Of a stretch of 43,340 bases of DNA, positions 1 through 43,340 are shown in pieces (the first letter of the stretch is position 1; every line of letters starts with the position of its first letter). The DNA is from Candidatus Sumerlaeia bacterium. GTDB taxonomy: Bacteria > Sumerlaeota > Sumerlaeia > SLMS01. The translations under genes were made by a program, and so were the position numbers. The notes below the pieces were generated by a model. It was not told the origin of the DNA, made no database searches, and worked only from the letters and a program-made list of their open reading frames with translations. Where the stretch lies: NCBI GenBank assembly GCA_038208905.1, contig JBBQYG010000012.1:1-43340 (forward strand). The letters are read 5' to 3'.

Positions 1-95
1 GGGTTGAAGGGGGCGGAGGTTTAAGGGGGCGGGGGCTACGCCTGATGTGTCTTCTGCTGCTGCGTTGGAGTGCCTGCGGGGAGCAACTACACCGA

Positions 96-320
96 CTAAG
101 AGCTAGCGGCCAGAGGCCCGCATGGTCGGTGATGTTGCATCGCGCCGATTTGCCCCATAGCATAGTATCGATGGGCCTGAGATAGGGGAGGAGACTTACG
201 CGGTCCTTCAATCGTGGCAGCAAACACTACCTTCTGTCCACCGCGATCCAGCTCGGCCACATCGGAGGCGGCGGGGATAAGCTGCTGTACATCGTCTGCG
301 GTCAAGTCCGGGATGGACAT
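96..320 (-). pseudogene. Probable 5' fragment of a Ser/Thr protein kinase-like gene
   Basis: N-terminus ...ELDRGGQKVVFAA resembles a kinase Gly-rich loop (GxGGQKxVF). The ORF turns non-kinase-like after about 40 aa and stops at 74 aa. Local GC is lower than the flanks. Confidence 0.4.
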
Positions 321-495
321 CTTGGGTCTCTATTGATTTTTCTGTTACTTCATGGAGCCTTCTTCGGTGGACGTTCCGGGCCTCGACTCAAAGGAGAACT
401 TCGCATCGAGATTGACCGTGCCAAGCCCTTTTTCACTTTCCCTTCGCTGGCAAGGACTTGTAGCCCTGCTCTGAGCGTAGATAGAGTTTTCCCCC

Positions 496-1026
496 TCACC
501 CCTCCACCACCGCCCGCAAGCTCGCCAGTCCCTTCTCGAAATCCTTACCCACCATCTTGTCCATGTTCATGAAGGTGCAGAAAATCTTGGCCACGAAGTT
601 GTTGGTGCCGGTCATGGACCAGGTGACGAGGGTGGCGTGGCCTTGGCCCTTGAATTCGAAGTCGGCGGTGTTGGTGGCCTTGAAGGGTTTGAGGAATTCG
701 AGCTTGATGCGGACGAAGGCGGGCGGGCGGCTGTCGGTGATGGTCATCTTGCCTTCGCCGACCTTGCTGTTGCCGAGCCAGGAGTAGAAGGAGCCGACAC
801 CCTCGGGCGGGCCGGCGTAGGCCTGCACCATGGCGGGGTCGAGCCGGGCCCAGGGCGACCACTTCTCCCAGTTCTTGAGGGCATTAACTTCCTCGAAGAC
901 GCGGGCGGGCGGCGCGGTCATGCGGGCGCTGCGCACGATGCGGAAGTCGGACGGCCGGGTGGCGACGTAGGCGAGGAAGGCGGCGATCATCAGGACGACC
1001 ACGGCCAGTGCATAGACGTAGAACAT
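496..1026 (-). CDS. SRPBCC/polyketide cyclase-like family protein with N-terminal membrane anchor
   Basis: MFYVYALAVVVLMIAAFLAYVATRPSDFRIVRS...WEKWSPW...DKMVGKDFEKGLASL is typical of the SRPBCC family. ATG at 1026 follows GGAG. Confidence 0.85.
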   Translation of the reverse strand: MFYVYALAVVVLMIAAFLAYVATRPSDFRIVRSARMTAPPARVFEEVNALKNWEKWSPWARLDPAMVQAYAGPPEGVGSFYSWLGNSKVGEGKMTITDSRPPAFVRIKLEFLKPFKATNTADFEFKGQGHATLVTWSMTGTNNFVAKIFCTFMNMDKMVGKDFEKGLASLRAVVEG

Positions 1027-1304
1027 GGGGACTCCCCAAAAAAGACGAAGGGTGGAAGACGGGGCTTTGACAAAGACCGTCCCCCGCACCCGCGAAAATG
1101 TCGATGGCAAATCGGCGGAGACCCACCCGGGCGGTTCAAAGAATTGCGCATTTCTTGCACAACCCGGCGGAATTCAACGATAATCCCAAGGGTTATGCAA
1201 TGATTTCGCTTGCACGCTCGCGCGTAAACCGCTCCAATAGGACATCGACTTGCAGAAACCGCCGCCCACGTCGGCACACTTTACACAAAAGGAAACCCCT
1301 CACC

Positions 1305-2240
1305 ATGCGCACTCGAATTTATGCTGCTATGTCCGCGGCCCTGATGCTTGCCGGATCCACGGCAATGGCCGGCTTTGGCACACCCGCAATCGATGGAACG
1401 CTCGACGCCGCCTATGGCGCCGCCGTATCGGTGCAGACTGTCCGCACGGCATTCGGCAGTTCCACCAACGGCAACCTGATCGGCGGCGGCGGCAGCGAAC
1501 TCAACGGCCTCTATCTGGCCAACAACGGGTCGACGCTGTTTGTCCTCCTCACTGGCAACGTCGAGTCCAACGGCAATACCCTGTATATCCTGATCGACGA
1601 TGTGTCCAACGCGGCGGGCCCCAATGTGCTGCCGAACACGCCGGGCAAGGACGACCTGTTCAACACGAACAAGCTGGGCGGAGCCACCATGCCGGTGGGC
1701 TTTGGGCCGGAATGGGGATTCGTGTTCAAGGGCTTCATGAACGGCGCCATCGGCGGCCCTTCGGACTATGACTATGTCTATTCGATCGCCAACTTCGTCA
1801 CGGGGACTTCGGTCGCTCCGGCGCTCGATCAACCGACGCTGGCTTTGGTGAATCCGGCGACGGGGACTGATTCCACCGCGGGCTACCCGATCACCTTTGC
1901 GCTGGACAATTCCAACGTCGCCGGCGTCAACGGCGGCATCAACCCCGATTGGGCCATCGTGGCCGAGACCCCCGCGACGGTGACCACGGGATACGAGATT
2001 GCCATCCCCCTCTCCGCCATTGTTCCCGCGACCACGGGCAACCTGAAGATCCTCGCCTACATCAGCAGCGGAGACGGCACCTTTGCCGCCAACCAGTTCC
2101 TTCCGCCGCTCGTGCCCGCCATCGGGAACGTTGGCAATCCGCCCCCGGGTGGCTACCTCTTCCCGACGCTCGGTTTGACCGCGGCCAGCTACTCGCTGGT
2201 GGTGCCGATGTCGGCGCCGAGCTGGAATCTCTACGAATAA
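1305..2240 (+). CDS. Secreted protein (Sec signal peptide) with C-terminal W-x-L-Y motif
   Basis: MRTRIYAAMSAALMLAGSTAMA signal peptide and AAGGA RBS. Body (IDGTLDAAYG..VQT..GSELNGLY..LTGNVESN) resembles domains seen in PEP-CTERM proteins. Ends VVPMSAPSWNLYE. Confidence 0.8.
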   Translation: MRTRIYAAMSAALMLAGSTAMAGFGTPAIDGTLDAAYGAAVSVQTVRTAFGSSTNGNLIGGGGSELNGLYLANNGSTLFVLLTGNVESNGNTLYILIDDVSNAAGPNVLPNTPGKDDLFNTNKLGGATMPVGFGPEWGFVFKGFMNGAIGGPSDYDYVYSIANFVTGTSVAPALDQPTLALVNPATGTDSTAGYPITFALDNSNVAGVNGGINPDWAIVAETPATVTTGYEIAIPLSAIVPATTGNLKILAYISSGDGTFAANQFLPPLVPAIGNVGNPPPGGYLFPTLGLTAASYSLVVPMSAPSWNLYE

Positions 2241-2260
2241 GCAGCGCGCCAGACCGCTGT

Positions 2261-2300
2261 AAGAATCCCCGCCGGGCGACCGGCGGGGATTCTTTATTTT
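2261..2300 (+). terminator. Intrinsic terminator
   Basis: AAGAATCCCCGCCGG-GCGA-CCGGCGGGGATTCTT perfect 15-bp stem followed by TATTTT, 20 nt after the stop codon. Confidence 0.85.
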
Positions 2301-2333
2301 CAGGGCGCCAGCGCGGCGCCACAACGAGCCGGG

Positions 2334-2470
2334 CTACGATCGGCCCGGGGGTGTATCTGATTGATGACTGGAGGCAGGGGGAGCGGCTTCGGGTTCGAGG
2401 AACTCCAGCGTGATGAGCGAGTTCATCGGCACCTCGTCGTGGGTCCAGCTCCGGGTGAAGACGAGGCGCG
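2334..2470 (-). pseudogene. Possible 3' remnant of an unknown gene
   Basis: Frame RLVFTRSWTHDEVPMNSLITLEFLEPEAAPP... has strongly GC3-biased codons but no evident start or RBS. Confidence 0.3.
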
Positions 2471-2523
2471 AGGGACAAGGAAACTGGCAAGCCGTTTGGT
2501 TTGTTTTTTGGCGGGAGCGAGTC

Positions 2524-3348
2524 CTACCCAAACAGATCGCCCGACTCCGGCACGGCGCGCGGGTCGCCGAGCATGGTGGCGAGTGCCAGCGCGTCGAGGA
2601 TGGCGTTTCCATCGGGGTGGTTGTTGAAGAAGACCAGGGTGCTGGTGGCCTTTTCCGCCGCATCGCGCAGGGCGGGAATCCACGGGTGGAGCTCGCCGGC
2701 CTGATAGCGGTAGCGATAGCGCGAGTCGCCGGCGGGATCGCCGTGGCCATACCACGCGGCGGCGTTGCGTCCGTGAAAGCGGACGTAGGCGATGGGGCCC
2801 GTGGGCGCGGCGCGGCGCGACTCGGAGAGACCCCGCAGCTCGGGCTGGTCGATCGCGACGCGCGATACCGCCATGTCGGCCAGGAAGGCGTCGGCGGCGG
2901 CGTTGTCCCAGGAGGCGTGCCGCAGCTCCACGGCGAGCGGCAATCCGGCGAGTGCCCCGCACGCTTGGCGGATGAGACCGCGACCCTCCGTGGTGTTGTG
3001 GAGTCCGTTGGGAAACTGAAGGAGCACGGCGGAGAGTACGCCGCCCTCGCGAAAGGGCTCCAGATAGTCTAGGAACGGATTCACCGCGGCGGCGTCGGCG
3101 CGGCCGCGGTGGGTCACGTCGCCGGGGGCCTTCACGGAGAAGGCGAGCCGCCCGCGCGCCTCGCGCACGGCGCGCCGCGCGGCGTCGGGCCTTGGCGTGC
3201 CGTAGTAGGTGGAGTTGATTTCCAGCGCGCGGAAGACAGAGGCATAGTAGTCCAGCCGCGCCGGCTTCGCGAGGCCGCGCGGATAGAACACGCCGTGCCA
3301 CTCGTCATAGGAATAGCCGGAGGTGCCGAGGAGGAGAGTCGCGGTCAC
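2524..3348 (-). CDS. DUF72 domain protein (YecE-like TIM barrel)
   Basis: GTSGYSYDEW..FYP, EINSTYY, FSVKAP, LLQFP, AVELRHASW, YVRFHGRN, FFNNH. The GTG start overlaps the polymerase TGA (GTGA). Confidence 0.92.
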   Translation of the reverse strand: MTATLLLGTSGYSYDEWHGVFYPRGLAKPARLDYYASVFRALEINSTYYGTPRPDAARRAVREARGRLAFSVKAPGDVTHRGRADAAAVNPFLDYLEPFREGGVLSAVLLQFPNGLHNTTEGRGLIRQACGALAGLPLAVELRHASWDNAAADAFLADMAVSRVAIDQPELRGLSESRRAAPTGPIAYVRFHGRNAAAWYGHGDPAGDSRYRYRYQAGELHPWIPALRDAAEKATSTLVFFNNHPDGNAILDALALATMLGDPRAVPESGDLFG

Positions 3349-5645
3349 CGGATGGAACTCCCGAAAAGGTCTGTCTGCGTCGATGCGGCGCGCGTGGGCT
3401 TCGCGGGCCGCGCGCGCGGGACGGGCGCCCACGGCGGCACGATGCGTTTCTCCTCCAGCGCGGTGCCCGCCGGCCACAGCAGCGTGTTCATCGCGCGACG
3501 CAGCATCCTGATCGCGGCCACGGGATCGGCGGTGGTCTCCGCGTCCATCAGGCTTTGCAGCCGCACGCGGCGCGAGCGGTCGACGTCGCTCCCCGACGTG
3601 ATCACATAGCTCAGCGATTCCCCCGCGTGCAGGTTCAACCCCGCCTCCACGGCCTGGCGCGCGGCGAGCGACTGGGTGCCGTTGCCGGTGTATTCGTCGG
3701 GCTCCTGGGAGAGGCTCTGCCTGATGAGAAGTTCCTCGAGCGGGACCTCGTTGCGCCACAGGGCGTCCTCCATCTCCGCAATGCGCGAGAGGAGTTCCGG
3801 CACCATCGCGCGATATGCCTGGGCGTCGGTTGCGGCGGCAAGGCGGCGCAGCAATTCAAGCTGGGCGGACTTCACATAGCCGGGGAGGTCGCGGCGGCGG
3901 CATTCGATCCCGCGGAACTTGACCGAGCCATCGCGGAACGCGCCGAAATAGCGCGTGGGCACGGGGCGATCCGGCACCTGGCGCGAGGGAAGGAAGGCCA
4001 GCCAATTGTAGATACCCTCCAGCGCGATCGGCAGATTGGTGGCCGCGGTGATCGCGTCACAGAGCGCCGGGACCTCCTCCTCGCCAAAGCCCGGCTTCAC
4101 GATCCACACGCAGTCCACATTCGCGTGCAGCATCCGCCAGCCGGCCTCCTCGCAGACGTCGCGCGCGCGCAGCAGCATCTCACGCGAATACGCCGAGACC
4201 GACTCGTGGGCCTCGATGCGGCCAAAGCGCGCGTTGCGGTAGCCCAGATAGCCAAAGCAGCAGACGAGCATCCACTTCAGCGCGTCCTGGCGCTGGTCCC
4301 ACCGCGCATAGGCCACGGTGTCGCCAGCCTCCTTGGCGCGCTTGCGCAGGACCTTGTACTGGACGCGCTTGGCGATGATCGGCGCGAGCGCGCGGGAGAC
4401 CAGGCCCGCGCGCTTCTCGCAAATCGTATAGTTGATTTCGGGCACCGCCTCGTTCCGGCAACACGCGCAGTTCACCGTCTCGGGAGAGACGTTGAAGCGC
4501 GACATGATGCTGGGATACATGGCGACGAAATCCAGCTCCACCACGTTCTGGTGCAACCCCGTTTCCGGCGCATAGACAAGGCCGCCGCGATCGGCCTTGA
4601 GCAGCTGGCGCGCGCTCTTCCACGCCTCGGGCTGGGTCTTCTTCCACGGGATCAGCAGCCCCTCCCGCCAGGCATGGTCCAGCTGGATCGAGGAAATCCC
4701 CGTGCCGATGCTGCGCCGCGCGATGCGCTGCATGGGAATGCGGGAAAGGCGCGCCACCTCGTACAGCCCGTCCATCCCATCGTGCGACAGCGTGAAGGAA
4801 TTCTTCCGGTCGAGATGCCACCGTCCACGCAACGCATACTCCGGCGCCTGGTACAGGATGCGGCCGTAGGAGAAAAACGACCGCCCATCGGTCTTGATCT
4901 CCCGCGAGTCCGGCGCCGCGTCGCGGTCGAGCCGCAGCGCGAACCGCGACCGCTTGGCCAGCGTGAAGAGCAGCGGCAGCAGGAACGAATCGCCCCGATC
5001 CGTCAGGATCAGGTCGGGATCCAGATCGTCCACCGCCCGCTGAAAGCTCGGCAGGATTTCGCCCGCATCGTCCCACGTGACGGCGTGTTCCTCGTGCTCC
5101 ATCGTCAGCGAGCGGAGCACCGGCCGCGGACCCTGCAGCGTGCCCACGCCGGAGAGTTCCACGATGCGCAGCGGCGGCGCCGCGTACTCCGTGGCCCAGC
5201 GGTCGTCTTCCCGCTCCAGCGAAAGCAGCCGCCGCTGTGCGTCGTGCTCCACGCGGCACCGCATCAGCGGAAACACATCGCGCTCGAAACCATAGGTCTG
5301 CTCCGGCGGCAGGTCGGCATTGTGCCAGCACAGCAACGGAAACCGGTCGGCGTGGCGATCCAGCGCGCGCCGCCACGTTTCCACGCGGAGCAGCCGGATC
5401 GCAAACACGCGGCGCAGCTCGCCCGTCCAGAAATCCCGTCGCTCCGTCCAGCCCTCCGGCGCTGCGTCGCCGGCCTTTTCCATCGCGCGCAGACAGGCGT
5501 CGATCTCCCGCCCGGGCCCCTCCACAAAAACAAGCGGCTCGTACGCATCCACCAGCCGCAACCGCTCCCCCCCATCCATGATGAACCACAGGACCATCCC
5601 GCCCCCCTGGGCGTGGTAGTCAAAGAGCCACCCTGCGGCGGTCAT
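3345..5645 (-). CDS. polB2: Family B DNA polymerase, PolB2 (archaeal-type) subgroup
   Basis: Motif A DRGGLVYAP...LDFVAMYPSIM..NVSPET; motif B RQDALKWMLVCCFGYLGY; divergent motif C LHANVDCVW; KFRGIECRRRD; degenerate exonuclease region; PolB2-type gene neighbourhood. Confidence 0.88.
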   Translation of the reverse strand: MTAAGWLFDYHAQGGGMVLWFIMDGGERLRLVDAYEPLVFVEGPGREIDACLRAMEKAGDAAPEGWTERRDFWTGELRRVFAIRLLRVETWRRALDRHADRFPLLCWHNADLPPEQTYGFERDVFPLMRCRVEHDAQRRLLSLEREDDRWATEYAAPPLRIVELSGVGTLQGPRPVLRSLTMEHEEHAVTWDDAGEILPSFQRAVDDLDPDLILTDRGDSFLLPLLFTLAKRSRFALRLDRDAAPDSREIKTDGRSFFSYGRILYQAPEYALRGRWHLDRKNSFTLSHDGMDGLYEVARLSRIPMQRIARRSIGTGISSIQLDHAWREGLLIPWKKTQPEAWKSARQLLKADRGGLVYAPETGLHQNVVELDFVAMYPSIMSRFNVSPETVNCACCRNEAVPEINYTICEKRAGLVSRALAPIIAKRVQYKVLRKRAKEAGDTVAYARWDQRQDALKWMLVCCFGYLGYRNARFGRIEAHESVSAYSREMLLRARDVCEEAGWRMLHANVDCVWIVKPGFGEEEVPALCDAITAATNLPIALEGIYNWLAFLPSRQVPDRPVPTRYFGAFRDGSVKFRGIECRRRDLPGYVKSAQLELLRRLAAATDAQAYRAMVPELLSRIAEMEDALWRNEVPLEELLIRQSLSQEPDEYTGNGTQSLAARQAVEAGLNLHAGESLSYVITSGSDVDRSRRVRLQSLMDAETTADPVAAIRMLRRAMNTLLWPAGTALEEKRIVPPWAPVPRARPAKPTRAASTQTDLFGSSIR

Positions 5646-5695
5646 GGCCGCCGCCCCTGCCGGGAAAAGTTGGAGGATAGGGTGGCCAAGGACAT
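5642..5695 (-). CDS. Putative leaderless 17-aa uORF (MSLATLSSNFSRQGRRP) translationally coupled to polB2
   Basis: ATG directly after the promoter/operator motif. Its TGA overlaps the polB2 ATG (ATGA). Confidence 0.45.
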   Translation of the reverse strand: MSLATLSSNFSRQGRRP

Positions 5696-5730
5696 GGCGA
5701 ATAAAAAGCGAATCTAGCGCGCCGTGTCAA
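5696..5730 (-). promoter_or_regulatory. Promoter (-35 TTGACA) with direct-repeat operator ATTCGC-N5-ATTCGC, copy 1
   Basis: Minus strand reads TTGACACGGCGCGCTAGATTCGCTTTTTATTCGCC-ATG, nearly identical to 6883-6918. Confidence 0.7.
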
Positions 5731-5813
5731 GCCCGCCCCCGATGGGGTTGTATTCGGGGCGGGTTGGGAATACCATCATGACGCGTTGGATGCGACGCTG
5801 AAGAGAACTGGTC

Positions 5814-5918
5814 ATGGACTGGACAGAACGAATCGCTTTCGATCCCGACGTGTGCCATGGCAAGGCGTGCGTCAAGGGCACGCGGGTGATGGTATCCGTG
5901 GTGATCGCCGATCCTTGA
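5814..5918 (+). pseudogene. Truncated DUF433 (COG2442) antitoxin-like gene, 5' part
   Basis: MDWTERIAFDPDVCHGKACVKGTRVMVSVVIADP* matches the DUF433 N-terminus (RI..DP.V.hGKP.I.GTRI.V) but stops at 34 aa. Confidence 0.8.
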
Positions 5919-6028
5919 CTTTGGCGAAGCTGGTAATCGACAAGTTGGAAACGCATCAATTGCCGGGCAGGCTATGGTCCGTGGATGAGCGGACAATCCG
6001 CGTGAGGGGCGCGGCAAAGCCGGGTTGA
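5919..6028 (+). pseudogene. 3' remnant of a DUF5615/PIN-like toxin gene
   Basis: LAKLVIDKLETHQLPGRLWSVDERTIRVRG resembles the C-terminal ...G.l.vvd..riRvR tail of DUF5615 proteins, the usual partners of DUF433. Confidence 0.55.
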
Positions 6029-6032
6029 ACGT

Positions 6033-6296
6033 TCATCCCCGTTCCCCCCGCAACCCCTCAACCTCCACCGCCAGCCGCTCCAGCTCCAATTCCTGCTCCA
6101 GCAGGATCGCCATCACCATCGCGTCGAAGGGCACCGGGCGCGCCGCGCAGGTGGCCTCCGCCGTGTGGCGGCGGGCGCGGGTGAACAGGCGGTCGAAGGC
6201 CGGGCGCTGTTCAGCCCTCAGGCCCCGGCGAAAGTCCCTCCAGGAGTCGATCTCCGCCTGGAGCCAGGTGTTGAAAGTCGGCAGCGTTCGTCCCAT
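6033..6296 (-). CDS. Small helical PolB2-associated protein (arCOG07300-like)
   Basis: MGRTLPTF...W..FRRGLR.E....FDRLF..ARRH...P.PFDAMVMAILLEQE matches the small protein encoded with archaeal PolB2. Confidence 0.8.
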   Translation of the reverse strand: MGRTLPTFNTWLQAEIDSWRDFRRGLRAEQRPAFDRLFTRARRHTAEATCAARPVPFDAMVMAILLEQELELERLAVEVEGLRGERG

Positions 6297-6882
6297 CGGG
6301 GCACCTCTCGATTCGCATCTTCCAGTCGCCATCGTCCCGCCGGATCGCCCGCGCGCGGACGTCTCCGAATTCCAGCATCGGCCTCCACCAGCCCTGGCCC
6401 CGCGGCGGCGCCTCGTGCGTCACCAGCAGGCGCGCCCCGCCGCCGCGCAGGCCGGCCAGATCCGCCATCACGCGCGCCAGCACACGGCTACGCTCCGCCG
6501 CGCGCAGCGACTCCTCCAGAAACAGGTGGTCCAGCCCCAGCACCGCCATCGCCGCCGGGGGATTCTCTCCCAGCAGGGGCGGCATCAACTCCGCCGTGAC
6601 CGCCGCAAGCTGGTGAATCGTAAAACAGCGCGTCACAAAGACGCGATCCAGCACGTCCTCTCCCACGCCCCGGCGGCGCGCTTCGTGGCTGAACGCATAG
6701 GGATCGAAACAGTTGGCGCCATCGGCCACATACAGCCGCCGGTCCCCCTCCAGAAACAACGGAGCCAACGCCCCCAGCACCACCGGCGTCGCCCGGCGGG
6801 AGGCCTCCAGCACAAACGAAAGCCCACCCCCCGCGAGCGCGGGCGGCAGATGCACGAAGTTGATGGCGGGCTCGGGCGGCAT
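6211..6882 (-). CDS. Inactivated RecA/RadA-fold protein (iRadA / ImuA-like)
   Basis: VADGANCFDPY...VLDRVFVTRCFTIHQL...VLGLDHLF gives a RecA-fold core with no Walker A. First gene of the PolB2 cassette. Confidence 0.75.
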   Translation of the reverse strand: MPPEPAINFVHLPPALAGGGLSFVLEASRRATPVVLGALAPLFLEGDRRLYVADGANCFDPYAFSHEARRRGVGEDVLDRVFVTRCFTIHQLAAVTAELMPPLLGENPPAAMAVLGLDHLFLEESLRAAERSRVLARVMADLAGLRGGGARLLVTHEAPPRGQGWWRPMLEFGDVRARAIRRDDGDWKMRIERCPDGTNAADFQHLAPGGDRLLEGLSPGPEG

Positions 6883-6918
6883 GGGCGAAACAAAAGCGAA
6901 TCAAGCCCCCCGTGTCAA
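6883..6918 (-). promoter_or_regulatory. Promoter (-35 TTGACA) with direct-repeat operator ATTCGC-N5-TTTCGC, copy 2
   Basis: Minus strand reads TTGACACGGGGGGCTTGATTCGCTTTTGTTTCGCCC-ATG with no RBS, so apparently leaderless. Confidence 0.7.
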
Positions 6919-6982
6919 TCAGGGAAGCCACCGCGTGCTACCCATGTCCTGAACCAATCCCTGCTTCTTCCCACCCACCCCA

Positions 6983-7031
6983 TCCCCGCTTTTCCCGCTT
7001 TTCCCGTTTTTCCCTGCTTCTCCTGCCGTCC
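6983..7031. repeat. Degenerate 9-nt tandem repeat (TTCCCGCTT-like)
   Basis: tccccgctt ttcccgctt ttcccgttt ttccctgct... Confidence 0.6.
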
Positions 7032-8099
7032 CTACTCCTTGACCGGCGCGAACTGCTTGAAGCGCTCCTTGTCGAGCGACTTCATGTAGGCCTCGGTGCC
7101 GTCCACCAGGCCCTTCTGCAGGTAGCCGTCGATGCAATCGTCCATGAGCTGCATGCCGAGGGCGCGATTGGACATGATGATCTGGGTGAGCATGGCGTTC
7201 TTCCCCTCGCGGATCGTGTTGGAAACGGCGAGGTTCTGGATCAGGATTTCGTGGGCGGCGATGCGGCCCTTGCCGCCGGTCTTCTTGAGGAGGAGCTGGG
7301 CGCAGATCGCCCGCAGCGTCACCGCCAGCGATTGGCGGATGGCGTTCTGCTGGTCCGCGGGGAACACGTCGATGATGCGGTCAACGGTCTTCACGGCGCT
7401 GTTGGTGTGCAGCGTGCCGAAGACCAGCGTCCCCGTCTCGGCGCCGCTCACCGCGAGGCCGATCGTCTCCAGGTCGCGCATCTCCCCCACCAGCAACACG
7501 TCGATGTCCTGGCGGCTGGTCGCCTTCAGCGCCGCGGCGAAGCTGGGCACGTCGATCCCCACCTCGCGCTGGACGATGGTTGATTTCTTGTTGGGGTGGA
7601 CGAATTCGATCGGCTCCTCCACCGTCATGATGTGGCGCGCGGTGGTGGTGTTGATGAAGTCTATGACGCCGGCCAGCGTGGTCGATTTGCCGGAGCCCGT
7701 GGGCCCCGTGACCAGGCACAGCCCCGCGTTGAAGCCGCCAAACGTCTTGAGCACGGGCGGCGCGCCGAGATCCTCCAGCGTCAGGATCTTCGAGGGAATC
7801 GTCCGGAAGACCGCGCCGTATCCCGCGTACTGCTTGTTGTAGTTCGCGCGAAAGCGGGCCTTCTTCTCATAGGCGTAGGCGAAATCCAGGTCGCCCGTCT
7901 CCACGAAGCGCTCCCACCGCTTGGGGATGCAGATCTCGCTCAGCATCGACCCGAGCGTCTCCCCGTCCAGCACCCCCCACCCGGCGATCGGCGACACCTC
8001 TCCGTGGAGCCGGAGCTTGGGCGGCTGCCCCTGCGCCAGATGCAAGTCCGACGCCCCCGAGGAGAGCATCGCATCAAAAAGCTGGTCGAGGACGGCCAT
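7032..8099 (-). CDS. pilT: Type IV pilus retraction ATPase PilT
   Basis: ASDLHL, Walker A GPTGSGKSTT, EEPIEF, VQREVG, Walker B LLVGEMRD, ETG..VFGTLHTN, AVSNTIREGK. Confidence 0.9.
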   Translation of the reverse strand: MAVLDQLFDAMLSSGASDLHLAQGQPPKLRLHGEVSPIAGWGVLDGETLGSMLSEICIPKRWERFVETGDLDFAYAYEKKARFRANYNKQYAGYGAVFRTIPSKILTLEDLGAPPVLKTFGGFNAGLCLVTGPTGSGKSTTLAGVIDFINTTTARHIMTVEEPIEFVHPNKKSTIVQREVGIDVPSFAAALKATSRQDIDVLLVGEMRDLETIGLAVSGAETGTLVFGTLHTNSAVKTVDRIIDVFPADQQNAIRQSLAVTLRAICAQLLLKKTGGKGRIAAHEILIQNLAVSNTIREGKNAMLTQIIMSNRALGMQLMDDCIDGYLQKGLVDGTEAYMKSLDKERFKQFAPVKE

Positions 8100-8261
8100 G
8101 GGGAGGACTCCGGTTACAGGCTAGGGTGGGTTCAGGATGGGCGATGCGGCTGTGCGACGCAAGCGAAGGGGCGGGATTCCCCGGAGTCGTTTTAGAAAAT
8201 CCTGTCGCGATGGGGAGTGCCGCGTGAAGACGCGGCCACGCGGAGCCCAGGATGCCGACGG

Positions 8262-8325
8262 GGCTCGGGCGAGACGCCCAAGCTACCTTGGAAGGCTCGG
8301 GCGAGACGCCCAAGCTACCTTGGAA
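8262..8325 (-). repeat. Two tandem 32-bp copies of a GTAG-type REP-like palindrome
   Basis: (GGCTCGGGCGAGACGCCCAAGCTACCTTGGAA)x2. On the minus strand GTAG is followed by the hairpin CTTGGGCG-TCT-CGCCCGAG. Confidence 0.75.
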
Positions 8326-8433
8326 TGCGACAGGACTTTCGAGAGCCACACTGAAGTCTCCCTCATGCCCCGGCTACAGCAGGCCAAGCGCCGGGCGCGA
8401 CGCTCCCAAGCGACCCAATTGAAAGCGGAATAG

Positions 8434-8539
8434 CCACTGCCCGCTTAAGCGGGCAACCCATTGCCGCCGGCTTCAGCCGGGGGACCCCGGCTACCAATGA
8501 TCCGAGCGCGCTTCAGCGTGCTTGCTCCCGGCTTCAGCC
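8434..8539. repeat. ~106-bp multi-hairpin repeat unit, copy A
   Basis: Hairpins CCCGC-TTAA-GCGGG, CCGGC-TTCA-GCCGG, GCGCGC-TTCA-GCGTGC and GGC-TTCA-GCC. Near-identical to 9165-9272. Confidence 0.9.
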
Positions 8540-8986
8540 ACTCTCCCCCGCATCGCCCTCGTCGAATCCCCAGTGCTCCAGCTTCTCTCGCGTTGTTCCC
8601 TTGGCGTGGTGCACCTTCTGGCCGAGAACATACCGGCGTAGCGCGGGCAAATCTCTCCCGGCGAAGCTGACCACCCCGTAGCCTCGCTGCCACGCCAGCG
8701 TGCTTGCGCCGAACTCGCGATTCACATCGAACGAACTCGCTCCCTTGACCTTGCCGATGAACTGCGCGGGGCAAAGGTGCGGCTCGACTTGGAGCAGCAG
8801 ATGGACATGGGTCTCTGTTCCGCCCACCTCGATGAATCGCGATCCCTTCGTTGCGTCACAATACTCGCGGAAGAATTGGAACAGCCGGGCCTCGATCTGC
8901 GGATGGATCAACGGGGCGTCGTATTTGCAGTGCCAGTTGAAGTGGAGGAAAATCTCTGAATAGACATGTGTGGACACGGAGAGCAT
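8534..8986 (-). mobile_element. tnpA: IS200/IS605-family TnpA (Y1 HUH) transposase, probably REP-associated (RAYT-like)
   Basis: LHFNWHCKY, HUH motif THVHLL, KGASS, WQRGYG, RRYVLGQKVHH. No tnpB. Flanked by palindromic arrays. Confidence 0.9.
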
Positions 8987-9090
8987 GGCTGAAGCTCCGG
9001 AACAAGCACGCTGAAGCGCGCTCGGGAATTGATTGGGCAGCCTCCCTCCGGCTTAAGCCGGAGGCAAGTAGAGTCCCGCTGAAGCGGGAC
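8987..9090. repeat. Inverted, diverged copy of the multi-hairpin unit (copy B)
   Basis: GGCTGAAGC..AAGCACGCTGAAGCGCGCTCGG..CCGGCTTAAGCCGG..CCCGCTGAAGCGGG is the reverse complement of the unit A layout. Confidence 0.8.
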
Positions 9091-9164
9091 AAGAACCAGG
9101 AACTCCCAAAGCTCCTCAACCATCCCGCAAGCCCGCTCCAACGGGAGGATTCGGAGTTTCGTCC

Positions 9165-9272
9165 CCACTGCCCGCTTAAGCGGGCAACCCATTGCCGCCG
9201 GCTTCAACCGGGGGACCCCGGCCACCAATGATCCGAAGCGCGCTTCAGCGTGCTTCCCCTCGGGCTTCAGCC
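9165..9272. repeat. ~108-bp multi-hairpin repeat unit, copy C (direct repeat of A)
   Basis: CCACTGCCCGCTTAAGCGGGCAACCCATTGCCGCCGGCTTCA... shared with 8434. Confidence 0.9.
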
Positions 9273-9645
9273 GCTCTCTTCGCATCGACTGTGGCGCCGA
9301 GGCGATGCCGGAGAGCGCTTGCTCCCCGCCGCCAGCCACTTCCCCCCGCGCATCAGGCAGGATTCCACCACGGTTGCTCCAATCCGCCGAAATTCCCCCG
9401 GGAAAAAGTGCTCGAATTGGCATATTTTCACAAAATCTTGCTTGCCGTCGTGCGAATGTCGCGGTCCAACTTCATAGTTGGGTAAGATTTCACTCGACGG
9501 GAGGGTAGGGATCGGTATCACCTGATCGAGACCGGACGGGCTCGGGGCCCTTTAGCCGAAATGATGCGAACGAGTTGCTTCGCCTCATCCCAGGCTCAAT
9601 TATCCCGATCAAGCCGGCGATACCACCTTCAGGAGAACAAGTGAG

Positions 9646-10476
9646 ATGAAGAAGATAATCTACAGCGCGGCAATCGCCGCAGTCGCCATGGCCGCCGCCC
9701 CGGCGTATTCGCAGCTCCCCGCACTTCAGGATTTCACGGGTCTCAACTTGGCCGAGTTGAATGGCCAGGGCGGATGGAACTTCAGCGGCACGAACACGAC
9801 CCCCGTTATCAACGTCACGACAGGCGACGTGGACATCGTTGGCCTTCCCGCGCAGAGCGGCGACCGTTCCATCACCATTGAGGGTTTGGGTCAGGACGTC
9901 GGCCTTTCCTTCGGATCCGCCATTACTCCCACTGGCGGCGCCCTGTATGCCTCCTTCGCGATCGTCGTGACGGCGACGGCTGGCAATTTGGATGCCGACA
10001 CCCCCCCCACCAACCCCTCCGCCAGCAATAACGACGACGATTACTTCTTCCACTTCACAGAGGGAATTCTGGCCAGCGGTTCCGGCTTTCGCGGCCGAAC
10101 CTTCATCGACCGTGGCGCCACGGGATTCTATCTCGGTGTCCGCACGACCTCGGGAGATCCTGGCACCTACGCCCCCACTGAGTACGCATTTGGTACGCCG
10201 ACCTTCGTCGTCGTGAAGCTCAACTTCAATCCGGGCATCACGGACGACACGGTCCAGATTTTCGTGAATCAGGCAGTTGCCTCGGAGCCTGTTTCCGCCG
10301 ACGCCACGGAAGCGACCGCGATCGACTTCGCAGCCATCGGCCGCATTGGCTTCCGTCAGGATAGCGTTCTCGAGACCCCCAACATCCGGATCGATCAGGT
10401 TCGTGTTGGCGAGACGTGGGCCAGCGTCGTTCCCGTCGCCCCCTCCGCCGTCTCCGACTGGTCGATGTTCAACTAA
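9646..10476 (+). CDS. Secreted beta-sandwich-like protein with C-terminal W-x-M-F motif
   Basis: MKKIIYSAAIAAVAMAAAPAYS signal peptide and AGGAGA RBS. IDQVRVGETWASVVP is followed by VAPSAVSDWSMFN*. Confidence 0.85.
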   Translation: MKKIIYSAAIAAVAMAAAPAYSQLPALQDFTGLNLAELNGQGGWNFSGTNTTPVINVTTGDVDIVGLPAQSGDRSITIEGLGQDVGLSFGSAITPTGGALYASFAIVVTATAGNLDADTPPTNPSASNNDDDYFFHFTEGILASGSGFRGRTFIDRGATGFYLGVRTTSGDPGTYAPTEYAFGTPTFVVVKLNFNPGITDDTVQIFVNQAVASEPVSADATEATAIDFAAIGRIGFRQDSVLETPNIRIDQVRVGETWASVVPVAPSAVSDWSMFN

Positions 10477-10507
10477 GTCGTCCCCGCCTCACCCGTCTTA
10501 AATCAAC

Positions 10508-10546
10508 CGGGGGCCGCGCAATCATCGCGCGGCCCCCGTTCTGTTT
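10508..10546. terminator. Intrinsic terminator between convergent genes
   Basis: CGGGGGCCGCGC-AATCATC-GCGCGGCCCCCG followed by TTCTGTTT. Confidence 0.75.
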
Positions 10547-10582
10547 CCATTCCCCGTTCCCTATTCCCCATTCCCAACCGTC

Positions 10583-12001
10583 CTACCCCTCGTCCTTAAC
10601 CTTGTCGAACGTCTGCTTGTTGTTGGCGCAGCGATAGGCGTCGCGTCCGGTGATGATCTTCTGGGCGAGGAGGGCGCCGAGGGAGTCCTCCATGAGTATC
10701 ATGCCCTGGCGCTTGCCGCCCTGGATCATGGAGGTTACCAAGTGGAGCTTGTTCTCCTTGATCTGGGTCGCCACGCCGCTGGTGTTGACGAGGACCTCCA
10801 GCGCGAGGGCGCGGCCCTTGCCGTCCACGCGGGGGATAAGCTGCTGGCTGATGACGCCGCGCAGGGATTCGGCGACCATGACGCAGATCTGCTTCTGCTG
10901 GCTGATGGGATAGGCGTCGACGATGCGCGCCACGGTGCGCGCCGCGCTGCCGGTGGGGAGCGTGCCGAAGACGAGATGGCCGGTCTCCGCCGCGCTGATG
11001 GCGATGGAGGTGGTCTCCAGGTCGCGCATTTCGCCGATCAGGATGATGTCGGGATCCTCGCGCAGGGCCGCGCGCAAGGCGTTGGCGAAGCTCATCGTGT
11101 GGCGGCCCACCTCGCGCTGGGTCACTTGGCAATGCTTCGCCGGGATCACGTACTCGACGGGGTCCTCCACGGTGATGATGTGGTCGTGGCGGGCCATGTT
11201 GACGAGGTCCACGAGGGCGGCGACGGTGGTCGTCTTGCCGGAGCCCGCAGGGCCCGTGACCATCACGAGGCCCTGATTGTATTCGGTGAAGACGCGCAGG
11301 CTGGCGGGGAGGCCAAGCTCCTCCAGCGTGGGGACAGAGGAGCGGATGATGCGGTAGGAGCCGTCCCACCCGAGGCGCTGCTTGAAGATGTTGCAGCGAT
11401 GGCGCCCGACGCCCTCGATCTCGAGCGCGAAGTCGAGCTGCTGGTTGTCCGCCGCCGTGGCGCGCTGGTCGTCGTTGAGGCCGGAGAAGTTGAGTTCCTC
11501 GGCGCGCTCCGGCGTGAGGATGTCCATCTCCATGTAGCGGATCTGGCCGTGGAGCCGGACGAACGGCGGGCGCCCGACGGTGAGGTGAAGGTCCGAGCAT
11601 CCCCAATGCCGCGCGAGGCGGAGAAACCCGACGAGTGTCTTGGGCTTGGAGAGGGATTCGCCCTCCGCCGTGGCGATGGAACTGGGGGCGGGCGACGGCG
11701 GCGCCGACGCCACGCGCGTGGTGGGCGGCATCGCCGCCGCGGCAGACTGGTTGGCCATGCGCTGGGCGGCGGTGGGGGGCATCTGGCCAACGGATTCGTC
11801 GCCCTGGCCGGAACCGCTGCCGAGCTGCGCGTGGAGGTCGGCCAGTTGGCTCTCCGTCACGAGAAGCCGCGCGAGCAGGAGTTGGCCGAGGTCGCTGGCC
11901 ACGCCGGCGTCGATCTCGTCGTGGATCATCTCCGCCTGCTTGCGCGTGAGGAGCCTGCCCTGCAGCGCCAGCTCCAGCAATTGTCGATCGGATTCCGTCA
12001 C
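10583..12001 (-). CDS. PilT/PilU-family ATPase with N-terminal helical extension
   Basis: CSDLHL, GPAGSGKTTT, EDPVEY, QREVG, ALREDPDIILIGEMRD, AETGHLVFGTLPT. Probable GTG start at VTESDRQLL. Confidence 0.88.
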   Translation of the reverse strand: MTESDRQLLELALQGRLLTRKQAEMIHDEIDAGVASDLGQLLLARLLVTESQLADLHAQLGSGSGQGDESVGQMPPTAAQRMANQSAAAAMPPTTRVASAPPSPAPSSIATAEGESLSKPKTLVGFLRLARHWGCSDLHLTVGRPPFVRLHGQIRYMEMDILTPERAEELNFSGLNDDQRATAADNQQLDFALEIEGVGRHRCNIFKQRLGWDGSYRIIRSSVPTLEELGLPASLRVFTEYNQGLVMVTGPAGSGKTTTVAALVDLVNMARHDHIITVEDPVEYVIPAKHCQVTQREVGRHTMSFANALRAALREDPDIILIGEMRDLETTSIAISAAETGHLVFGTLPTGSAARTVARIVDAYPISQQKQICVMVAESLRGVISQQLIPRVDGKGRALALEVLVNTSGVATQIKENKLHLVTSMIQGGKRQGMILMEDSLGALLAQKIITGRDAYRCANNKQTFDKVKDEG

Positions 12002-12098
12002 GGGTGGGAGAGCCTTCCCGCCGGCGAGCCCACGGGCCCCGGCGCAGCGAATCGTCCTTGTAGGGGAAGCTGGCGGTCGCAGGCTGAAAGGGTCAAGG

Positions 12099-12209
12099 GG
12101 GGGAACGGCGGGAAAAACGGAAACAGCGGGAACAGCGGAAAAAACCGCTACCCTCGTCCATTCCGTCAATGCTGTCGATCTGGTCAATCTCGTCCATTGC
12201 GCCCATTCC
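12099..12209. repeat. Two adjacent degenerate 9-nt tandem repeat tracts
   Basis: GGGAACGGC/GGGAAAAAC/GGAAACAGC... followed by GTCCATTCC/GTCAATGCT/GTCGATCTG/GTCAATCTC/GTCCATTGC. Confidence 0.65.
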
Positions 12210-12363
12210 GCCCGGGAAACCACCACTGGCGACCCTGATTTTCCTTATTTCATTGCATCGGTTCTTTGCCGGTTGACTCGGAACGCGGAATGCTTTGCGG
12301 TGTAACCACTTACACGAAATCATGTGTAGGGAAATTCACGGAACCGCCCGATGGGAAGCCGTC

Positions 12364-13092
12364 ATGGAACAGAAATACCCGTCATTTGTGGCCTTTGCAA
12401 CGCTCCAATCCTTCGTGCAGTTGCAGGAATTGCTGGCCAAGTGGCGCGTGGAGCCCACGCCCGATATCGTGACCGATGCGGCGCGCTATGGCTTTCGCAA
12501 GGCCATGGAGTCGATGTTTCCGGGCCTCCCCAAGCACCCCTTCGCCATCGATCCGCAGGCCGACATCGAGCAGGGGCTGCATCTGTACTACACCCATAAC
12601 GCGTCCCCGGCGGTGGTGGCCCAGGGTGCCACCGGCGGCGATCCCAGCACCCGGCGCCAGAAGCCCGCGATTGTGCCCAAGGCCCTGTATGTGCAGCCAG
12701 CGGCGGACGAATCCTCCTCCCACCGGATGGCGCGCCCCAGCGGCGTGTTCCGCGTTCCCGCGGGGAGCCGCGTGTCCGACACCTCGGTGCGGCGCGCGGC
12801 GGATGTGAATCTGTCCCCGCCCGATACGCCCACGCCCCAAACCCCCGAGGACCCCCGCCGCGCGGCGGCGATGTCCGCGATGGCAAACAAGCTCTATCCC
12901 CGGCGCGCCGACGAAGAGAGCAGTCGCCAACCGCGCGAGATTCCCGATCCCGGCGCGGCCACCATCCGCGAGCCCGCGGCCCAAGCCGCCGCCGCCACGG
13001 AACAGCGCGTCTCCGCCACCCGCCTCCGCCCCATCGAGCGCCAGCCCGCGCCGTGGCAGCGCAAGGAAAACGACTCGATCGACGAGGTGTAG
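12364..13092 (+). CDS. Hypothetical protein (folded N-terminal ~80 aa, disordered Pro/Ala/Arg-rich tail)
   Basis: GC3-biased ORF filling the gap between the pilT-like gene and DUF1015. ATG at 12364. Confidence 0.65.
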   Translation: MEQKYPSFVAFATLQSFVQLQELLAKWRVEPTPDIVTDAARYGFRKAMESMFPGLPKHPFAIDPQADIEQGLHLYYTHNASPAVVAQGATGGDPSTRRQKPAIVPKALYVQPAADESSSHRMARPSGVFRVPAGSRVSDTSVRRAADVNLSPPDTPTPQTPEDPRRAAAMSAMANKLYPRRADEESSRQPREIPDPGAATIREPAAQAAAATEQRVSATRLRPIERQPAPWQRKENDSIDEV

Positions 13093-13220
13093 GGGAAGGC
13101 AAGGCGAGGCAGGGAACAGCGGGAAAAACGGGAAAGGCGGAATCGGGGGGTTGTATAGACAAAGCACGGAGGAGGGCCTGGTCGGCTTCTCCTCCGTGCT
13201 CTCTGTGTACTCCGTGGTAA
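13093..13220. repeat. 9-nt repeat tracts between convergent genes
   Basis: GGGAACAGC GGGAAAAAC GGGAAAGGC and CTCCGTGCT CTCTGTGTA CTCCGTGGT. AGCACGGAG pairs with CTCCGTGCT. Confidence 0.55.
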
Positions 13221-13234
13221 ACGGCCTTTGTTCG

Positions 13235-14593
13235 TCAGCCGAAGCCGACGTTGAGGTCCCGCAGCACCATGCCGCTGAGAACCTTGGGATTGAAGCAGGT
13301 GGAGTTTTGCGGCATGAGTTCGCCGTTCTCGGCGATTTCCAGGACGCGCTCTTTCTCGATGGGATTCATCAGGAAGGCCACGCAGCCCTTGCGGCGCTTG
13401 ATCAGGTCCAGCGTCTCGGTGATGTCGCGGGTGTAGATGATATCGTCCTCGTCCAGTTCGACCTCGGGATTGCCGATCCATCCGCGGGCGATGATGAAGC
13501 GGTGCAGGATGGTCACGTCCTGGCTCTTCACGAGCTCCGACATGAACTCGGCCTCGATCATCTCGTCCAGCGCCGCCTTCTTCTTGAGCCGCAACTCGAA
13601 GGCGCGTCCGCCGGGGAGCGCCATGACGAACTGCGCCTTGCAGTCCTTCTTGATCTCGAGGTGCTTCTGCACGGTTTCGGTGGCCTTGTCCAGGTGGGCA
13701 AGGTCCAGCTTGAACTCCTTCACATCGAAGAACTCCTCGATGTCCTCGATCACCTCGTCCACGTCCACGTCGATGCCAAGGTCGCGCGCGAGCACGCGGT
13801 GGACGGCCTTGGTTGTGATCGCGGGATCGTCCACGTTGTTCAGGTACATGAGGCAGAAGTCGTAGGGTTGGCGGCCGTCGCGGCGGCCGGTGTTCTCGCG
13901 CATCTCGTCGCGATAGGCCAGCGCGGTCTCGTAGCGGTCGGTTCCGTCGGCGATATACAGGCGCAGGTTCTTCATCGCCTGGTTGATGGCGAGGATGGGC
14001 TCCTTCTTGTGCAGGAGCCAGAGGCGGTGAATGCCGCCCTGTGAATCCTTGACTTCCTCCTGGGGCTTGGGATCGACGGCCTTGTGGAGGATCTGGTCAA
14101 CCTCGTGGGCCTCGTCCTTGTAGAGCGCGACGATGGGCTCCGCGTTCACGTTGCTGGCCTTGAGGAGATAGAGGCGGTCCATGCGGGGGGCCTCGTAGGT
14201 CATCTCGTGGGCGCGGATCTTCCCGCTGCGGTAGTCCTGCAGCTTGACGAGGGCGAGGAATCCGCGGCGCTTGTAGCGCTTGCGGCTGCCGGGGAGGGAG
14301 AACTCGTACTCGTAGACGTAGAAGCACTTGCGCTGCTCGTCCACCAGGAGGTTTTGCGCCTTCCACTCGCGATACGTTTCGGCGGCGCGGGTGTAGGGGT
14401 TGTTGGAATCGTCGTCGCCGGGAGCCTGGAATCCGCAACTCAGGCGGACGACGTTGTACTTGTCGAGTTCGTGAAGCTGCTTCTGCTCCTCGGGAGAGAC
14501 GGCATCGAAGGGCGGCGAGAGCATGTTGCCCAGATTGAGCGGATGTTCCTTCGTGTTGAAGCGGGTGCCGGCGAAAGGCAGGACGTCGGCCAT
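13235..14593 (-). CDS. DUF1015 family protein (variant motifs)
   Basis: MADVLPF.G.R, SPPFDAVS, FYVYE, IRAHEMT, LYIADGTDRYETAL, GELMPQNSTCFNPKVLSGMV. Confidence 0.88.
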   Translation of the reverse strand: MADVLPFAGTRFNTKEHPLNLGNMLSPPFDAVSPEEQKQLHELDKYNVVRLSCGFQAPGDDDSNNPYTRAAETYREWKAQNLLVDEQRKCFYVYEYEFSLPGSRKRYKRRGFLALVKLQDYRSGKIRAHEMTYEAPRMDRLYLLKASNVNAEPIVALYKDEAHEVDQILHKAVDPKPQEEVKDSQGGIHRLWLLHKKEPILAINQAMKNLRLYIADGTDRYETALAYRDEMRENTGRRDGRQPYDFCLMYLNNVDDPAITTKAVHRVLARDLGIDVDVDEVIEDIEEFFDVKEFKLDLAHLDKATETVQKHLEIKKDCKAQFVMALPGGRAFELRLKKKAALDEMIEAEFMSELVKSQDVTILHRFIIARGWIGNPEVELDEDDIIYTRDITETLDLIKRRKGCVAFLMNPIEKERVLEIAENGELMPQNSTCFNPKVLSGMVLRDLNVGFG

Positions 14594-14812
14594 GAGGAAA
14601 GATGCCTGTTCCAATAGGAGTTTTCTGGGCGGTGCGCGGGCGCGCCGTTTGGGGCCCCCCAAAAACGCGGGAAGGGTGTCCACAGGGGGTTGCCCTGTCA
14701 ACGGGGAAGGGCGGGGGTTTGCCGGGGGCCCATCGCCCGCGCCATTCCTGTTGTGTGGCCCGCGCCGCCGCCGCAGGATGGTGTCGGTTTCGCTGCTCCG
14801 GCGGGTTTCGCC

Positions 14813-15667
14813 ATGTCCTCCACGCGCCAAAAGACATTTTCCCGGATCGACTTGGTCGCCGATCTCCGCGAGGCGGGGATCGAGGCGGGCGACGTGGTGG
14901 TGGTGCACTCGGCGCTTTCCCGCGTGGGGTGGATCCTCGGCGGGCCGCACGAGATGGTCCGCGCGCTGACGGAGGCAGTGGGCCCCCGCGGCACCATCGT
15001 GATGCCGACCTTCAGCTTCAACCTGGCGAGCTGGCACCTGCCGCCCTTCGACCCGTGGCGGACGATGAGCCGCGTGGGCGTCCTGACGGAAGCCTTCCGC
15101 GTGGCGCCCGACGTCCACCGCACCCACCACCCCACACACAGCGTGGCGGCGCGGGGGCGCCTTGCGCAGGACATCGTCGCCGGGCCCATCGGCTACGAGC
15201 CGCTGGGGATCGGCAGCCCGCTGGACCGCGTGCGGCACGCGGACGGAAAGATCCTTCTGATGGGCGTCGGCAACAATCGCAACTCGACGGTCCATCTGGC
15301 GGAGTCGCTCGCGGGGATGCCGTATCTGACGATCCCGTTCATCGACGGCGCCCGCGAGGAAAGCGCGTGGTACATCGACGCCCGCGGGGCGACAGCGCGG
15401 CACCTGGCGATTCGCGAGGTGCCAGGTTCCTCGGAGGGATTCGACGCCTTGGACGCCATCCTGCCGGAGCGTGGCGTGGCCCGCGAGGCAACCATCGGCG
15501 ACGCTCCCGCCTGGATCATGGGCTCGCGCGAATTGTGCGACGTGGTGGTTGAGTTGCTGGGCGAGGACCCGTTGTACTTGCTGCGCGGGGCCAACCCATC
15601 GGAGATTTCCCTTCGGCGCAGGCGCCACATGCAGTCCCAACTGGAGAAGGAAGGAAACACGGCTTGA
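14813..15667 (+). CDS. AAC(3)/YokD-family N-acetyltransferase (Antibiotic_NAT)
   Basis: GDVVVVHSALSRVGW..GG, GTIVMPTFS, GVLTEAFR, HPTHSVAARG, GSPL, ILLMGVG..NSTVHLAE. Confidence 0.88.
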   Translation: MSSTRQKTFSRIDLVADLREAGIEAGDVVVVHSALSRVGWILGGPHEMVRALTEAVGPRGTIVMPTFSFNLASWHLPPFDPWRTMSRVGVLTEAFRVAPDVHRTHHPTHSVAARGRLAQDIVAGPIGYEPLGIGSPLDRVRHADGKILLMGVGNNRNSTVHLAESLAGMPYLTIPFIDGAREESAWYIDARGATARHLAIREVPGSSEGFDALDAILPERGVAREATIGDAPAWIMGSRELCDVVVELLGEDPLYLLRGANPSEISLRRRRHMQSQLEKEGNTA

Positions 15668-16278
15668 TGAGCACCGCTCCCCAGCACGCGATCGGGCGAG
15701 GCCCCCTGTGGGAGGCGACGCTGGAGGACCTGGCCTCTCGATGGCTCGACCTTCCCGCCAACGGGTCCATCGCCGCGGAGTTCACCCCGGAACAGATCGC
15801 GCGGCGCGTCACCGAGCGCGTCGGCCGCGTCCGGCGCTACTGCGAAGTCCCGGCGGCGCCCGCGCTCGACTCACCCCGACGTTGGGAGACCAGTTGGCGG
15901 CGGGAGAAAATGCGCGACGCGATTCTGGCGGCGCTGGAGCGGCAAGGCTGGAAGGTCTCCATCAGCGGCCGCCGCAACATGTCGGCCCCGGAAATCGCCT
16001 CTGCCTTTCCCATCGGCGAGCAGACCATCGTGCTGGAGTGGTGGGTCATCGAGGAGCGCGCGCGCCGCCTCTCCGAGGCCGGCCTCCTGATTCCCTTCTC
16101 CGCGGATGACGCCATGGTGTTGATGCTGGCGGAGGAACTCTTCCTCGCCTCGGCCACGCGAATGGGCAACCCGCCCGCCCACCCGTGGATCGACGAGCTG
16201 GCGCGCCACCTCTTCGCCAAGGACGTGCTCGGCCTGCCGTTCACGCCGCTTGCGGCGGAGTTGGCAAGAACCCGGTAG
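15667..16278 (+). CDS. Hypothetical protein
   Basis: ATG overlaps the upstream stop (TGATG); coding-like GC3. Confidence 0.65.
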   Translation: MSTAPQHAIGRGPLWEATLEDLASRWLDLPANGSIAAEFTPEQIARRVTERVGRVRRYCEVPAAPALDSPRRWETSWRREKMRDAILAALERQGWKVSISGRRNMSAPEIASAFPIGEQTIVLEWWVIEERARRLSEAGLLIPFSADDAMVLMLAEELFLASATRMGNPPAHPWIDELARHLFAKDVLGLPFTPLAAELARTR

Positions 16279-16376
16279 GCGCACGCCACGCTTCCAGATC
16301 CTGAAGCGCGCACGATCATGGCGCTGGGCCCGGTTGTTCCTTGCCACGCAACCGCCCCCTTGGTGATTGCTTCGGC

Positions 16377-18074
16377 ATGAGATGCTTCCGCTGGTTCCCG
16401 CTGCTTCCAATCGCGTTGCTTTGCCTGGCGGTTGTCGCCGCCGCCCAGCGACCGGGAGTCTCCGAATCCACGTCGGTCTCGCGAAGCAACATCGCGCCGG
16501 GAATTCGCACGGGGCAGATCGCCTTCAGTTCGCAACGCGGCGTGGTGGACGTGCAGACGCTGGAGGTGGACTTCTCCCAGCCGATGGTCTCCGCCGTTCT
16601 GGTGGCCCCGCCCGCGGGGCTCAACGACGACGCCTCGCTGGAGTCGCTGGCGGCGGGCGTTGGCGGGCGCTCCGCGGTTGCGCTCGAATTGCGCGCCACG
16701 CTCGGCGCGATTGGCGCGGTTCCAGCCGGGCTGCGCAGGTCGGGGAAGGATCTCCTCTCCTGGCCCGCCGGCAGCGGCGTGCACCTCGCCCTGCTGCCCG
16801 AGGGCACCATTCGCTATGCCCTTCCGGGCACCCTGCGGGGAAGCGTGGACTTCGACGACGGCACGTCGCTGACGTTGCGCTCGGTGAACGGGGAACTTCC
16901 CGCGCCCGGCGGCGCCGAGGCGTCCGTCTATACAGGAACGCTTCGCGCGAGCGAGGTTCCCGTCATCGGCTGGCCGACCGATCTGATTATTGTGGAGCTC
17001 TATCCCGCCCGCGATGGCGCCGATCCACACGAGCTCTTTACCGACGTGACCGGCGCCGATCGCCGCTTCCGTCCGGTGCGGCTTCTTTCCCGCGACGACC
17101 TGCGACTTCAGGCCAGGCGGGCGGCGTTGGTGCTGGCGCCCCCGGTGGATCCCGCCGTGCTCGAGCGACTCCAGCGCGCCAGTTCCGTCATCACCGTTCC
17201 CTCCGCCACGCAGGATACTCTTCCCGAGGCGATCTTCCCCTGCGGCGAAATCCTGATCCGCGGGGGGAAGCTGGAGCCCGGCGTCGAACCGCGTCGGATC
17301 GTCTTCAATGCGCTGGCCTTCAACCCGGTCACCCGCCGCATGATGGCCGTGGCGCCGTGGGCGGCGCGCAAGCGCGGGTCCGGCGTTCCCATCGAGACGC
17401 TGGCGCCATTCCTTGCCGACGAGGGCTACACGGAACTCGTCGAGCTGCCCGGGCGCGCCAGCATCCTTCTCCCCGACGCCTCCGACAGTCGCGAGCACCG
17501 CCAGGCCGCAACGCTCCCAACGCGCCTCGCCCTCGTCGTCAAGGACTCCCCCGCGATCCTCAGCATACCCAACATCTCCGGCGATCTCTATCGCGTCCGT
17601 GGCATCGTCGTGCAGGGCACGCGGCGCGAGTTTCCCCAGAACCAGCCGGGGGCGCTCCGCGACGAGAAGAGCCTCCCCGACCCCTCGCTCACCCAGTTCT
17701 GGGCGATCCCTTTCGATGCCGCCTTTGGATCGAATCAGAACAATCCCAACGCGATTCGCCTTCTGATGCCGCGCCCGATGCCCGTGGCCGCCATCGAGCT
17801 GGCCCACGCGGAGGAGTGCGGATTCTCCCCCGCCTTCGACCTAAAGGGCTACCGCCTGCTCGGCAAGGAAAAGCGCGACGGCCCCTGGCTCCTGCTCCTC
17901 GACGTCACCCACGCCCAACCAGTCCGCCGCGAACGCATCGCCATCCCCGGGGCCCCCCGCCTCACCGAAATGCGGTTGGAAGTCACTGCCCCCTCCTTCC
18001 TGCCCGGCGGCAATGTGGCCCGGCTGGCGGAGTTGTTTGTGTGGAGCACGGAGAAGGAAGTCGAACGGCGGTGA
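16377..18074 (+). CDS. Secreted protein, possibly a degenerate phosphodiester-glycosidase (NAGPA)-like domain plus a C-terminal discoidin-like domain
   Basis: Signal peptide. IAPGI..VQTLEVDFSQP and LRSVNG..VYT segments; C-terminal YRLLG..W..LLDV..RLEVT..ARLAELFVW is discoidin-like. Confidence 0.55.
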   Translation: MRCFRWFPLLPIALLCLAVVAAAQRPGVSESTSVSRSNIAPGIRTGQIAFSSQRGVVDVQTLEVDFSQPMVSAVLVAPPAGLNDDASLESLAAGVGGRSAVALELRATLGAIGAVPAGLRRSGKDLLSWPAGSGVHLALLPEGTIRYALPGTLRGSVDFDDGTSLTLRSVNGELPAPGGAEASVYTGTLRASEVPVIGWPTDLIIVELYPARDGADPHELFTDVTGADRRFRPVRLLSRDDLRLQARRAALVLAPPVDPAVLERLQRASSVITVPSATQDTLPEAIFPCGEILIRGGKLEPGVEPRRIVFNALAFNPVTRRMMAVAPWAARKRGSGVPIETLAPFLADEGYTELVELPGRASILLPDASDSREHRQAATLPTRLALVVKDSPAILSIPNISGDLYRVRGIVVQGTRREFPQNQPGALRDEKSLPDPSLTQFWAIPFDAAFGSNQNNPNAIRLLMPRPMPVAAIELAHAEECGFSPAFDLKGYRLLGKEKRDGPWLLLLDVTHAQPVRRERIAIPGAPRLTEMRLEVTAPSFLPGGNVARLAELFVWSTEKEVERR

Positions 18075-18081
18075 CCTGATC

Positions 18082-18921
18082 ATGTCACTCACCCCGATTA
18101 TTCTGGGCATCGATTTCACCAGCGCCCCCGGCCCGCGCAAGGCGATCGCGGTGGCGCGGTGTTGCATTGCTGGCGGGACGATGCGGGTGGGAGATATCTG
18201 CATGCTCCGGGATTTTGCAGCGCTGGAGGCATTGCTGCGGGAGCCGGGACCGTGGGTGGCGGGCTGCGATTTTCCCTTCGGGTTGCCGCGTTCTTTCTTG
18301 GAGGCGGCGGGCTGGCCACTCGATTGGGCGGCGATGGTGTGCCATGTGGAAGTGATTGGCAAGCAAGCCTTCGAGTACGCAATTCGCGACTATGCAGCAA
18401 GGCAGGAACCCGGGCGGAAGGAGCCACTGAGGGCGACAGACCGGTTGGCCGATTCGCGAAGCCCCCTGAAGCTGGTCAACCCGCCCGTCGCCAAGATGTT
18501 CCGCGAAGGCGCCCATCGCCTGCTGAACGCGGGCGTTTCCATCCTTCCCTGTCATCGCGTGGACGGCGAAAGTCGCATCGCGGTGGAGTCCTATCCCGCC
18601 CTCGCCGCGCGCCACTGGGTCGGGCGCTCCTCCTACAAGTCCGACGATCCGCGAAAGCAGACCTCTGACCGGCGCGCGGCCCGCGCCGCCATCGTTGAGG
18701 GAATCACCAACCAAAGCGCCGCGGAATCCCACGGCGCCTCGGTGGAGCTGAGTTGTTCCCAGCAAAGCACGCTGATCGACGACGGCTCCGGCGATCGGCT
18801 CGACGCGGTGCTCTGTGCCCTGCAGGCCGCAGGGTGCTGGCTTCGCAACAAGGACGGCCTTGGGATCCCGGCGAACGCAGATCGCTTGGAGGGTTGGATC
18901 GCCACTCTCCCGCCTGTCTGA
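18082..18921 (+). CDS. DUF429 domain protein (predicted RNase H-fold nuclease)
   Basis: ILGIDFTSAP..RKAI, VAGCDFPFGLP, R.TD, VESYPA, SYKSD, DGSGDRLDAVLC, EGWI. Confidence 0.85.
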   Translation: MSLTPIILGIDFTSAPGPRKAIAVARCCIAGGTMRVGDICMLRDFAALEALLREPGPWVAGCDFPFGLPRSFLEAAGWPLDWAAMVCHVEVIGKQAFEYAIRDYAARQEPGRKEPLRATDRLADSRSPLKLVNPPVAKMFREGAHRLLNAGVSILPCHRVDGESRIAVESYPALAARHWVGRSSYKSDDPRKQTSDRRAARAAIVEGITNQSAAESHGASVELSCSQQSTLIDDGSGDRLDAVLCALQAAGCWLRNKDGLGIPANADRLEGWIATLPPV

Positions 18922-19279
18922 TTTTTTTGATGCTACAAAGCCCGTTCGCTTCCTTTCCGCACACGCCTTGATCAAGGATTCGGACCGCCAAAACGGACCA
19001 ACGAATCCCATGCGCCTCGACTGCATTCTCCAACACACACCCAACCCGCCGCGCCACAGTTGCATGGGCATCCTGCCCCTGCATGGTCAACGCACGGTAC
19101 TCAGCCTGTTATCGGGCCTGCGGGTGCACGGGAGAGGCGCGCATGCCACAGTGCGATGCGCGCCGCGCGACCTGAGACCGAGACCTTCCCAAGGAGTGCC
19201 CTGACCGCGCAGCGGTTGTTCCGCCGTTCCCGCAGTTCCCCTCCTTCCCCCTCTCCCCTCCCGAAAGGTCTCCCCTATC

Positions 19280-21409
19280 ATGGCCACCGCCACCAAGCCC
19301 CGCAAGTCCACCAAGCCCGCCGCAAAGACCGGGCATCGCTTCCTGATGTGCCCGCCGGATTTCTTTAGCGTGGAGTATGTCATCAACCCCTGGATGGAGG
19401 GGAACGTCGCCCGGTCGGCCAATGCCAGCGCCCGCAAGCAGTGGAAGGCCCTGCACGAGGCGATCGCGGCCCGCGCCAACGTGGAAACCATCACCCCCCA
19501 GCGCGGCATCCCCGACCTGGTTTTCACGGCCAACGCAGCCTTGGTGTTGGGCAACACGGCGATCATCTCGCACTTTCGCCATGCGGAGCGCCAGCGCGAG
19601 GAGCCGTTCTTCAAGGAGTGGTTTGAGAAGCATGGCTTCGAGACCATCGAGATGCCGCGCGGAATGTTCTTCGAGGGCGCGGGCGACGCGCTCTTCGTGC
19701 GCGAGAACGGGCCCCTGTTCCTTGGCTATGGCTGGCGCACCGTGCTGGACGCGGCGGGGCTCGTGGCAGAGCGACTGGGCGTGGAGGTCGTCCCGCTCCG
19801 CCTTGTGGATGAGCGCTTCTACCATCTGGACACGTGCTTCTGTCCGCTCACGGGCGGGCGTCTGATCTACTTCCCCGCCGCTTTTGACGAGCGCTCGGTC
19901 CGACTGATCGAGAGCCACGTTCCCGCCGCTAGGCGCCACGCCGTTTCCGAGAAGGACGCCTTGGCGTTTGCCTGCAACGCGGTGGATACGGGGAGCGCGG
20001 TGGTCCTCAACTCCGCCACGCCGGAGTTGGAGAAAGTGCTGCGCGGATGGGGCTTTGACGTGGTGCAGACGCCGCTCGATCAGTTCATGTTGGCGGGGGG
20101 CTCTGCCAAGTGCCTAACCTTGAGACTCAACGAGGAGCTACCCGCGGCTAAGCGCAGCAGTGGCAGTGTTGCGCCGATCACTTCACGCATTGTGGAGTTC
20201 AGCGGCCATATCATCGACGATGGCACGCTGCCACGGGTGATGGACCTGATCCCGGCGAGCGGCGGGACGTTCCACGTGCTGCATTTCAACCCGGGCCTCC
20301 GCAAGGACGACCCCACCCAGATCGCGATGGAGGTGAAGGCCACCAGCGCGGCGCATCTCGATTCGATCCTGCTCCAGCTCCTCGCGCTTGGCGGCCAGCA
20401 GCGCGTGGACGAGGAGACCGCCGCGCGCCTTGAATCCGTGACCAAGGCCGGTGTCGCGCCGGAGACGTTCTACAGCACCACGATCTATCCGACCGATGTG
20501 TTCTTCGGCGGCAAGTGGCTCCGCGTGAAACGCCAGCGCATGGACGCCGCGGTGGTCCTCGACGCGAAGGTCAATCCGCCGACCGCGACGTGCCGCCTGA
20601 TCCGCGATCTCAAGCGCGGGGAGAAGGTCGTCACCGGTAGCGAGGGCATCCGCATCCACGTGAAGAAGGACAACCACGAGGACGCGGGCGAGTTCAAGTT
20701 CATGGGCTCGCCCGTTAGCAGCGAGCGCCACGTGGAAGCCGTGGTCGATCTGCTAGCGTGGGACATGAAGCGCATCCGCGACCGCGGCGGCCGCATCGTC
20801 TGGGTGGCGGGTCCCGTGGTGATCCACACCGGCGGCGGACCCCACTTCGCGCGCCTCGTGCGGAGTGGCTATGTCAGCGCGCTTCTGGGCGGAAACGCCA
20901 TCGCCGTGCACGATCTGGAGTATGCCATCTATGGCACGTCGCTCGGCGTGGACCTTCGCCGCGCGGTCCCCGTGGGCGGAGGCCACCGGCACCACATCAA
21001 CGTCATCAACATGGTCCGCGGCTGCGGAAGCATCGCCAAGGCCGTGGAGAGCGGCCTGATCAAGTCGGGCCTGTTCCACGACATCGTGAAGGCCAAGGTT
21101 CCCTTCAGCCTGGCGGGCTCGATCCGCGACGACGGCCCGCTCCCCGACACGGAGATGGACCTGCTCAAGGCCCAGGCCGAGTACTCCCGCCTGCTCGTGG
21201 GCGCCGACATGATCATCATGCTCTCCTCCATGCTCCACAGCATCGGCGTCGGCAACATGACGCCCGCGGGAGTGCGGATGATCTGTGTGGATATCAACCC
21301 CGCCATGGCCGCCAAGCTCGCGGACCGTGGCAGCACCGACGCCACGTCGATCGTGACCGACGTTGGGCTGTTCCTGAACATCCTGGCGAGGAAGCTGGCG
21401 GAGGAGTAG
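19280..21409 (+). CDS. argZ: Bifunctional arginine dihydrolase / ornithine cyclodeaminase (ArgZ/AgrE, TIGR00300 fusion)
   Basis: Amidinotransferase domain (LMCPP..YVINPWM, PDLVFTAN, FEGAGD, YHLDTCFCPL, GGSAKCLTL) fused to a LOR/SDH-type region (FYSTT, RMDA, FMGSPVSSER, GPVVIHTGG, LAGSIRDDGPLPDT). 709 aa. Confidence 0.88.
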   Translation: MATATKPRKSTKPAAKTGHRFLMCPPDFFSVEYVINPWMEGNVARSANASARKQWKALHEAIAARANVETITPQRGIPDLVFTANAALVLGNTAIISHFRHAERQREEPFFKEWFEKHGFETIEMPRGMFFEGAGDALFVRENGPLFLGYGWRTVLDAAGLVAERLGVEVVPLRLVDERFYHLDTCFCPLTGGRLIYFPAAFDERSVRLIESHVPAARRHAVSEKDALAFACNAVDTGSAVVLNSATPELEKVLRGWGFDVVQTPLDQFMLAGGSAKCLTLRLNEELPAAKRSSGSVAPITSRIVEFSGHIIDDGTLPRVMDLIPASGGTFHVLHFNPGLRKDDPTQIAMEVKATSAAHLDSILLQLLALGGQQRVDEETAARLESVTKAGVAPETFYSTTIYPTDVFFGGKWLRVKRQRMDAAVVLDAKVNPPTATCRLIRDLKRGEKVVTGSEGIRIHVKKDNHEDAGEFKFMGSPVSSERHVEAVVDLLAWDMKRIRDRGGRIVWVAGPVVIHTGGGPHFARLVRSGYVSALLGGNAIAVHDLEYAIYGTSLGVDLRRAVPVGGGHRHHINVINMVRGCGSIAKAVESGLIKSGLFHDIVKAKVPFSLAGSIRDDGPLPDTEMDLLKAQAEYSRLLVGADMIIMLSSMLHSIGVGNMTPAGVRMICVDINPAMAAKLADRGSTDATSIVTDVGLFLNILARKLAEE

Positions 21410-21430
21410 GAAAACGGAAGGCCGTCCCGA

Positions 21431-21504
21431 GGGACGAAATGGACACGGTGGACGGCATGGACATCGATAATGTCCATTTCGTCCATGCAGTCCATTTGGT
21501 CAAT
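21431..21504. repeat. Inverted pair of 9-nt tandem repeats (TGGACnnnn / nnnnGTCCA)
   Basis: GGGACGAAA TGGACACGG TGGACGGCA TGGACATCG ... TGTCCATTT CGTCCATGC AGTCCATTT GGTCAAT. Confidence 0.7.
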
Positions 21505-21549
21505 CGAGGTGCGCTTGCCGCAGCAATCCTGAAAATCCCTGAACGCAGT

Positions 21550-21577
21550 GAAGCGCCCCGTGTGGGCGGGGCGCTTC
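21550..21577. terminator. Hairpin between convergent genes
   Basis: GAAGCGCCCCG-TGTGGG-CGGGGCGCTTC; no clear U-tract. Confidence 0.5.
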
Positions 21578-21653
21578 GGGCTTCTCTGCCCGACACACCT
21601 GAGCAGGGGGGATCCGTGCCGGAGGGAGGGAAGGTAGGTAAGTATATGGACAA

Positions 21654-22904
21654 TTAGAGCGAAATGACACCCGGGAAGTCGAATTTTTTCCCGAGGGCCA
21701 AGGCCGGATCGGTGGCGAACCACTTGGAGAGCACCTCCGAATAGACCCCGCGGAAGTCCACGGTGTGCTTGAGGTCGCCTTCGTCCAGGTCCGTGAGGCT
21801 TGGGTAGGCGCCGTGGACGCCGGGCTTTATACCCGCACCCGCCAGGAACATCGGCCCGGCGGTTCCGTGGTCGGTGCCGCGGCTGGCGTTCTCGGTGACG
21901 CGACGGCCAAACTCCGAGAAGGCGACGACCATGACGCGGTCCTCCGCGCCGATCTTCTTGAGGTCGGCGAGGAACGCGGTGAGCGCGCCGCTGAACTCGC
22001 CGAGCAGGCGACCATGACCGTTGAGCTGGTTGGCGTGGGTGTCGAACCCGCTGATCGAGGTGTAGTAGATCCGCGTGGGAAGCCCGCCGGCGATGAGCGT
22101 GGCGATGGACTTGAGCTGGGTGCCAAGGCGCCCGCCGGGATAGGTGACGGGATCGCGCTTGGTGGCGGCGGCCTTGATCACGCGGTCGGAGCTGATGACG
22201 GCGTTGGCCGCGGTGTGGCGCAGGAAGTCGATGGTCTCGCCCTCCGAATCATGCTTGTGGGAGACCATGTTGATCGTGTCGAGGGAGGGTCGAAGCGCGC
22301 CCTTGTTGCCGTCGAACCATGCGAAGCGACTGGCTTCGGTGAAGCTGACGCCGACGCCCTTCTTGCCGAGGAACGCCTGGGGGAGTTCGCTCCCGACGTT
22401 GACGCCCGCGACCGGGTCGCTGCCGGAGCAGCAGTTGTCGAAGTAGCGGCCCACCCACCCCTCGCGCGAGTAGCGGTTGGAATCCACGGCGGTCTGCCAG
22501 ATTTCCATCGAGCGGAAGTGGGACCGGTTGGGGTTGGGATACCCGACGCCGTTCACGATGCCGAGGCCACCGCTGTCATACAGGTCCTTGAGCGCCGACA
22601 TCTCTCCGTTCATCGCGACATTGTCGTCGATGCGCAGGAGGGTTTTCTTATCCAGCGCGATGTTCTTGCGCGCCTTGAAGTAGTCGTCGTTGCCGTGGGG
22701 CACGATGGTGTTGAGGCCATCGTTGCCGCCGCCGAGCTGGACCACCACCAGAATGCGGTCGTCCTTGAAGCCCGGGATCACGCCCCGCGCCGCGCTGGCC
22801 GAAACCGTATCGGTCAGGAACGCCGGCAACGACGCGCCAAGGGTCGCGATCAGCGTCCCCTGCATGAACTCTCGCCGGGTGAAGATGTATTTTGCGTCGC
22901 GCAT
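21654..22904 (-). CDS. DUF1501 domain protein with Tat signal
   Basis: TRREFM Tat motif, LVVVQLGGGNDGLNT, GVGYPNPNRSHFRS, GFDTHANQ, FSEFGRRV.ENAS.GTDHG, DFRGVY. Confidence 0.92.
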   Translation of the reverse strand: MRDAKYIFTRREFMQGTLIATLGASLPAFLTDTVSASAARGVIPGFKDDRILVVVQLGGGNDGLNTIVPHGNDDYFKARKNIALDKKTLLRIDDNVAMNGEMSALKDLYDSGGLGIVNGVGYPNPNRSHFRSMEIWQTAVDSNRYSREGWVGRYFDNCCSGSDPVAGVNVGSELPQAFLGKKGVGVSFTEASRFAWFDGNKGALRPSLDTINMVSHKHDSEGETIDFLRHTAANAVISSDRVIKAAATKRDPVTYPGGRLGTQLKSIATLIAGGLPTRIYYTSISGFDTHANQLNGHGRLLGEFSGALTAFLADLKKIGAEDRVMVVAFSEFGRRVTENASRGTDHGTAGPMFLAGAGIKPGVHGAYPSLTDLDEGDLKHTVDFRGVYSEVLSKWFATDPALALGKKFDFPGVISL

Positions 22905-22934
22905 GGGAGGAGCCTTTTGGGGAATAGGGAATGG

Positions 22935-23046
22935 CGAACGGCGGGAAAAACGGGAAAGGCGGAAAAGGCGGTTGGGGGAGGGTGACTTAGCGCGGAGTCG
23001 ATTCCAGACCGCCGTCTCCGCTTTTCCCGTCGTTACCGCCGTTCCC
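22935..23046. repeat. Inverted pair of 9-nt tandem repeats
   Basis: GCGGGAAAA ACGGGAAAG GCGGAAAAG ... GTCTCCGCT TTTCCCGTC GTTACCGCC GTTCCC. Confidence 0.65.
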
Positions 23047-24588
23047 CTAGCACAACTGATATTCCGGCGTCGAAAGCAGCAGATGAAGCGCACTGGCGGC
23101 ACGGGTGTTGTCGTAGCTGGCGGCGGTAAGGACGGCGTTGGTGTCGGGTCCGCCCATGAGGACTTGGGCGACGGAGGCGCGCTGGGTGGGGGTGATGGGG
23201 CGCCCGAGGAAGGTCCACGCCAGAGAATCGACGACTTGCGTGGCGGTTTTTCCCTGAAGCGGGCGATAGTGGGCGATGACGTCGGCGGGGCGGGGGTTGC
23301 GCTTCGCGGCGACACGCGCGCGGCGTTCGGCGGGAGCTTCCTCGCCCTCGGCCATTTCGCGCGCGGGGGCGACCTCGTCCAGCGCGAGGGTGCGGCCCTG
23401 GGGCGGGCGCTCCCCGACGAGTATATACGCGGGGATGTTGTAGCGCAGCAGCAGCGTGTTGGTGTTGATCCACGCGCGGTTGCCGGGCCAGCCCTTGACA
23501 TTGGGCGGATAGAAGAGGTCCTGGCCGAGCCCGCGCATCGCGAGGCTCACGAGTTCGGCGCGCGGTACCCCGTAGCCGAGCTGGCCCGCGAGCATCACGA
23601 TGTACTGGGCGGGGGATTTGATCTGACCCTGCATCGCGCGCGTGGAGTAGAATTCCCGCGAGAGGAAGATCGCCCGCAGGAGCGGCTTGAGTTCGTAGTT
23701 GGCGCCGCGGAATACGGCGGCGAGTTCCGTCACCAGCTCGTCGCTCGGATTCTCGTAGGCGAAGTACTGCCAGATCTTGCGGGAGATGAACCGCGCCGTC
23801 TCGGGCTGCTCGAAGATAATGTCCACAACGTCCTTGCCGTCGAACTCGCCGGTGCGGCCAAGGAACGTCTTGCTGCCGAAATCGTGGTTCTTCTCGTCGA
23901 AGTAGAACTCGCCGCCGCGCTCGGTGAAGCCGCTGAAGGCGCGGGCGGCCTCCTTGATGTCGGCCTCGGTGTAGTTGCCGATTCCCATCGTGAAGAGTTC
24001 CATCAGCTCGCGCGCCCAGTTCTCGTTGGGGCTGCCCTTGCGGTTGGACTTGTTGTCGAGATACTCGAGCATCGCCGGGGTCTTGCCGACGGCGAAGACA
24101 AGCTCGCGGAAGTTGCCGGTGGCGTGGGTGCGGAAGACCGTGTTCAGCTGCAGGTTGTGGATGGGCTGCTTGATCTCCTGGGCCGACGTGGCGAAGTGCC
24201 CGTGCCAGAAGAGCGCCATCTTCTCCTGAAGGGGTCGTGTGGTGTTGACCATCGCGCCGATCCACCAGCCCTTGAGCTTCTCGATTTCCTGGCGCTGCTG
24301 GCGCTGGATTTCGTTGTTGGCGCGCTGGCGCTCCTCGGGCGTGAGCCCCGCGAGCGCCCTGCGCTTCTCCCCATATTCGGCAAGCGACGTCACGAAGTCG
24401 GTCGCCTCCAGATTGTCGTCGAAGTGCTCATACTCGACGAGCGCTCCCACGCACTGGGTGGGCCCCGCGCTGACCATCTCGTCCACCTTGGACAGCGGCA
24501 CGCCGAACCCCGCGCGGTTCAGCAGGTGGCGGGCGGCAACCTGATTCCAGGAAAAGCCCTTGTCGGTGGGCGCTAGAAATGTGGACAC
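23047..24588 (-). CDS. DUF1800 domain protein
   Basis: ARHLLNRAGFG, LQEKMALFWHGHFATS, PAMLEYLD, PNENWARELMELFTMG, YTEADIKEAARAFSG, PPNVKGW, PEYQLC. Start uncertain (GTG 24588 or TTG 24639). Confidence 0.92.
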   Translation of the reverse strand: MSTFLAPTDKGFSWNQVAARHLLNRAGFGVPLSKVDEMVSAGPTQCVGALVEYEHFDDNLEATDFVTSLAEYGEKRRALAGLTPEERQRANNEIQRQQRQEIEKLKGWWIGAMVNTTRPLQEKMALFWHGHFATSAQEIKQPIHNLQLNTVFRTHATGNFRELVFAVGKTPAMLEYLDNKSNRKGSPNENWARELMELFTMGIGNYTEADIKEAARAFSGFTERGGEFYFDEKNHDFGSKTFLGRTGEFDGKDVVDIIFEQPETARFISRKIWQYFAYENPSDELVTELAAVFRGANYELKPLLRAIFLSREFYSTRAMQGQIKSPAQYIVMLAGQLGYGVPRAELVSLAMRGLGQDLFYPPNVKGWPGNRAWINTNTLLLRYNIPAYILVGERPPQGRTLALDEVAPAREMAEGEEAPAERRARVAAKRNPRPADVIAHYRPLQGKTATQVVDSLAWTFLGRPITPTQRASVAQVLMGGPDTNAVLTAASYDNTRAASALHLLLSTPEYQLC

Positions 24589-24812
24589 GGGCAAAGCCCT
24601 CCTGCCGGGTTGGATGATCGCTGGGAACAGAGGGAGCAATTGCCTTACCCGATCCGCCGTCCCGGCGCACTTACTCAGGATGCACCGTTATCACTTGGAA
24701 ATAAAGGAGATAGTTGCGGACGCCGGCGCGATGAGACTGCGAAGGGCACAAGGGGGGCGTTCAATATGGTACGGCGTTGTTCGATCGGGGGGAATGGTGC
24801 GGGCCGCACCCG

Positions 24813-25316
24813 CTAGATGATGTTGGCCGTTGTCAGGAATTGCGTCAGCGTGTTGTAGGCGATGCCGGGTGACACGGCGGCGGGCTTTCGGCCCGGGAGT
24901 CGCCCGAGGGCGACCCAGTTCCGATACTTGCGAATCGCGTCCACATCGTTGATCAATGCCGGTGGCACGGGGGGCTTGAAGATGCCCGCGAGCCCCTGCA
25001 GCGGAGCGGATTCGATCTCGCGGGCGATCCACTCTTCGATTTTCGCCTGATAGATCCCCGGGGCTATGCTGGCCTGCGACTTCAGGTACTCCTTCAGCCG
25101 GGCTTCGAATGTGGCTGTCATCGCGAGAACGAAAAGGTCCTCAAGTTCCGTCCGGGCCAGATCGATCAAATGATCGGCGAACGATGCGTCCGGCGGATGG
25201 AACTGCGTTCCGGTGACGGGAGTTGCGAGCTTGCCAATGGCGCATGCCCGAGCGATGTGAAAGGAATCCTCTGCGATTGCCAGCGCATCGTTGAGGGGCG
25301 TGAGCGGATTGCTCAT
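24813..25316 (-). CDS. HEPN-like protein with RNWVAL instead of RxxxxH
   Basis: Helical protein with VLAMTATFEARL and IRKYRNWVALGR. ATG overlaps the upstream stop. Confidence 0.6.
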   Translation of the reverse strand: MSNPLTPLNDALAIAEDSFHIARACAIGKLATPVTGTQFHPPDASFADHLIDLARTELEDLFVLAMTATFEARLKEYLKSQASIAPGIYQAKIEEWIAREIESAPLQGLAGIFKPPVPPALINDVDAIRKYRNWVALGRLPGRKPAAVSPGIAYNTLTQFLTTANII

Positions 25317-25828
25317 CGACCCAGCACCTCGACGATTCGCCGCATCAGGTCGTCGTTCACCGTCGGGAACAGCCCCATGAGGCGGTTCTGGACCCATACC
25401 CATCCATCGGCTGTCTCGCGGCGCGCTCCTCCAGTTCGCGCCGTGCCTCGCGCGCTGGCGATCTGGACAGTCATCGCGGGTTCGCCATCCGCCAGAAAGA
25501 CCAATGTCTCCCGGCCCGCGAGGCTCTCGACATCGATCTTCCCCTCGGCGCCAACCACGAAGCAGCCCGCCGGGCGAAGGCGGACCGGCCGCTTCAGTCC
25601 CGGCAATTCAATGTCTAGCGCATCGATCGTATAGACGCCGATGGGCAGCTCGTTGACTTCCACTTCGACTCTTCTCGTGGTCGCCTTTGGGGACCATTCG
25701 TTGGCCCAGGCCTCTGCGGTCTTGTAGAGATCCTCCACCCTCGAACGATACTTGGCAAGTTTCGACTGGGGCGACCCTTGCCCGCCGGAACGCGGTGGGG
25801 GCTTCATTGCCGTCGCCTTCTTCGTCAT
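25313..25828 (-). CDS. Hypothetical protein, upstream partner of the HEPN-like gene
   Basis: RVEDLY...W...VNELPIGVY..DALDI..VRLRPAG..VGAEGKIDV. AAGGAG RBS near 25843; ATGA coupling to the next gene. Confidence 0.7.
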   Translation of the reverse strand: MTKKATAMKPPPRSGGQGSPQSKLAKYRSRVEDLYKTAEAWANEWSPKATTRRVEVEVNELPIGVYTIDALDIELPGLKRPVRLRPAGCFVVGAEGKIDVESLAGRETLVFLADGEPAMTVQIASARGTARTGGARRETADGWVWVQNRLMGLFPTVNDDLMRRIVEVLGR

Positions 25829-25954
25829 GGAAATCACTCCTTCGTTCGTGGTCGCGGATTGCCGGGCTGGTTCTCTGGCCTGCCACCATTGCCACTATCG
25901 AGGGGCCGACGAATCCCGATCAAGCGGAAACCGGAGGAACCCCACCCACCCGGG

Positions 25955-28837
25955 CTACCCGCGCCCCATCGCCCGCCCCAGCGCCTCGATGAAGTGCATC
26001 GGCTTGCGCTTGGTCGCGTCGTGGACCTGGTGGCGGCAGGAGAAGCCGCTGGCGATGATCGGCACGTCCTTGTCCAGCGCACGCACGCGGGGGAAGAGGC
26101 GCGACTCGCCGATAGCCTGGGAGATGTCGTAGTGCTCCTGCTCGTAGCCAAAGCTCCCCGCCATGCCGCAGCAGCCCGAGTCCACTTCCTCCACGCGGGG
26201 CTTGCCGTTGACGGTGCCGAAAAGGCGCTTGATGGGCCCGGTGCCAAAGAGGGCCTTTTGGTGGCAGTGGCCGTGCAGCAGGTAGCGGTCCTTGGCCTTG
26301 GGGAGGTCGATCTTGATCTTTCCCGCGATGACTTCCTGGTCGAGGAACTGCTCGATGGTGAAGATCGCCGCGCCGACGCGCTTGCCCAGGGCGGGATCGT
26401 CCATCAGGTCGGGAAGGTCGTCGCGCAGCGCGCTGCCGCAGCTCGGCTCCAGCGCGATGATCGGGAGGCCGGCCCTGGCGTAGTCGTCGAGGTTTTCCAG
26501 CGTCTGCTCTCCGCGGCGCTTGGCCTCGTCGAGAAGGCCCTTGCTGATGAACGTGCGGCAGCAGCAGCCGGCCTTGGCGAGACGCACTCGATAGCCAAGC
26601 CGCTCCAGCACGCGGACGGCCCACTTGCCGACCTCGGTTTCGTGATAGCGCGTCCATGTGTCGTCGAAGAGCACCACCTCGCGCGTCCCCACGGTGTCGT
26701 TCTGCTTCTTGTGGCGGCGCCACCAGGTGTGGAAGGTGGTGGTGGCAAAGGGCGGGAGCTCGCGCTCCACCGCGACGCCAAGGAACTTGTTCATGCTCTC
26801 GCGGATGAAAGTGACGCCCAGCGTCGCGTTGACGAGCGGCGCCAGCAGGCCCGCGTTCATCCTGGCCGTATCGGGGGCGTGGGCAAAGATGCGGTCGCGG
26901 AGCGAGATGCCGTGCTCCTTCTTGTAGGCGTGGAGGAACTCCGACTTCATCTTGGCCATGTCCACGTTGCTGGGGCACTCGGTCTTGCAGGCCTTGCATT
27001 CGAGGCACAGGTCGAGGACGTCGTGGAGATCCTGGGAGGTGAATGCGTCGGGGCCCATCTGGCCCGTCATCGCGAGGCGCAGCGCATTGGCGCGGCCGCG
27101 CGTGGCGTCCTTCTCCTCGCGCGTCGCCATGTAGCTGGGGCACATGGTCCCCTCGCCGATCTTGCGGCAGGCGCCCACGCCATTGCACATTTCCACGGCG
27201 CCCTGAAAGCCGCCCTCCGCGCGGAAATGGAACATGCTCTCGTGGGTGACCTTGCCGTAGTTTTCTCCGTACCTCAATGGCCCCATCACCGGCGGCGTGT
27301 CGAAAATCTTGCCGGGGTTCATGATGCCCTTCGGATCGAAGAGGCGCTTCACCTCGCGGAAGACCTCGATCATCTCGTCGCCCCAGAACAGGTTGTTCTG
27401 GGCGCCGCGCGCGATGCCGTCTCCGTGCTCGCCGGACCACGAGCCGCCGAACTTCTTGCAGAGCTCCATGGTGCGGCGGCTGATGCGCTCGCACTTCTCG
27501 CGCACCTCGGGGAGCTTGAGGTTCACCACGGGCTTGAGGTGGAGCACGCCGACGCTCGCGTGGCCGTAGGCCATCATTTCGAGGCCCTCGGACTTCACGA
27601 TTTCATACACGCCCTGCGTATATTCGGGGAGGTGTTCCACGGGAACGCAGGCGTCCTCGATAAAGCTGACGGCCTTCCAGTCGCCAATCTCGCGCAGCAT
27701 CACGCCCAGGCCGTGCTTGCGGACTTCCACGATCTCATAGCGCTGCTCCGGCGTCATCAGCTTGACGTGGGCATAGCCGTAGCCCTGCGACTCCAGATCG
27801 GCGATCATCGCATCGATGCGGGCCTCGCATTCCTCGCGCGAGTCGCCGTCGATCTCCACGGGGATCACGGCCTCGGGGTTGCCGCGAAGCCAGCTCATCA
27901 GGCCGCACGTCGTCGAGTTCCCCTGGCACATGCGGATCAACGGGCCGTCCATGTACTCGGCGCTGAGGACGTTGTATTTCAGCATCGTGGGCACCGCGCG
28001 CAGGCCCTCGAACAAGTCCGCGAAGTGACACGCCACGGCGCAGACGACCTTGGGCTTGCGAACAAGGCGCACCTTGGCGCGGGTGAGAAAGGCGAGGGTC
28101 CCCTCGCTGCCGACGATGATCTTGGACAGGTTGGGATCGTCGCCCACGAAGGCATCGAGCGAGTAGCCGCCGACGCGGCGGATCACCTTGGGGAAGCGTT
28201 TCTCGATCATGTCGCGGCGCGGTTCGACGATGCGCATCAATCCATCGAGGAGCCGGTTGCCGACGGCGTCCATCTCCTGCCGGTGCCCCAAGTAGGTCGA
28301 GGTTCCGTCGGCCAGAATCACGTCGCATCCGTGGACGTGGGAAATCGTGGTTCCGTAGCGTATAGACATCATGCCGCTGGAATTGTTGCCGATCATGCCG
28401 CCGATATTGGCGCGGTTGCTGGTGGAGGTCTCTGGCGCGAACATCACTCCGCGCGGCGCGAGTTCTGCGTTGAGCACGTCGCGCACAATCCCCGGCTGCA
28501 CCATCGCCGACATCGTCGCCTCGTCCACGGATTCAAGGCGGTTGAGGTGCTTGCTGATATCGACCACCAGCGCGTCGAGCGCGGTCGTCTGGCCGGCGAG
28601 GCTGGTGCCGCCCGCGCGCGGCAGGAGCGCGGCGCCGTGCTCGCCCGCGGCGAGGACCACGCGGCGGATCTCTCCCGCGTCGCGCGGCGTGAAGGCGCCC
28701 AGCGGCATCTGCTGATAGATGCTGGCGTCGGTGGAATAGAGCCCGCGGTCAAACCGCCCGGTATGAATTCGCCCGGGGAACTCGCGCTCCATGGTGCGAA
28801 GGAATTCTGTTTCTGCGACGGGTGGCGGGGCGGTCAT
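25955..28837 (-). CDS. FAD-binding and (Fe-S)-binding oxidoreductase (GlcD+GlcF/YdiJ-like 2-hydroxyacid dehydrogenase)
   Basis: YSTDASIY, PRAGGTSLAGQ, IGGMIGNNSSG, GSEGTL, SGEHGDG, CNGVGACRK..MCPSY, CLECKACKTECP, CCG domains (HGHCHQKA, GCCGMAGSFG). Confidence 0.92.
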   Translation of the reverse strand: MTAPPPVAETEFLRTMEREFPGRIHTGRFDRGLYSTDASIYQQMPLGAFTPRDAGEIRRVVLAAGEHGAALLPRAGGTSLAGQTTALDALVVDISKHLNRLESVDEATMSAMVQPGIVRDVLNAELAPRGVMFAPETSTSNRANIGGMIGNNSSGMMSIRYGTTISHVHGCDVILADGTSTYLGHRQEMDAVGNRLLDGLMRIVEPRRDMIEKRFPKVIRRVGGYSLDAFVGDDPNLSKIIVGSEGTLAFLTRAKVRLVRKPKVVCAVACHFADLFEGLRAVPTMLKYNVLSAEYMDGPLIRMCQGNSTTCGLMSWLRGNPEAVIPVEIDGDSREECEARIDAMIADLESQGYGYAHVKLMTPEQRYEIVEVRKHGLGVMLREIGDWKAVSFIEDACVPVEHLPEYTQGVYEIVKSEGLEMMAYGHASVGVLHLKPVVNLKLPEVREKCERISRRTMELCKKFGGSWSGEHGDGIARGAQNNLFWGDEMIEVFREVKRLFDPKGIMNPGKIFDTPPVMGPLRYGENYGKVTHESMFHFRAEGGFQGAVEMCNGVGACRKIGEGTMCPSYMATREEKDATRGRANALRLAMTGQMGPDAFTSQDLHDVLDLCLECKACKTECPSNVDMAKMKSEFLHAYKKEHGISLRDRIFAHAPDTARMNAGLLAPLVNATLGVTFIRESMNKFLGVAVERELPPFATTTFHTWWRRHKKQNDTVGTREVVLFDDTWTRYHETEVGKWAVRVLERLGYRVRLAKAGCCCRTFISKGLLDEAKRRGEQTLENLDDYARAGLPIIALEPSCGSALRDDLPDLMDDPALGKRVGAAIFTIEQFLDQEVIAGKIKIDLPKAKDRYLLHGHCHQKALFGTGPIKRLFGTVNGKPRVEEVDSGCCGMAGSFGYEQEHYDISQAIGESRLFPRVRALDKDVPIIASGFSCRHQVHDATKRKPMHFIEALGRAMGRG

Positions 28838-28904
28838 GCGGTTGGTGTCTCCTGAGCGGGAGACTCGCGGTGGATTGCCGGGCGAGCAAGGGGGAAGCGG
28901 AGGG

Positions 28905-28991
28905 GGCGACCAAAGGGACAACAGGGCCGAAAGAGGATCACCCCGTTCCGCCGGTCATCGCCCCTTTGGTCCCTGCCGTCCCTTCTGTCCC
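28905..28991. repeat. Inverted pair of 9-nt tandem repeats
   Basis: GGGACAACA GGGCCGAAA GAGGATCA ... GCCCCTTTG GTCCCTGCC GTCCCTTCT GTCCCT. Confidence 0.6.
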
Positions 28992-31969
28992 TAAAACAAG
29001 ACCCACTGCGCCGCGCTGCTGGTCGGCGCAAAGAACGTCAACGCGGCCGCCATGACCTGGGCGCGCTGGGGGGCGGAGCCGATGGTCTCGAACGGGAAGC
29101 CGAAGGACAGCACCTTGGCGGGGCCACCGTAGGCCACCGCGGCGGTGGTGCCCGTGGAATAGGTCATGGCGATGTTCGATCCATTGGAGACGCCATAGGT
29201 GTCGGGGGTTTCCGCGTTATAGCGCGCGCCGCTGGCGGTCGAGAACACGATCGACGTTAGCCCCGCGAAGGGGCCACCCGCCGTGCCGTTGACGGTGTAT
29301 GTTCCCGCGCTGTCGCCGACGTAGGCCGTGCGCATGAATCCGTTGAAGAACGCGACGTCGCCGGCGGAGGAGACTCCCGCGCGGCCGAGGTCCCAGCCCA
29401 CTTCCGCGCCGGAGAAGAACAGGTTCTTTCCCGGCAGGCCGAGGTATGCCTGAAGGCGGGTCTGCTCGTTGGCGGTCAGCACCTCGTCGGTGGTCGATTC
29501 CTCTCCGGCGATCCAGACAACCACGTCGTAGCTGGCGAGGTTCACGGTGCCATCGGCGACGCGTTCGTTGCAGGTGCTGCTGACGCGGAGGCCGAGCGGC
29601 TGGAGGGCCTCGCCGTGCTCCACCACGTAGTTGAAACCCTGAAAAGTGCGGGGGTCGTGGCGTGTGATGGCGCTGCCCGCGTTGGTGATGGCAACGACGG
29701 GGATCTGGGAGCGTTGGTTGCGGTCGAACCCGTTGACAACGAGGACGCTGGCGCCGCTGGCCGAGCAGACAACCAAAGTCTCCGTGGGGAAGGACTGCCC
29801 ACCGGCGTTCTGGGCCGCGACGCGGAAGTAGGTGGTGTCGCCGGGGACGAGATTGGCGATCGTGGTGCTGGTTCCGGCGACCGTGACGCCATCGTCGAAG
29901 CCGAATCCGTTCTTGCTGCGGAAGACGCGATAGCTGGTGGCGGCGGCGCCGTTGAAGCCACCCGCCGCGCCCGCGGACCAGCTTAGCGTGGCGGTGGTTC
30001 CGCCGCCCAGCTCAGCGCGGAAGTTCAGCGGGATCTCCGGCGGATAGGGCCGCGAGGTGCCGTCCTTGGCGTTGAAGAAATCGATGAGGCCCTGGGTGAT
30101 GGCGCGCGCCATGATCATGCGGAGGCGGGGTTCGTTGTAGTCAAGGCCATCGGGGGCGCCGTCGTGAAAGAGGCCTTCCAGCAGCATCCCGGGGAGCCCG
30201 GTGCCCAGACTCGCCTGATTGTTCTCGCCAAAGTCGGTGACGCTCTTGCCGCGCACCTGCCAGACGCGATCGGTGAACCAGAGCGTGTCGGCGGCGTTGT
30301 ATATCTTGTCGTGCAGCGTTGTCTGGAGCGTGGCGGAGAGGGCGGTGGCAGAACTGTGGCGGAAGGAAGAGAGCCCCGTGGCCGTTCCGCTGCACGCGCC
30401 GGTGGTTCCGTTGAAGGCGTTGGTGTGCCATGCGAAATAAACAGCATCCTCGACGCTCGCGTCCTTCTGGCTGTGCTCCCACCGGGCGTACTGGGGGCGG
30501 TCGGACCACCCGCCCTGTTCGTCGTCAACTCCCGTGTAGAGCGTGCCGCTGTACCCGAATCCCGTGTACTGGAGGTAGTGGACGGCCTCCTCCTCCCAGC
30601 GGGGGCGGTTGCTGATGCGGCCCACGGTTTGCCGCGCGATGTCGCCCATGCCGCCGCCCCAGCGCACCGCGTCGGCGGAGACGTTGGTGGCGGTGGTGTC
30701 CTGGCTGCTGTTGGTGAGGACTACCTTGCGCTCATTCTCGGGCGCGTTAGCCTCGAAGTACCAGTTGCCGAGGAGCACCCACGTATATCCATCGATCTTC
30801 TGGTTCACGCGGATTTCGCTGATGCCTCCGCTGTGGTGGACGAGGTACTGGGCATCGTTGGCGCGCGCGGCGAAACCCGTCCAGCTTGCATAGACGTTGT
30901 AGTAGCCGTTGGCCGGGATCGTCGATGTCCACGTGGCGGTCGCTGTGGGCGCGCCGGTCGTCACCGATGAGGAGAGGCGGTTCTGGCCCGCGCCCTGATT
31001 GAACGGATTGATCGTCTTGCCGGTCCACTGGGCGGTGGTCTTCTGCACGAAGCCATTGAGGCCGGAGTTGGCCCAAGTCCCCGTTTCCACATATCGCCCG
31101 TTGGCGAGGCCCGCCGCCGTGTCGCTATTGTCCACGATGACCATGTTGGTCTGGTGATCCGGCTCGCGGACGGTCATCACCTTGGCGCCCCCGTTGCGCA
31201 GCATCTGCAGCACATACAGGTTCAGAAACTCCGCGCTGCCAAAGTCCTCCAGCGTGTTGCAGGTATTACCGCGCTGAACGCGGAAACGTCCGAAGTCCAC
31301 ATCGTCGAACCAGCCGTGGGACTGATTCATGAAGATGGTCTTGTTGCTGAGGGAGCCCACGGGCTGGCCGGGGTTGATGACGGGGAGCGACTTTGATTCG
31401 GAATACTTCGGAAACGGATCCTTCCCCTGCGCCTTGGACATCGCGACCGACACCTCGTCTACCGGGGGAATCCACTTCGGCATCTCCTCAGGCGGGGCGA
31501 TCTCGTCGGGTGAGAGGTACTGATTCAGCGAGGGATCCCAGATGCGCAGGAAGTAGCCGCTGATGTTTTCCTCCATCAAGGCCGCGATGAACTCTTTGCC
31601 CATTGCAGCGACACGATACGCGGTCAGCTCGTTGGTGAGGAAAAACTCCTCGGGAAAGCGCAGATAGACCTGCACGTGTTCCGGGTCGCCGTTGGCGTCG
31701 GCTTGTGGGTACTCGATCTTGTCGATGACGGTGCCGGGAGGGAATGGCGAGGGTGGACGATTCAGCGAGACGGCGTCCTTGTTTTCCTCGATGGCGGCTT
31801 GGACGAGTGCGCCCACGCGGTCGGACTTGGTGTCGCCGAAAAGGGACTTCCTGAGGTGCACATAGTCGCCCGGGAACTTGTGATACTGGCACGCGGAGGC
31901 GGTGCCCGCCTGCATCGCCAGCGCAGCGATCGCGAGGGCGAATGCCCCTTTTCCAAGAAATGATTTCAT
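28991..31969 (-). CDS. Secreted N-acetylmuramoyl-L-alanine amidase-like multidomain protein (golvesin-like insert, FN3) with C-terminal W-V-L-F motif
   Basis: Signal peptide. Amidase_3 Zn ligands IFMNQSHG / LEDF / AWHTNA / LLEGLFHD; insert IVDN..W..GYYNVYASW..WVLLG..ADAVRW; FN3 (LSWSA..YRVFRS..YFRVAAQNAGGQS). Ends APTSSAAQWVLF. Confidence 0.8.
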   Translation of the reverse strand: MKSFLGKGAFALAIAALAMQAGTASACQYHKFPGDYVHLRKSLFGDTKSDRVGALVQAAIEENKDAVSLNRPPSPFPPGTVIDKIEYPQADANGDPEHVQVYLRFPEEFFLTNELTAYRVAAMGKEFIAALMEENISGYFLRIWDPSLNQYLSPDEIAPPEEMPKWIPPVDEVSVAMSKAQGKDPFPKYSESKSLPVINPGQPVGSLSNKTIFMNQSHGWFDDVDFGRFRVQRGNTCNTLEDFGSAEFLNLYVLQMLRNGGAKVMTVREPDHQTNMVIVDNSDTAAGLANGRYVETGTWANSGLNGFVQKTTAQWTGKTINPFNQGAGQNRLSSSVTTGAPTATATWTSTIPANGYYNVYASWTGFAARANDAQYLVHHSGGISEIRVNQKIDGYTWVLLGNWYFEANAPENERKVVLTNSSQDTTATNVSADAVRWGGGMGDIARQTVGRISNRPRWEEEAVHYLQYTGFGYSGTLYTGVDDEQGGWSDRPQYARWEHSQKDASVEDAVYFAWHTNAFNGTTGACSGTATGLSSFRHSSATALSATLQTTLHDKIYNAADTLWFTDRVWQVRGKSVTDFGENNQASLGTGLPGMLLEGLFHDGAPDGLDYNEPRLRMIMARAITQGLIDFFNAKDGTSRPYPPEIPLNFRAELGGGTTATLSWSAGAAGGFNGAAATSYRVFRSKNGFGFDDGVTVAGTSTTIANLVPGDTTYFRVAAQNAGGQSFPTETLVVCSASGASVLVVNGFDRNQRSQIPVVAITNAGSAITRHDPRTFQGFNYVVEHGEALQPLGLRVSSTCNERVADGTVNLASYDVVVWIAGEESTTDEVLTANEQTRLQAYLGLPGKNLFFSGAEVGWDLGRAGVSSAGDVAFFNGFMRTAYVGDSAGTYTVNGTAGGPFAGLTSIVFSTASGARYNAETPDTYGVSNGSNIAMTYSTGTTAAVAYGGPAKVLSFGFPFETIGSAPQRAQVMAAALTFFAPTSSAAQWVLF

Positions 31970-32062
31970 TTTTGTCGTCCCGCTCCTTGATCCTCAAGTC
32001 TGGGGCGAATTGAAGCGTCCGGCGCCTCAATCCACAAGTCGAAAACACCCGGCGAAATCGCC

Positions 32063-33217
32063 TCAGGGGTCTGGGTAGCCCGCTGGGTTCTCACTCCAGA
32101 TGCCCCCCGATGTGCCGAACCACGCGCGGCGCTCGGGTGGGTGGAATCGGAAGAGAACGATGCCGTAGACCTCGCCCTTGGGAACGCGCGTGACCACGTC
32201 GTAGTCTCGCACTCCAAAGCCCTGACCCTCGGCTTGGCGCGGCGTGGGAACTGTGCCGCCAAAGGCCCCGCCGAGGAGGCTGAGCGGGCCCTCCTCGCTG
32301 ACCCGGTGGCTGAAGACAACGCCATAGTGATCCGCCGGGATCGGGACCTCGAACGTGTCCAGCGCGCCGGCAGGAATGAGCGGGAGCAGGCGCGGCGGGA
32401 CGGCCAATCCATTGACCATGATCGGGCCACCCTTGTTCCGCGAAATCGTCTGGCCCGGGAGCGCCGTGATCACGCCGAAGGAATTGCGCTCGTTCAGCGT
32501 GTAGACGTCGGTGCTCGATGCCCCGGGGCGGATCATCGAAAATGCGGGGGGATTATAATACACCACGGTGCCGGGCTGGACCCACCAGTTCTTGAACGGC
32601 CAGGCGAGCACCAGGACCTTGTCCCGCTTCTCAAACGCGGGAGAAAGCCCGCGCGAGTTGATCGTGGTGAGGAAGAGCAATCCGTTGCCAAACACCTGAA
32701 GCAGGAACACGAACGATCCCACGAAGAAGAAGAGCGCGAACCAGACGGCGACCAGGTGCCTCCACCGCCAGGAGTCGCCGTTGATTTTCACGGCACAGGA
32801 GTAGGCGTCTGACATCGCGTAGAACAGCCACGCGAGCGCGGCCAGCGCGATCCAGTCATTCCAGGGCTTGAAGAACGTGAGGAGGAAGACCGCCAGCACG
32901 GCGACCTGGATCAGGCCAAACAGCACGGCCTTGGCATATTGCCGGTTGTATGCCTGACCCGCGCCAAAGAGCATCGCGAGGTAGGCCGCCGACCACGGGA
33001 AGCGGTGGGGAAGGCCGGTGGGCAGATCGAAATGCAGCCGGCCGCGGATCGCCGCCAGCAGCCTTTGTCCGGCGATGTCAACGCGCGGGCCGGGCTCCGG
33101 CAAGTCCGCCGCGCCGGAGCCATCGGGTACCATTTGCGACACAAGCGACGCGCTGCACTTGACGCAGCGGTCCTTGGTCTCGGGATTGTGGAAGCCACAG
33201 GCGGGACAACGGCGCAT
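32063..33217 (-). CDS. Zinc ribbon + multi-TM + degenerate signal peptidase I (S26)-like protein
   Basis: CPACG..CVKC ribbon; GAGQAYNRQYAKA TM module; INSRGLSPAFEKRDKVLV and VITALPGQTI..VNG align with SPase I boxes but lack the catalytic Ser/Lys. Confidence 0.65.
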   Translation of the reverse strand: MRRCPACGFHNPETKDRCVKCSASLVSQMVPDGSGAADLPEPGPRVDIAGQRLLAAIRGRLHFDLPTGLPHRFPWSAAYLAMLFGAGQAYNRQYAKAVLFGLIQVAVLAVFLLTFFKPWNDWIALAALAWLFYAMSDAYSCAVKINGDSWRWRHLVAVWFALFFFVGSFVFLLQVFGNGLLFLTTINSRGLSPAFEKRDKVLVLAWPFKNWWVQPGTVVYYNPPAFSMIRPGASSTDVYTLNERNSFGVITALPGQTISRNKGGPIMVNGLAVPPRLLPLIPAGALDTFEVPIPADHYGVVFSHRVSEEGPLSLLGGAFGGTVPTPRQAEGQGFGVRDYDVVTRVPKGEVYGIVLFRFHPPERRAWFGTSGGIWSENPAGYPDP

Positions 33218-33289
33218 CGAACCCCCTCCGCAGGGCGATTCAAGAGGCGCCGAGCCACCCCCTCAACGGAATTTCGGAGCTTTGACGAC

Positions 33290-34030
33290 ATGCGCGACAT
33301 TCGCATCTTTCAGCCGGGCAGCTATGCCATCGGCGACTCCTTCGTGGTGGAGGAGGCCGAGGCCCGGCATCTGACCAAGGTGCTGAGGCGCGGCGTCGGG
33401 GAGTCGTTCCTTCTGCTCGATGGCGTCGGCCACGAGTTCGAGGCGCACTTGGTGGAAGTCGGAAAGCGCGACGCCCGGGCGGAGATCGTCGGCTTGGCGC
33501 GACAGGCCGCGGCGCCGCGTCCGCGGGTGCTGGCGTGCGCGCTTCTGAAGAGCCCGAGCTTCGAGGAGACCCTGGAGCGCGCGACGGAACTGGGCATGAC
33601 GGCGTTTCATCCCATAGCGGCGGATCGCTCCATCGCGGAGGTCCACGCGGACCGCGCGGAGAAGAAGATCGCCAAGTGGCAGCGCGCCTGTGGCGAGGCG
33701 TTGAAGCAGTGCGAGCGCCTCTGGCTACCGCGCATGGGGGAGCCCGCCCCCATCGAGGCGTACCTGGAACGCGCGCGCGCCGAGGGAACGGTGGCGATCA
33801 TGCTGAGGGAGCGCGCGCCGGAGGTGCCGCCGCTATCGCGCCGAATCGCCGAGGCGGGCGGGCGGGGCATCGTGCTGCTGGTTGGGCCCGAGGGAGGATG
33901 GTCGGCGAGGGAGCTTGCCGCGGCGGAAGCCGCCGGGGCGCTGGGGGCGTCGCTGGGGACGGAGGCGATCCTGCGCGCGGAGACGGCGGCGCTGGCGGCG
34001 CTGGCGATTGCGCAGGGAATGGAAGGGTAG
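33290..34030 (+). CDS. rsmE: 16S rRNA m3U1498 methyltransferase RsmE
   Basis: HLTKVLR, ATELGM, EALKQCER..LP, LVGPEGGWS..E, ILRAETAA. Confidence 0.92.
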   Translation: MRDIRIFQPGSYAIGDSFVVEEAEARHLTKVLRRGVGESFLLLDGVGHEFEAHLVEVGKRDARAEIVGLARQAAAPRPRVLACALLKSPSFEETLERATELGMTAFHPIAADRSIAEVHADRAEKKIAKWQRACGEALKQCERLWLPRMGEPAPIEAYLERARAEGTVAIMLRERAPEVPPLSRRIAEAGGRGIVLLVGPEGGWSARELAAAEAAGALGASLGTEAILRAETAALAALAIAQGMEG

Positions 34031-34056
34031 CCAACCCGCAATACAGCCCACAAAGG

Positions 34057-34093
34057 CGATTCCCCCGCAGGCATCGGGCCCACGGGGGAATCG
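34057..34093. terminator. Hairpin between convergent rsmE and pilQ
   Basis: CGATTCCCCCG ... CGGGGGAATCG inverted repeat. Confidence 0.55.
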
Positions 34094-34123
34094 GGAGTTG
34101 GCTTGCTGGGTTAGGGGTAGGGC

Positions 34124-36298
34124 TTAGCGCTTGGCCGGGCCTAGGTCCTCGTTCGGCGCCTTGCGGGCGAAGACTTCGTCGTAGAAGTAATCGGGAAGGT
34201 CCCAGTTGTAGTCGATCTTCTCGTAGAGCGACGTCTGGTAGGCGGACGGCGTCGGGTCCTTGACGATCTGGGGCGTGACGAAGAGGTAAAGCTCCGTCTT
34301 GGCTTGGCGGTTTTCCTCGTTGCGGAAGAGCCAGCCGAGGATGGGGACGCGCAGGAGGTAGGGGACGCCATTCTCGCCGGAGGTGGCGGAGAACTCGCGC
34401 AGGCCGCCGAGGGCGATGGTCTGCTCGTCGCGGACGATCACGGAGGAGGTGACGCGACGCTCGTCGGTGAGGGGCACGCCGCCCGGACGCTCGCCGGTGT
34501 CGATGATCTGCTCGGGGGCGATTTCCATCTGGACGTAACCGTTGTTTGTGATGCGGGGAAGCAGGATGACCGTGGTGCCGACGTCGATGAATTCGACGGT
34601 CGCAACGGAGCCCTGATCGGAGTTGACGGCGCTGACGTAGGGGATCTGGCGCTTGATCTCGACGGTGGCTTCCTTGTTGTTCAGGGAAAGCACCTGGGGC
34701 GCGGCGAGCGTGACAGCCTCTCCGCGATTCTCCTCTGCGTTGATCGCCATATCCACGTCGTACTGAGTGCCGAGCACATTGGCGGAGAAGAGCGTGGAGA
34801 GGGTGAAGGCGTTGGCCGAGGGAGCGAGCAGGCCGGCGCCGACGCGAGAGGTGGGAACAGCCGAGGAAGTGGAGTTGAACGTGGTGCTGTTGTTCCTGGT
34901 AAGGGTATTGTTGTTCTGCAGGCCGTTAGTCAGCGCCGAAGTCGGGTTGGTGATGGCACCCACCACATCGGTGGCCGTACTGGTCATGTTGCTGTTACCT
35001 GTCCGCGACGACTGGTCGGTGATCGTGTTATTGAGGCCGGTCGTGGAGTTGACGAAATCGCGCTGGTCGAAGAAGTTGCCCTCGGGATCGCGGAGGAAGC
35101 GGTTCTCGGTGGACTGGGTCTCGACGCCGGTGCGCGTGCCGATCGCGCGGCGGGCGGTCTGGGACATGTTGACGAGGCGCATCTCGATGAGGACCTGCTT
35201 CTCGGGAACGTCGAGAAGGTCAACGAGCTGTTGCATCTTCTGCACGTTCTCGGGAACGTCGCGGACGATGAGGATGTTGTTGGAGGCAAGCACCTCGATC
35301 GAGCCGTCCTCCTTGTCAACGAGGGGCTCCAAGGCGTTCTTCACATCGGCGGCGTCCACCCAGTTGATGGGGATCGTCTCGATGACGGTTTCCTTGCCGG
35401 TGCTCTTGACCTGCTCGCGGGGAACGACGCGGACGATGCCGCCTTCCTCGATGGTATAGCCGAGGTTGTTGGCCTTGAGAATCGCATCGAGCATCTGGCG
35501 GAGCGTCACATTGCGCAGGCGCAGCGTGACGTTGCGGCCAGCGACGTCGCTGGGCTGGATCAGAAGGTTGAGCTCGGCTTCCTCGGCGATGAGGCGCAGG
35601 ACGTTCTCGAGGGAAGTTCCCTGGAAATCGACGCGCTTCACGAACTCGTTGAGCTTGTTCTCGACGGAGGCATCGCCGATCTCCTCGTTCCCCGCGGCGG
35701 AGCGCTTGCGCTCGACCGGGGGCGGAACATAGTAGTCGGTGATCGACGCCGCGGCGTCGGGAGCCTGACCGGCCCCGGCGACGGGAGCGTCGGCGGAACC
35801 GAACTCGCGCGTTCCAAGGGTGGCGATCTTCTCGTCGGTGAGTTCGAGTCCGAGGCCCTGCTCGCTGGCAACGGCGGCCACGGGGCGAAGCTCGGCGGGA
35901 ACATGGAGCGAGATGACGAGCCCGGTCGGCGAGGAGGAAGTCTCCACCTCGGTCCACGAGGAGAGCTGAAGCATGAGCTGCACCCCCTTCTGACCGTTGG
36001 GCAGGACAACTTCCTGGAGACGCGCCCGGTCAAGCACGCGGGAGCCGGAAGTCAGCAGGCGGGTGGGAGTGCCCTCGCGGAGCAGCGCCCCGGGGAGGAC
36101 CGCCGTCACCTGCTTAGCCTGGGCGAACTGGTTCAATTCGACGGGGATCGACTCGGTCCAGCGAAGTTCGATCGTTTCCCGTGTCCCCTCCGAGGCGAAT
36201 TTCCAGTCGGAGATGGTCGGAACCGCGAACGAGGAGGACGCGCAGAGCGCCGCCAGAGTTGCGATTTGCGATAGACGATGTGAGGAGGCCAGGCGCAT
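34124..36298 (-). CDS. pilQ: Secretin PilQ/GspD family
   Basis: Signal peptide, N0 domain (VDFQGTSLENVLRLIAE..VTLRLRNV), N3, QVLIEMRLV, APQVLSLNNKEATV, GVPYLLRVPILGWLFR..ELYLFVTPQI. Last gene of pilMNOP. Confidence 0.9.
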   Translation of the reverse strand: MRLASSHRLSQIATLAALCASSSFAVPTISDWKFASEGTRETIELRWTESIPVELNQFAQAKQVTAVLPGALLREGTPTRLLTSGSRVLDRARLQEVVLPNGQKGVQLMLQLSSWTEVETSSSPTGLVISLHVPAELRPVAAVASEQGLGLELTDEKIATLGTREFGSADAPVAGAGQAPDAAASITDYYVPPPVERKRSAAGNEEIGDASVENKLNEFVKRVDFQGTSLENVLRLIAEEAELNLLIQPSDVAGRNVTLRLRNVTLRQMLDAILKANNLGYTIEEGGIVRVVPREQVKSTGKETVIETIPINWVDAADVKNALEPLVDKEDGSIEVLASNNILIVRDVPENVQKMQQLVDLLDVPEKQVLIEMRLVNMSQTARRAIGTRTGVETQSTENRFLRDPEGNFFDQRDFVNSTTGLNNTITDQSSRTGNSNMTSTATDVVGAITNPTSALTNGLQNNNTLTRNNSTTFNSTSSAVPTSRVGAGLLAPSANAFTLSTLFSANVLGTQYDVDMAINAEENRGEAVTLAAPQVLSLNNKEATVEIKRQIPYVSAVNSDQGSVATVEFIDVGTTVILLPRITNNGYVQMEIAPEQIIDTGERPGGVPLTDERRVTSSVIVRDEQTIALGGLREFSATSGENGVPYLLRVPILGWLFRNEENRQAKTELYLFVTPQIVKDPTPSAYQTSLYEKIDYNWDLPDYFYDEVFARKAPNEDLGPAKR

Positions 36299-36338
36299 GG
36301 AGTTTTACGGCTCCTTTGAAGGTTTTCGCTGAGACTTT

Positions 36339-37148
36339 TCAGAAACTTCCGATTACTTCCACGGTGAAGTCCTTGTTCTGGAACGTATAGACAACTTCGG
36401 CCGTGCTGATCGACTTCACGCGGACCGACGGATAGCGGGGGACCGAATCCGTGGTCTTGAGGAAGTCGTTGCCAACGATTACCACCGGGTTGGCCCCGAG
36501 AATAATACCCGTCGTGTTCTTCTTCACCCACTCGGGAAGGTCCGTGCTCGCTACGTCCACGGGGGCCTCCGGCCGGGTGTCGACCGGTGTGCCACCCGAG
36601 GTGCGCATGGCTTCCACCCGGGCCATTTCCGCAGGGGCCATTTCGGCCTCCTTGGTGTTCGGCGCCTGCTCGCGGATGCGGCGAAGCAGCGTGAGGGCCA
36701 GATCGAAATCCCTGTTGGCGGTCGCGATCGTTGCGTCCTTGAACAATTCCTCTGCGATGATCCTCTGGCGAACCCAGGGGATGATCATCGGGTCTTGACC
36801 CTCGGGGAGGTAGATAAACTTGGGCTTGTCCCCAAAGATGACGCGGATTTTTTCCGCAGTGTCAAAGATATTCGCGGGCCTGCCGGGGTCAATGTCCTTC
36901 TCCTGAAGGACCGCCGCGGAGGGCAGGTTCAGGAGCTGGATCAGTTCGCCGGCGCTGAGCTGCTCGTCGCCGCTGACGGGTTGGTCCTCCTCGGTCGTCG
37001 GGGGAACCTCGTCGGTGGTGGTCTCCATGACGATGGGGACATCCGTGGCGCCGATTTCCGGGTCCTGGGCCCATGCCGTTCCCGCAAGGAGAACCGCCGC
37101 CATTCCGCCGCTGGCCATCGCGAGGAGGAGGCTTCGCTTGGTCGTCAT
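36339..37148 (-). CDS. PilP-position periplasmic protein (DP motif, TPR-like helix pair, C-terminal beta domain)
   Basis: Lies between pilO and the secretin. Signal peptide; GQDPMIIPW; TGIILG..VIVGN..VRVKSISTAEVVY. Confidence 0.6.
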   Translation of the reverse strand: MTTKRSLLLAMASGGMAAVLLAGTAWAQDPEIGATDVPIVMETTTDEVPPTTEEDQPVSGDEQLSAGELIQLLNLPSAAVLQEKDIDPGRPANIFDTAEKIRVIFGDKPKFIYLPEGQDPMIIPWVRQRIIAEELFKDATIATANRDFDLALTLLRRIREQAPNTKEAEMAPAEMARVEAMRTSGGTPVDTRPEAPVDVASTDLPEWVKKNTTGIILGANPVVIVGNDFLKTTDSVPRYPSVRVKSISTAEVVYTFQNKDFTVEVIGSF

Positions 37149-37162
37149 CGTAGGGATTCCCT

Positions 37163-37753
37163 TCACTTGGTTGTCGATGCCGCGGCGGGCGCGGGCACGT
37201 TGGCGTTGAAGGTGAACGTTGCGACGCCCACTTCCATCGGATGGATCGATGGACGCTTGTCGCTATTGGTGAGCTTCAGGTTGGTCACGTGCATGAGGCG
37301 GTCGGGGTTGCACTCGATCAGGTTCACAAGCTGGCCGAAGGCGTGGTACTCGGCGCTGCCGGCGATCGAGAATGGGAATTCGGTGTATCGCCCGCGGTTG
37401 GCCGAGGCGCCGGGATTAAGCGCGTTGAACACCACGTTGGAACCCTCGAAGTAGCTGCGCAGCAGGTCGTACACCTCGATGGTGTCCTGAGTATCGGGAA
37501 GGCGCTTGGCGATGGTGGCGAACTTCTCCTGCACCTGGCGCCGTGCCTCCTCGTTGTTCAGGTAGGACTGGTATTCTTCGAGCTTCTGCTTGTTGGCGGC
37601 GATCTTGGACTCGAGGGTTTCCGTCTCGTCCTTGAACTTCTTGATCCCGGGCTCCACGTACATGAACATGAAGTAGAGCACGATCGCCAGAATTGCGACC
37701 CCGAGTATTCCGCCCACCAGGAGGCCTTGCTTGTTCTTTTCCGACATGGCCAT
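37163..37753 (-). CDS. pilO: Type IV pilus assembly protein PilO
   Basis: N-terminal TM, coiled coil, RLP, YTEFPFSI..EYHAFGQLVNLIE..RLMHV. Confidence 0.85.
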   Translation of the reverse strand: MAMSEKNKQGLLVGGILGVAILAIVLYFMFMYVEPGIKKFKDETETLESKIAANKQKLEEYQSYLNNEEARRQVQEKFATIAKRLPDTQDTIEVYDLLRSYFEGSNVVFNALNPGASANRGRYTEFPFSIAGSAEYHAFGQLVNLIECNPDRLMHVTNLKLTNSDKRPSIHPMEVGVATFTFNANVPAPAAASTTK

Positions 37754-37789
37754 CGTTCGATGTCCTCTTTTTCTGGGTCTCTCGAGGCG

Positions 37790-38554
37790 TTACTTGACGG
37801 TAACGGGCTTGGCCCGCATGGTAAAGCGGAACTTGGACACCTCGCGCCCCTCGCTGCGGGTCGCGGTAACGCCGGATGGGTCGATCACCTGCTGCAGTCC
37901 GTCAAGGAAGCCTGATTCCTCCTTGTCGAAGGGGAGCTTGACCTTCTTGTCGCGGAGCTGGCGATAAAAGTCGATGATCTGCTCCAGGCGCTGGTTCTCC
38001 GTGCCGCCATCCACGTAGGCCAGGCCGTCCATGGTCAGCGTCTGGTTGATGACGGGATTCTTGTCGACTTCCGGCGGGGGGCCCTTCTTGTCCTTCTCCC
38101 ACTTGTTGCGAGAGGCGATGGAATCGGGGGTTTCCACCTCGGTGATCCTGCGCGTCACGTTGAGTTCCGTCACGAAGACGCCCTCCAGCGCGAGGATCGG
38201 GATCATGTTCAGCTTGCGGGACCACAGAACGCGTTCGGGGCCGTCCAGGGACTCGGCGACGGAAATGAGCCGCTCCATGCGTTCGATGCTCGACTTGGCG
38301 TCCTTGAACTTGACTTCCGTCGCCTTGAGCTGGTCTTCGACCTTCTTGGCCTCGACCTTGGCGGACTCGAGCGACTCCTGAGCCTCGGCGTAGCGGATGA
38401 ACATCCAGCCGCCCAAGGTGATGTTGATACCAAAGACGAGGAGGAGGGCCACGGCCACGAGGGCCGATCCGCCCGCGTCGAAGGATCCGCCAGCGGCGGC
38501 TCCGCCGCCGCGCGCTCCGGCCATTTCCTGTGGAAGGAGGTTGATCTTGATCAT
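37790..38554 (-). CDS. pilN: Type IV pilus assembly protein PilN
   Basis: MIKINLLP signature, TM segment, coiled coil; operon position. Confidence 0.85.
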   Translation of the reverse strand: MIKINLLPQEMAGARGGGAAAGGSFDAGGSALVAVALLLVFGINITLGGWMFIRYAEAQESLESAKVEAKKVEDQLKATEVKFKDAKSSIERMERLISVAESLDGPERVLWSRKLNMIPILALEGVFVTELNVTRRITEVETPDSIASRNKWEKDKKGPPPEVDKNPVINQTLTMDGLAYVDGGTENQRLEQIIDFYRQLRDKKVKLPFDKEESGFLDGLQQVIDPSGVTATRSEGREVSKFRFTMRAKPVTVK

Positions 38555-38556
38555 GG

Positions 38557-39702
38557 TTAGTCGATCACCTTTCTCAGCGCCAGGCCGATCACCGCGCCAA
38601 GCTGCTCGCGGTGCTGCTGAAGCAGGTTCTGGTCGACGTCCTTGCCGACGGAGATATTGCGAAGCGGGTCGAAGAGTTCCACGGGAATGTCCAGCTCGCC
38701 CTGAAGGTATCCAGCGAGGTTGCGCAGGCGCGAACTGCCGCCGCCGATGATCACGCGCTGGACGGTTGTTCCGCCGCCCTGCCCCTCGAAGAACTGGATC
38801 GAGCGGCGCACTTCGCTGACAAGCTGGCTGAGCGCGCCCTGAATCGCCTTGGCGGCCGTGCTCTCGGGCGTGTCGTCGCCGAGGTCCGAGCCGGTCAGGC
38901 GCTCCACCGTGCCGCGAATCGTGCTGATGAGTTCGGATTCGGGCTCGTCGCCGCCGCCCTCGGGGGCCATCGTGCCAACGGCGTACTTCAGCTCCTCGGC
39001 CTTGGCGAAGGGAACGCCGCACTTCTGGCTGATGGACTGGGTGATGCTGTTGCCGGCGGCGTTGATGTCGCGCGAGAAGCGCGAGCTGTTGGCGACGTAG
39101 ATATTGATGTTGGTGACATCGGCGCCGATGTGGACCAAGCAGACGCATTCCTCGCGGCGGGGCGCGTAGTTGACCTCGAAGCAGTTGAGGAAGGCGAAGC
39201 CCTCGACATCGACGACGACGGGGGTGAGGCCGGCCTGGCGCACGAGTTGGACGTGGTCGTTGACCAGATCCTTGCGGGCGGAGACGAGCAGCACGTCCAC
39301 CTTGCCGGGGACCGAGCTGGGCCCCAGGATCACCGAGTCGATGTTCACCTCGTCGATGGAGAAGGGGATGTACTCTTCCGCCTCCCAGCGAAGGGCGTTC
39401 TTCAACTCCGCCTCGGGCATCTCGGGGAGTTGGATGTAGCGGACGATGATCGACTCGCCACTGACTGCGGAGACGGTGTGCTTGGCGGTGATCTTGCCGA
39501 CTTGCAGCGCCTTCTGAATCGCGTTGGTCTTCAGTTGAAAAACGTCGGCATGCTGCGCTGCGCTGCGGTCCCTATTCGGGTAAACGTCGGCGATGCCGAA
39601 ATTGGTCAGCTCCAGCTTGTTGCCGGCCTTGCGGAGTTCGACGGCCTTGACTTGGAAGGATCCCACGTCGAGCCCGACGACCTTTTTGCCTCCAGCAAAC
39701 AT
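38557..39702 (-). CDS. pilM: Type IV pilus assembly protein PilM
   Basis: VGLDVGSFQVKAVEL, WEAEEYIPFSIDEVNID, AGLTPVVVDVE, HIGA..TNI, IIGGGSS, IGLALR. Confidence 0.93.
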   Translation of the reverse strand: MFAGGKKVVGLDVGSFQVKAVELRKAGNKLELTNFGIADVYPNRDRSAAQHADVFQLKTNAIQKALQVGKITAKHTVSAVSGESIIVRYIQLPEMPEAELKNALRWEAEEYIPFSIDEVNIDSVILGPSSVPGKVDVLLVSARKDLVNDHVQLVRQAGLTPVVVDVEGFAFLNCFEVNYAPRREECVCLVHIGADVTNINIYVANSSRFSRDINAAGNSITQSISQKCGVPFAKAEELKYAVGTMAPEGGGDEPESELISTIRGTVERLTGSDLGDDTPESTAAKAIQGALSQLVSEVRRSIQFFEGQGGGTTVQRVIIGGGSSRLRNLAGYLQGELDIPVELFDPLRNISVGKDVDQNLLQQHREQLGAVIGLALRKVID

Positions 39703-40064
39703 GAGTGATCTCACTTTCCAGAGATTTCGGCGCTATTCCGCTTCCTTCGAGGGACGATCCGCAAGGCGAGAGTTCTGCTTCGCCGAGTGTTTCCCACCCT
39801 TGTGCCGGGTGGCTCGATCCCGAAGGTTCCGACGCCTTCATCCGATCCAGTGAATTTCCTGTGGCGAACCGACCGCAGAGCGGACCGGCGACCTAGGGAA
39901 ATTATGTCCATTCGGGCTGTATGGGTAGGCAGAGAGGATGGGAGCCGCAAGGAAAATCCACAGGCCCCGGGGCCTCTCCGCAGTCATAATCCGTTGCAGA
40001 AATTGGGGTTGCGATCCGATCAGGCCCATTTGCGGGCATCCCGGGTGCGAATTCCGGGAATCCC

Positions 40065-41081
40065 CTATGCCGGCCCCGTTTGGGCGCCCGTAATCGCCAC
40101 CACACGGGCGATGTCATCCGTCGTTGCGCCGCGGGACAAATCGTTCACGGGCTTGGCCAGCCCCGAAAGAATCGGCCCATACGCCCGCGCCCCGGCCAAC
40201 CGCTGAACCAGCTTATAGGCGATGTTTCCGGAGTCCAAGTCGGGAAACACCAGAACATTGGCGGTTCCACCGAGTACGCTGTCGGGGGCCTTTCGCCGCG
40301 CCACGTCGGGCACCAGGGCCGCGTCGCCCTGCAGTTCTCCGTCGATGAGGAGGCCAGGGGCGCGCTCCCGGGCGAGGCGCGTCGCTTCGACCATTTTATC
40401 CACGCGGGGGTGGGCGGCGCTCCCCCGGGTGGAAAAGCTAAGGAACGCGACGCGGGGCTGGAATCCGGGTATCAGCCGCTCCCCCGCCGCCGCCGCCGAA
40501 ATCCCGATGTCGGCGAGCTGCTCCGCCGTGGGGTCGGGGATGACCCCGCAATCCGCGAAGACCAGCACGCCGTTGTGGCCAAAGGGGGAGCCCTCCGGCA
40601 GTTCCATCAGGAAGAAGGAACTCACCGTCTGGATTCCCGGGGCGGTCCCCACCAGCTTGATCGCCGCGCGCAGCACGTCGGCCGTGGGAGCGATGGCGCC
40701 GGCGACCAGGCCATCGGCCGCGCCGATCCCCACAAGTCCCGCGCCATACAGCAGCGGCGTGCTGAGCATCATCGCCCGGATATGGTCGCGGGTGAGCCCC
40801 TCCTTGGAGCGCCGCGACGCATAGAGGTCCACCACCTTCTCCAGCCGCGGATCGTCCACGGGGTACACCACATCGACGCCCTTGATGCTGATGCGAAGGG
40901 CCTCCGCGGCGGTGGCGAAGTCCTCGCGCCGCCCGAGGATCACGGGCCGGGCCCAGCCGCGTTCCGCCGCGATCACCGCGGCGCGAAAGGTGCGCTCGTC
41001 GGATTCCGCCTCGGGAAGGACGATGCGCGCGCGCCTTCGGGACGCCGCCGCGCCGATCTGATCGATGAGTGTCTCCGCCAT
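40065..41081 (-). CDS. pta: Phosphate acetyltransferase
   Basis: [81 protein letters not shown]. Confidence 0.95.
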
Positions 41082-41159
41082 GCTTCCGCTTTTCCGTTTC
41101 CCCCGCCGTGGGCCGTGGGGCCGAGTGCGGGCAACTACCGTACACCGAGGTGGGCCATC

Positions 41160-42485
41160 ATGAAAGAGAAGAACGGCAAGGCGGGCAACCCCCTTTGCCA
41201 TATCGTGACGGTGGGCACGACGCCCACAACCTCCGGCGACGATGTGGTGGCGGCCCTGGTCCAGGACATTGGCCCCCTGGGCGTGGGGCGCGTGGTGGTG
41301 ATCGCGACCGCCGACTCGGTGGAGAACGCCAAGCGCCTCCTCGCGGGCCTCGGCGCCAAGGGCCCGCGCGGCAAGATCCGCGAGATCGCCTCGGCCCAGT
41401 CGCTCGACGACGCCTTTCAGGCCGTGGGCGAGGAAATCGAAACGCTGCGCCGCGCCGGCGTTCCGTCCTCCGACATGATTCTGCACTACACCGCGGGCAC
41501 AAAGGTGATGAGCGCGGGCGCCGTCCTCGCAGCGATGAACAACGACGTGCGCTCGCTCCGGTATCTCTATTCCCCGGGGCCGCGAAAGACCTCTGTCCCG
41601 GTGATCACGCCCACGGGATCGGTCATGGCGGAGAAGGATTTCCGCCTGGCCCTCGAGCTCTTTCGCGCGATGCGGTTCCAGGCGGTGACGGACTTGATTG
41701 CGGCGCTGGACAGCGAGGGGCTGACCGCGCAGCAGGCGGAAAACCGCGCCGTCCTCGCGGAGCTGGCGGAGGCTTACCTCGATTGGGACCGCTTCCGCGT
41801 GCGCGAGTTCCTGAAGCGCTATCGTTCCGTGGAGGCGCGCCTCGCGAAGCTCCCCGCCCTCTGGCCCTTCCGCGTGAAGCCCGCGGTTCTGGAAAGCCTG
41901 GAGGCGATCGGCGCCGCGTCGGAATGCGACGGCAACTATCCCGCCGAGCTGTTGATGGACCTGCTCAACAACGCCCTGCGTCGCTTGGCGGAGCGCCGGC
42001 CCGACGACGCGCTGATCCGCCTGCACCGCGCGGCGGAACTCTTTGCGCAAAGCTGCCTCCAATCCGACTTCGGCATCCGCACCGACGACCTGGATATACG
42101 CAAGGTTCCGCCGCGCTATCGCACGGCCTTCGAGGCGGAGCGCCGCATCGACGACGCGATGATCAAGCTGGGATTGAGGAAGAGCTACGAGTTGCTCGAA
42201 GTGCTCGGCCATCCGGCGGGGAAGGCGTATCGCGATCACGAGCGCCTGCAGGAGGTCCTGGACGAGCGCCGCAACCTGGTCCTAGCCCACGGCACCCGGC
42301 CGGCGACGCTCAGGCTTGCCGTGGACTTTCTCCGCGAGGTTCAGGGCCTCCTCGCCCTTGGCATCAAGGACCTCAAGCGCCGCATGGCGGCCCAGCAATT
42401 CCCGTGGATCGACAATGCGGATATCCTGGCGCCACTGACGAAGGCGAAGCAGCCGCCGAGGAAGAAGCGGGCGGGCCAGGGATGA
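41160..42485 (+). CDS. CARF + HEPN protein, TIGR02710 (Cas02710/Csm6-like) family
   Basis: [12 protein letters not shown] motif [60 protein letters not shown]. Confidence 0.85.
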
Positions 42486-42546
42486 CGAGGGCGCGGCGAG
42501 GACGCATATACAGCCCCCGCAGCTTAACATCCCTCGACCCTCCCGT

Positions 42547-42765
42547 TCATGCCTGCTTCCGCTTGTTCAGCATCCGGGCCTTGATCTCGGCCATCTTGTC
42601 CTCATTCTGCTTGTTGAGCCATTCCTTCTTGTAGAGGGGGCAAGGATTGGCCATGTAGTGGGGCTTGTCGGGATGGGAGCAATCGCAGTCGGACGTGGTG
42701 CCTGCGGCGACGCTGTGGAAATAGACGCAATCGGCCAGCATGCACTTGCATCGGGTGACATCCAT
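42547..42765 (-). CDS. Small Cys/His-rich hypothetical protein (72 aa)
   Basis: CKCMLADCVYFH..CDCSHP..CPLY followed by a basic helix. Starts 6 nt after the ABC ATPase stop; coding-like GC3. Confidence 0.65.
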   Translation of the reverse strand: MDVTRCKCMLADCVYFHSVAAGTTSDCDCSHPDKPHYMANPCPLYKKEWLNKQNEDKMAEIKARMLNKRKQA

Positions 42766-42771
42766 GGTTGG

Positions 42772-43340
42772 CTATGCCTGGGGGGCCACGCCCGCGTCGT
42801 CGCCCGTTCCAAGCAGCATTTCATTGGCGCTGTTGGAGAGCTTTTCCAGCGACCCGCTGAGCGGGGGGCGCTCGGCCTTGAACTTCGGATCGAAGAGGTG
42901 GCACGCCACGCTGGACCCATTTCCCAGATCGCGCAGGGCGGGGTACTCCTGATCGCAGGGCCGGAACTTGTAGCGGCAGCGCGGGTGGAAGTGGCACCCG
43001 CTGGGCGGGTTCACGGGAGAGGGCACGTCGCCCTCCAGCACGATGCGCTTGCGGCGCTGCTCCTTCTCGATCACCGGCACCGCGCTGAGCAGCGCCTGTG
43101 AATACGGGTGGCGCGGCCGCTGGAGAATTTCGCGCGAGGGGCCCTGTTCCACGATCTTGCCAAGGTACATCACCACAACGCGGTGGCACAGGTGGCCCAC
43201 CACGGAGAGATCGTGGCTGATGAAGAGGAACGAGAGGCCCATCTGGGTCTGAAAGTCCTCCAGCAGGTTGATAACCTGGGCCTGAATCGACACGTCGAGC
43301 GCCGACACCGGCTCGTCGGCGATGATGATGTCGGGCTGCA
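42772..43340 (-). CDS. Oligopeptide/dipeptide ABC transporter ATP-binding protein (OppF/AppF), 5'-truncated by the window edge
   Basis: [66 protein letters not shown]. Confidence 0.92.

Follow-up and report, generated by a model that had tools for sequence, protein, structure and literature searches.

A nine-residue C-terminal tail with a conserved tryptophan, a probable address label on exported proteins of a little-known bacterial phylum

We here describe a short C-terminal tail with a conserved tryptophan (W tail) that is probably an uncatalogued address label on exported proteins. In the window, the whole stretch of 43,340 nucleotides analyzed, three cargo proteins carry it (Table 1). All three tails of a preliminary description of this DNA are present, each ending at its stop codon; the coordinates given there span only the last 10–11 codons of each quoted string. 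That the W tail is a functional sorting or docking tag appears very likely to us; what reads it is far less certain.

Table 1. Features of the window discussed in the text
Feature	Position	Strand	Remarks
Cargo 1	1305..2240	+	311 aa; signal-peptide-like start
W tail of cargo 1 with stop	2208..2240	+	M-S-A-P-S-W-N-L-Y-E; W at −5
Cargo 2	9646..10476	+	276 aa; one lectin/glucanase-like beta-sandwich; signal-peptide-like start
W tail of cargo 2 with stop	10444..10476	+	S-A-V-S-D-W-S-M-F-N; W at −5
Cargo 3	28991..31969	−	992 aa; Golvesin_C and fn3 domains; signal-peptide-like start
W tail of cargo 3 with stop	28991..29020	−	S-S-A-A-Q-W-V-L-F; W at −4
pilM-N-O-P-Q-like operon	34124..39702	−	PilM_2, PilO and secretin matches; one of several candidate export routes

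The excess of W tails in the genome of this uncultured bacterium is far above chance. Among 3260 called genes with a stop, obtained with a home-made caller, 67 reached a position-matrix score of ≥8, compared to 1.3 expected from internal pseudo-termini. Two of them were removed by hand, C66:3725 as a prepilin and C79:9850 as a protein of cytoplasmic appearance, leaving 65 tagged proteins. The pattern W.[LMIV][YF] ends with the last residue in 25 of the 3260 genes and with the penultimate residue in 22, while each of the next 38 offsets yields 0–5. Within the window, 3 of 33 called genes score as tagged (22–28) and the other 30 at −2.6 or less.

Across the tagged set, the consensus reads S-S-[VA]-x-[DN]-W-x-[LM]-[YF], with W in 64/65 proteins, L, M, V or I at +2 in 60/65 and Y or F at +3 in 48/65. 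Hydrophobic residues occupy +2 in 94% and +3 in 89%, and +1 is mostly S, M, Q or N. The W-x-[LM]-[YF] core proposed initially thus stands, but the proline placed ahead of it does not (P at −7 in 17/65, at −6 in 14/65). Counted from the C-terminus, W sits at −4 in 32 proteins, at −5 in 27, and at −6 and −7 in 3 each; 3–6 residues follow it before the stop. The final residue is variable (Y, F, E, N, Q and similar), with no basic cluster, and the column counts reveal neither an invariant Cys nor a Gly-Gly motif, nor any invariant residue upstream of W.

Which proteins carry the tail? Their bodies show no mutual relationship and are of kinds usual for secreted or surface cargo. Pfam families were matched in 28 of 51 scanned tagged proteins, among them GH18, GHL10, CotH, trypsin, M12B, PAD, FG-GAP and a multihaem cytochrome, and none in the other 23. 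Polymer-degrading and adhesin-like proteins occur in the set, and their homologues elsewhere bear surface signals. By crude heuristics, signal peptides are predicted for 52/65 tagged proteins against 918/3260 in the background, or 44/61 against 409/2448 under a stricter rule—the enrichment to be expected of an export-related tail. The view that the tail involves neither a TM helix nor a CTD likewise holds: at most one further TM-like window occurs in the whole set of 65 tagged proteins, and none of the 51 scanned matches a CTD. A short linker rich in Pro, Ser and Thr joins the tail to the folded body, leaving the tail outside it. Exported proteins of this genome bear other C-terminal modules as well, namely nine dockerin-like ends, all on untagged proteins, and one shared C-terminal module.

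The homologues of the three cargo proteins are particularly informative. Cargo 1 has no match in either Pfam or NCBIfam; most of its homologues terminate in a dockerin-like module or PEP-CTERM. Cargo 2 homologues end in a W tail, a T9SS CTD, PEP-CTERM, IPTL-CTERM or the PVEL tail introduced below, and cargo 3 homologues, many of which additionally bear a PF01520 amidase, in a W tail, a PVEL tail, a dockerin, or a MYXO-like or T9SS end. In an AlphaFold model of cargo 2 the tail lies outside the domain with low confidence; the free tail is a low-confidence helix and not the strand proposed below. Had homologues kept the tail inside each fold, a sorting role would have been doubtful; instead, all three bodies exchange it for other anchors at one junction. 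Because PEP-CTERM-, T9SS-, dockerin- and MYXO-type ends occur at that same junction, the W tail fills a sorting-signal slot outside the fold, and it is this position, where other bacteria place known surface-address signals, that underlies our reading of it as an address label.

The tail is not confined to one genome. A clear excess is seen in 46 of the 73 phylum genomes and in 12 of 18 families; judging from the names on close homologues, this phylum is probably Sumerlaeota. Matches to two narrow DNA patterns number 516 versus 90 and 295 versus 14 in reversed controls, in line with the preliminary description, in which such tails were said to be common there; 12/73 genomes have ≤2 matches. 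A second tail, P-V-x-L-S-x-F-x-[VIL]-[ED]-stop (PVEL tail), is found in 19/73 genomes and has the same hydrophobic register at −3, 0 and +2. In T9SS cargo, its counterpart is the strand with which an fn3-like domain begins. Both tails interchange on homologous cargo, and hybrids exist (P0288, P0299). Together, the shared register, the swapping and the hybrids favor one strand-reading receptor, and the initial idea of beta-strand augmentation is indirectly supported by the PVEL tail.

How does the W tail compare to catalogued signals? Tripartite sorting signals are described in bioRxiv 10.1101/2023.06.07.544157 as lying near the C-terminus, in many copies per genome and mostly on signal-peptide carriers. 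Like these signals (PEP-CTERM/exosortase, IPTL-CTERM, MYXO-CTERM/myxosortase, GlyGly-CTERM, LPXTG), the W tail is C-terminal, abundant within a genome and attached to unrelated signal-peptide proteins at the same junction; unlike them, it lacks both a TM segment and a basic cluster. Exosortase (PF09721) was found in 0/4 phylum genomes (94–97% complete), with a planctomycete control positive; in a genome-wide PEP-CTERM search the control was silent. Homology to IPTL-CTERM was rejected, as its similar motif T-L-S-E-W-G-L obtains −4.5 with the tag matrix. With the T9SS type A CTD (TIGR04183/PF18962) the W tail shares the nature of a non-membrane C-terminal signal on periplasmic intermediates, and the same place on cargo 2 and 3 homologues, but the CTD comprises ~75 residues and the W tail nine. 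Por_Secre_tail matched none of the 51 scanned tagged proteins and only once in the genome, inside an untagged 2015-aa protein. PorV (NF033709) was found in 0/5 genomes, with a Bacteroides control positive, and SprA (PF14349) in 0/5, its control likewise being without any match. Dockerins, including the planctomycete GC-type (NF041540), are terminal docking modules as well and replace the tail on homologues, yet the W tail has neither calcium-binding D-x-N-x-D-G repeats nor a folded module; no dockerin match was obtained on tagged proteins, and no cohesin-like partner for the tag was identified. Finally, in ligands of PDZ or TPR carboxylate clamps and in the OMP beta-signal the key residue always comes last, whereas the W tail varies there and places W at −4 to −7.

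Type IV pili offer another comparison. According to PMC13533445 and PMC13711793, PilK/PilX serves as the docking site for PilC/PilY1 tails, in which a W is conserved. Those tails (and that of MshQ) resemble the W tail in comprising ~10 terminal residues on Sec-exported proteins, with W near the terminus, a hydrophobic +3 and no TM helix. One or two charged residues follow W there, however, where the W tail has x-L/M. The PilC/PilY1 tail is required for pilus assembly and is bound within the tip complex. Moreover, PilC/PilY1 are few beta-propeller adhesins, whereas W tails sit on ~65 unrelated bodies per genome, and the PilK/PilX partner lacks a last strand of its own, while the core K pilins here keep theirs. 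For T2SS payloads, strand addition on PilK is not needed, per the discussion section of PMC13533445. The PilY1 family matched none of the 51 scanned tagged proteins; a genome search with PF05567 was empty, its control being silent too.

Could the tag nevertheless be read by T2SS/type IV filament parts? We consider the chances about even. In favor, both GspK types occur in 70/73 genomes, three secretin types, including that of the window's pilMNOPQ operon, in 5/5 genomes tested, and the searches for exosortase and PorV gave no match in four and five phylum genomes, respectively; since candidate machines are present in nearly all genomes, tag-poor ones included, co-occurrence singles out none. 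No link between the window's operon and the tag was found. In a structural model (pLDDT ~91) the T2SS GspK has its own last strand in place, and the second GspK type keeps the terminal strand motif by sequence, with hydrophobic residues at −3, 0, +2 and +3 and W at 0 in 9/12, a register that in turn speaks for the W tail being an extended strand. As both core GspK proteins retain this strand, the slot filled by PilY1 elsewhere is occupied. Three K-like genes were found in this genome, and a K gene of the C66 pilus cluster could lie beyond the contig end. An HpsA-like third K pilin was rejected as sole reader, being found in only 43/73 genomes and absent from searches of the other 30, 18 of them tag-rich. 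The C66 cluster was likewise discarded, with a close ATPase orthologue (E ≤ 1e-100) in 8/73 genomes. Tagged genes in this genome lie near expanded pseudopilin genes more often than others (8/65 vs 16/507, p = 0.003). In a second genome, only 3 of 42 tags have a pilin motif at a distance of 3 kb or less, close to the ~6% expected by chance, and tag and pseudopilin counts do not correlate over the 73 genomes (Spearman −0.004); on these two grounds, a one-to-one relation to the expanded YDPTNG pseudopilins was rejected. None of 20 loci around both GspK types has a tagged gene directly after the K gene, the pilY1-like order; only one of them contains tagged genes, two in number, located after the T2SS operon. 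The search with PF14341 was uninformative because it recovered none of the known K pilins. A complex prediction of a 30-residue tagged tail with the second GspK minus its last ten residues and a cargo-adjacent pseudopilin scored 0.00, controls not having been folded, and weighs on neither side; a crude barrel scan of untagged exported proteins named no translocon. There is also a giant secretin with TPR-like helical regions, whose N-terminal helical region is, by eye, poorly conserved among five genomes.

We nonetheless favor, with roughly equal odds for and against, a model of the W tail as a linear C-terminal address or docking tag read by type IV filament machines. Cargo would be exported by Sec and fold in the periplasm, after which the last ~9 residues would insert as an extended strand into the groove of a single conserved receptor in the envelope, contacting it via the hydrophobic positions −3 (V/A), 0 (W), +2 (L/M) and +3 (Y/F). 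Since the tail accommodates 0–3 additional residues, the carboxylate at its end would not be the decisive feature; the tag is probably neither cleaved nor lipidated. The reader would most likely be part of a type IV filament machine of the phylum core, either the canonical T2SS or the giant TPR secretin together with a second cassette of minor pilins, and this machine would bring cargo to the outer membrane or across it. More tentatively, the intergrading W and PVEL tails might load folded periplasmic enzymes onto a T2SS/type IV filament machine by adding one beta-strand, imported T9SS cargo becoming substrates once cut after the first strand of their fn3-like domain.

Alternatively, the tail may act only after exit. 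Cargo would then leave through the T2SS independently of its tail, which would subsequently hold it non-covalently on an S-layer, a scaffold or a pilus-unrelated outer-membrane protein, much as dockerins bind cohesins. Dockerin, PEP-CTERM, MYXO-like and T9SS CTD ends all serve surface attachment, and these are the ends that replace the W tail on homologues; in addition, the GspK slots are filled in cis, and the genome has the further terminal modules on exported proteins mentioned above. We still judge such retention rather unlikely: no repeat-rich scaffold candidate emerged (one internal-repeat protein in the signal-peptide set), and a small eight-sequence profile retrieved no isolated fn3-like domain whose first strand is missing. 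Sortases and PorU cleave at a C-terminal signal and attach the body, and a lineage-specific periplasmic protease or transpeptidase could similarly cut before the tail and join the body to lipid or glycan. The tail does occupy the slot of PEP-CTERM and IPTL-CTERM, behind a short flexible linker, but no invariant residue upstream of W offers a scissile or acceptor site, no TM helix would present it to an intramembrane enzyme, exosortase and PorV were not found in the four and five phylum genomes searched, and the IPTL motif scores poorly on the tag matrix; processing is therefore improbable.

More improbable still is that the tail marks proteins for quality control or retention in the periplasm, recognized by the PDZ- or TPR-type clamp of a chaperone or a tail-specific protease and conveying no export address. 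A short, hydrophobic, terminal tail would suit such a clamp, the giant secretin has its TPR-like regions, and a short helix, such as the one modeled by AlphaFold, could be capped by S-x-x-D. However, the distance of W from the end and the variable last residue are unlike carboxylate clamps, the polymer-degrading or adhesin-like cargo has homologues with surface signals elsewhere, and the N-terminal helical region of the secretin looks poorly conserved. As for a non-functional relic or coincidence, the cytoplasmic-looking match and the 12 genomes almost devoid of narrow-pattern matches are what one would cite. Against these stand the observed over the expected number of tails, their tight terminal position, the unrelated bodies and the excess in two-thirds of the families: a chance origin is refuted, and the combined notion of relic or chance retains next to no credibility.

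No library model of the W tail was found, nor any literature describing it in a search of openly accessible articles. To our knowledge, every catalogued C-terminal sorting signal of diderm bacteria relies on a folded domain or a membrane helix; a linear tag of nine residues, present on ~2% of called genes, would represent a different sorting-signal architecture. It also gives an immediate prediction of the surface and secreted proteome for a little-known, polymer-degrading phylum. How the T2SS picks its folded substrates is, as far as we know, a long-open question. If the reader is indeed T2SS/pilus machinery, substrate choice would become testable with a synthetic peptide and the tag could act as a minimal secretion or display tag; loading by strand addition, if true, would make it a portable peptide signal for T2SS-type export.

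Does the W tail, S-S-[VA]-x-[DN]-W-x-[LM]-[YF] over about nine residues, behave as a signal rather than as a chance protein end? The preliminary description had claimed three aligned C-terminal tails in the window, and these are present, a stop directly following each. The search it proposed, W.[LMIV][YF].?$ over the proteome, matches 47 of the 3260 genes with a stop that a home-made dicodon model called in the source assembly (4.24 Mb, 301 contigs, 94% complete). Matches pile up at the terminus: 25 genes have W.[LMIV][YF] ending at offset 0 and 22 at offset 1, against 0–5 at each of the following 38 offsets. An iterated position matrix (score of at least 8) retrieves 67 genes against 1.3 expected from the same proteins truncated at internal points; because the matrix was trained on these very matches, the offset counts test the excess more cleanly. 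Two of the 67 were removed by hand, a prepilin on contig C66 and a cytoplasmic-looking protein on C79, leaving 65. The latter ends in D-T-W-V-L-Y, is the sole clear non-exported match and was treated as chance. As some carriers escape the matrix, among them C20:16925 and two proteins whose W is at −7, the true number of tagged genes is probably 65–75.

The 65 tails carry S/A/T at −5, S at −4, V/A at −3 (44 of 65) and D/N/G/E at −1; W occupies position 0 in 64, followed by L/M/V/I at +2 and Y/F at +3 (48 of 65), and then by the stop or by 1–3 polar residues and the stop. A core-only scan places W at −4 from the end in 32 genes, −5 in 27, −6 in 3, −7 in 3 and −8 in 1, and at any one position from −9 to −40 in at most 3. 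The anticipated enrichment among signal-peptide proteins holds under a lenient rule (52/65 tagged versus 918/3260 overall, p=2e-18) and a stricter one (44/61 versus 409/2448, p=9e-21); of the 13 tagged genes unmarked by the lenient rule, 4 are truncated at a contig start, 5 have a signal peptide recognisable on visual inspection and 4 have unclear starts. Of 51 tagged proteins scanned against Pfam, 28 had matches (GH18, GHL10, CotH, trypsin, M12B, PAD, FG-GAP, LTD, multihaem cytochrome and others) and 23 had none, with no sorting-signal model matching any; the suggested comparison with NCBIfam sorting signals likewise gave no match on 24 tagged proteins.

Features in the window, the source assembly (contig:position) and fetched loci
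Feature	Location	Strand	Remark
Cargo 1 gene	window 1305-2240	+	W tail at end
Family B DNA polymerase gene, then DUF72 gene	window 2524-5645	-	
T2SSE-family ATPase	window 7032-8099	-	probably PilT-like, apart from pilMNOPQ
Cargo 2 gene	window 9646-10476	+	W tail at end
T2SSE-family ATPase	window 10583-12226	-	probably PilT-like, apart from pilMNOPQ
577-aa signal-peptide protein	window 16341-18074	+	untagged, without Pfam match
ArgZ-like arginine dihydrolase	window 19280-21409	+	
DUF1800-DUF1501 pair	window 21654-24588	-	
Cargo 3 gene	window 28991-31969	-	W tail at end
pilMNOPQ	window		secretin-bearing
Cytoplasmic-looking protein	C79:9850-11331		removed by hand
Canonical T2SS operon	C33, C36, C132		
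~1400-aa TPR secretin	C1:40486-47445 (L069)		PilM-PilN fusion beside; weak Amuc_1098 model match
Second H-I-J-K minor pilin cassette	C180 (L025), C104		then GspG-like pilins
Small pilus cluster	C66:1-4300 (L071)		
YDPTNG pilin loci	L006, L075-L080, L093		
Nine dockerin-like ends	C6:940, C60:13491, C45:19033, C88:5227, C64:15097, C13:42568, C93:13332, C112:512, C13:38152		
Untagged carriers of another C-terminal module	C105:1371, C113:2929, C114:2954, C133:4461, C39:9911, C5:24674, C90:10868, C63:9206		

The tail stands outside the body fold. Homologues might have kept it as an integral part of each domain, as the preliminary description had considered; they do not, and ends vary on all three bodies. 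Among 85 homologues of cargo 1, 62 ends are PEP-CTERM-like, 12 dockerin-like, 1 PVEL-type (see below) and 10 otherwise, one of these a W-tail variant (classes assigned by regex, PF07589 being precomputed on 26 of 86 rows). Among the best 150 of 692 cargo 2 matches, 21 have W tails, 45 T9SS-CTD-like and 13 dockerin-like ends; a further 3 are PVEL-type, one of them doubtful, 2 are PEP-CTERM-like and 1 is STWG-type, which leaves 65 unclassified. The ends diverge directly past the last common motif of the alignment. In its AlphaFold model, the cargo 2 body, a predicted lectin/glucanase-like sandwich, reaches a pLDDT of ~90, the final blocks 69 and 51, and the tail is drawn as a short helix. For cargo 3, 78 homologues divide into 12 W, 12 dockerin-like, 3 MYXO-like, 3 T9SS-like, 1 PVEL and 47 other ends; by eye, some of these 47 are degenerate W and PVEL tails. 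Yet another short end, [ST]-W-G-x-[LI]-K-x-x-Y-R, occupies this junction on cargo 1 and cargo 2 homologues (P0077, P0137); P0077 has no NCBIfam match and P0137 no Pfam match. A dockerin-like single calcium-binding repeat forms a third kind of end in the source genome, and another C-terminal module is common to several of its large untagged exported proteins.

Alongside the W tail, unrelated exported proteins among the homologues bear short tails of the form P-V-x-[LVM]-S-x-F-x-[VILM]-[ED]-stop (PVEL). The corresponding DNA pattern has 76 matches in 19 of 73 phylum genomes (including G012, G013, G014, G019, G026, G057, G058, G062 and G064; none in the source assembly) and 0 controls. Fifteen fetched loci (L106-L120) cover 17 of these matches, all 17 being true open-frame ends on varied bodies, 11 with a signal peptide by eye. 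The native shape of the PVEL tail is most likely a strand, because in T9SS cargo (P0177, P0204, P0223) this sequence forms the start of an fn3-like domain. Aligned on the aromatic, PVEL tails are hydrophobic at −3, 0 and +2 and end at +3, as does the commonest W tail; homologous cargo bears either form, and hybrids occur (P0288, P-V-G-V-S-Q-W-N-L-D; P0299, named Sumerlaeota, P-V-E-C-D-T-F-T-I-Y). From this common register, the swaps and the hybrids, we infer a single receptor in which both tails would lie as an extended strand.

The preliminary statement that similar tails are common in Sumerlaeota is supported: the W tail is real and widespread in the phylum. Across the 73 genomes, the DNA pattern for [DN]-W-x-[LIM]-[YF]-stop matches 516 times versus 90 for reversed-pattern controls, and the version with one polar residue ahead of the stop 295 versus 14; the excess is at least 5 in 46/73 genomes and 12/18 families. 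Twelve genomes have two or fewer matches, and as these narrow patterns match only 16 times in the source assembly, a low count is no proof that the tail is absent. In four planctomycete genomes there were 6 matches versus 2 controls. The nearest Atlas cluster of cargo 2 is mostly Ca. Sumerlaeota, one homologue with a W tail bears the name Ca. Sumerlaea chitinivorans, and a homologue of cargo 3 with 62% identity is named Ca. Sumerlaeota; the source genome therefore probably belongs to this phylum.

The evidence gives good support to a role for the tag as an address or docking label, which we hold with high confidence. What, then, reads it? With working positive controls, exosortase was found in 0/4 phylum genomes and PorV in 0/5. 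The source assembly encodes one Omp85, four secretins and 39 YDPTNG-motif pilin frames; both GspK types occur in 70/73 genomes, YDPTNG pilins in 73/73 and three secretin types in 5/5 tested. The TPR-type secretin, also in 5/5, measures ~1400-1600 aa with a TPR-like N-terminal region (L069, L101-L105). YDPTNG pilins form an expanded GspG-like family with a near-invariant Y-D-P-T-N-G-T-x-S-x-G-D (5-95 motif matches per genome). In the second H-I-J-K cassette (L025, L081-L090), the ~800-aa K seems by eye to hold a lamin-tail-like insert, five GspG-like pilins follow in 7/10 loci, and no adjoining ATPase or platform gene was seen. The C66 pilus cluster has an I-like prepilin in frame after a multi-helix membrane segment, and a close orthologue of its ATPase in only 8/73 genomes. 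In the window, cargo 2 sits between the two T2SSE-family ATPase genes.

Type IV filament or T2SS machinery is our leading guess for the reader, with about an even chance of being right. The best precedent is the PilC/PilY1 tail: its final ~10 residues fill out the PilK sheet with a strand that T2SS GspK provides by itself (available text of PMC13533445), and it is reported to have a conserved W, then charged, then hydrophobic residues (available text of PMC13711793). A direct copy of the PilY1 mechanism is argued against by the T2SS GspK model, which predicts its own last strand in place, by the last strand retained in the second GspK, and by the finding of only three K-like genes in the source assembly, the third not found with the query used in 18 tag-rich genomes. 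The tag may instead act by mimicry of, or exchange with, the second GspK strand, since that strand has the tag's hydrophobic register. Pilin genes are immediate neighbours of tagged genes in 6/66 versus 12/507 cases in the source assembly (p=0.011, a count predating removal of the C66 prepilin) and lie within 3 kb in 8/65 versus 16/507; adjacency in a second genome, G001 (3/42 tags), is not above chance, and tag and pilin counts are uncorrelated across genomes. The adjacency could stem from co-regulation within sugar-use operons.

The W tail is uncatalogued. It operates like 'choice of anchor' C-terminal signals, yet fails the defining tests of T9SS CTDs, dockerins and PilY1, and departs from the defining criteria of tripartite signals in the available text of bioRxiv 10.1101/2023.06.07.544157. 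The preliminary view that it has neither the TM helix and basic tail of PEP-CTERM, LPXTG or GlyGly signals nor a T9SS CTD is supported. Neither Sumerlaeota nor BRC1 is mentioned in the available text of that paper, neither 'C-terminal' nor 'pili' in that of the Sumerlaeota genome paper PMC8092238, and a literature search with subscription papers and supplements outside its scope found no description of the W tail. Precedent comes from a C-terminal tag found throughout a phylum, for which passage to the surface via T2SS is predicted (available text of PMC11980579). New here are the swap test on three bodies, the link to PVEL through register, swaps and hybrids, and the evidence against several candidate readers.

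Follow-up and report, generated by a model that had tools for sequence, protein, structure and literature searches.

A bacterial iRadA-PPB2-PolB2 operon in Sumerlaeota with a probable SOS-type operator and a proposed accessory DUF72 gene that ends in a clamp-like tail

Four minus-strand genes in the same orientation lie at one end of the window, by which we mean the whole stretch of 43,340 nt that was analysed: an iRadA-like gene, a small gene whose product begins with MGRT, a family-B DNA polymerase (PolB) gene, and a DUF72 gene. From the ORFs of the window, the order iRadA-PPB2-PolB2 on a single strand is that of the bacterial operon. The features are as follows.

6913..6918, minus strand: -35-like TTGACA of promoter P1
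6885..6900, minus strand: box 1, direct repeat TTCGC-TTTTGT-TTCGC, probable LexA operator
6211..6882, minus strand: iRadA, 223 aa, RadA/Rad51-fold protein without Walker A
6033..6296, minus strand: PPB2 (arCOG07300 / DUF8156-like), 87 aa, N-terminal MGRT arm
5725..5730, minus strand: -35-like TTGACA of internal promoter P2
5697..5712, minus strand: box 2, TTCGC-TTTTTA-TTCGC, architecture as box 1, in the 388-nt PPB2-polB2 gap
5642..5695, minus strand: hypothetical mini-ORF of 17 codons, starting 1 nt after box 2
3345..5645, minus strand: PolB2, 766 aa, family-B polymerase with degenerate proofreading motifs
4104..4121, minus strand: motif C HANVDC (PolB2 residues 509-514), Asn in place of the first catalytic Asp
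3363..3377, minus strand: QTDLF, beta-clamp-binding-like, C-terminal in PolB2 (residues 757-761)
2524..3348, minus strand: DUF72 TIM-barrel protein, clade C, 274 aa, GTG start overlapping the polB2 stop
2527..2568, minus strand: DUF72 C-terminal tail (residues 261-274), ending GDLFG, modelled at low confidence, candidate beta-clamp motif
2261..2294, no strand assigned: palindromic hairpin of 15 bp in the interval that separates DUF72 from the convergent gene 1098-2240

The four co-oriented genes and the GTGA overlap of PolB and DUF72, both noted in an earlier sequence-only reading of this DNA, were confirmed in the window sequence: the junction reads ...CGGTGACC, with GTGA common to the PolB stop codon TGA and the DUF72 start codon GTG. 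The mini-ORF ahead of polB2 likewise ends in a TGA that overlaps the polB2 ATG (ATGA), but it was not seen in locus L004 and is therefore not conserved. The first two genes had been described as an inactive RadA-like gene and a small MGRT-headed gene, and both descriptions held. The iRadA-like protein has no Pfam or NCBIfam match; the top Foldseek matches of its AlphaFold2 model (pLDDT 78.9) are RadA/Rad51/DMC1 ATPase cores (E ~1e-10, TM 0.62-0.68), the Walker A motif GxxxxGK[ST] is absent, and the whole protein contains a single lysine. Its residues 196-223, which overlap the start of PPB2, are disordered in the model. The PPB2 ORF spans 6033-6332 with a conserved start at M13 (6296), relatives aligning from residue 12/13; from this start the sequence is MGRTLPTFNTWLQAEIDSWRDFRRGLR..., as reported earlier, and MGRT is the conserved PPB2 N-terminus (PMC11791011). 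PPB2 returned no match in the Pfam profile search, and its Atlas neighbours are DUF8156 proteins in 30/30 matches (87-89 aa, mostly archaeal, score 0.94).

PolB matches PF00136 (E 1.8e-31), and its best NCBIfam models are archaeal-type PRK05761 subfamilies (384 and 349 bits, below their cut-offs). It is 73-75% identical over ~400 aa to three bacterial PolB2 rows in the table of Timinskas et al. 2025 (PMC11791011), which have HANVDCVWI as here and DUF72 at +1. An identity as E. coli-type Pol II was rejected (NF004420-NF004422 at 25-61 bits vs. cut-offs of 570-1435), and no Pol II chain occurs among the 53 PDB sequences that PolB matched at E <= 1e-5. The earlier choice of PolB2 rather than PolII is thus upheld by identity to published rows and by profile scores. 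Alignment to Pfu also agrees with the HANVDC motif and degenerate exonuclease described before: motif C is H509-A-N-V-D-C514 against Y-I-D-T-D-G in Pfu, so that the second Asp alone is retained; motif A (DFVAMYPS) is retained; and the ExoII region reads RGDSFLLPLL against NGDSFDFPYL, ExoI having been assessed by eye only. Judged by these motifs, the polymerase is proofreading-deficient, with NVD replacing DTD. In the available part of the literature on bacterial PolB2, no experiment on any such enzyme was found.

The core of the locus is a known system. Timinskas et al. 2025 (PMC11791011) describe bacterial iRadA-PPB2-PolB2 operons with DUF72, SRAP, and LexA enriched as neighbours, and gene order and orientation are as here, as are a PolB2 whose DxD lacks its first Asp, an ATPase-dead RadA-fold partner, an MGRT-headed PPB2, and a beta-clamp motif carried, within the core triad, by PolB2 only. 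Two features set the present locus apart from that description, namely a second promoter and probable operator in a 388-nt gap that separates PPB2 from polB2, and the absence of lexA, SRAP, and orc1/cdc6 from adjacent positions. The view that the triad is mainly archaeal is outdated, since the available part of the published table holds at least 840 bacterial rows (PMC11791011). Of the sequence-only proposal of a mutasome with DUF72, the identification of the triad stands and the novelty does not, because the bacterial operons and the DUF72 enrichment had already been printed; the interpretation is only partly new, and what we add is a likely LexA operator and clamp-docking tails. With a probability of about 0.8, we read the locus as a PolB2 'mutasome' operon like those published from bacteria; here it would be under LexA (SOS) control and have DUF72 as an accessory, clamp-docked protein. 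Makarova et al. 2014 (PMC4104785) is said to be a further source for the iRadA-PPB2-PolB2 operon.

Translesion synthesis would be the role of this operon in the present organism, and several known systems resemble it in part. The literature models iRadA, PPB2, and PolB2 as one damage-tolerance polymerase complex, and PolB2/Dpo2 of Sulfolobus islandicus, which belongs to the same polymerase group and also has the first Asp of motif C replaced, is reported to be needed for targeted mutagenesis (PMC11791011); its host is, however, an archaeon with PCNA instead of the beta-clamp. The E. coli Pol V mutasome (UmuD'2C-RecA), an analogy drawn in the same paper (PMC11791011), is a damage-tolerance polymerase of several subunits that is under SOS control, has a partner from the recombinase family, and carries a clamp motif, but it has a Y-family catalytic subunit and an active RecA and is not homologous to the PolB2 operon. 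ImuA-ImuB-DnaE2 is likewise a three-gene, LexA-controlled mutagenesis cassette whose first gene is RecA-fold-like, but its ImuB (Y-family-like) and DnaE2 (C-family) are both missing here. With no Y-family, DnaE2, or UmuD component in the cassette, we rejected its identity as ImuA-ImuB-DnaE2 or UmuDC. A lack of imuABC and umuDC had been raised as a point to check, and a profile search of the genome (94% complete) agrees with it: DinB is the sole IMS match, LexA the sole full S24 match, and UmuC/UmuD, ImuB, and DnaE2 were not found. A second alpha-like protein, which adjoins tadA, was rejected as DnaE2 (150 bits vs. a cut-off of 939).

Promoters P1 and P2 share one design: TTGACA, 17 nt, a weak -10 inside TTCGC-N6-TTCGC, and, 1-2 nt beyond this repeat, an ATG. 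In P1, the spacer of box 1 is a -10-like hexamer, 17 nt after TTGACA, and a consensus promoter scan missed P1 because this -10 is weak. The iRadA ATG begins 2 nt after box 1, so the iRadA mRNA is probably leaderless. The box is preceded at the same distance by TTGAC(A) in loci L002, L003, L005, L006, L009, L010, L012, and L013. A second box precedes polB2 where polB2 stands apart from PPB2 (L001, L004 with an 823-nt gap, and L007 with polB2 alone); L002 and the compact operons lack it.

The exact repeat was found upstream of lexA in 9/30 genomes and of iRadA in 9/15 loci, against 5/20000 random 150-nt windows; a relaxed pattern, defined after the data had been seen, was found upstream of lexA in 28/30 genomes and of iRadA in 13/15 loci, against 46/20000 random windows. 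The genome itself holds 38 exact copies, four of which precede iRadA, polB2, lexA (TIGR00498, 206 bits vs. a cut-off of 111), and recN (TIGR00634, 491 bits vs. a cut-off of 408). The repeat is thus probably an SOS operator bound by LexA, which would control the cassette via two promoters, one before iRadA and one before polB2. It is new relative to PMC11791011, in the available part of which it is not mentioned. The repeat might instead belong to the promoter itself or bind a different regulator: its conservation could partly be that of promoter sequence because it encloses a -10-like hexamer, 34 of the 38 exact copies do not adjoin recognised repair genes (many lie inside ORFs), and no box was found in the 200 nt upstream of dinB. 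We consider this unlikely, given that the repeat in its relaxed form precedes nearly every lexA, often more than once in the promoter region, a hallmark of autoregulation, and that recN is preceded by it too. The architecture is, furthermore, that of the direct-repeat SOS box GTTCN7GTTC of Caulobacter (PMC9578287, Table 1), with the same 11-bp period, and the genome's own lexA box, GTTCGCCGGATGTTCGCC, fits GTTC-N7-GTTC; the Sumerlaeota consensus differs from the alphaproteobacterial box in being [G/T/A]TTCGC-N5-[G/T]TTCGC, and in the cassette boxes the first letter is A/T. If the repeat is LexA's, the SOS box of Sumerlaeota would be the direct repeat TTCGC-N6-TTCGC, and the transcripts driven by it would be leaderless.

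PolB2 is encoded in 25/75 Sumerlaeota genomes and DUF72 is adjacent in 9 of these 25. In the available part of the published table, DUF72 lies within 5 genes in 31/840 bacterial rows and in 88 archaeal rows, and at +1 in 14 bacterial rows, including the three nearest relatives of the present polymerase (PMC11791011). The linkage therefore extends beyond this locus, which supports the sequence-only reading on this point. All nine linked DUF72 copies fall in a single clade of 15, and 14 of the 15 come from PolB2-bearing genomes. The polB2/DUF72 junctions overlap or abut in 7/9 linked loci (GTGA/ATGA/TGATG), which suggests coupled, near-equimolar synthesis, and the DUF72 of this locus would be translated in coupling with PolB2. 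Such overlaps, together with a clade nearly confined to PolB2 genomes, are what one would expect if the PolB2 complex contained DUF72 as a fourth, stoichiometric subunit, the component proposed earlier. That proposal now appears improbable: at least five PolB2 genomes (G009, G032, G034, G036, G052) carry their clade C DUF72 outside the operon, no DUF72 at all was found in 3 of the 25 PolB2 genomes of Sumerlaeota, and the published heteropentamer models, in the part of PMC11791011 available, are complete without it. DUF72 is facultative and dispensable for the PolB2 operon. Being facultative, encoded elsewhere, and equipped with a clamp-like tail of its own, it is better explained as an independent clamp client.

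Both PolB2 and the PolB2-linked DUF72 clade end in beta-clamp-like motifs, through which they may bind the clamp. QTDLF of PolB2 fits the QL[SD]LF-type consensus, Q..[LMIF][FL] occurs within the last 20 residues in 22/25 Sumerlaeota PolB2, and for two close relatives the table of PMC11791011 gives QPDLF as clamp motif. In DUF72, the tail motif SGDLF has no Gln at its first position, where the canonical QL[SD]LF has one; most clade C tails share this lack, and a sister DUF72 clade has canonical QLxLF tails. Endings of the [x]DLF or QLxLF-like type were found in 33/33 rows of the linked-copy clade and its sister clade vs. 1/23 other rows, and such tails are rare in this genome (36/4330 and 4/4330 ORFs). 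The tail extends past the TM1631 fold and has low confidence in the model; DUF72 would dock on the beta-clamp through this C-terminal ...DLF. The tail is our addition to the published description: the clamp-motif columns of PMC11791011 cover PolB2 and iRadA only, and its available part does not mention a tail on DUF72.

The DUF72 protein, of which this genome has one copy, matches PF01904 (E 8.9e-50, 170 bits vs. a cut-off of 25.3) and the TM1631-type TIM barrel 1vpq (E 1.2e-34); its model (pLDDT 93.3) has Z 32.7 to 1vpq. In the structure search, DUF72 structures came first (Z 31-33), followed by MbnB, sugar isomerases/epimerases, Endo IV (Z 11.6-12.9), and UVDE (Z 12.0), essentially tied, and Endo IV and UVDE were absent among the Foldseek matches listed. 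Because these scores tie, the fold does not favour nucleases over the other families. Endo IV and UVDE have been suggested as functional analogues of DUF72 (PMC11791011), as also put forward by Konc et al. 2013 (PMC3828134). Both share with DUF72 the xylose-isomerase-like TIM-barrel superfamily at Z 11.6-12.9, but a sequence-level match is absent and their structural scores are no better than those of sugar isomerases. The family is widespread (9/14 well-known genomes from E. coli to archaea in a control search), and no activity was found in the literature for any DUF72.

DUF72 could be a functionally unrelated passenger, such as a sugar- or metabolite-acting TIM-barrel enzyme co-transcribed by chance, a reading consistent with the tied fold scores and the facultative linkage. 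Unlinked copies occupy varied housekeeping contexts, recurrent repair-gene neighbours were not found for unlinked clade C or clade D DUF72, and nothing points to separate SOS control of the unlinked copies, since none of 59 DUF72 genes has an operator-like repeat within 300 nt upstream. A passenger seems unlikely to us, however, because the association recurs in both archaeal and bacterial rows (PMC11791011), the linked clade is nearly restricted to PolB2 genomes, and a conserved clamp-motif-like tail is hard to account for in a metabolic enzyme. Under the preferred reading, DUF72 would be an accessory enzyme of the superfamily that includes Endo IV and UVDE, not a core subunit, and while docked on the clamp it would incise or trim damaged ends on behalf of a polymerase whose exonuclease does not work. 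We propose, tentatively and with some doubt, that the two related DUF72 clades are clamp-docked enzymes that process lesions or DNA ends; here, made with an exonuclease-less PolB2 from SOS promoters, the enzyme may cut at lesions or clean blocked 3' ends and thereby allow PolB2 to extend. If true, this would be the first function for the DUF72 family. Downstream of DUF72, the hairpin at 2261..2294 is likely a two-way terminator that closes the operon.

The four minus-strand ORFs described in the sequence-only reading were confirmed. With their surroundings, they are as follows.

6211-6882, minus strand: iRadA ORF, 223 aa; Pfam and NCBIfam searches empty
6033-6332, minus strand: PPB2 ORF, MGRTLPTFNTWLQAEIDSWRDFRRGLR, with a conserved start (M13) at 6296; no family match
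3345-5645, minus strand: polB2 ORF, 766 aa; PF00136, E = 1.8e-31
2524-3348, minus strand: DUF72 ORF, 274 aa; PF01904 (DUF72), E = 8.9e-50
7032-8099, minus strand, upstream of the cassette: pilT-type type II/IV secretion ATPase gene; PF00437
2261-2294: palindromic hairpin of 15 bp, between the DUF72 gene and a convergent gene

The polB2 stop codon and the DUF72 start codon share a GTGA. Long spurious ORFs are common in the window because it is GC-rich (GC 0.60-0.71). The PPB2-polB2 gap of 388 nt (listed at window positions 5696-6032) contains two ORFs that lack support, one of 81 aa on the minus strand (5714-5959) and one of 80 aa on the plus strand (5786-6028), and the NCBIfam search was empty for both. 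No Rfam family reached its gathering score in positions 1-12000. G/A-rich near-repeats (GGGAAAAACGGGAAAAGCGGGAAAAGCGGGG) lie just past the pilT stop (6975-7030), an IS200-like gene for a Y1 transposase (PF01797, E = 2.5e-18) occupies 8534-8986, some 1.6 kb away on the upstream side of the cassette, and 10583-12226, on the same strand farther upstream, is secretion-ATPase-like by the look of its translation only.

The NCBIfam models scoring highest against the polymerase were two PRK05761 'type B' subfamilies (NF004418, 384 bits; NF004416, 349 bits; both under cut-off), with archaeal 'DNA polymerase I' models at 105-173 bits and Pol II models at 25-61 bits. Its best PDB sequence matches were Pyrococcus/Thermococcus PolB (E = 6e-43) and S. 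solfataricus Pol I (E = 2e-25), and no Pol II chain occurred among the 53 PDB sequences at E <= 1e-5. When aligned to PDB PolB, motif A is intact (DFVAMYPS), motif B reads K..CCFGY, motif C reads HANVDC versus YIDTDG, and the ExoII region reads RGDSFLLPLL versus NGDSFDFPYL; the earlier description of an altered motif C and a degenerate exonuclease therefore holds.

PolB2 operons are found in both archaea and bacteria, and one archaea-to-bacteria transfer has been inferred (Timinskas, Timinskas and Venclovas 2025, PMC11791011). According to that paper, the bacterial gene order is solely iRadA-PPB2-PolB2, clamp motifs sit on PolB2 or on iRadA, and the operon neighborhood is enriched in LexA, SRAP and DUF72, the last described as a UVDE-related TIM barrel and present in 119 of 1823 operon neighborhoods (Table S1). 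Counts from the available part of its operon table (at least 2606 rows, at least 840 of them bacterial) are all lower bounds: DUF72 lies within five genes in at least 31 bacterial and 88 archaeal rows, and at +1 in at least 14 bacterial and 16 archaeal rows. In the row of one close relative, too, a gene without a name lies between PPB2 and PolB2. The nearest three rows among those listed (labeled Poribacteria, Sumerlaeota and 'bacterium') share 73-75% identity with the polymerase over about 400 residues of the N-terminal half only; in each of them DUF72 stands at +1 and motif C reads HANVDCVWI, and QPDLF is given as the PolB2 clamp motif for two of them. The cassette therefore belongs to the published kind, DUF72 linkage included. 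The sequence-only reading was thus right about the identity of the cassette and not about its novelty: bacterial PolB2 operons and their DUF72 neighbors are already in print, and the cassette is no new system. Two of its details are modestly new and testable: the repeat that is probably the phylum's SOS operator, and the clamp-like tails carried by PolB2 and by two clades of DUF72.

The 223-aa product upstream of PPB2 is, judging by its predicted structure, an inactive RadA-fold protein. Its AlphaFold2 model (11-row alignment; pLDDT 78.9, pTM 0.78) placed RadA, Rad51 and DMC1 ATPase cores on top in Foldseek (E about 1e-10, TM 0.62-0.68), and the sequence has one lysine and lacks Walker A. Residues 197-223 have a model pLDDT below 50. 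The frame extends 86 nt beyond the PPB2 start codon (6211-6296), the overlap corresponding to residues 196-223, which are modeled as disordered. Fusions of iRadA with PPB2 are known, and in several relatives (L012, L017, L018 and L025) the iRadA frame stops near the PPB2 start, so the junction seems evolutionarily fluid. PPB2 itself begins with MGRT, a hallmark of the family according to PMC11791011, and its ESM-Atlas neighbors were DUF8156 clusters in 30 of 30 cases (87-89 aa, mostly archaeal, score 0.94; a lead only).

Of the 75 species genomes of Sumerlaeota, 25 encode PolB2 (16 of 43 among those of high quality), and a DUF72 gene lies directly 3' of polB2 in nine of the 25, so that the linkage on which the earlier reading relied does recur. 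The junction is overlapping or abutting in seven of these nine loci, with spacings of 511 and 933 nt in the other two. DUF72 is present in 46 of the 75 genomes (22/25 with PolB2 and 24/50 without; these are related genomes and not independent), and the cassette copy is the sole one in its own genome. We built a maximum-likelihood tree of 56 copies: the phylum yielded 64 matches to DUF72, of which five short fragments were excluded, and three of the remaining 59 are absent from the tree (G044 C23, with masked residues; G051 C19, clade C-like, which runs off its contig; and the tail-less one of two G043 C23 copies). All nine linked copies belong to a single 15-member clade (clade C; SH-aLRT 93), the rest of which consists of five unlinked copies from PolB2 genomes and one from an 83%-complete genome in which PolB2 was not found. 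Genomes without PolB2 contribute 14 of the 18 copies in its sister, clade D (SH-aLRT 98); support for uniting C with D is 96. The neighborhoods of 17 clade D and six unlinked clade C loci (95 longest ORFs in GC-rich DNA, some antisense artifacts included) contained no recurrent repair partner. From the phylum survey and the tree, DUF72 is a recurrent yet optional companion of PolB2 operons. The proposal of the sequence-only reading, that DUF72 is a fourth component of the PolB2 complex, is unsupported, since PolB2 operons occur without it, and we regard it as very unlikely.

Clamp-like tails were found on both proteins. Q..[LMIF][FL] occurs within the final 20 residues in 22 of the 25 Sumerlaeota PolB2 sequences, as QTDLF in the cassette. 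In clade C, 15/15 DUF72 copies carry a short C-terminal extension bearing DLF, ELF, NLF or DMF (PESGDLFG in the cassette), and in clade D 18/18 carry canonical Q[LGPT][DES][LMI]F-type tails; such a tail is seen in one of the remaining 23 rows of the tree. Among ORFs of at least 200 aa in the cassette's own genome (n = 4330), [DESN][LMIF]F occurs in the final eight residues of 36 and Q..[LMIF]F of 4. Worldwide, among the 150 closest representatives of 50%-identity clusters, the final eight residues contain [DESN][LMIF]F in 21 and the final ten contain Q..[LMIF][FL] in 26, a few of the latter being helix-end false positives. The cassette tail lies outside the TM1631-aligned region (residues 6-260), and the last two 10-residue blocks of the model have mean pLDDT of 75 and 46 (93.3 overall). 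In the literature covered, DUF72 and the clamp come together in PMC11791011 alone, the clamp columns of which concern PolB2 and iRadA only. A predicted complex between DUF72 (32 alignment rows) and the genome's own 386-aa DnaN (25 rows) scored 0.05 against a mark of 0.32, run without controls, and speaks neither for nor against clamp binding. Similar ends are seen elsewhere in relatives' cassettes, on PPB2 of L014 (G046; ...SIQKDFLE) and on iRadA of L009 (G034; ...EELPLFG) and L017 (G011; ...GLFG near the end). Clamp-motif-like tails seem to move between cassette members.

The DUF72 model aligned with TM1631 at Z = 32.7, followed in the wide VIA-align search by the xylose-isomerase-like TIM-barrel superfamily (Z 11.5-15), including MbnB, sugar isomerases/epimerases, Endo IV (Z 11.6-12.9) and UVDE (Z 12.0). 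UVDE and Endo IV are tied with the isomerases, and therefore the fold permits a nuclease and singles out none; among the PDB matches that Foldseek listed, DUF72 structures were followed by generic TIM barrels alone, and neither UVDE nor Endo IV appeared. The invariant residues E43, H80, E141, D167, H192 and H244 would be compatible with a metal site. For TM1631, an in silico study proposed a function as an Endo IV-like endonuclease (Konc et al. 2013, PMC3828134). Because of the clamp-like tail, the coupling to an exonuclease-less polymerase, and the fold with the proposal of Konc et al., we consider the most likely role of DUF72 to be incising lesions or processing ends on the clamp, with a probability of roughly 0.3-0.4. 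The optional linkage would fit a passenger; the clade-specific tails, on linked and unlinked copies alike, point to DNA work at the sliding clamp, and we hold the passenger reading to be unlikely.

Upstream of the iRadA ATG stands TTGACA, 17 nt and TTTTGT, the latter hexamer lying inside the direct repeat TTCGC-TTTTGT-TTCGC (box 1, 6885-6900), with the ATG 2 nt past the repeat; this promoter-repeat module is conserved among relatives. Box 2 (5697-5712), within the gap before polB2, has the same architecture. In both promoters, P1 and P2, a good -35 is paired with a weak -10, and a consensus sigma-70 scan of 2000-7300 returned 0 sites; transcripts from both are, from the layout, probably leaderless. 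The exact TTCGC-N6-TTCGC occurs 38 times in the genome, and four copies precede iRadA, polB2, lexA (206 bits versus a LexA cut-off of 111) and recN (491 bits versus 408, NCBIfam, full ORF; a 30-residue fragment gave no match). The lexA-promoter copy, GTTCGCCGGATGTTCGCC, immediately follows TTGAC, and the recN copy lies 8 nt upstream of the gene. The exact motif was found within 150 nt upstream of lexA in 9/30 genomes and of iRadA at 9/15 loci, compared with 5/20000 random 150-nt windows of the cassette's own genome; with a relaxed pattern, devised post hoc after inspection of the data, the numbers were 28/30, 13/15 and 46/20000. The second box precedes polB2 in the cassette and in L004 and L007, where polB2 stands apart from PPB2, and is missing in compact operons as well as in L002. 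Caulobacter has an SOS box, GTTCN7GTTC, that is likewise a direct repeat with an 11-bp period (PMC9578287, Table 1). We infer that LexA would control both cassette promoters. The repeat common to the cassette, lexA and recN would give a phylum that has been little studied an SOS box open to testing, and bears on how bacterial PolB2 operons without a neighboring lexA are regulated. Its absence from the 300 nt upstream of all 59 DUF72 genes, and from before dinB, counts against a wider regulon. The lexA promoters of the phylum (G000 C67, about 9890-9990, L133, in this genome; L134-L162 in others) hold several copies, upstream of the -35, between -35 and -10, and often reversed downstream (GCGAA-N6-CGAA). 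A 17-codon mini-ORF (MSLATLSSNFSRQGRRP, 5642-5695) begins 1 nt past box 2, and its TGA overlaps the polB2 ATG (ATGA); it is absent from L004 and might allow coupled translation of polB2 from a leaderless transcript.

The genome (94% complete) was also surveyed for imuABC and umuDC, as the sequence-only reading had suggested: no UmuC, UmuD, ImuB or DnaE2 was found. The single Y-family match is DinB/Pol IV (336 bits versus a cut-off of 256), and the one full S24 protein is LexA. Two Pol III alpha-like proteins are present, the second of which (1085 aa; G000:C43:7858-11115, L034:3859-7116) is divergent, adjoins tadA, falls far under the DnaE and DnaE2 cut-offs (150 bits versus 939 for DnaE2) and has no imuAB context. 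Since DinB is present but Pol V and ImuABC were not found, PolB2 may be the main inducible mutagenic polymerase of this genome.
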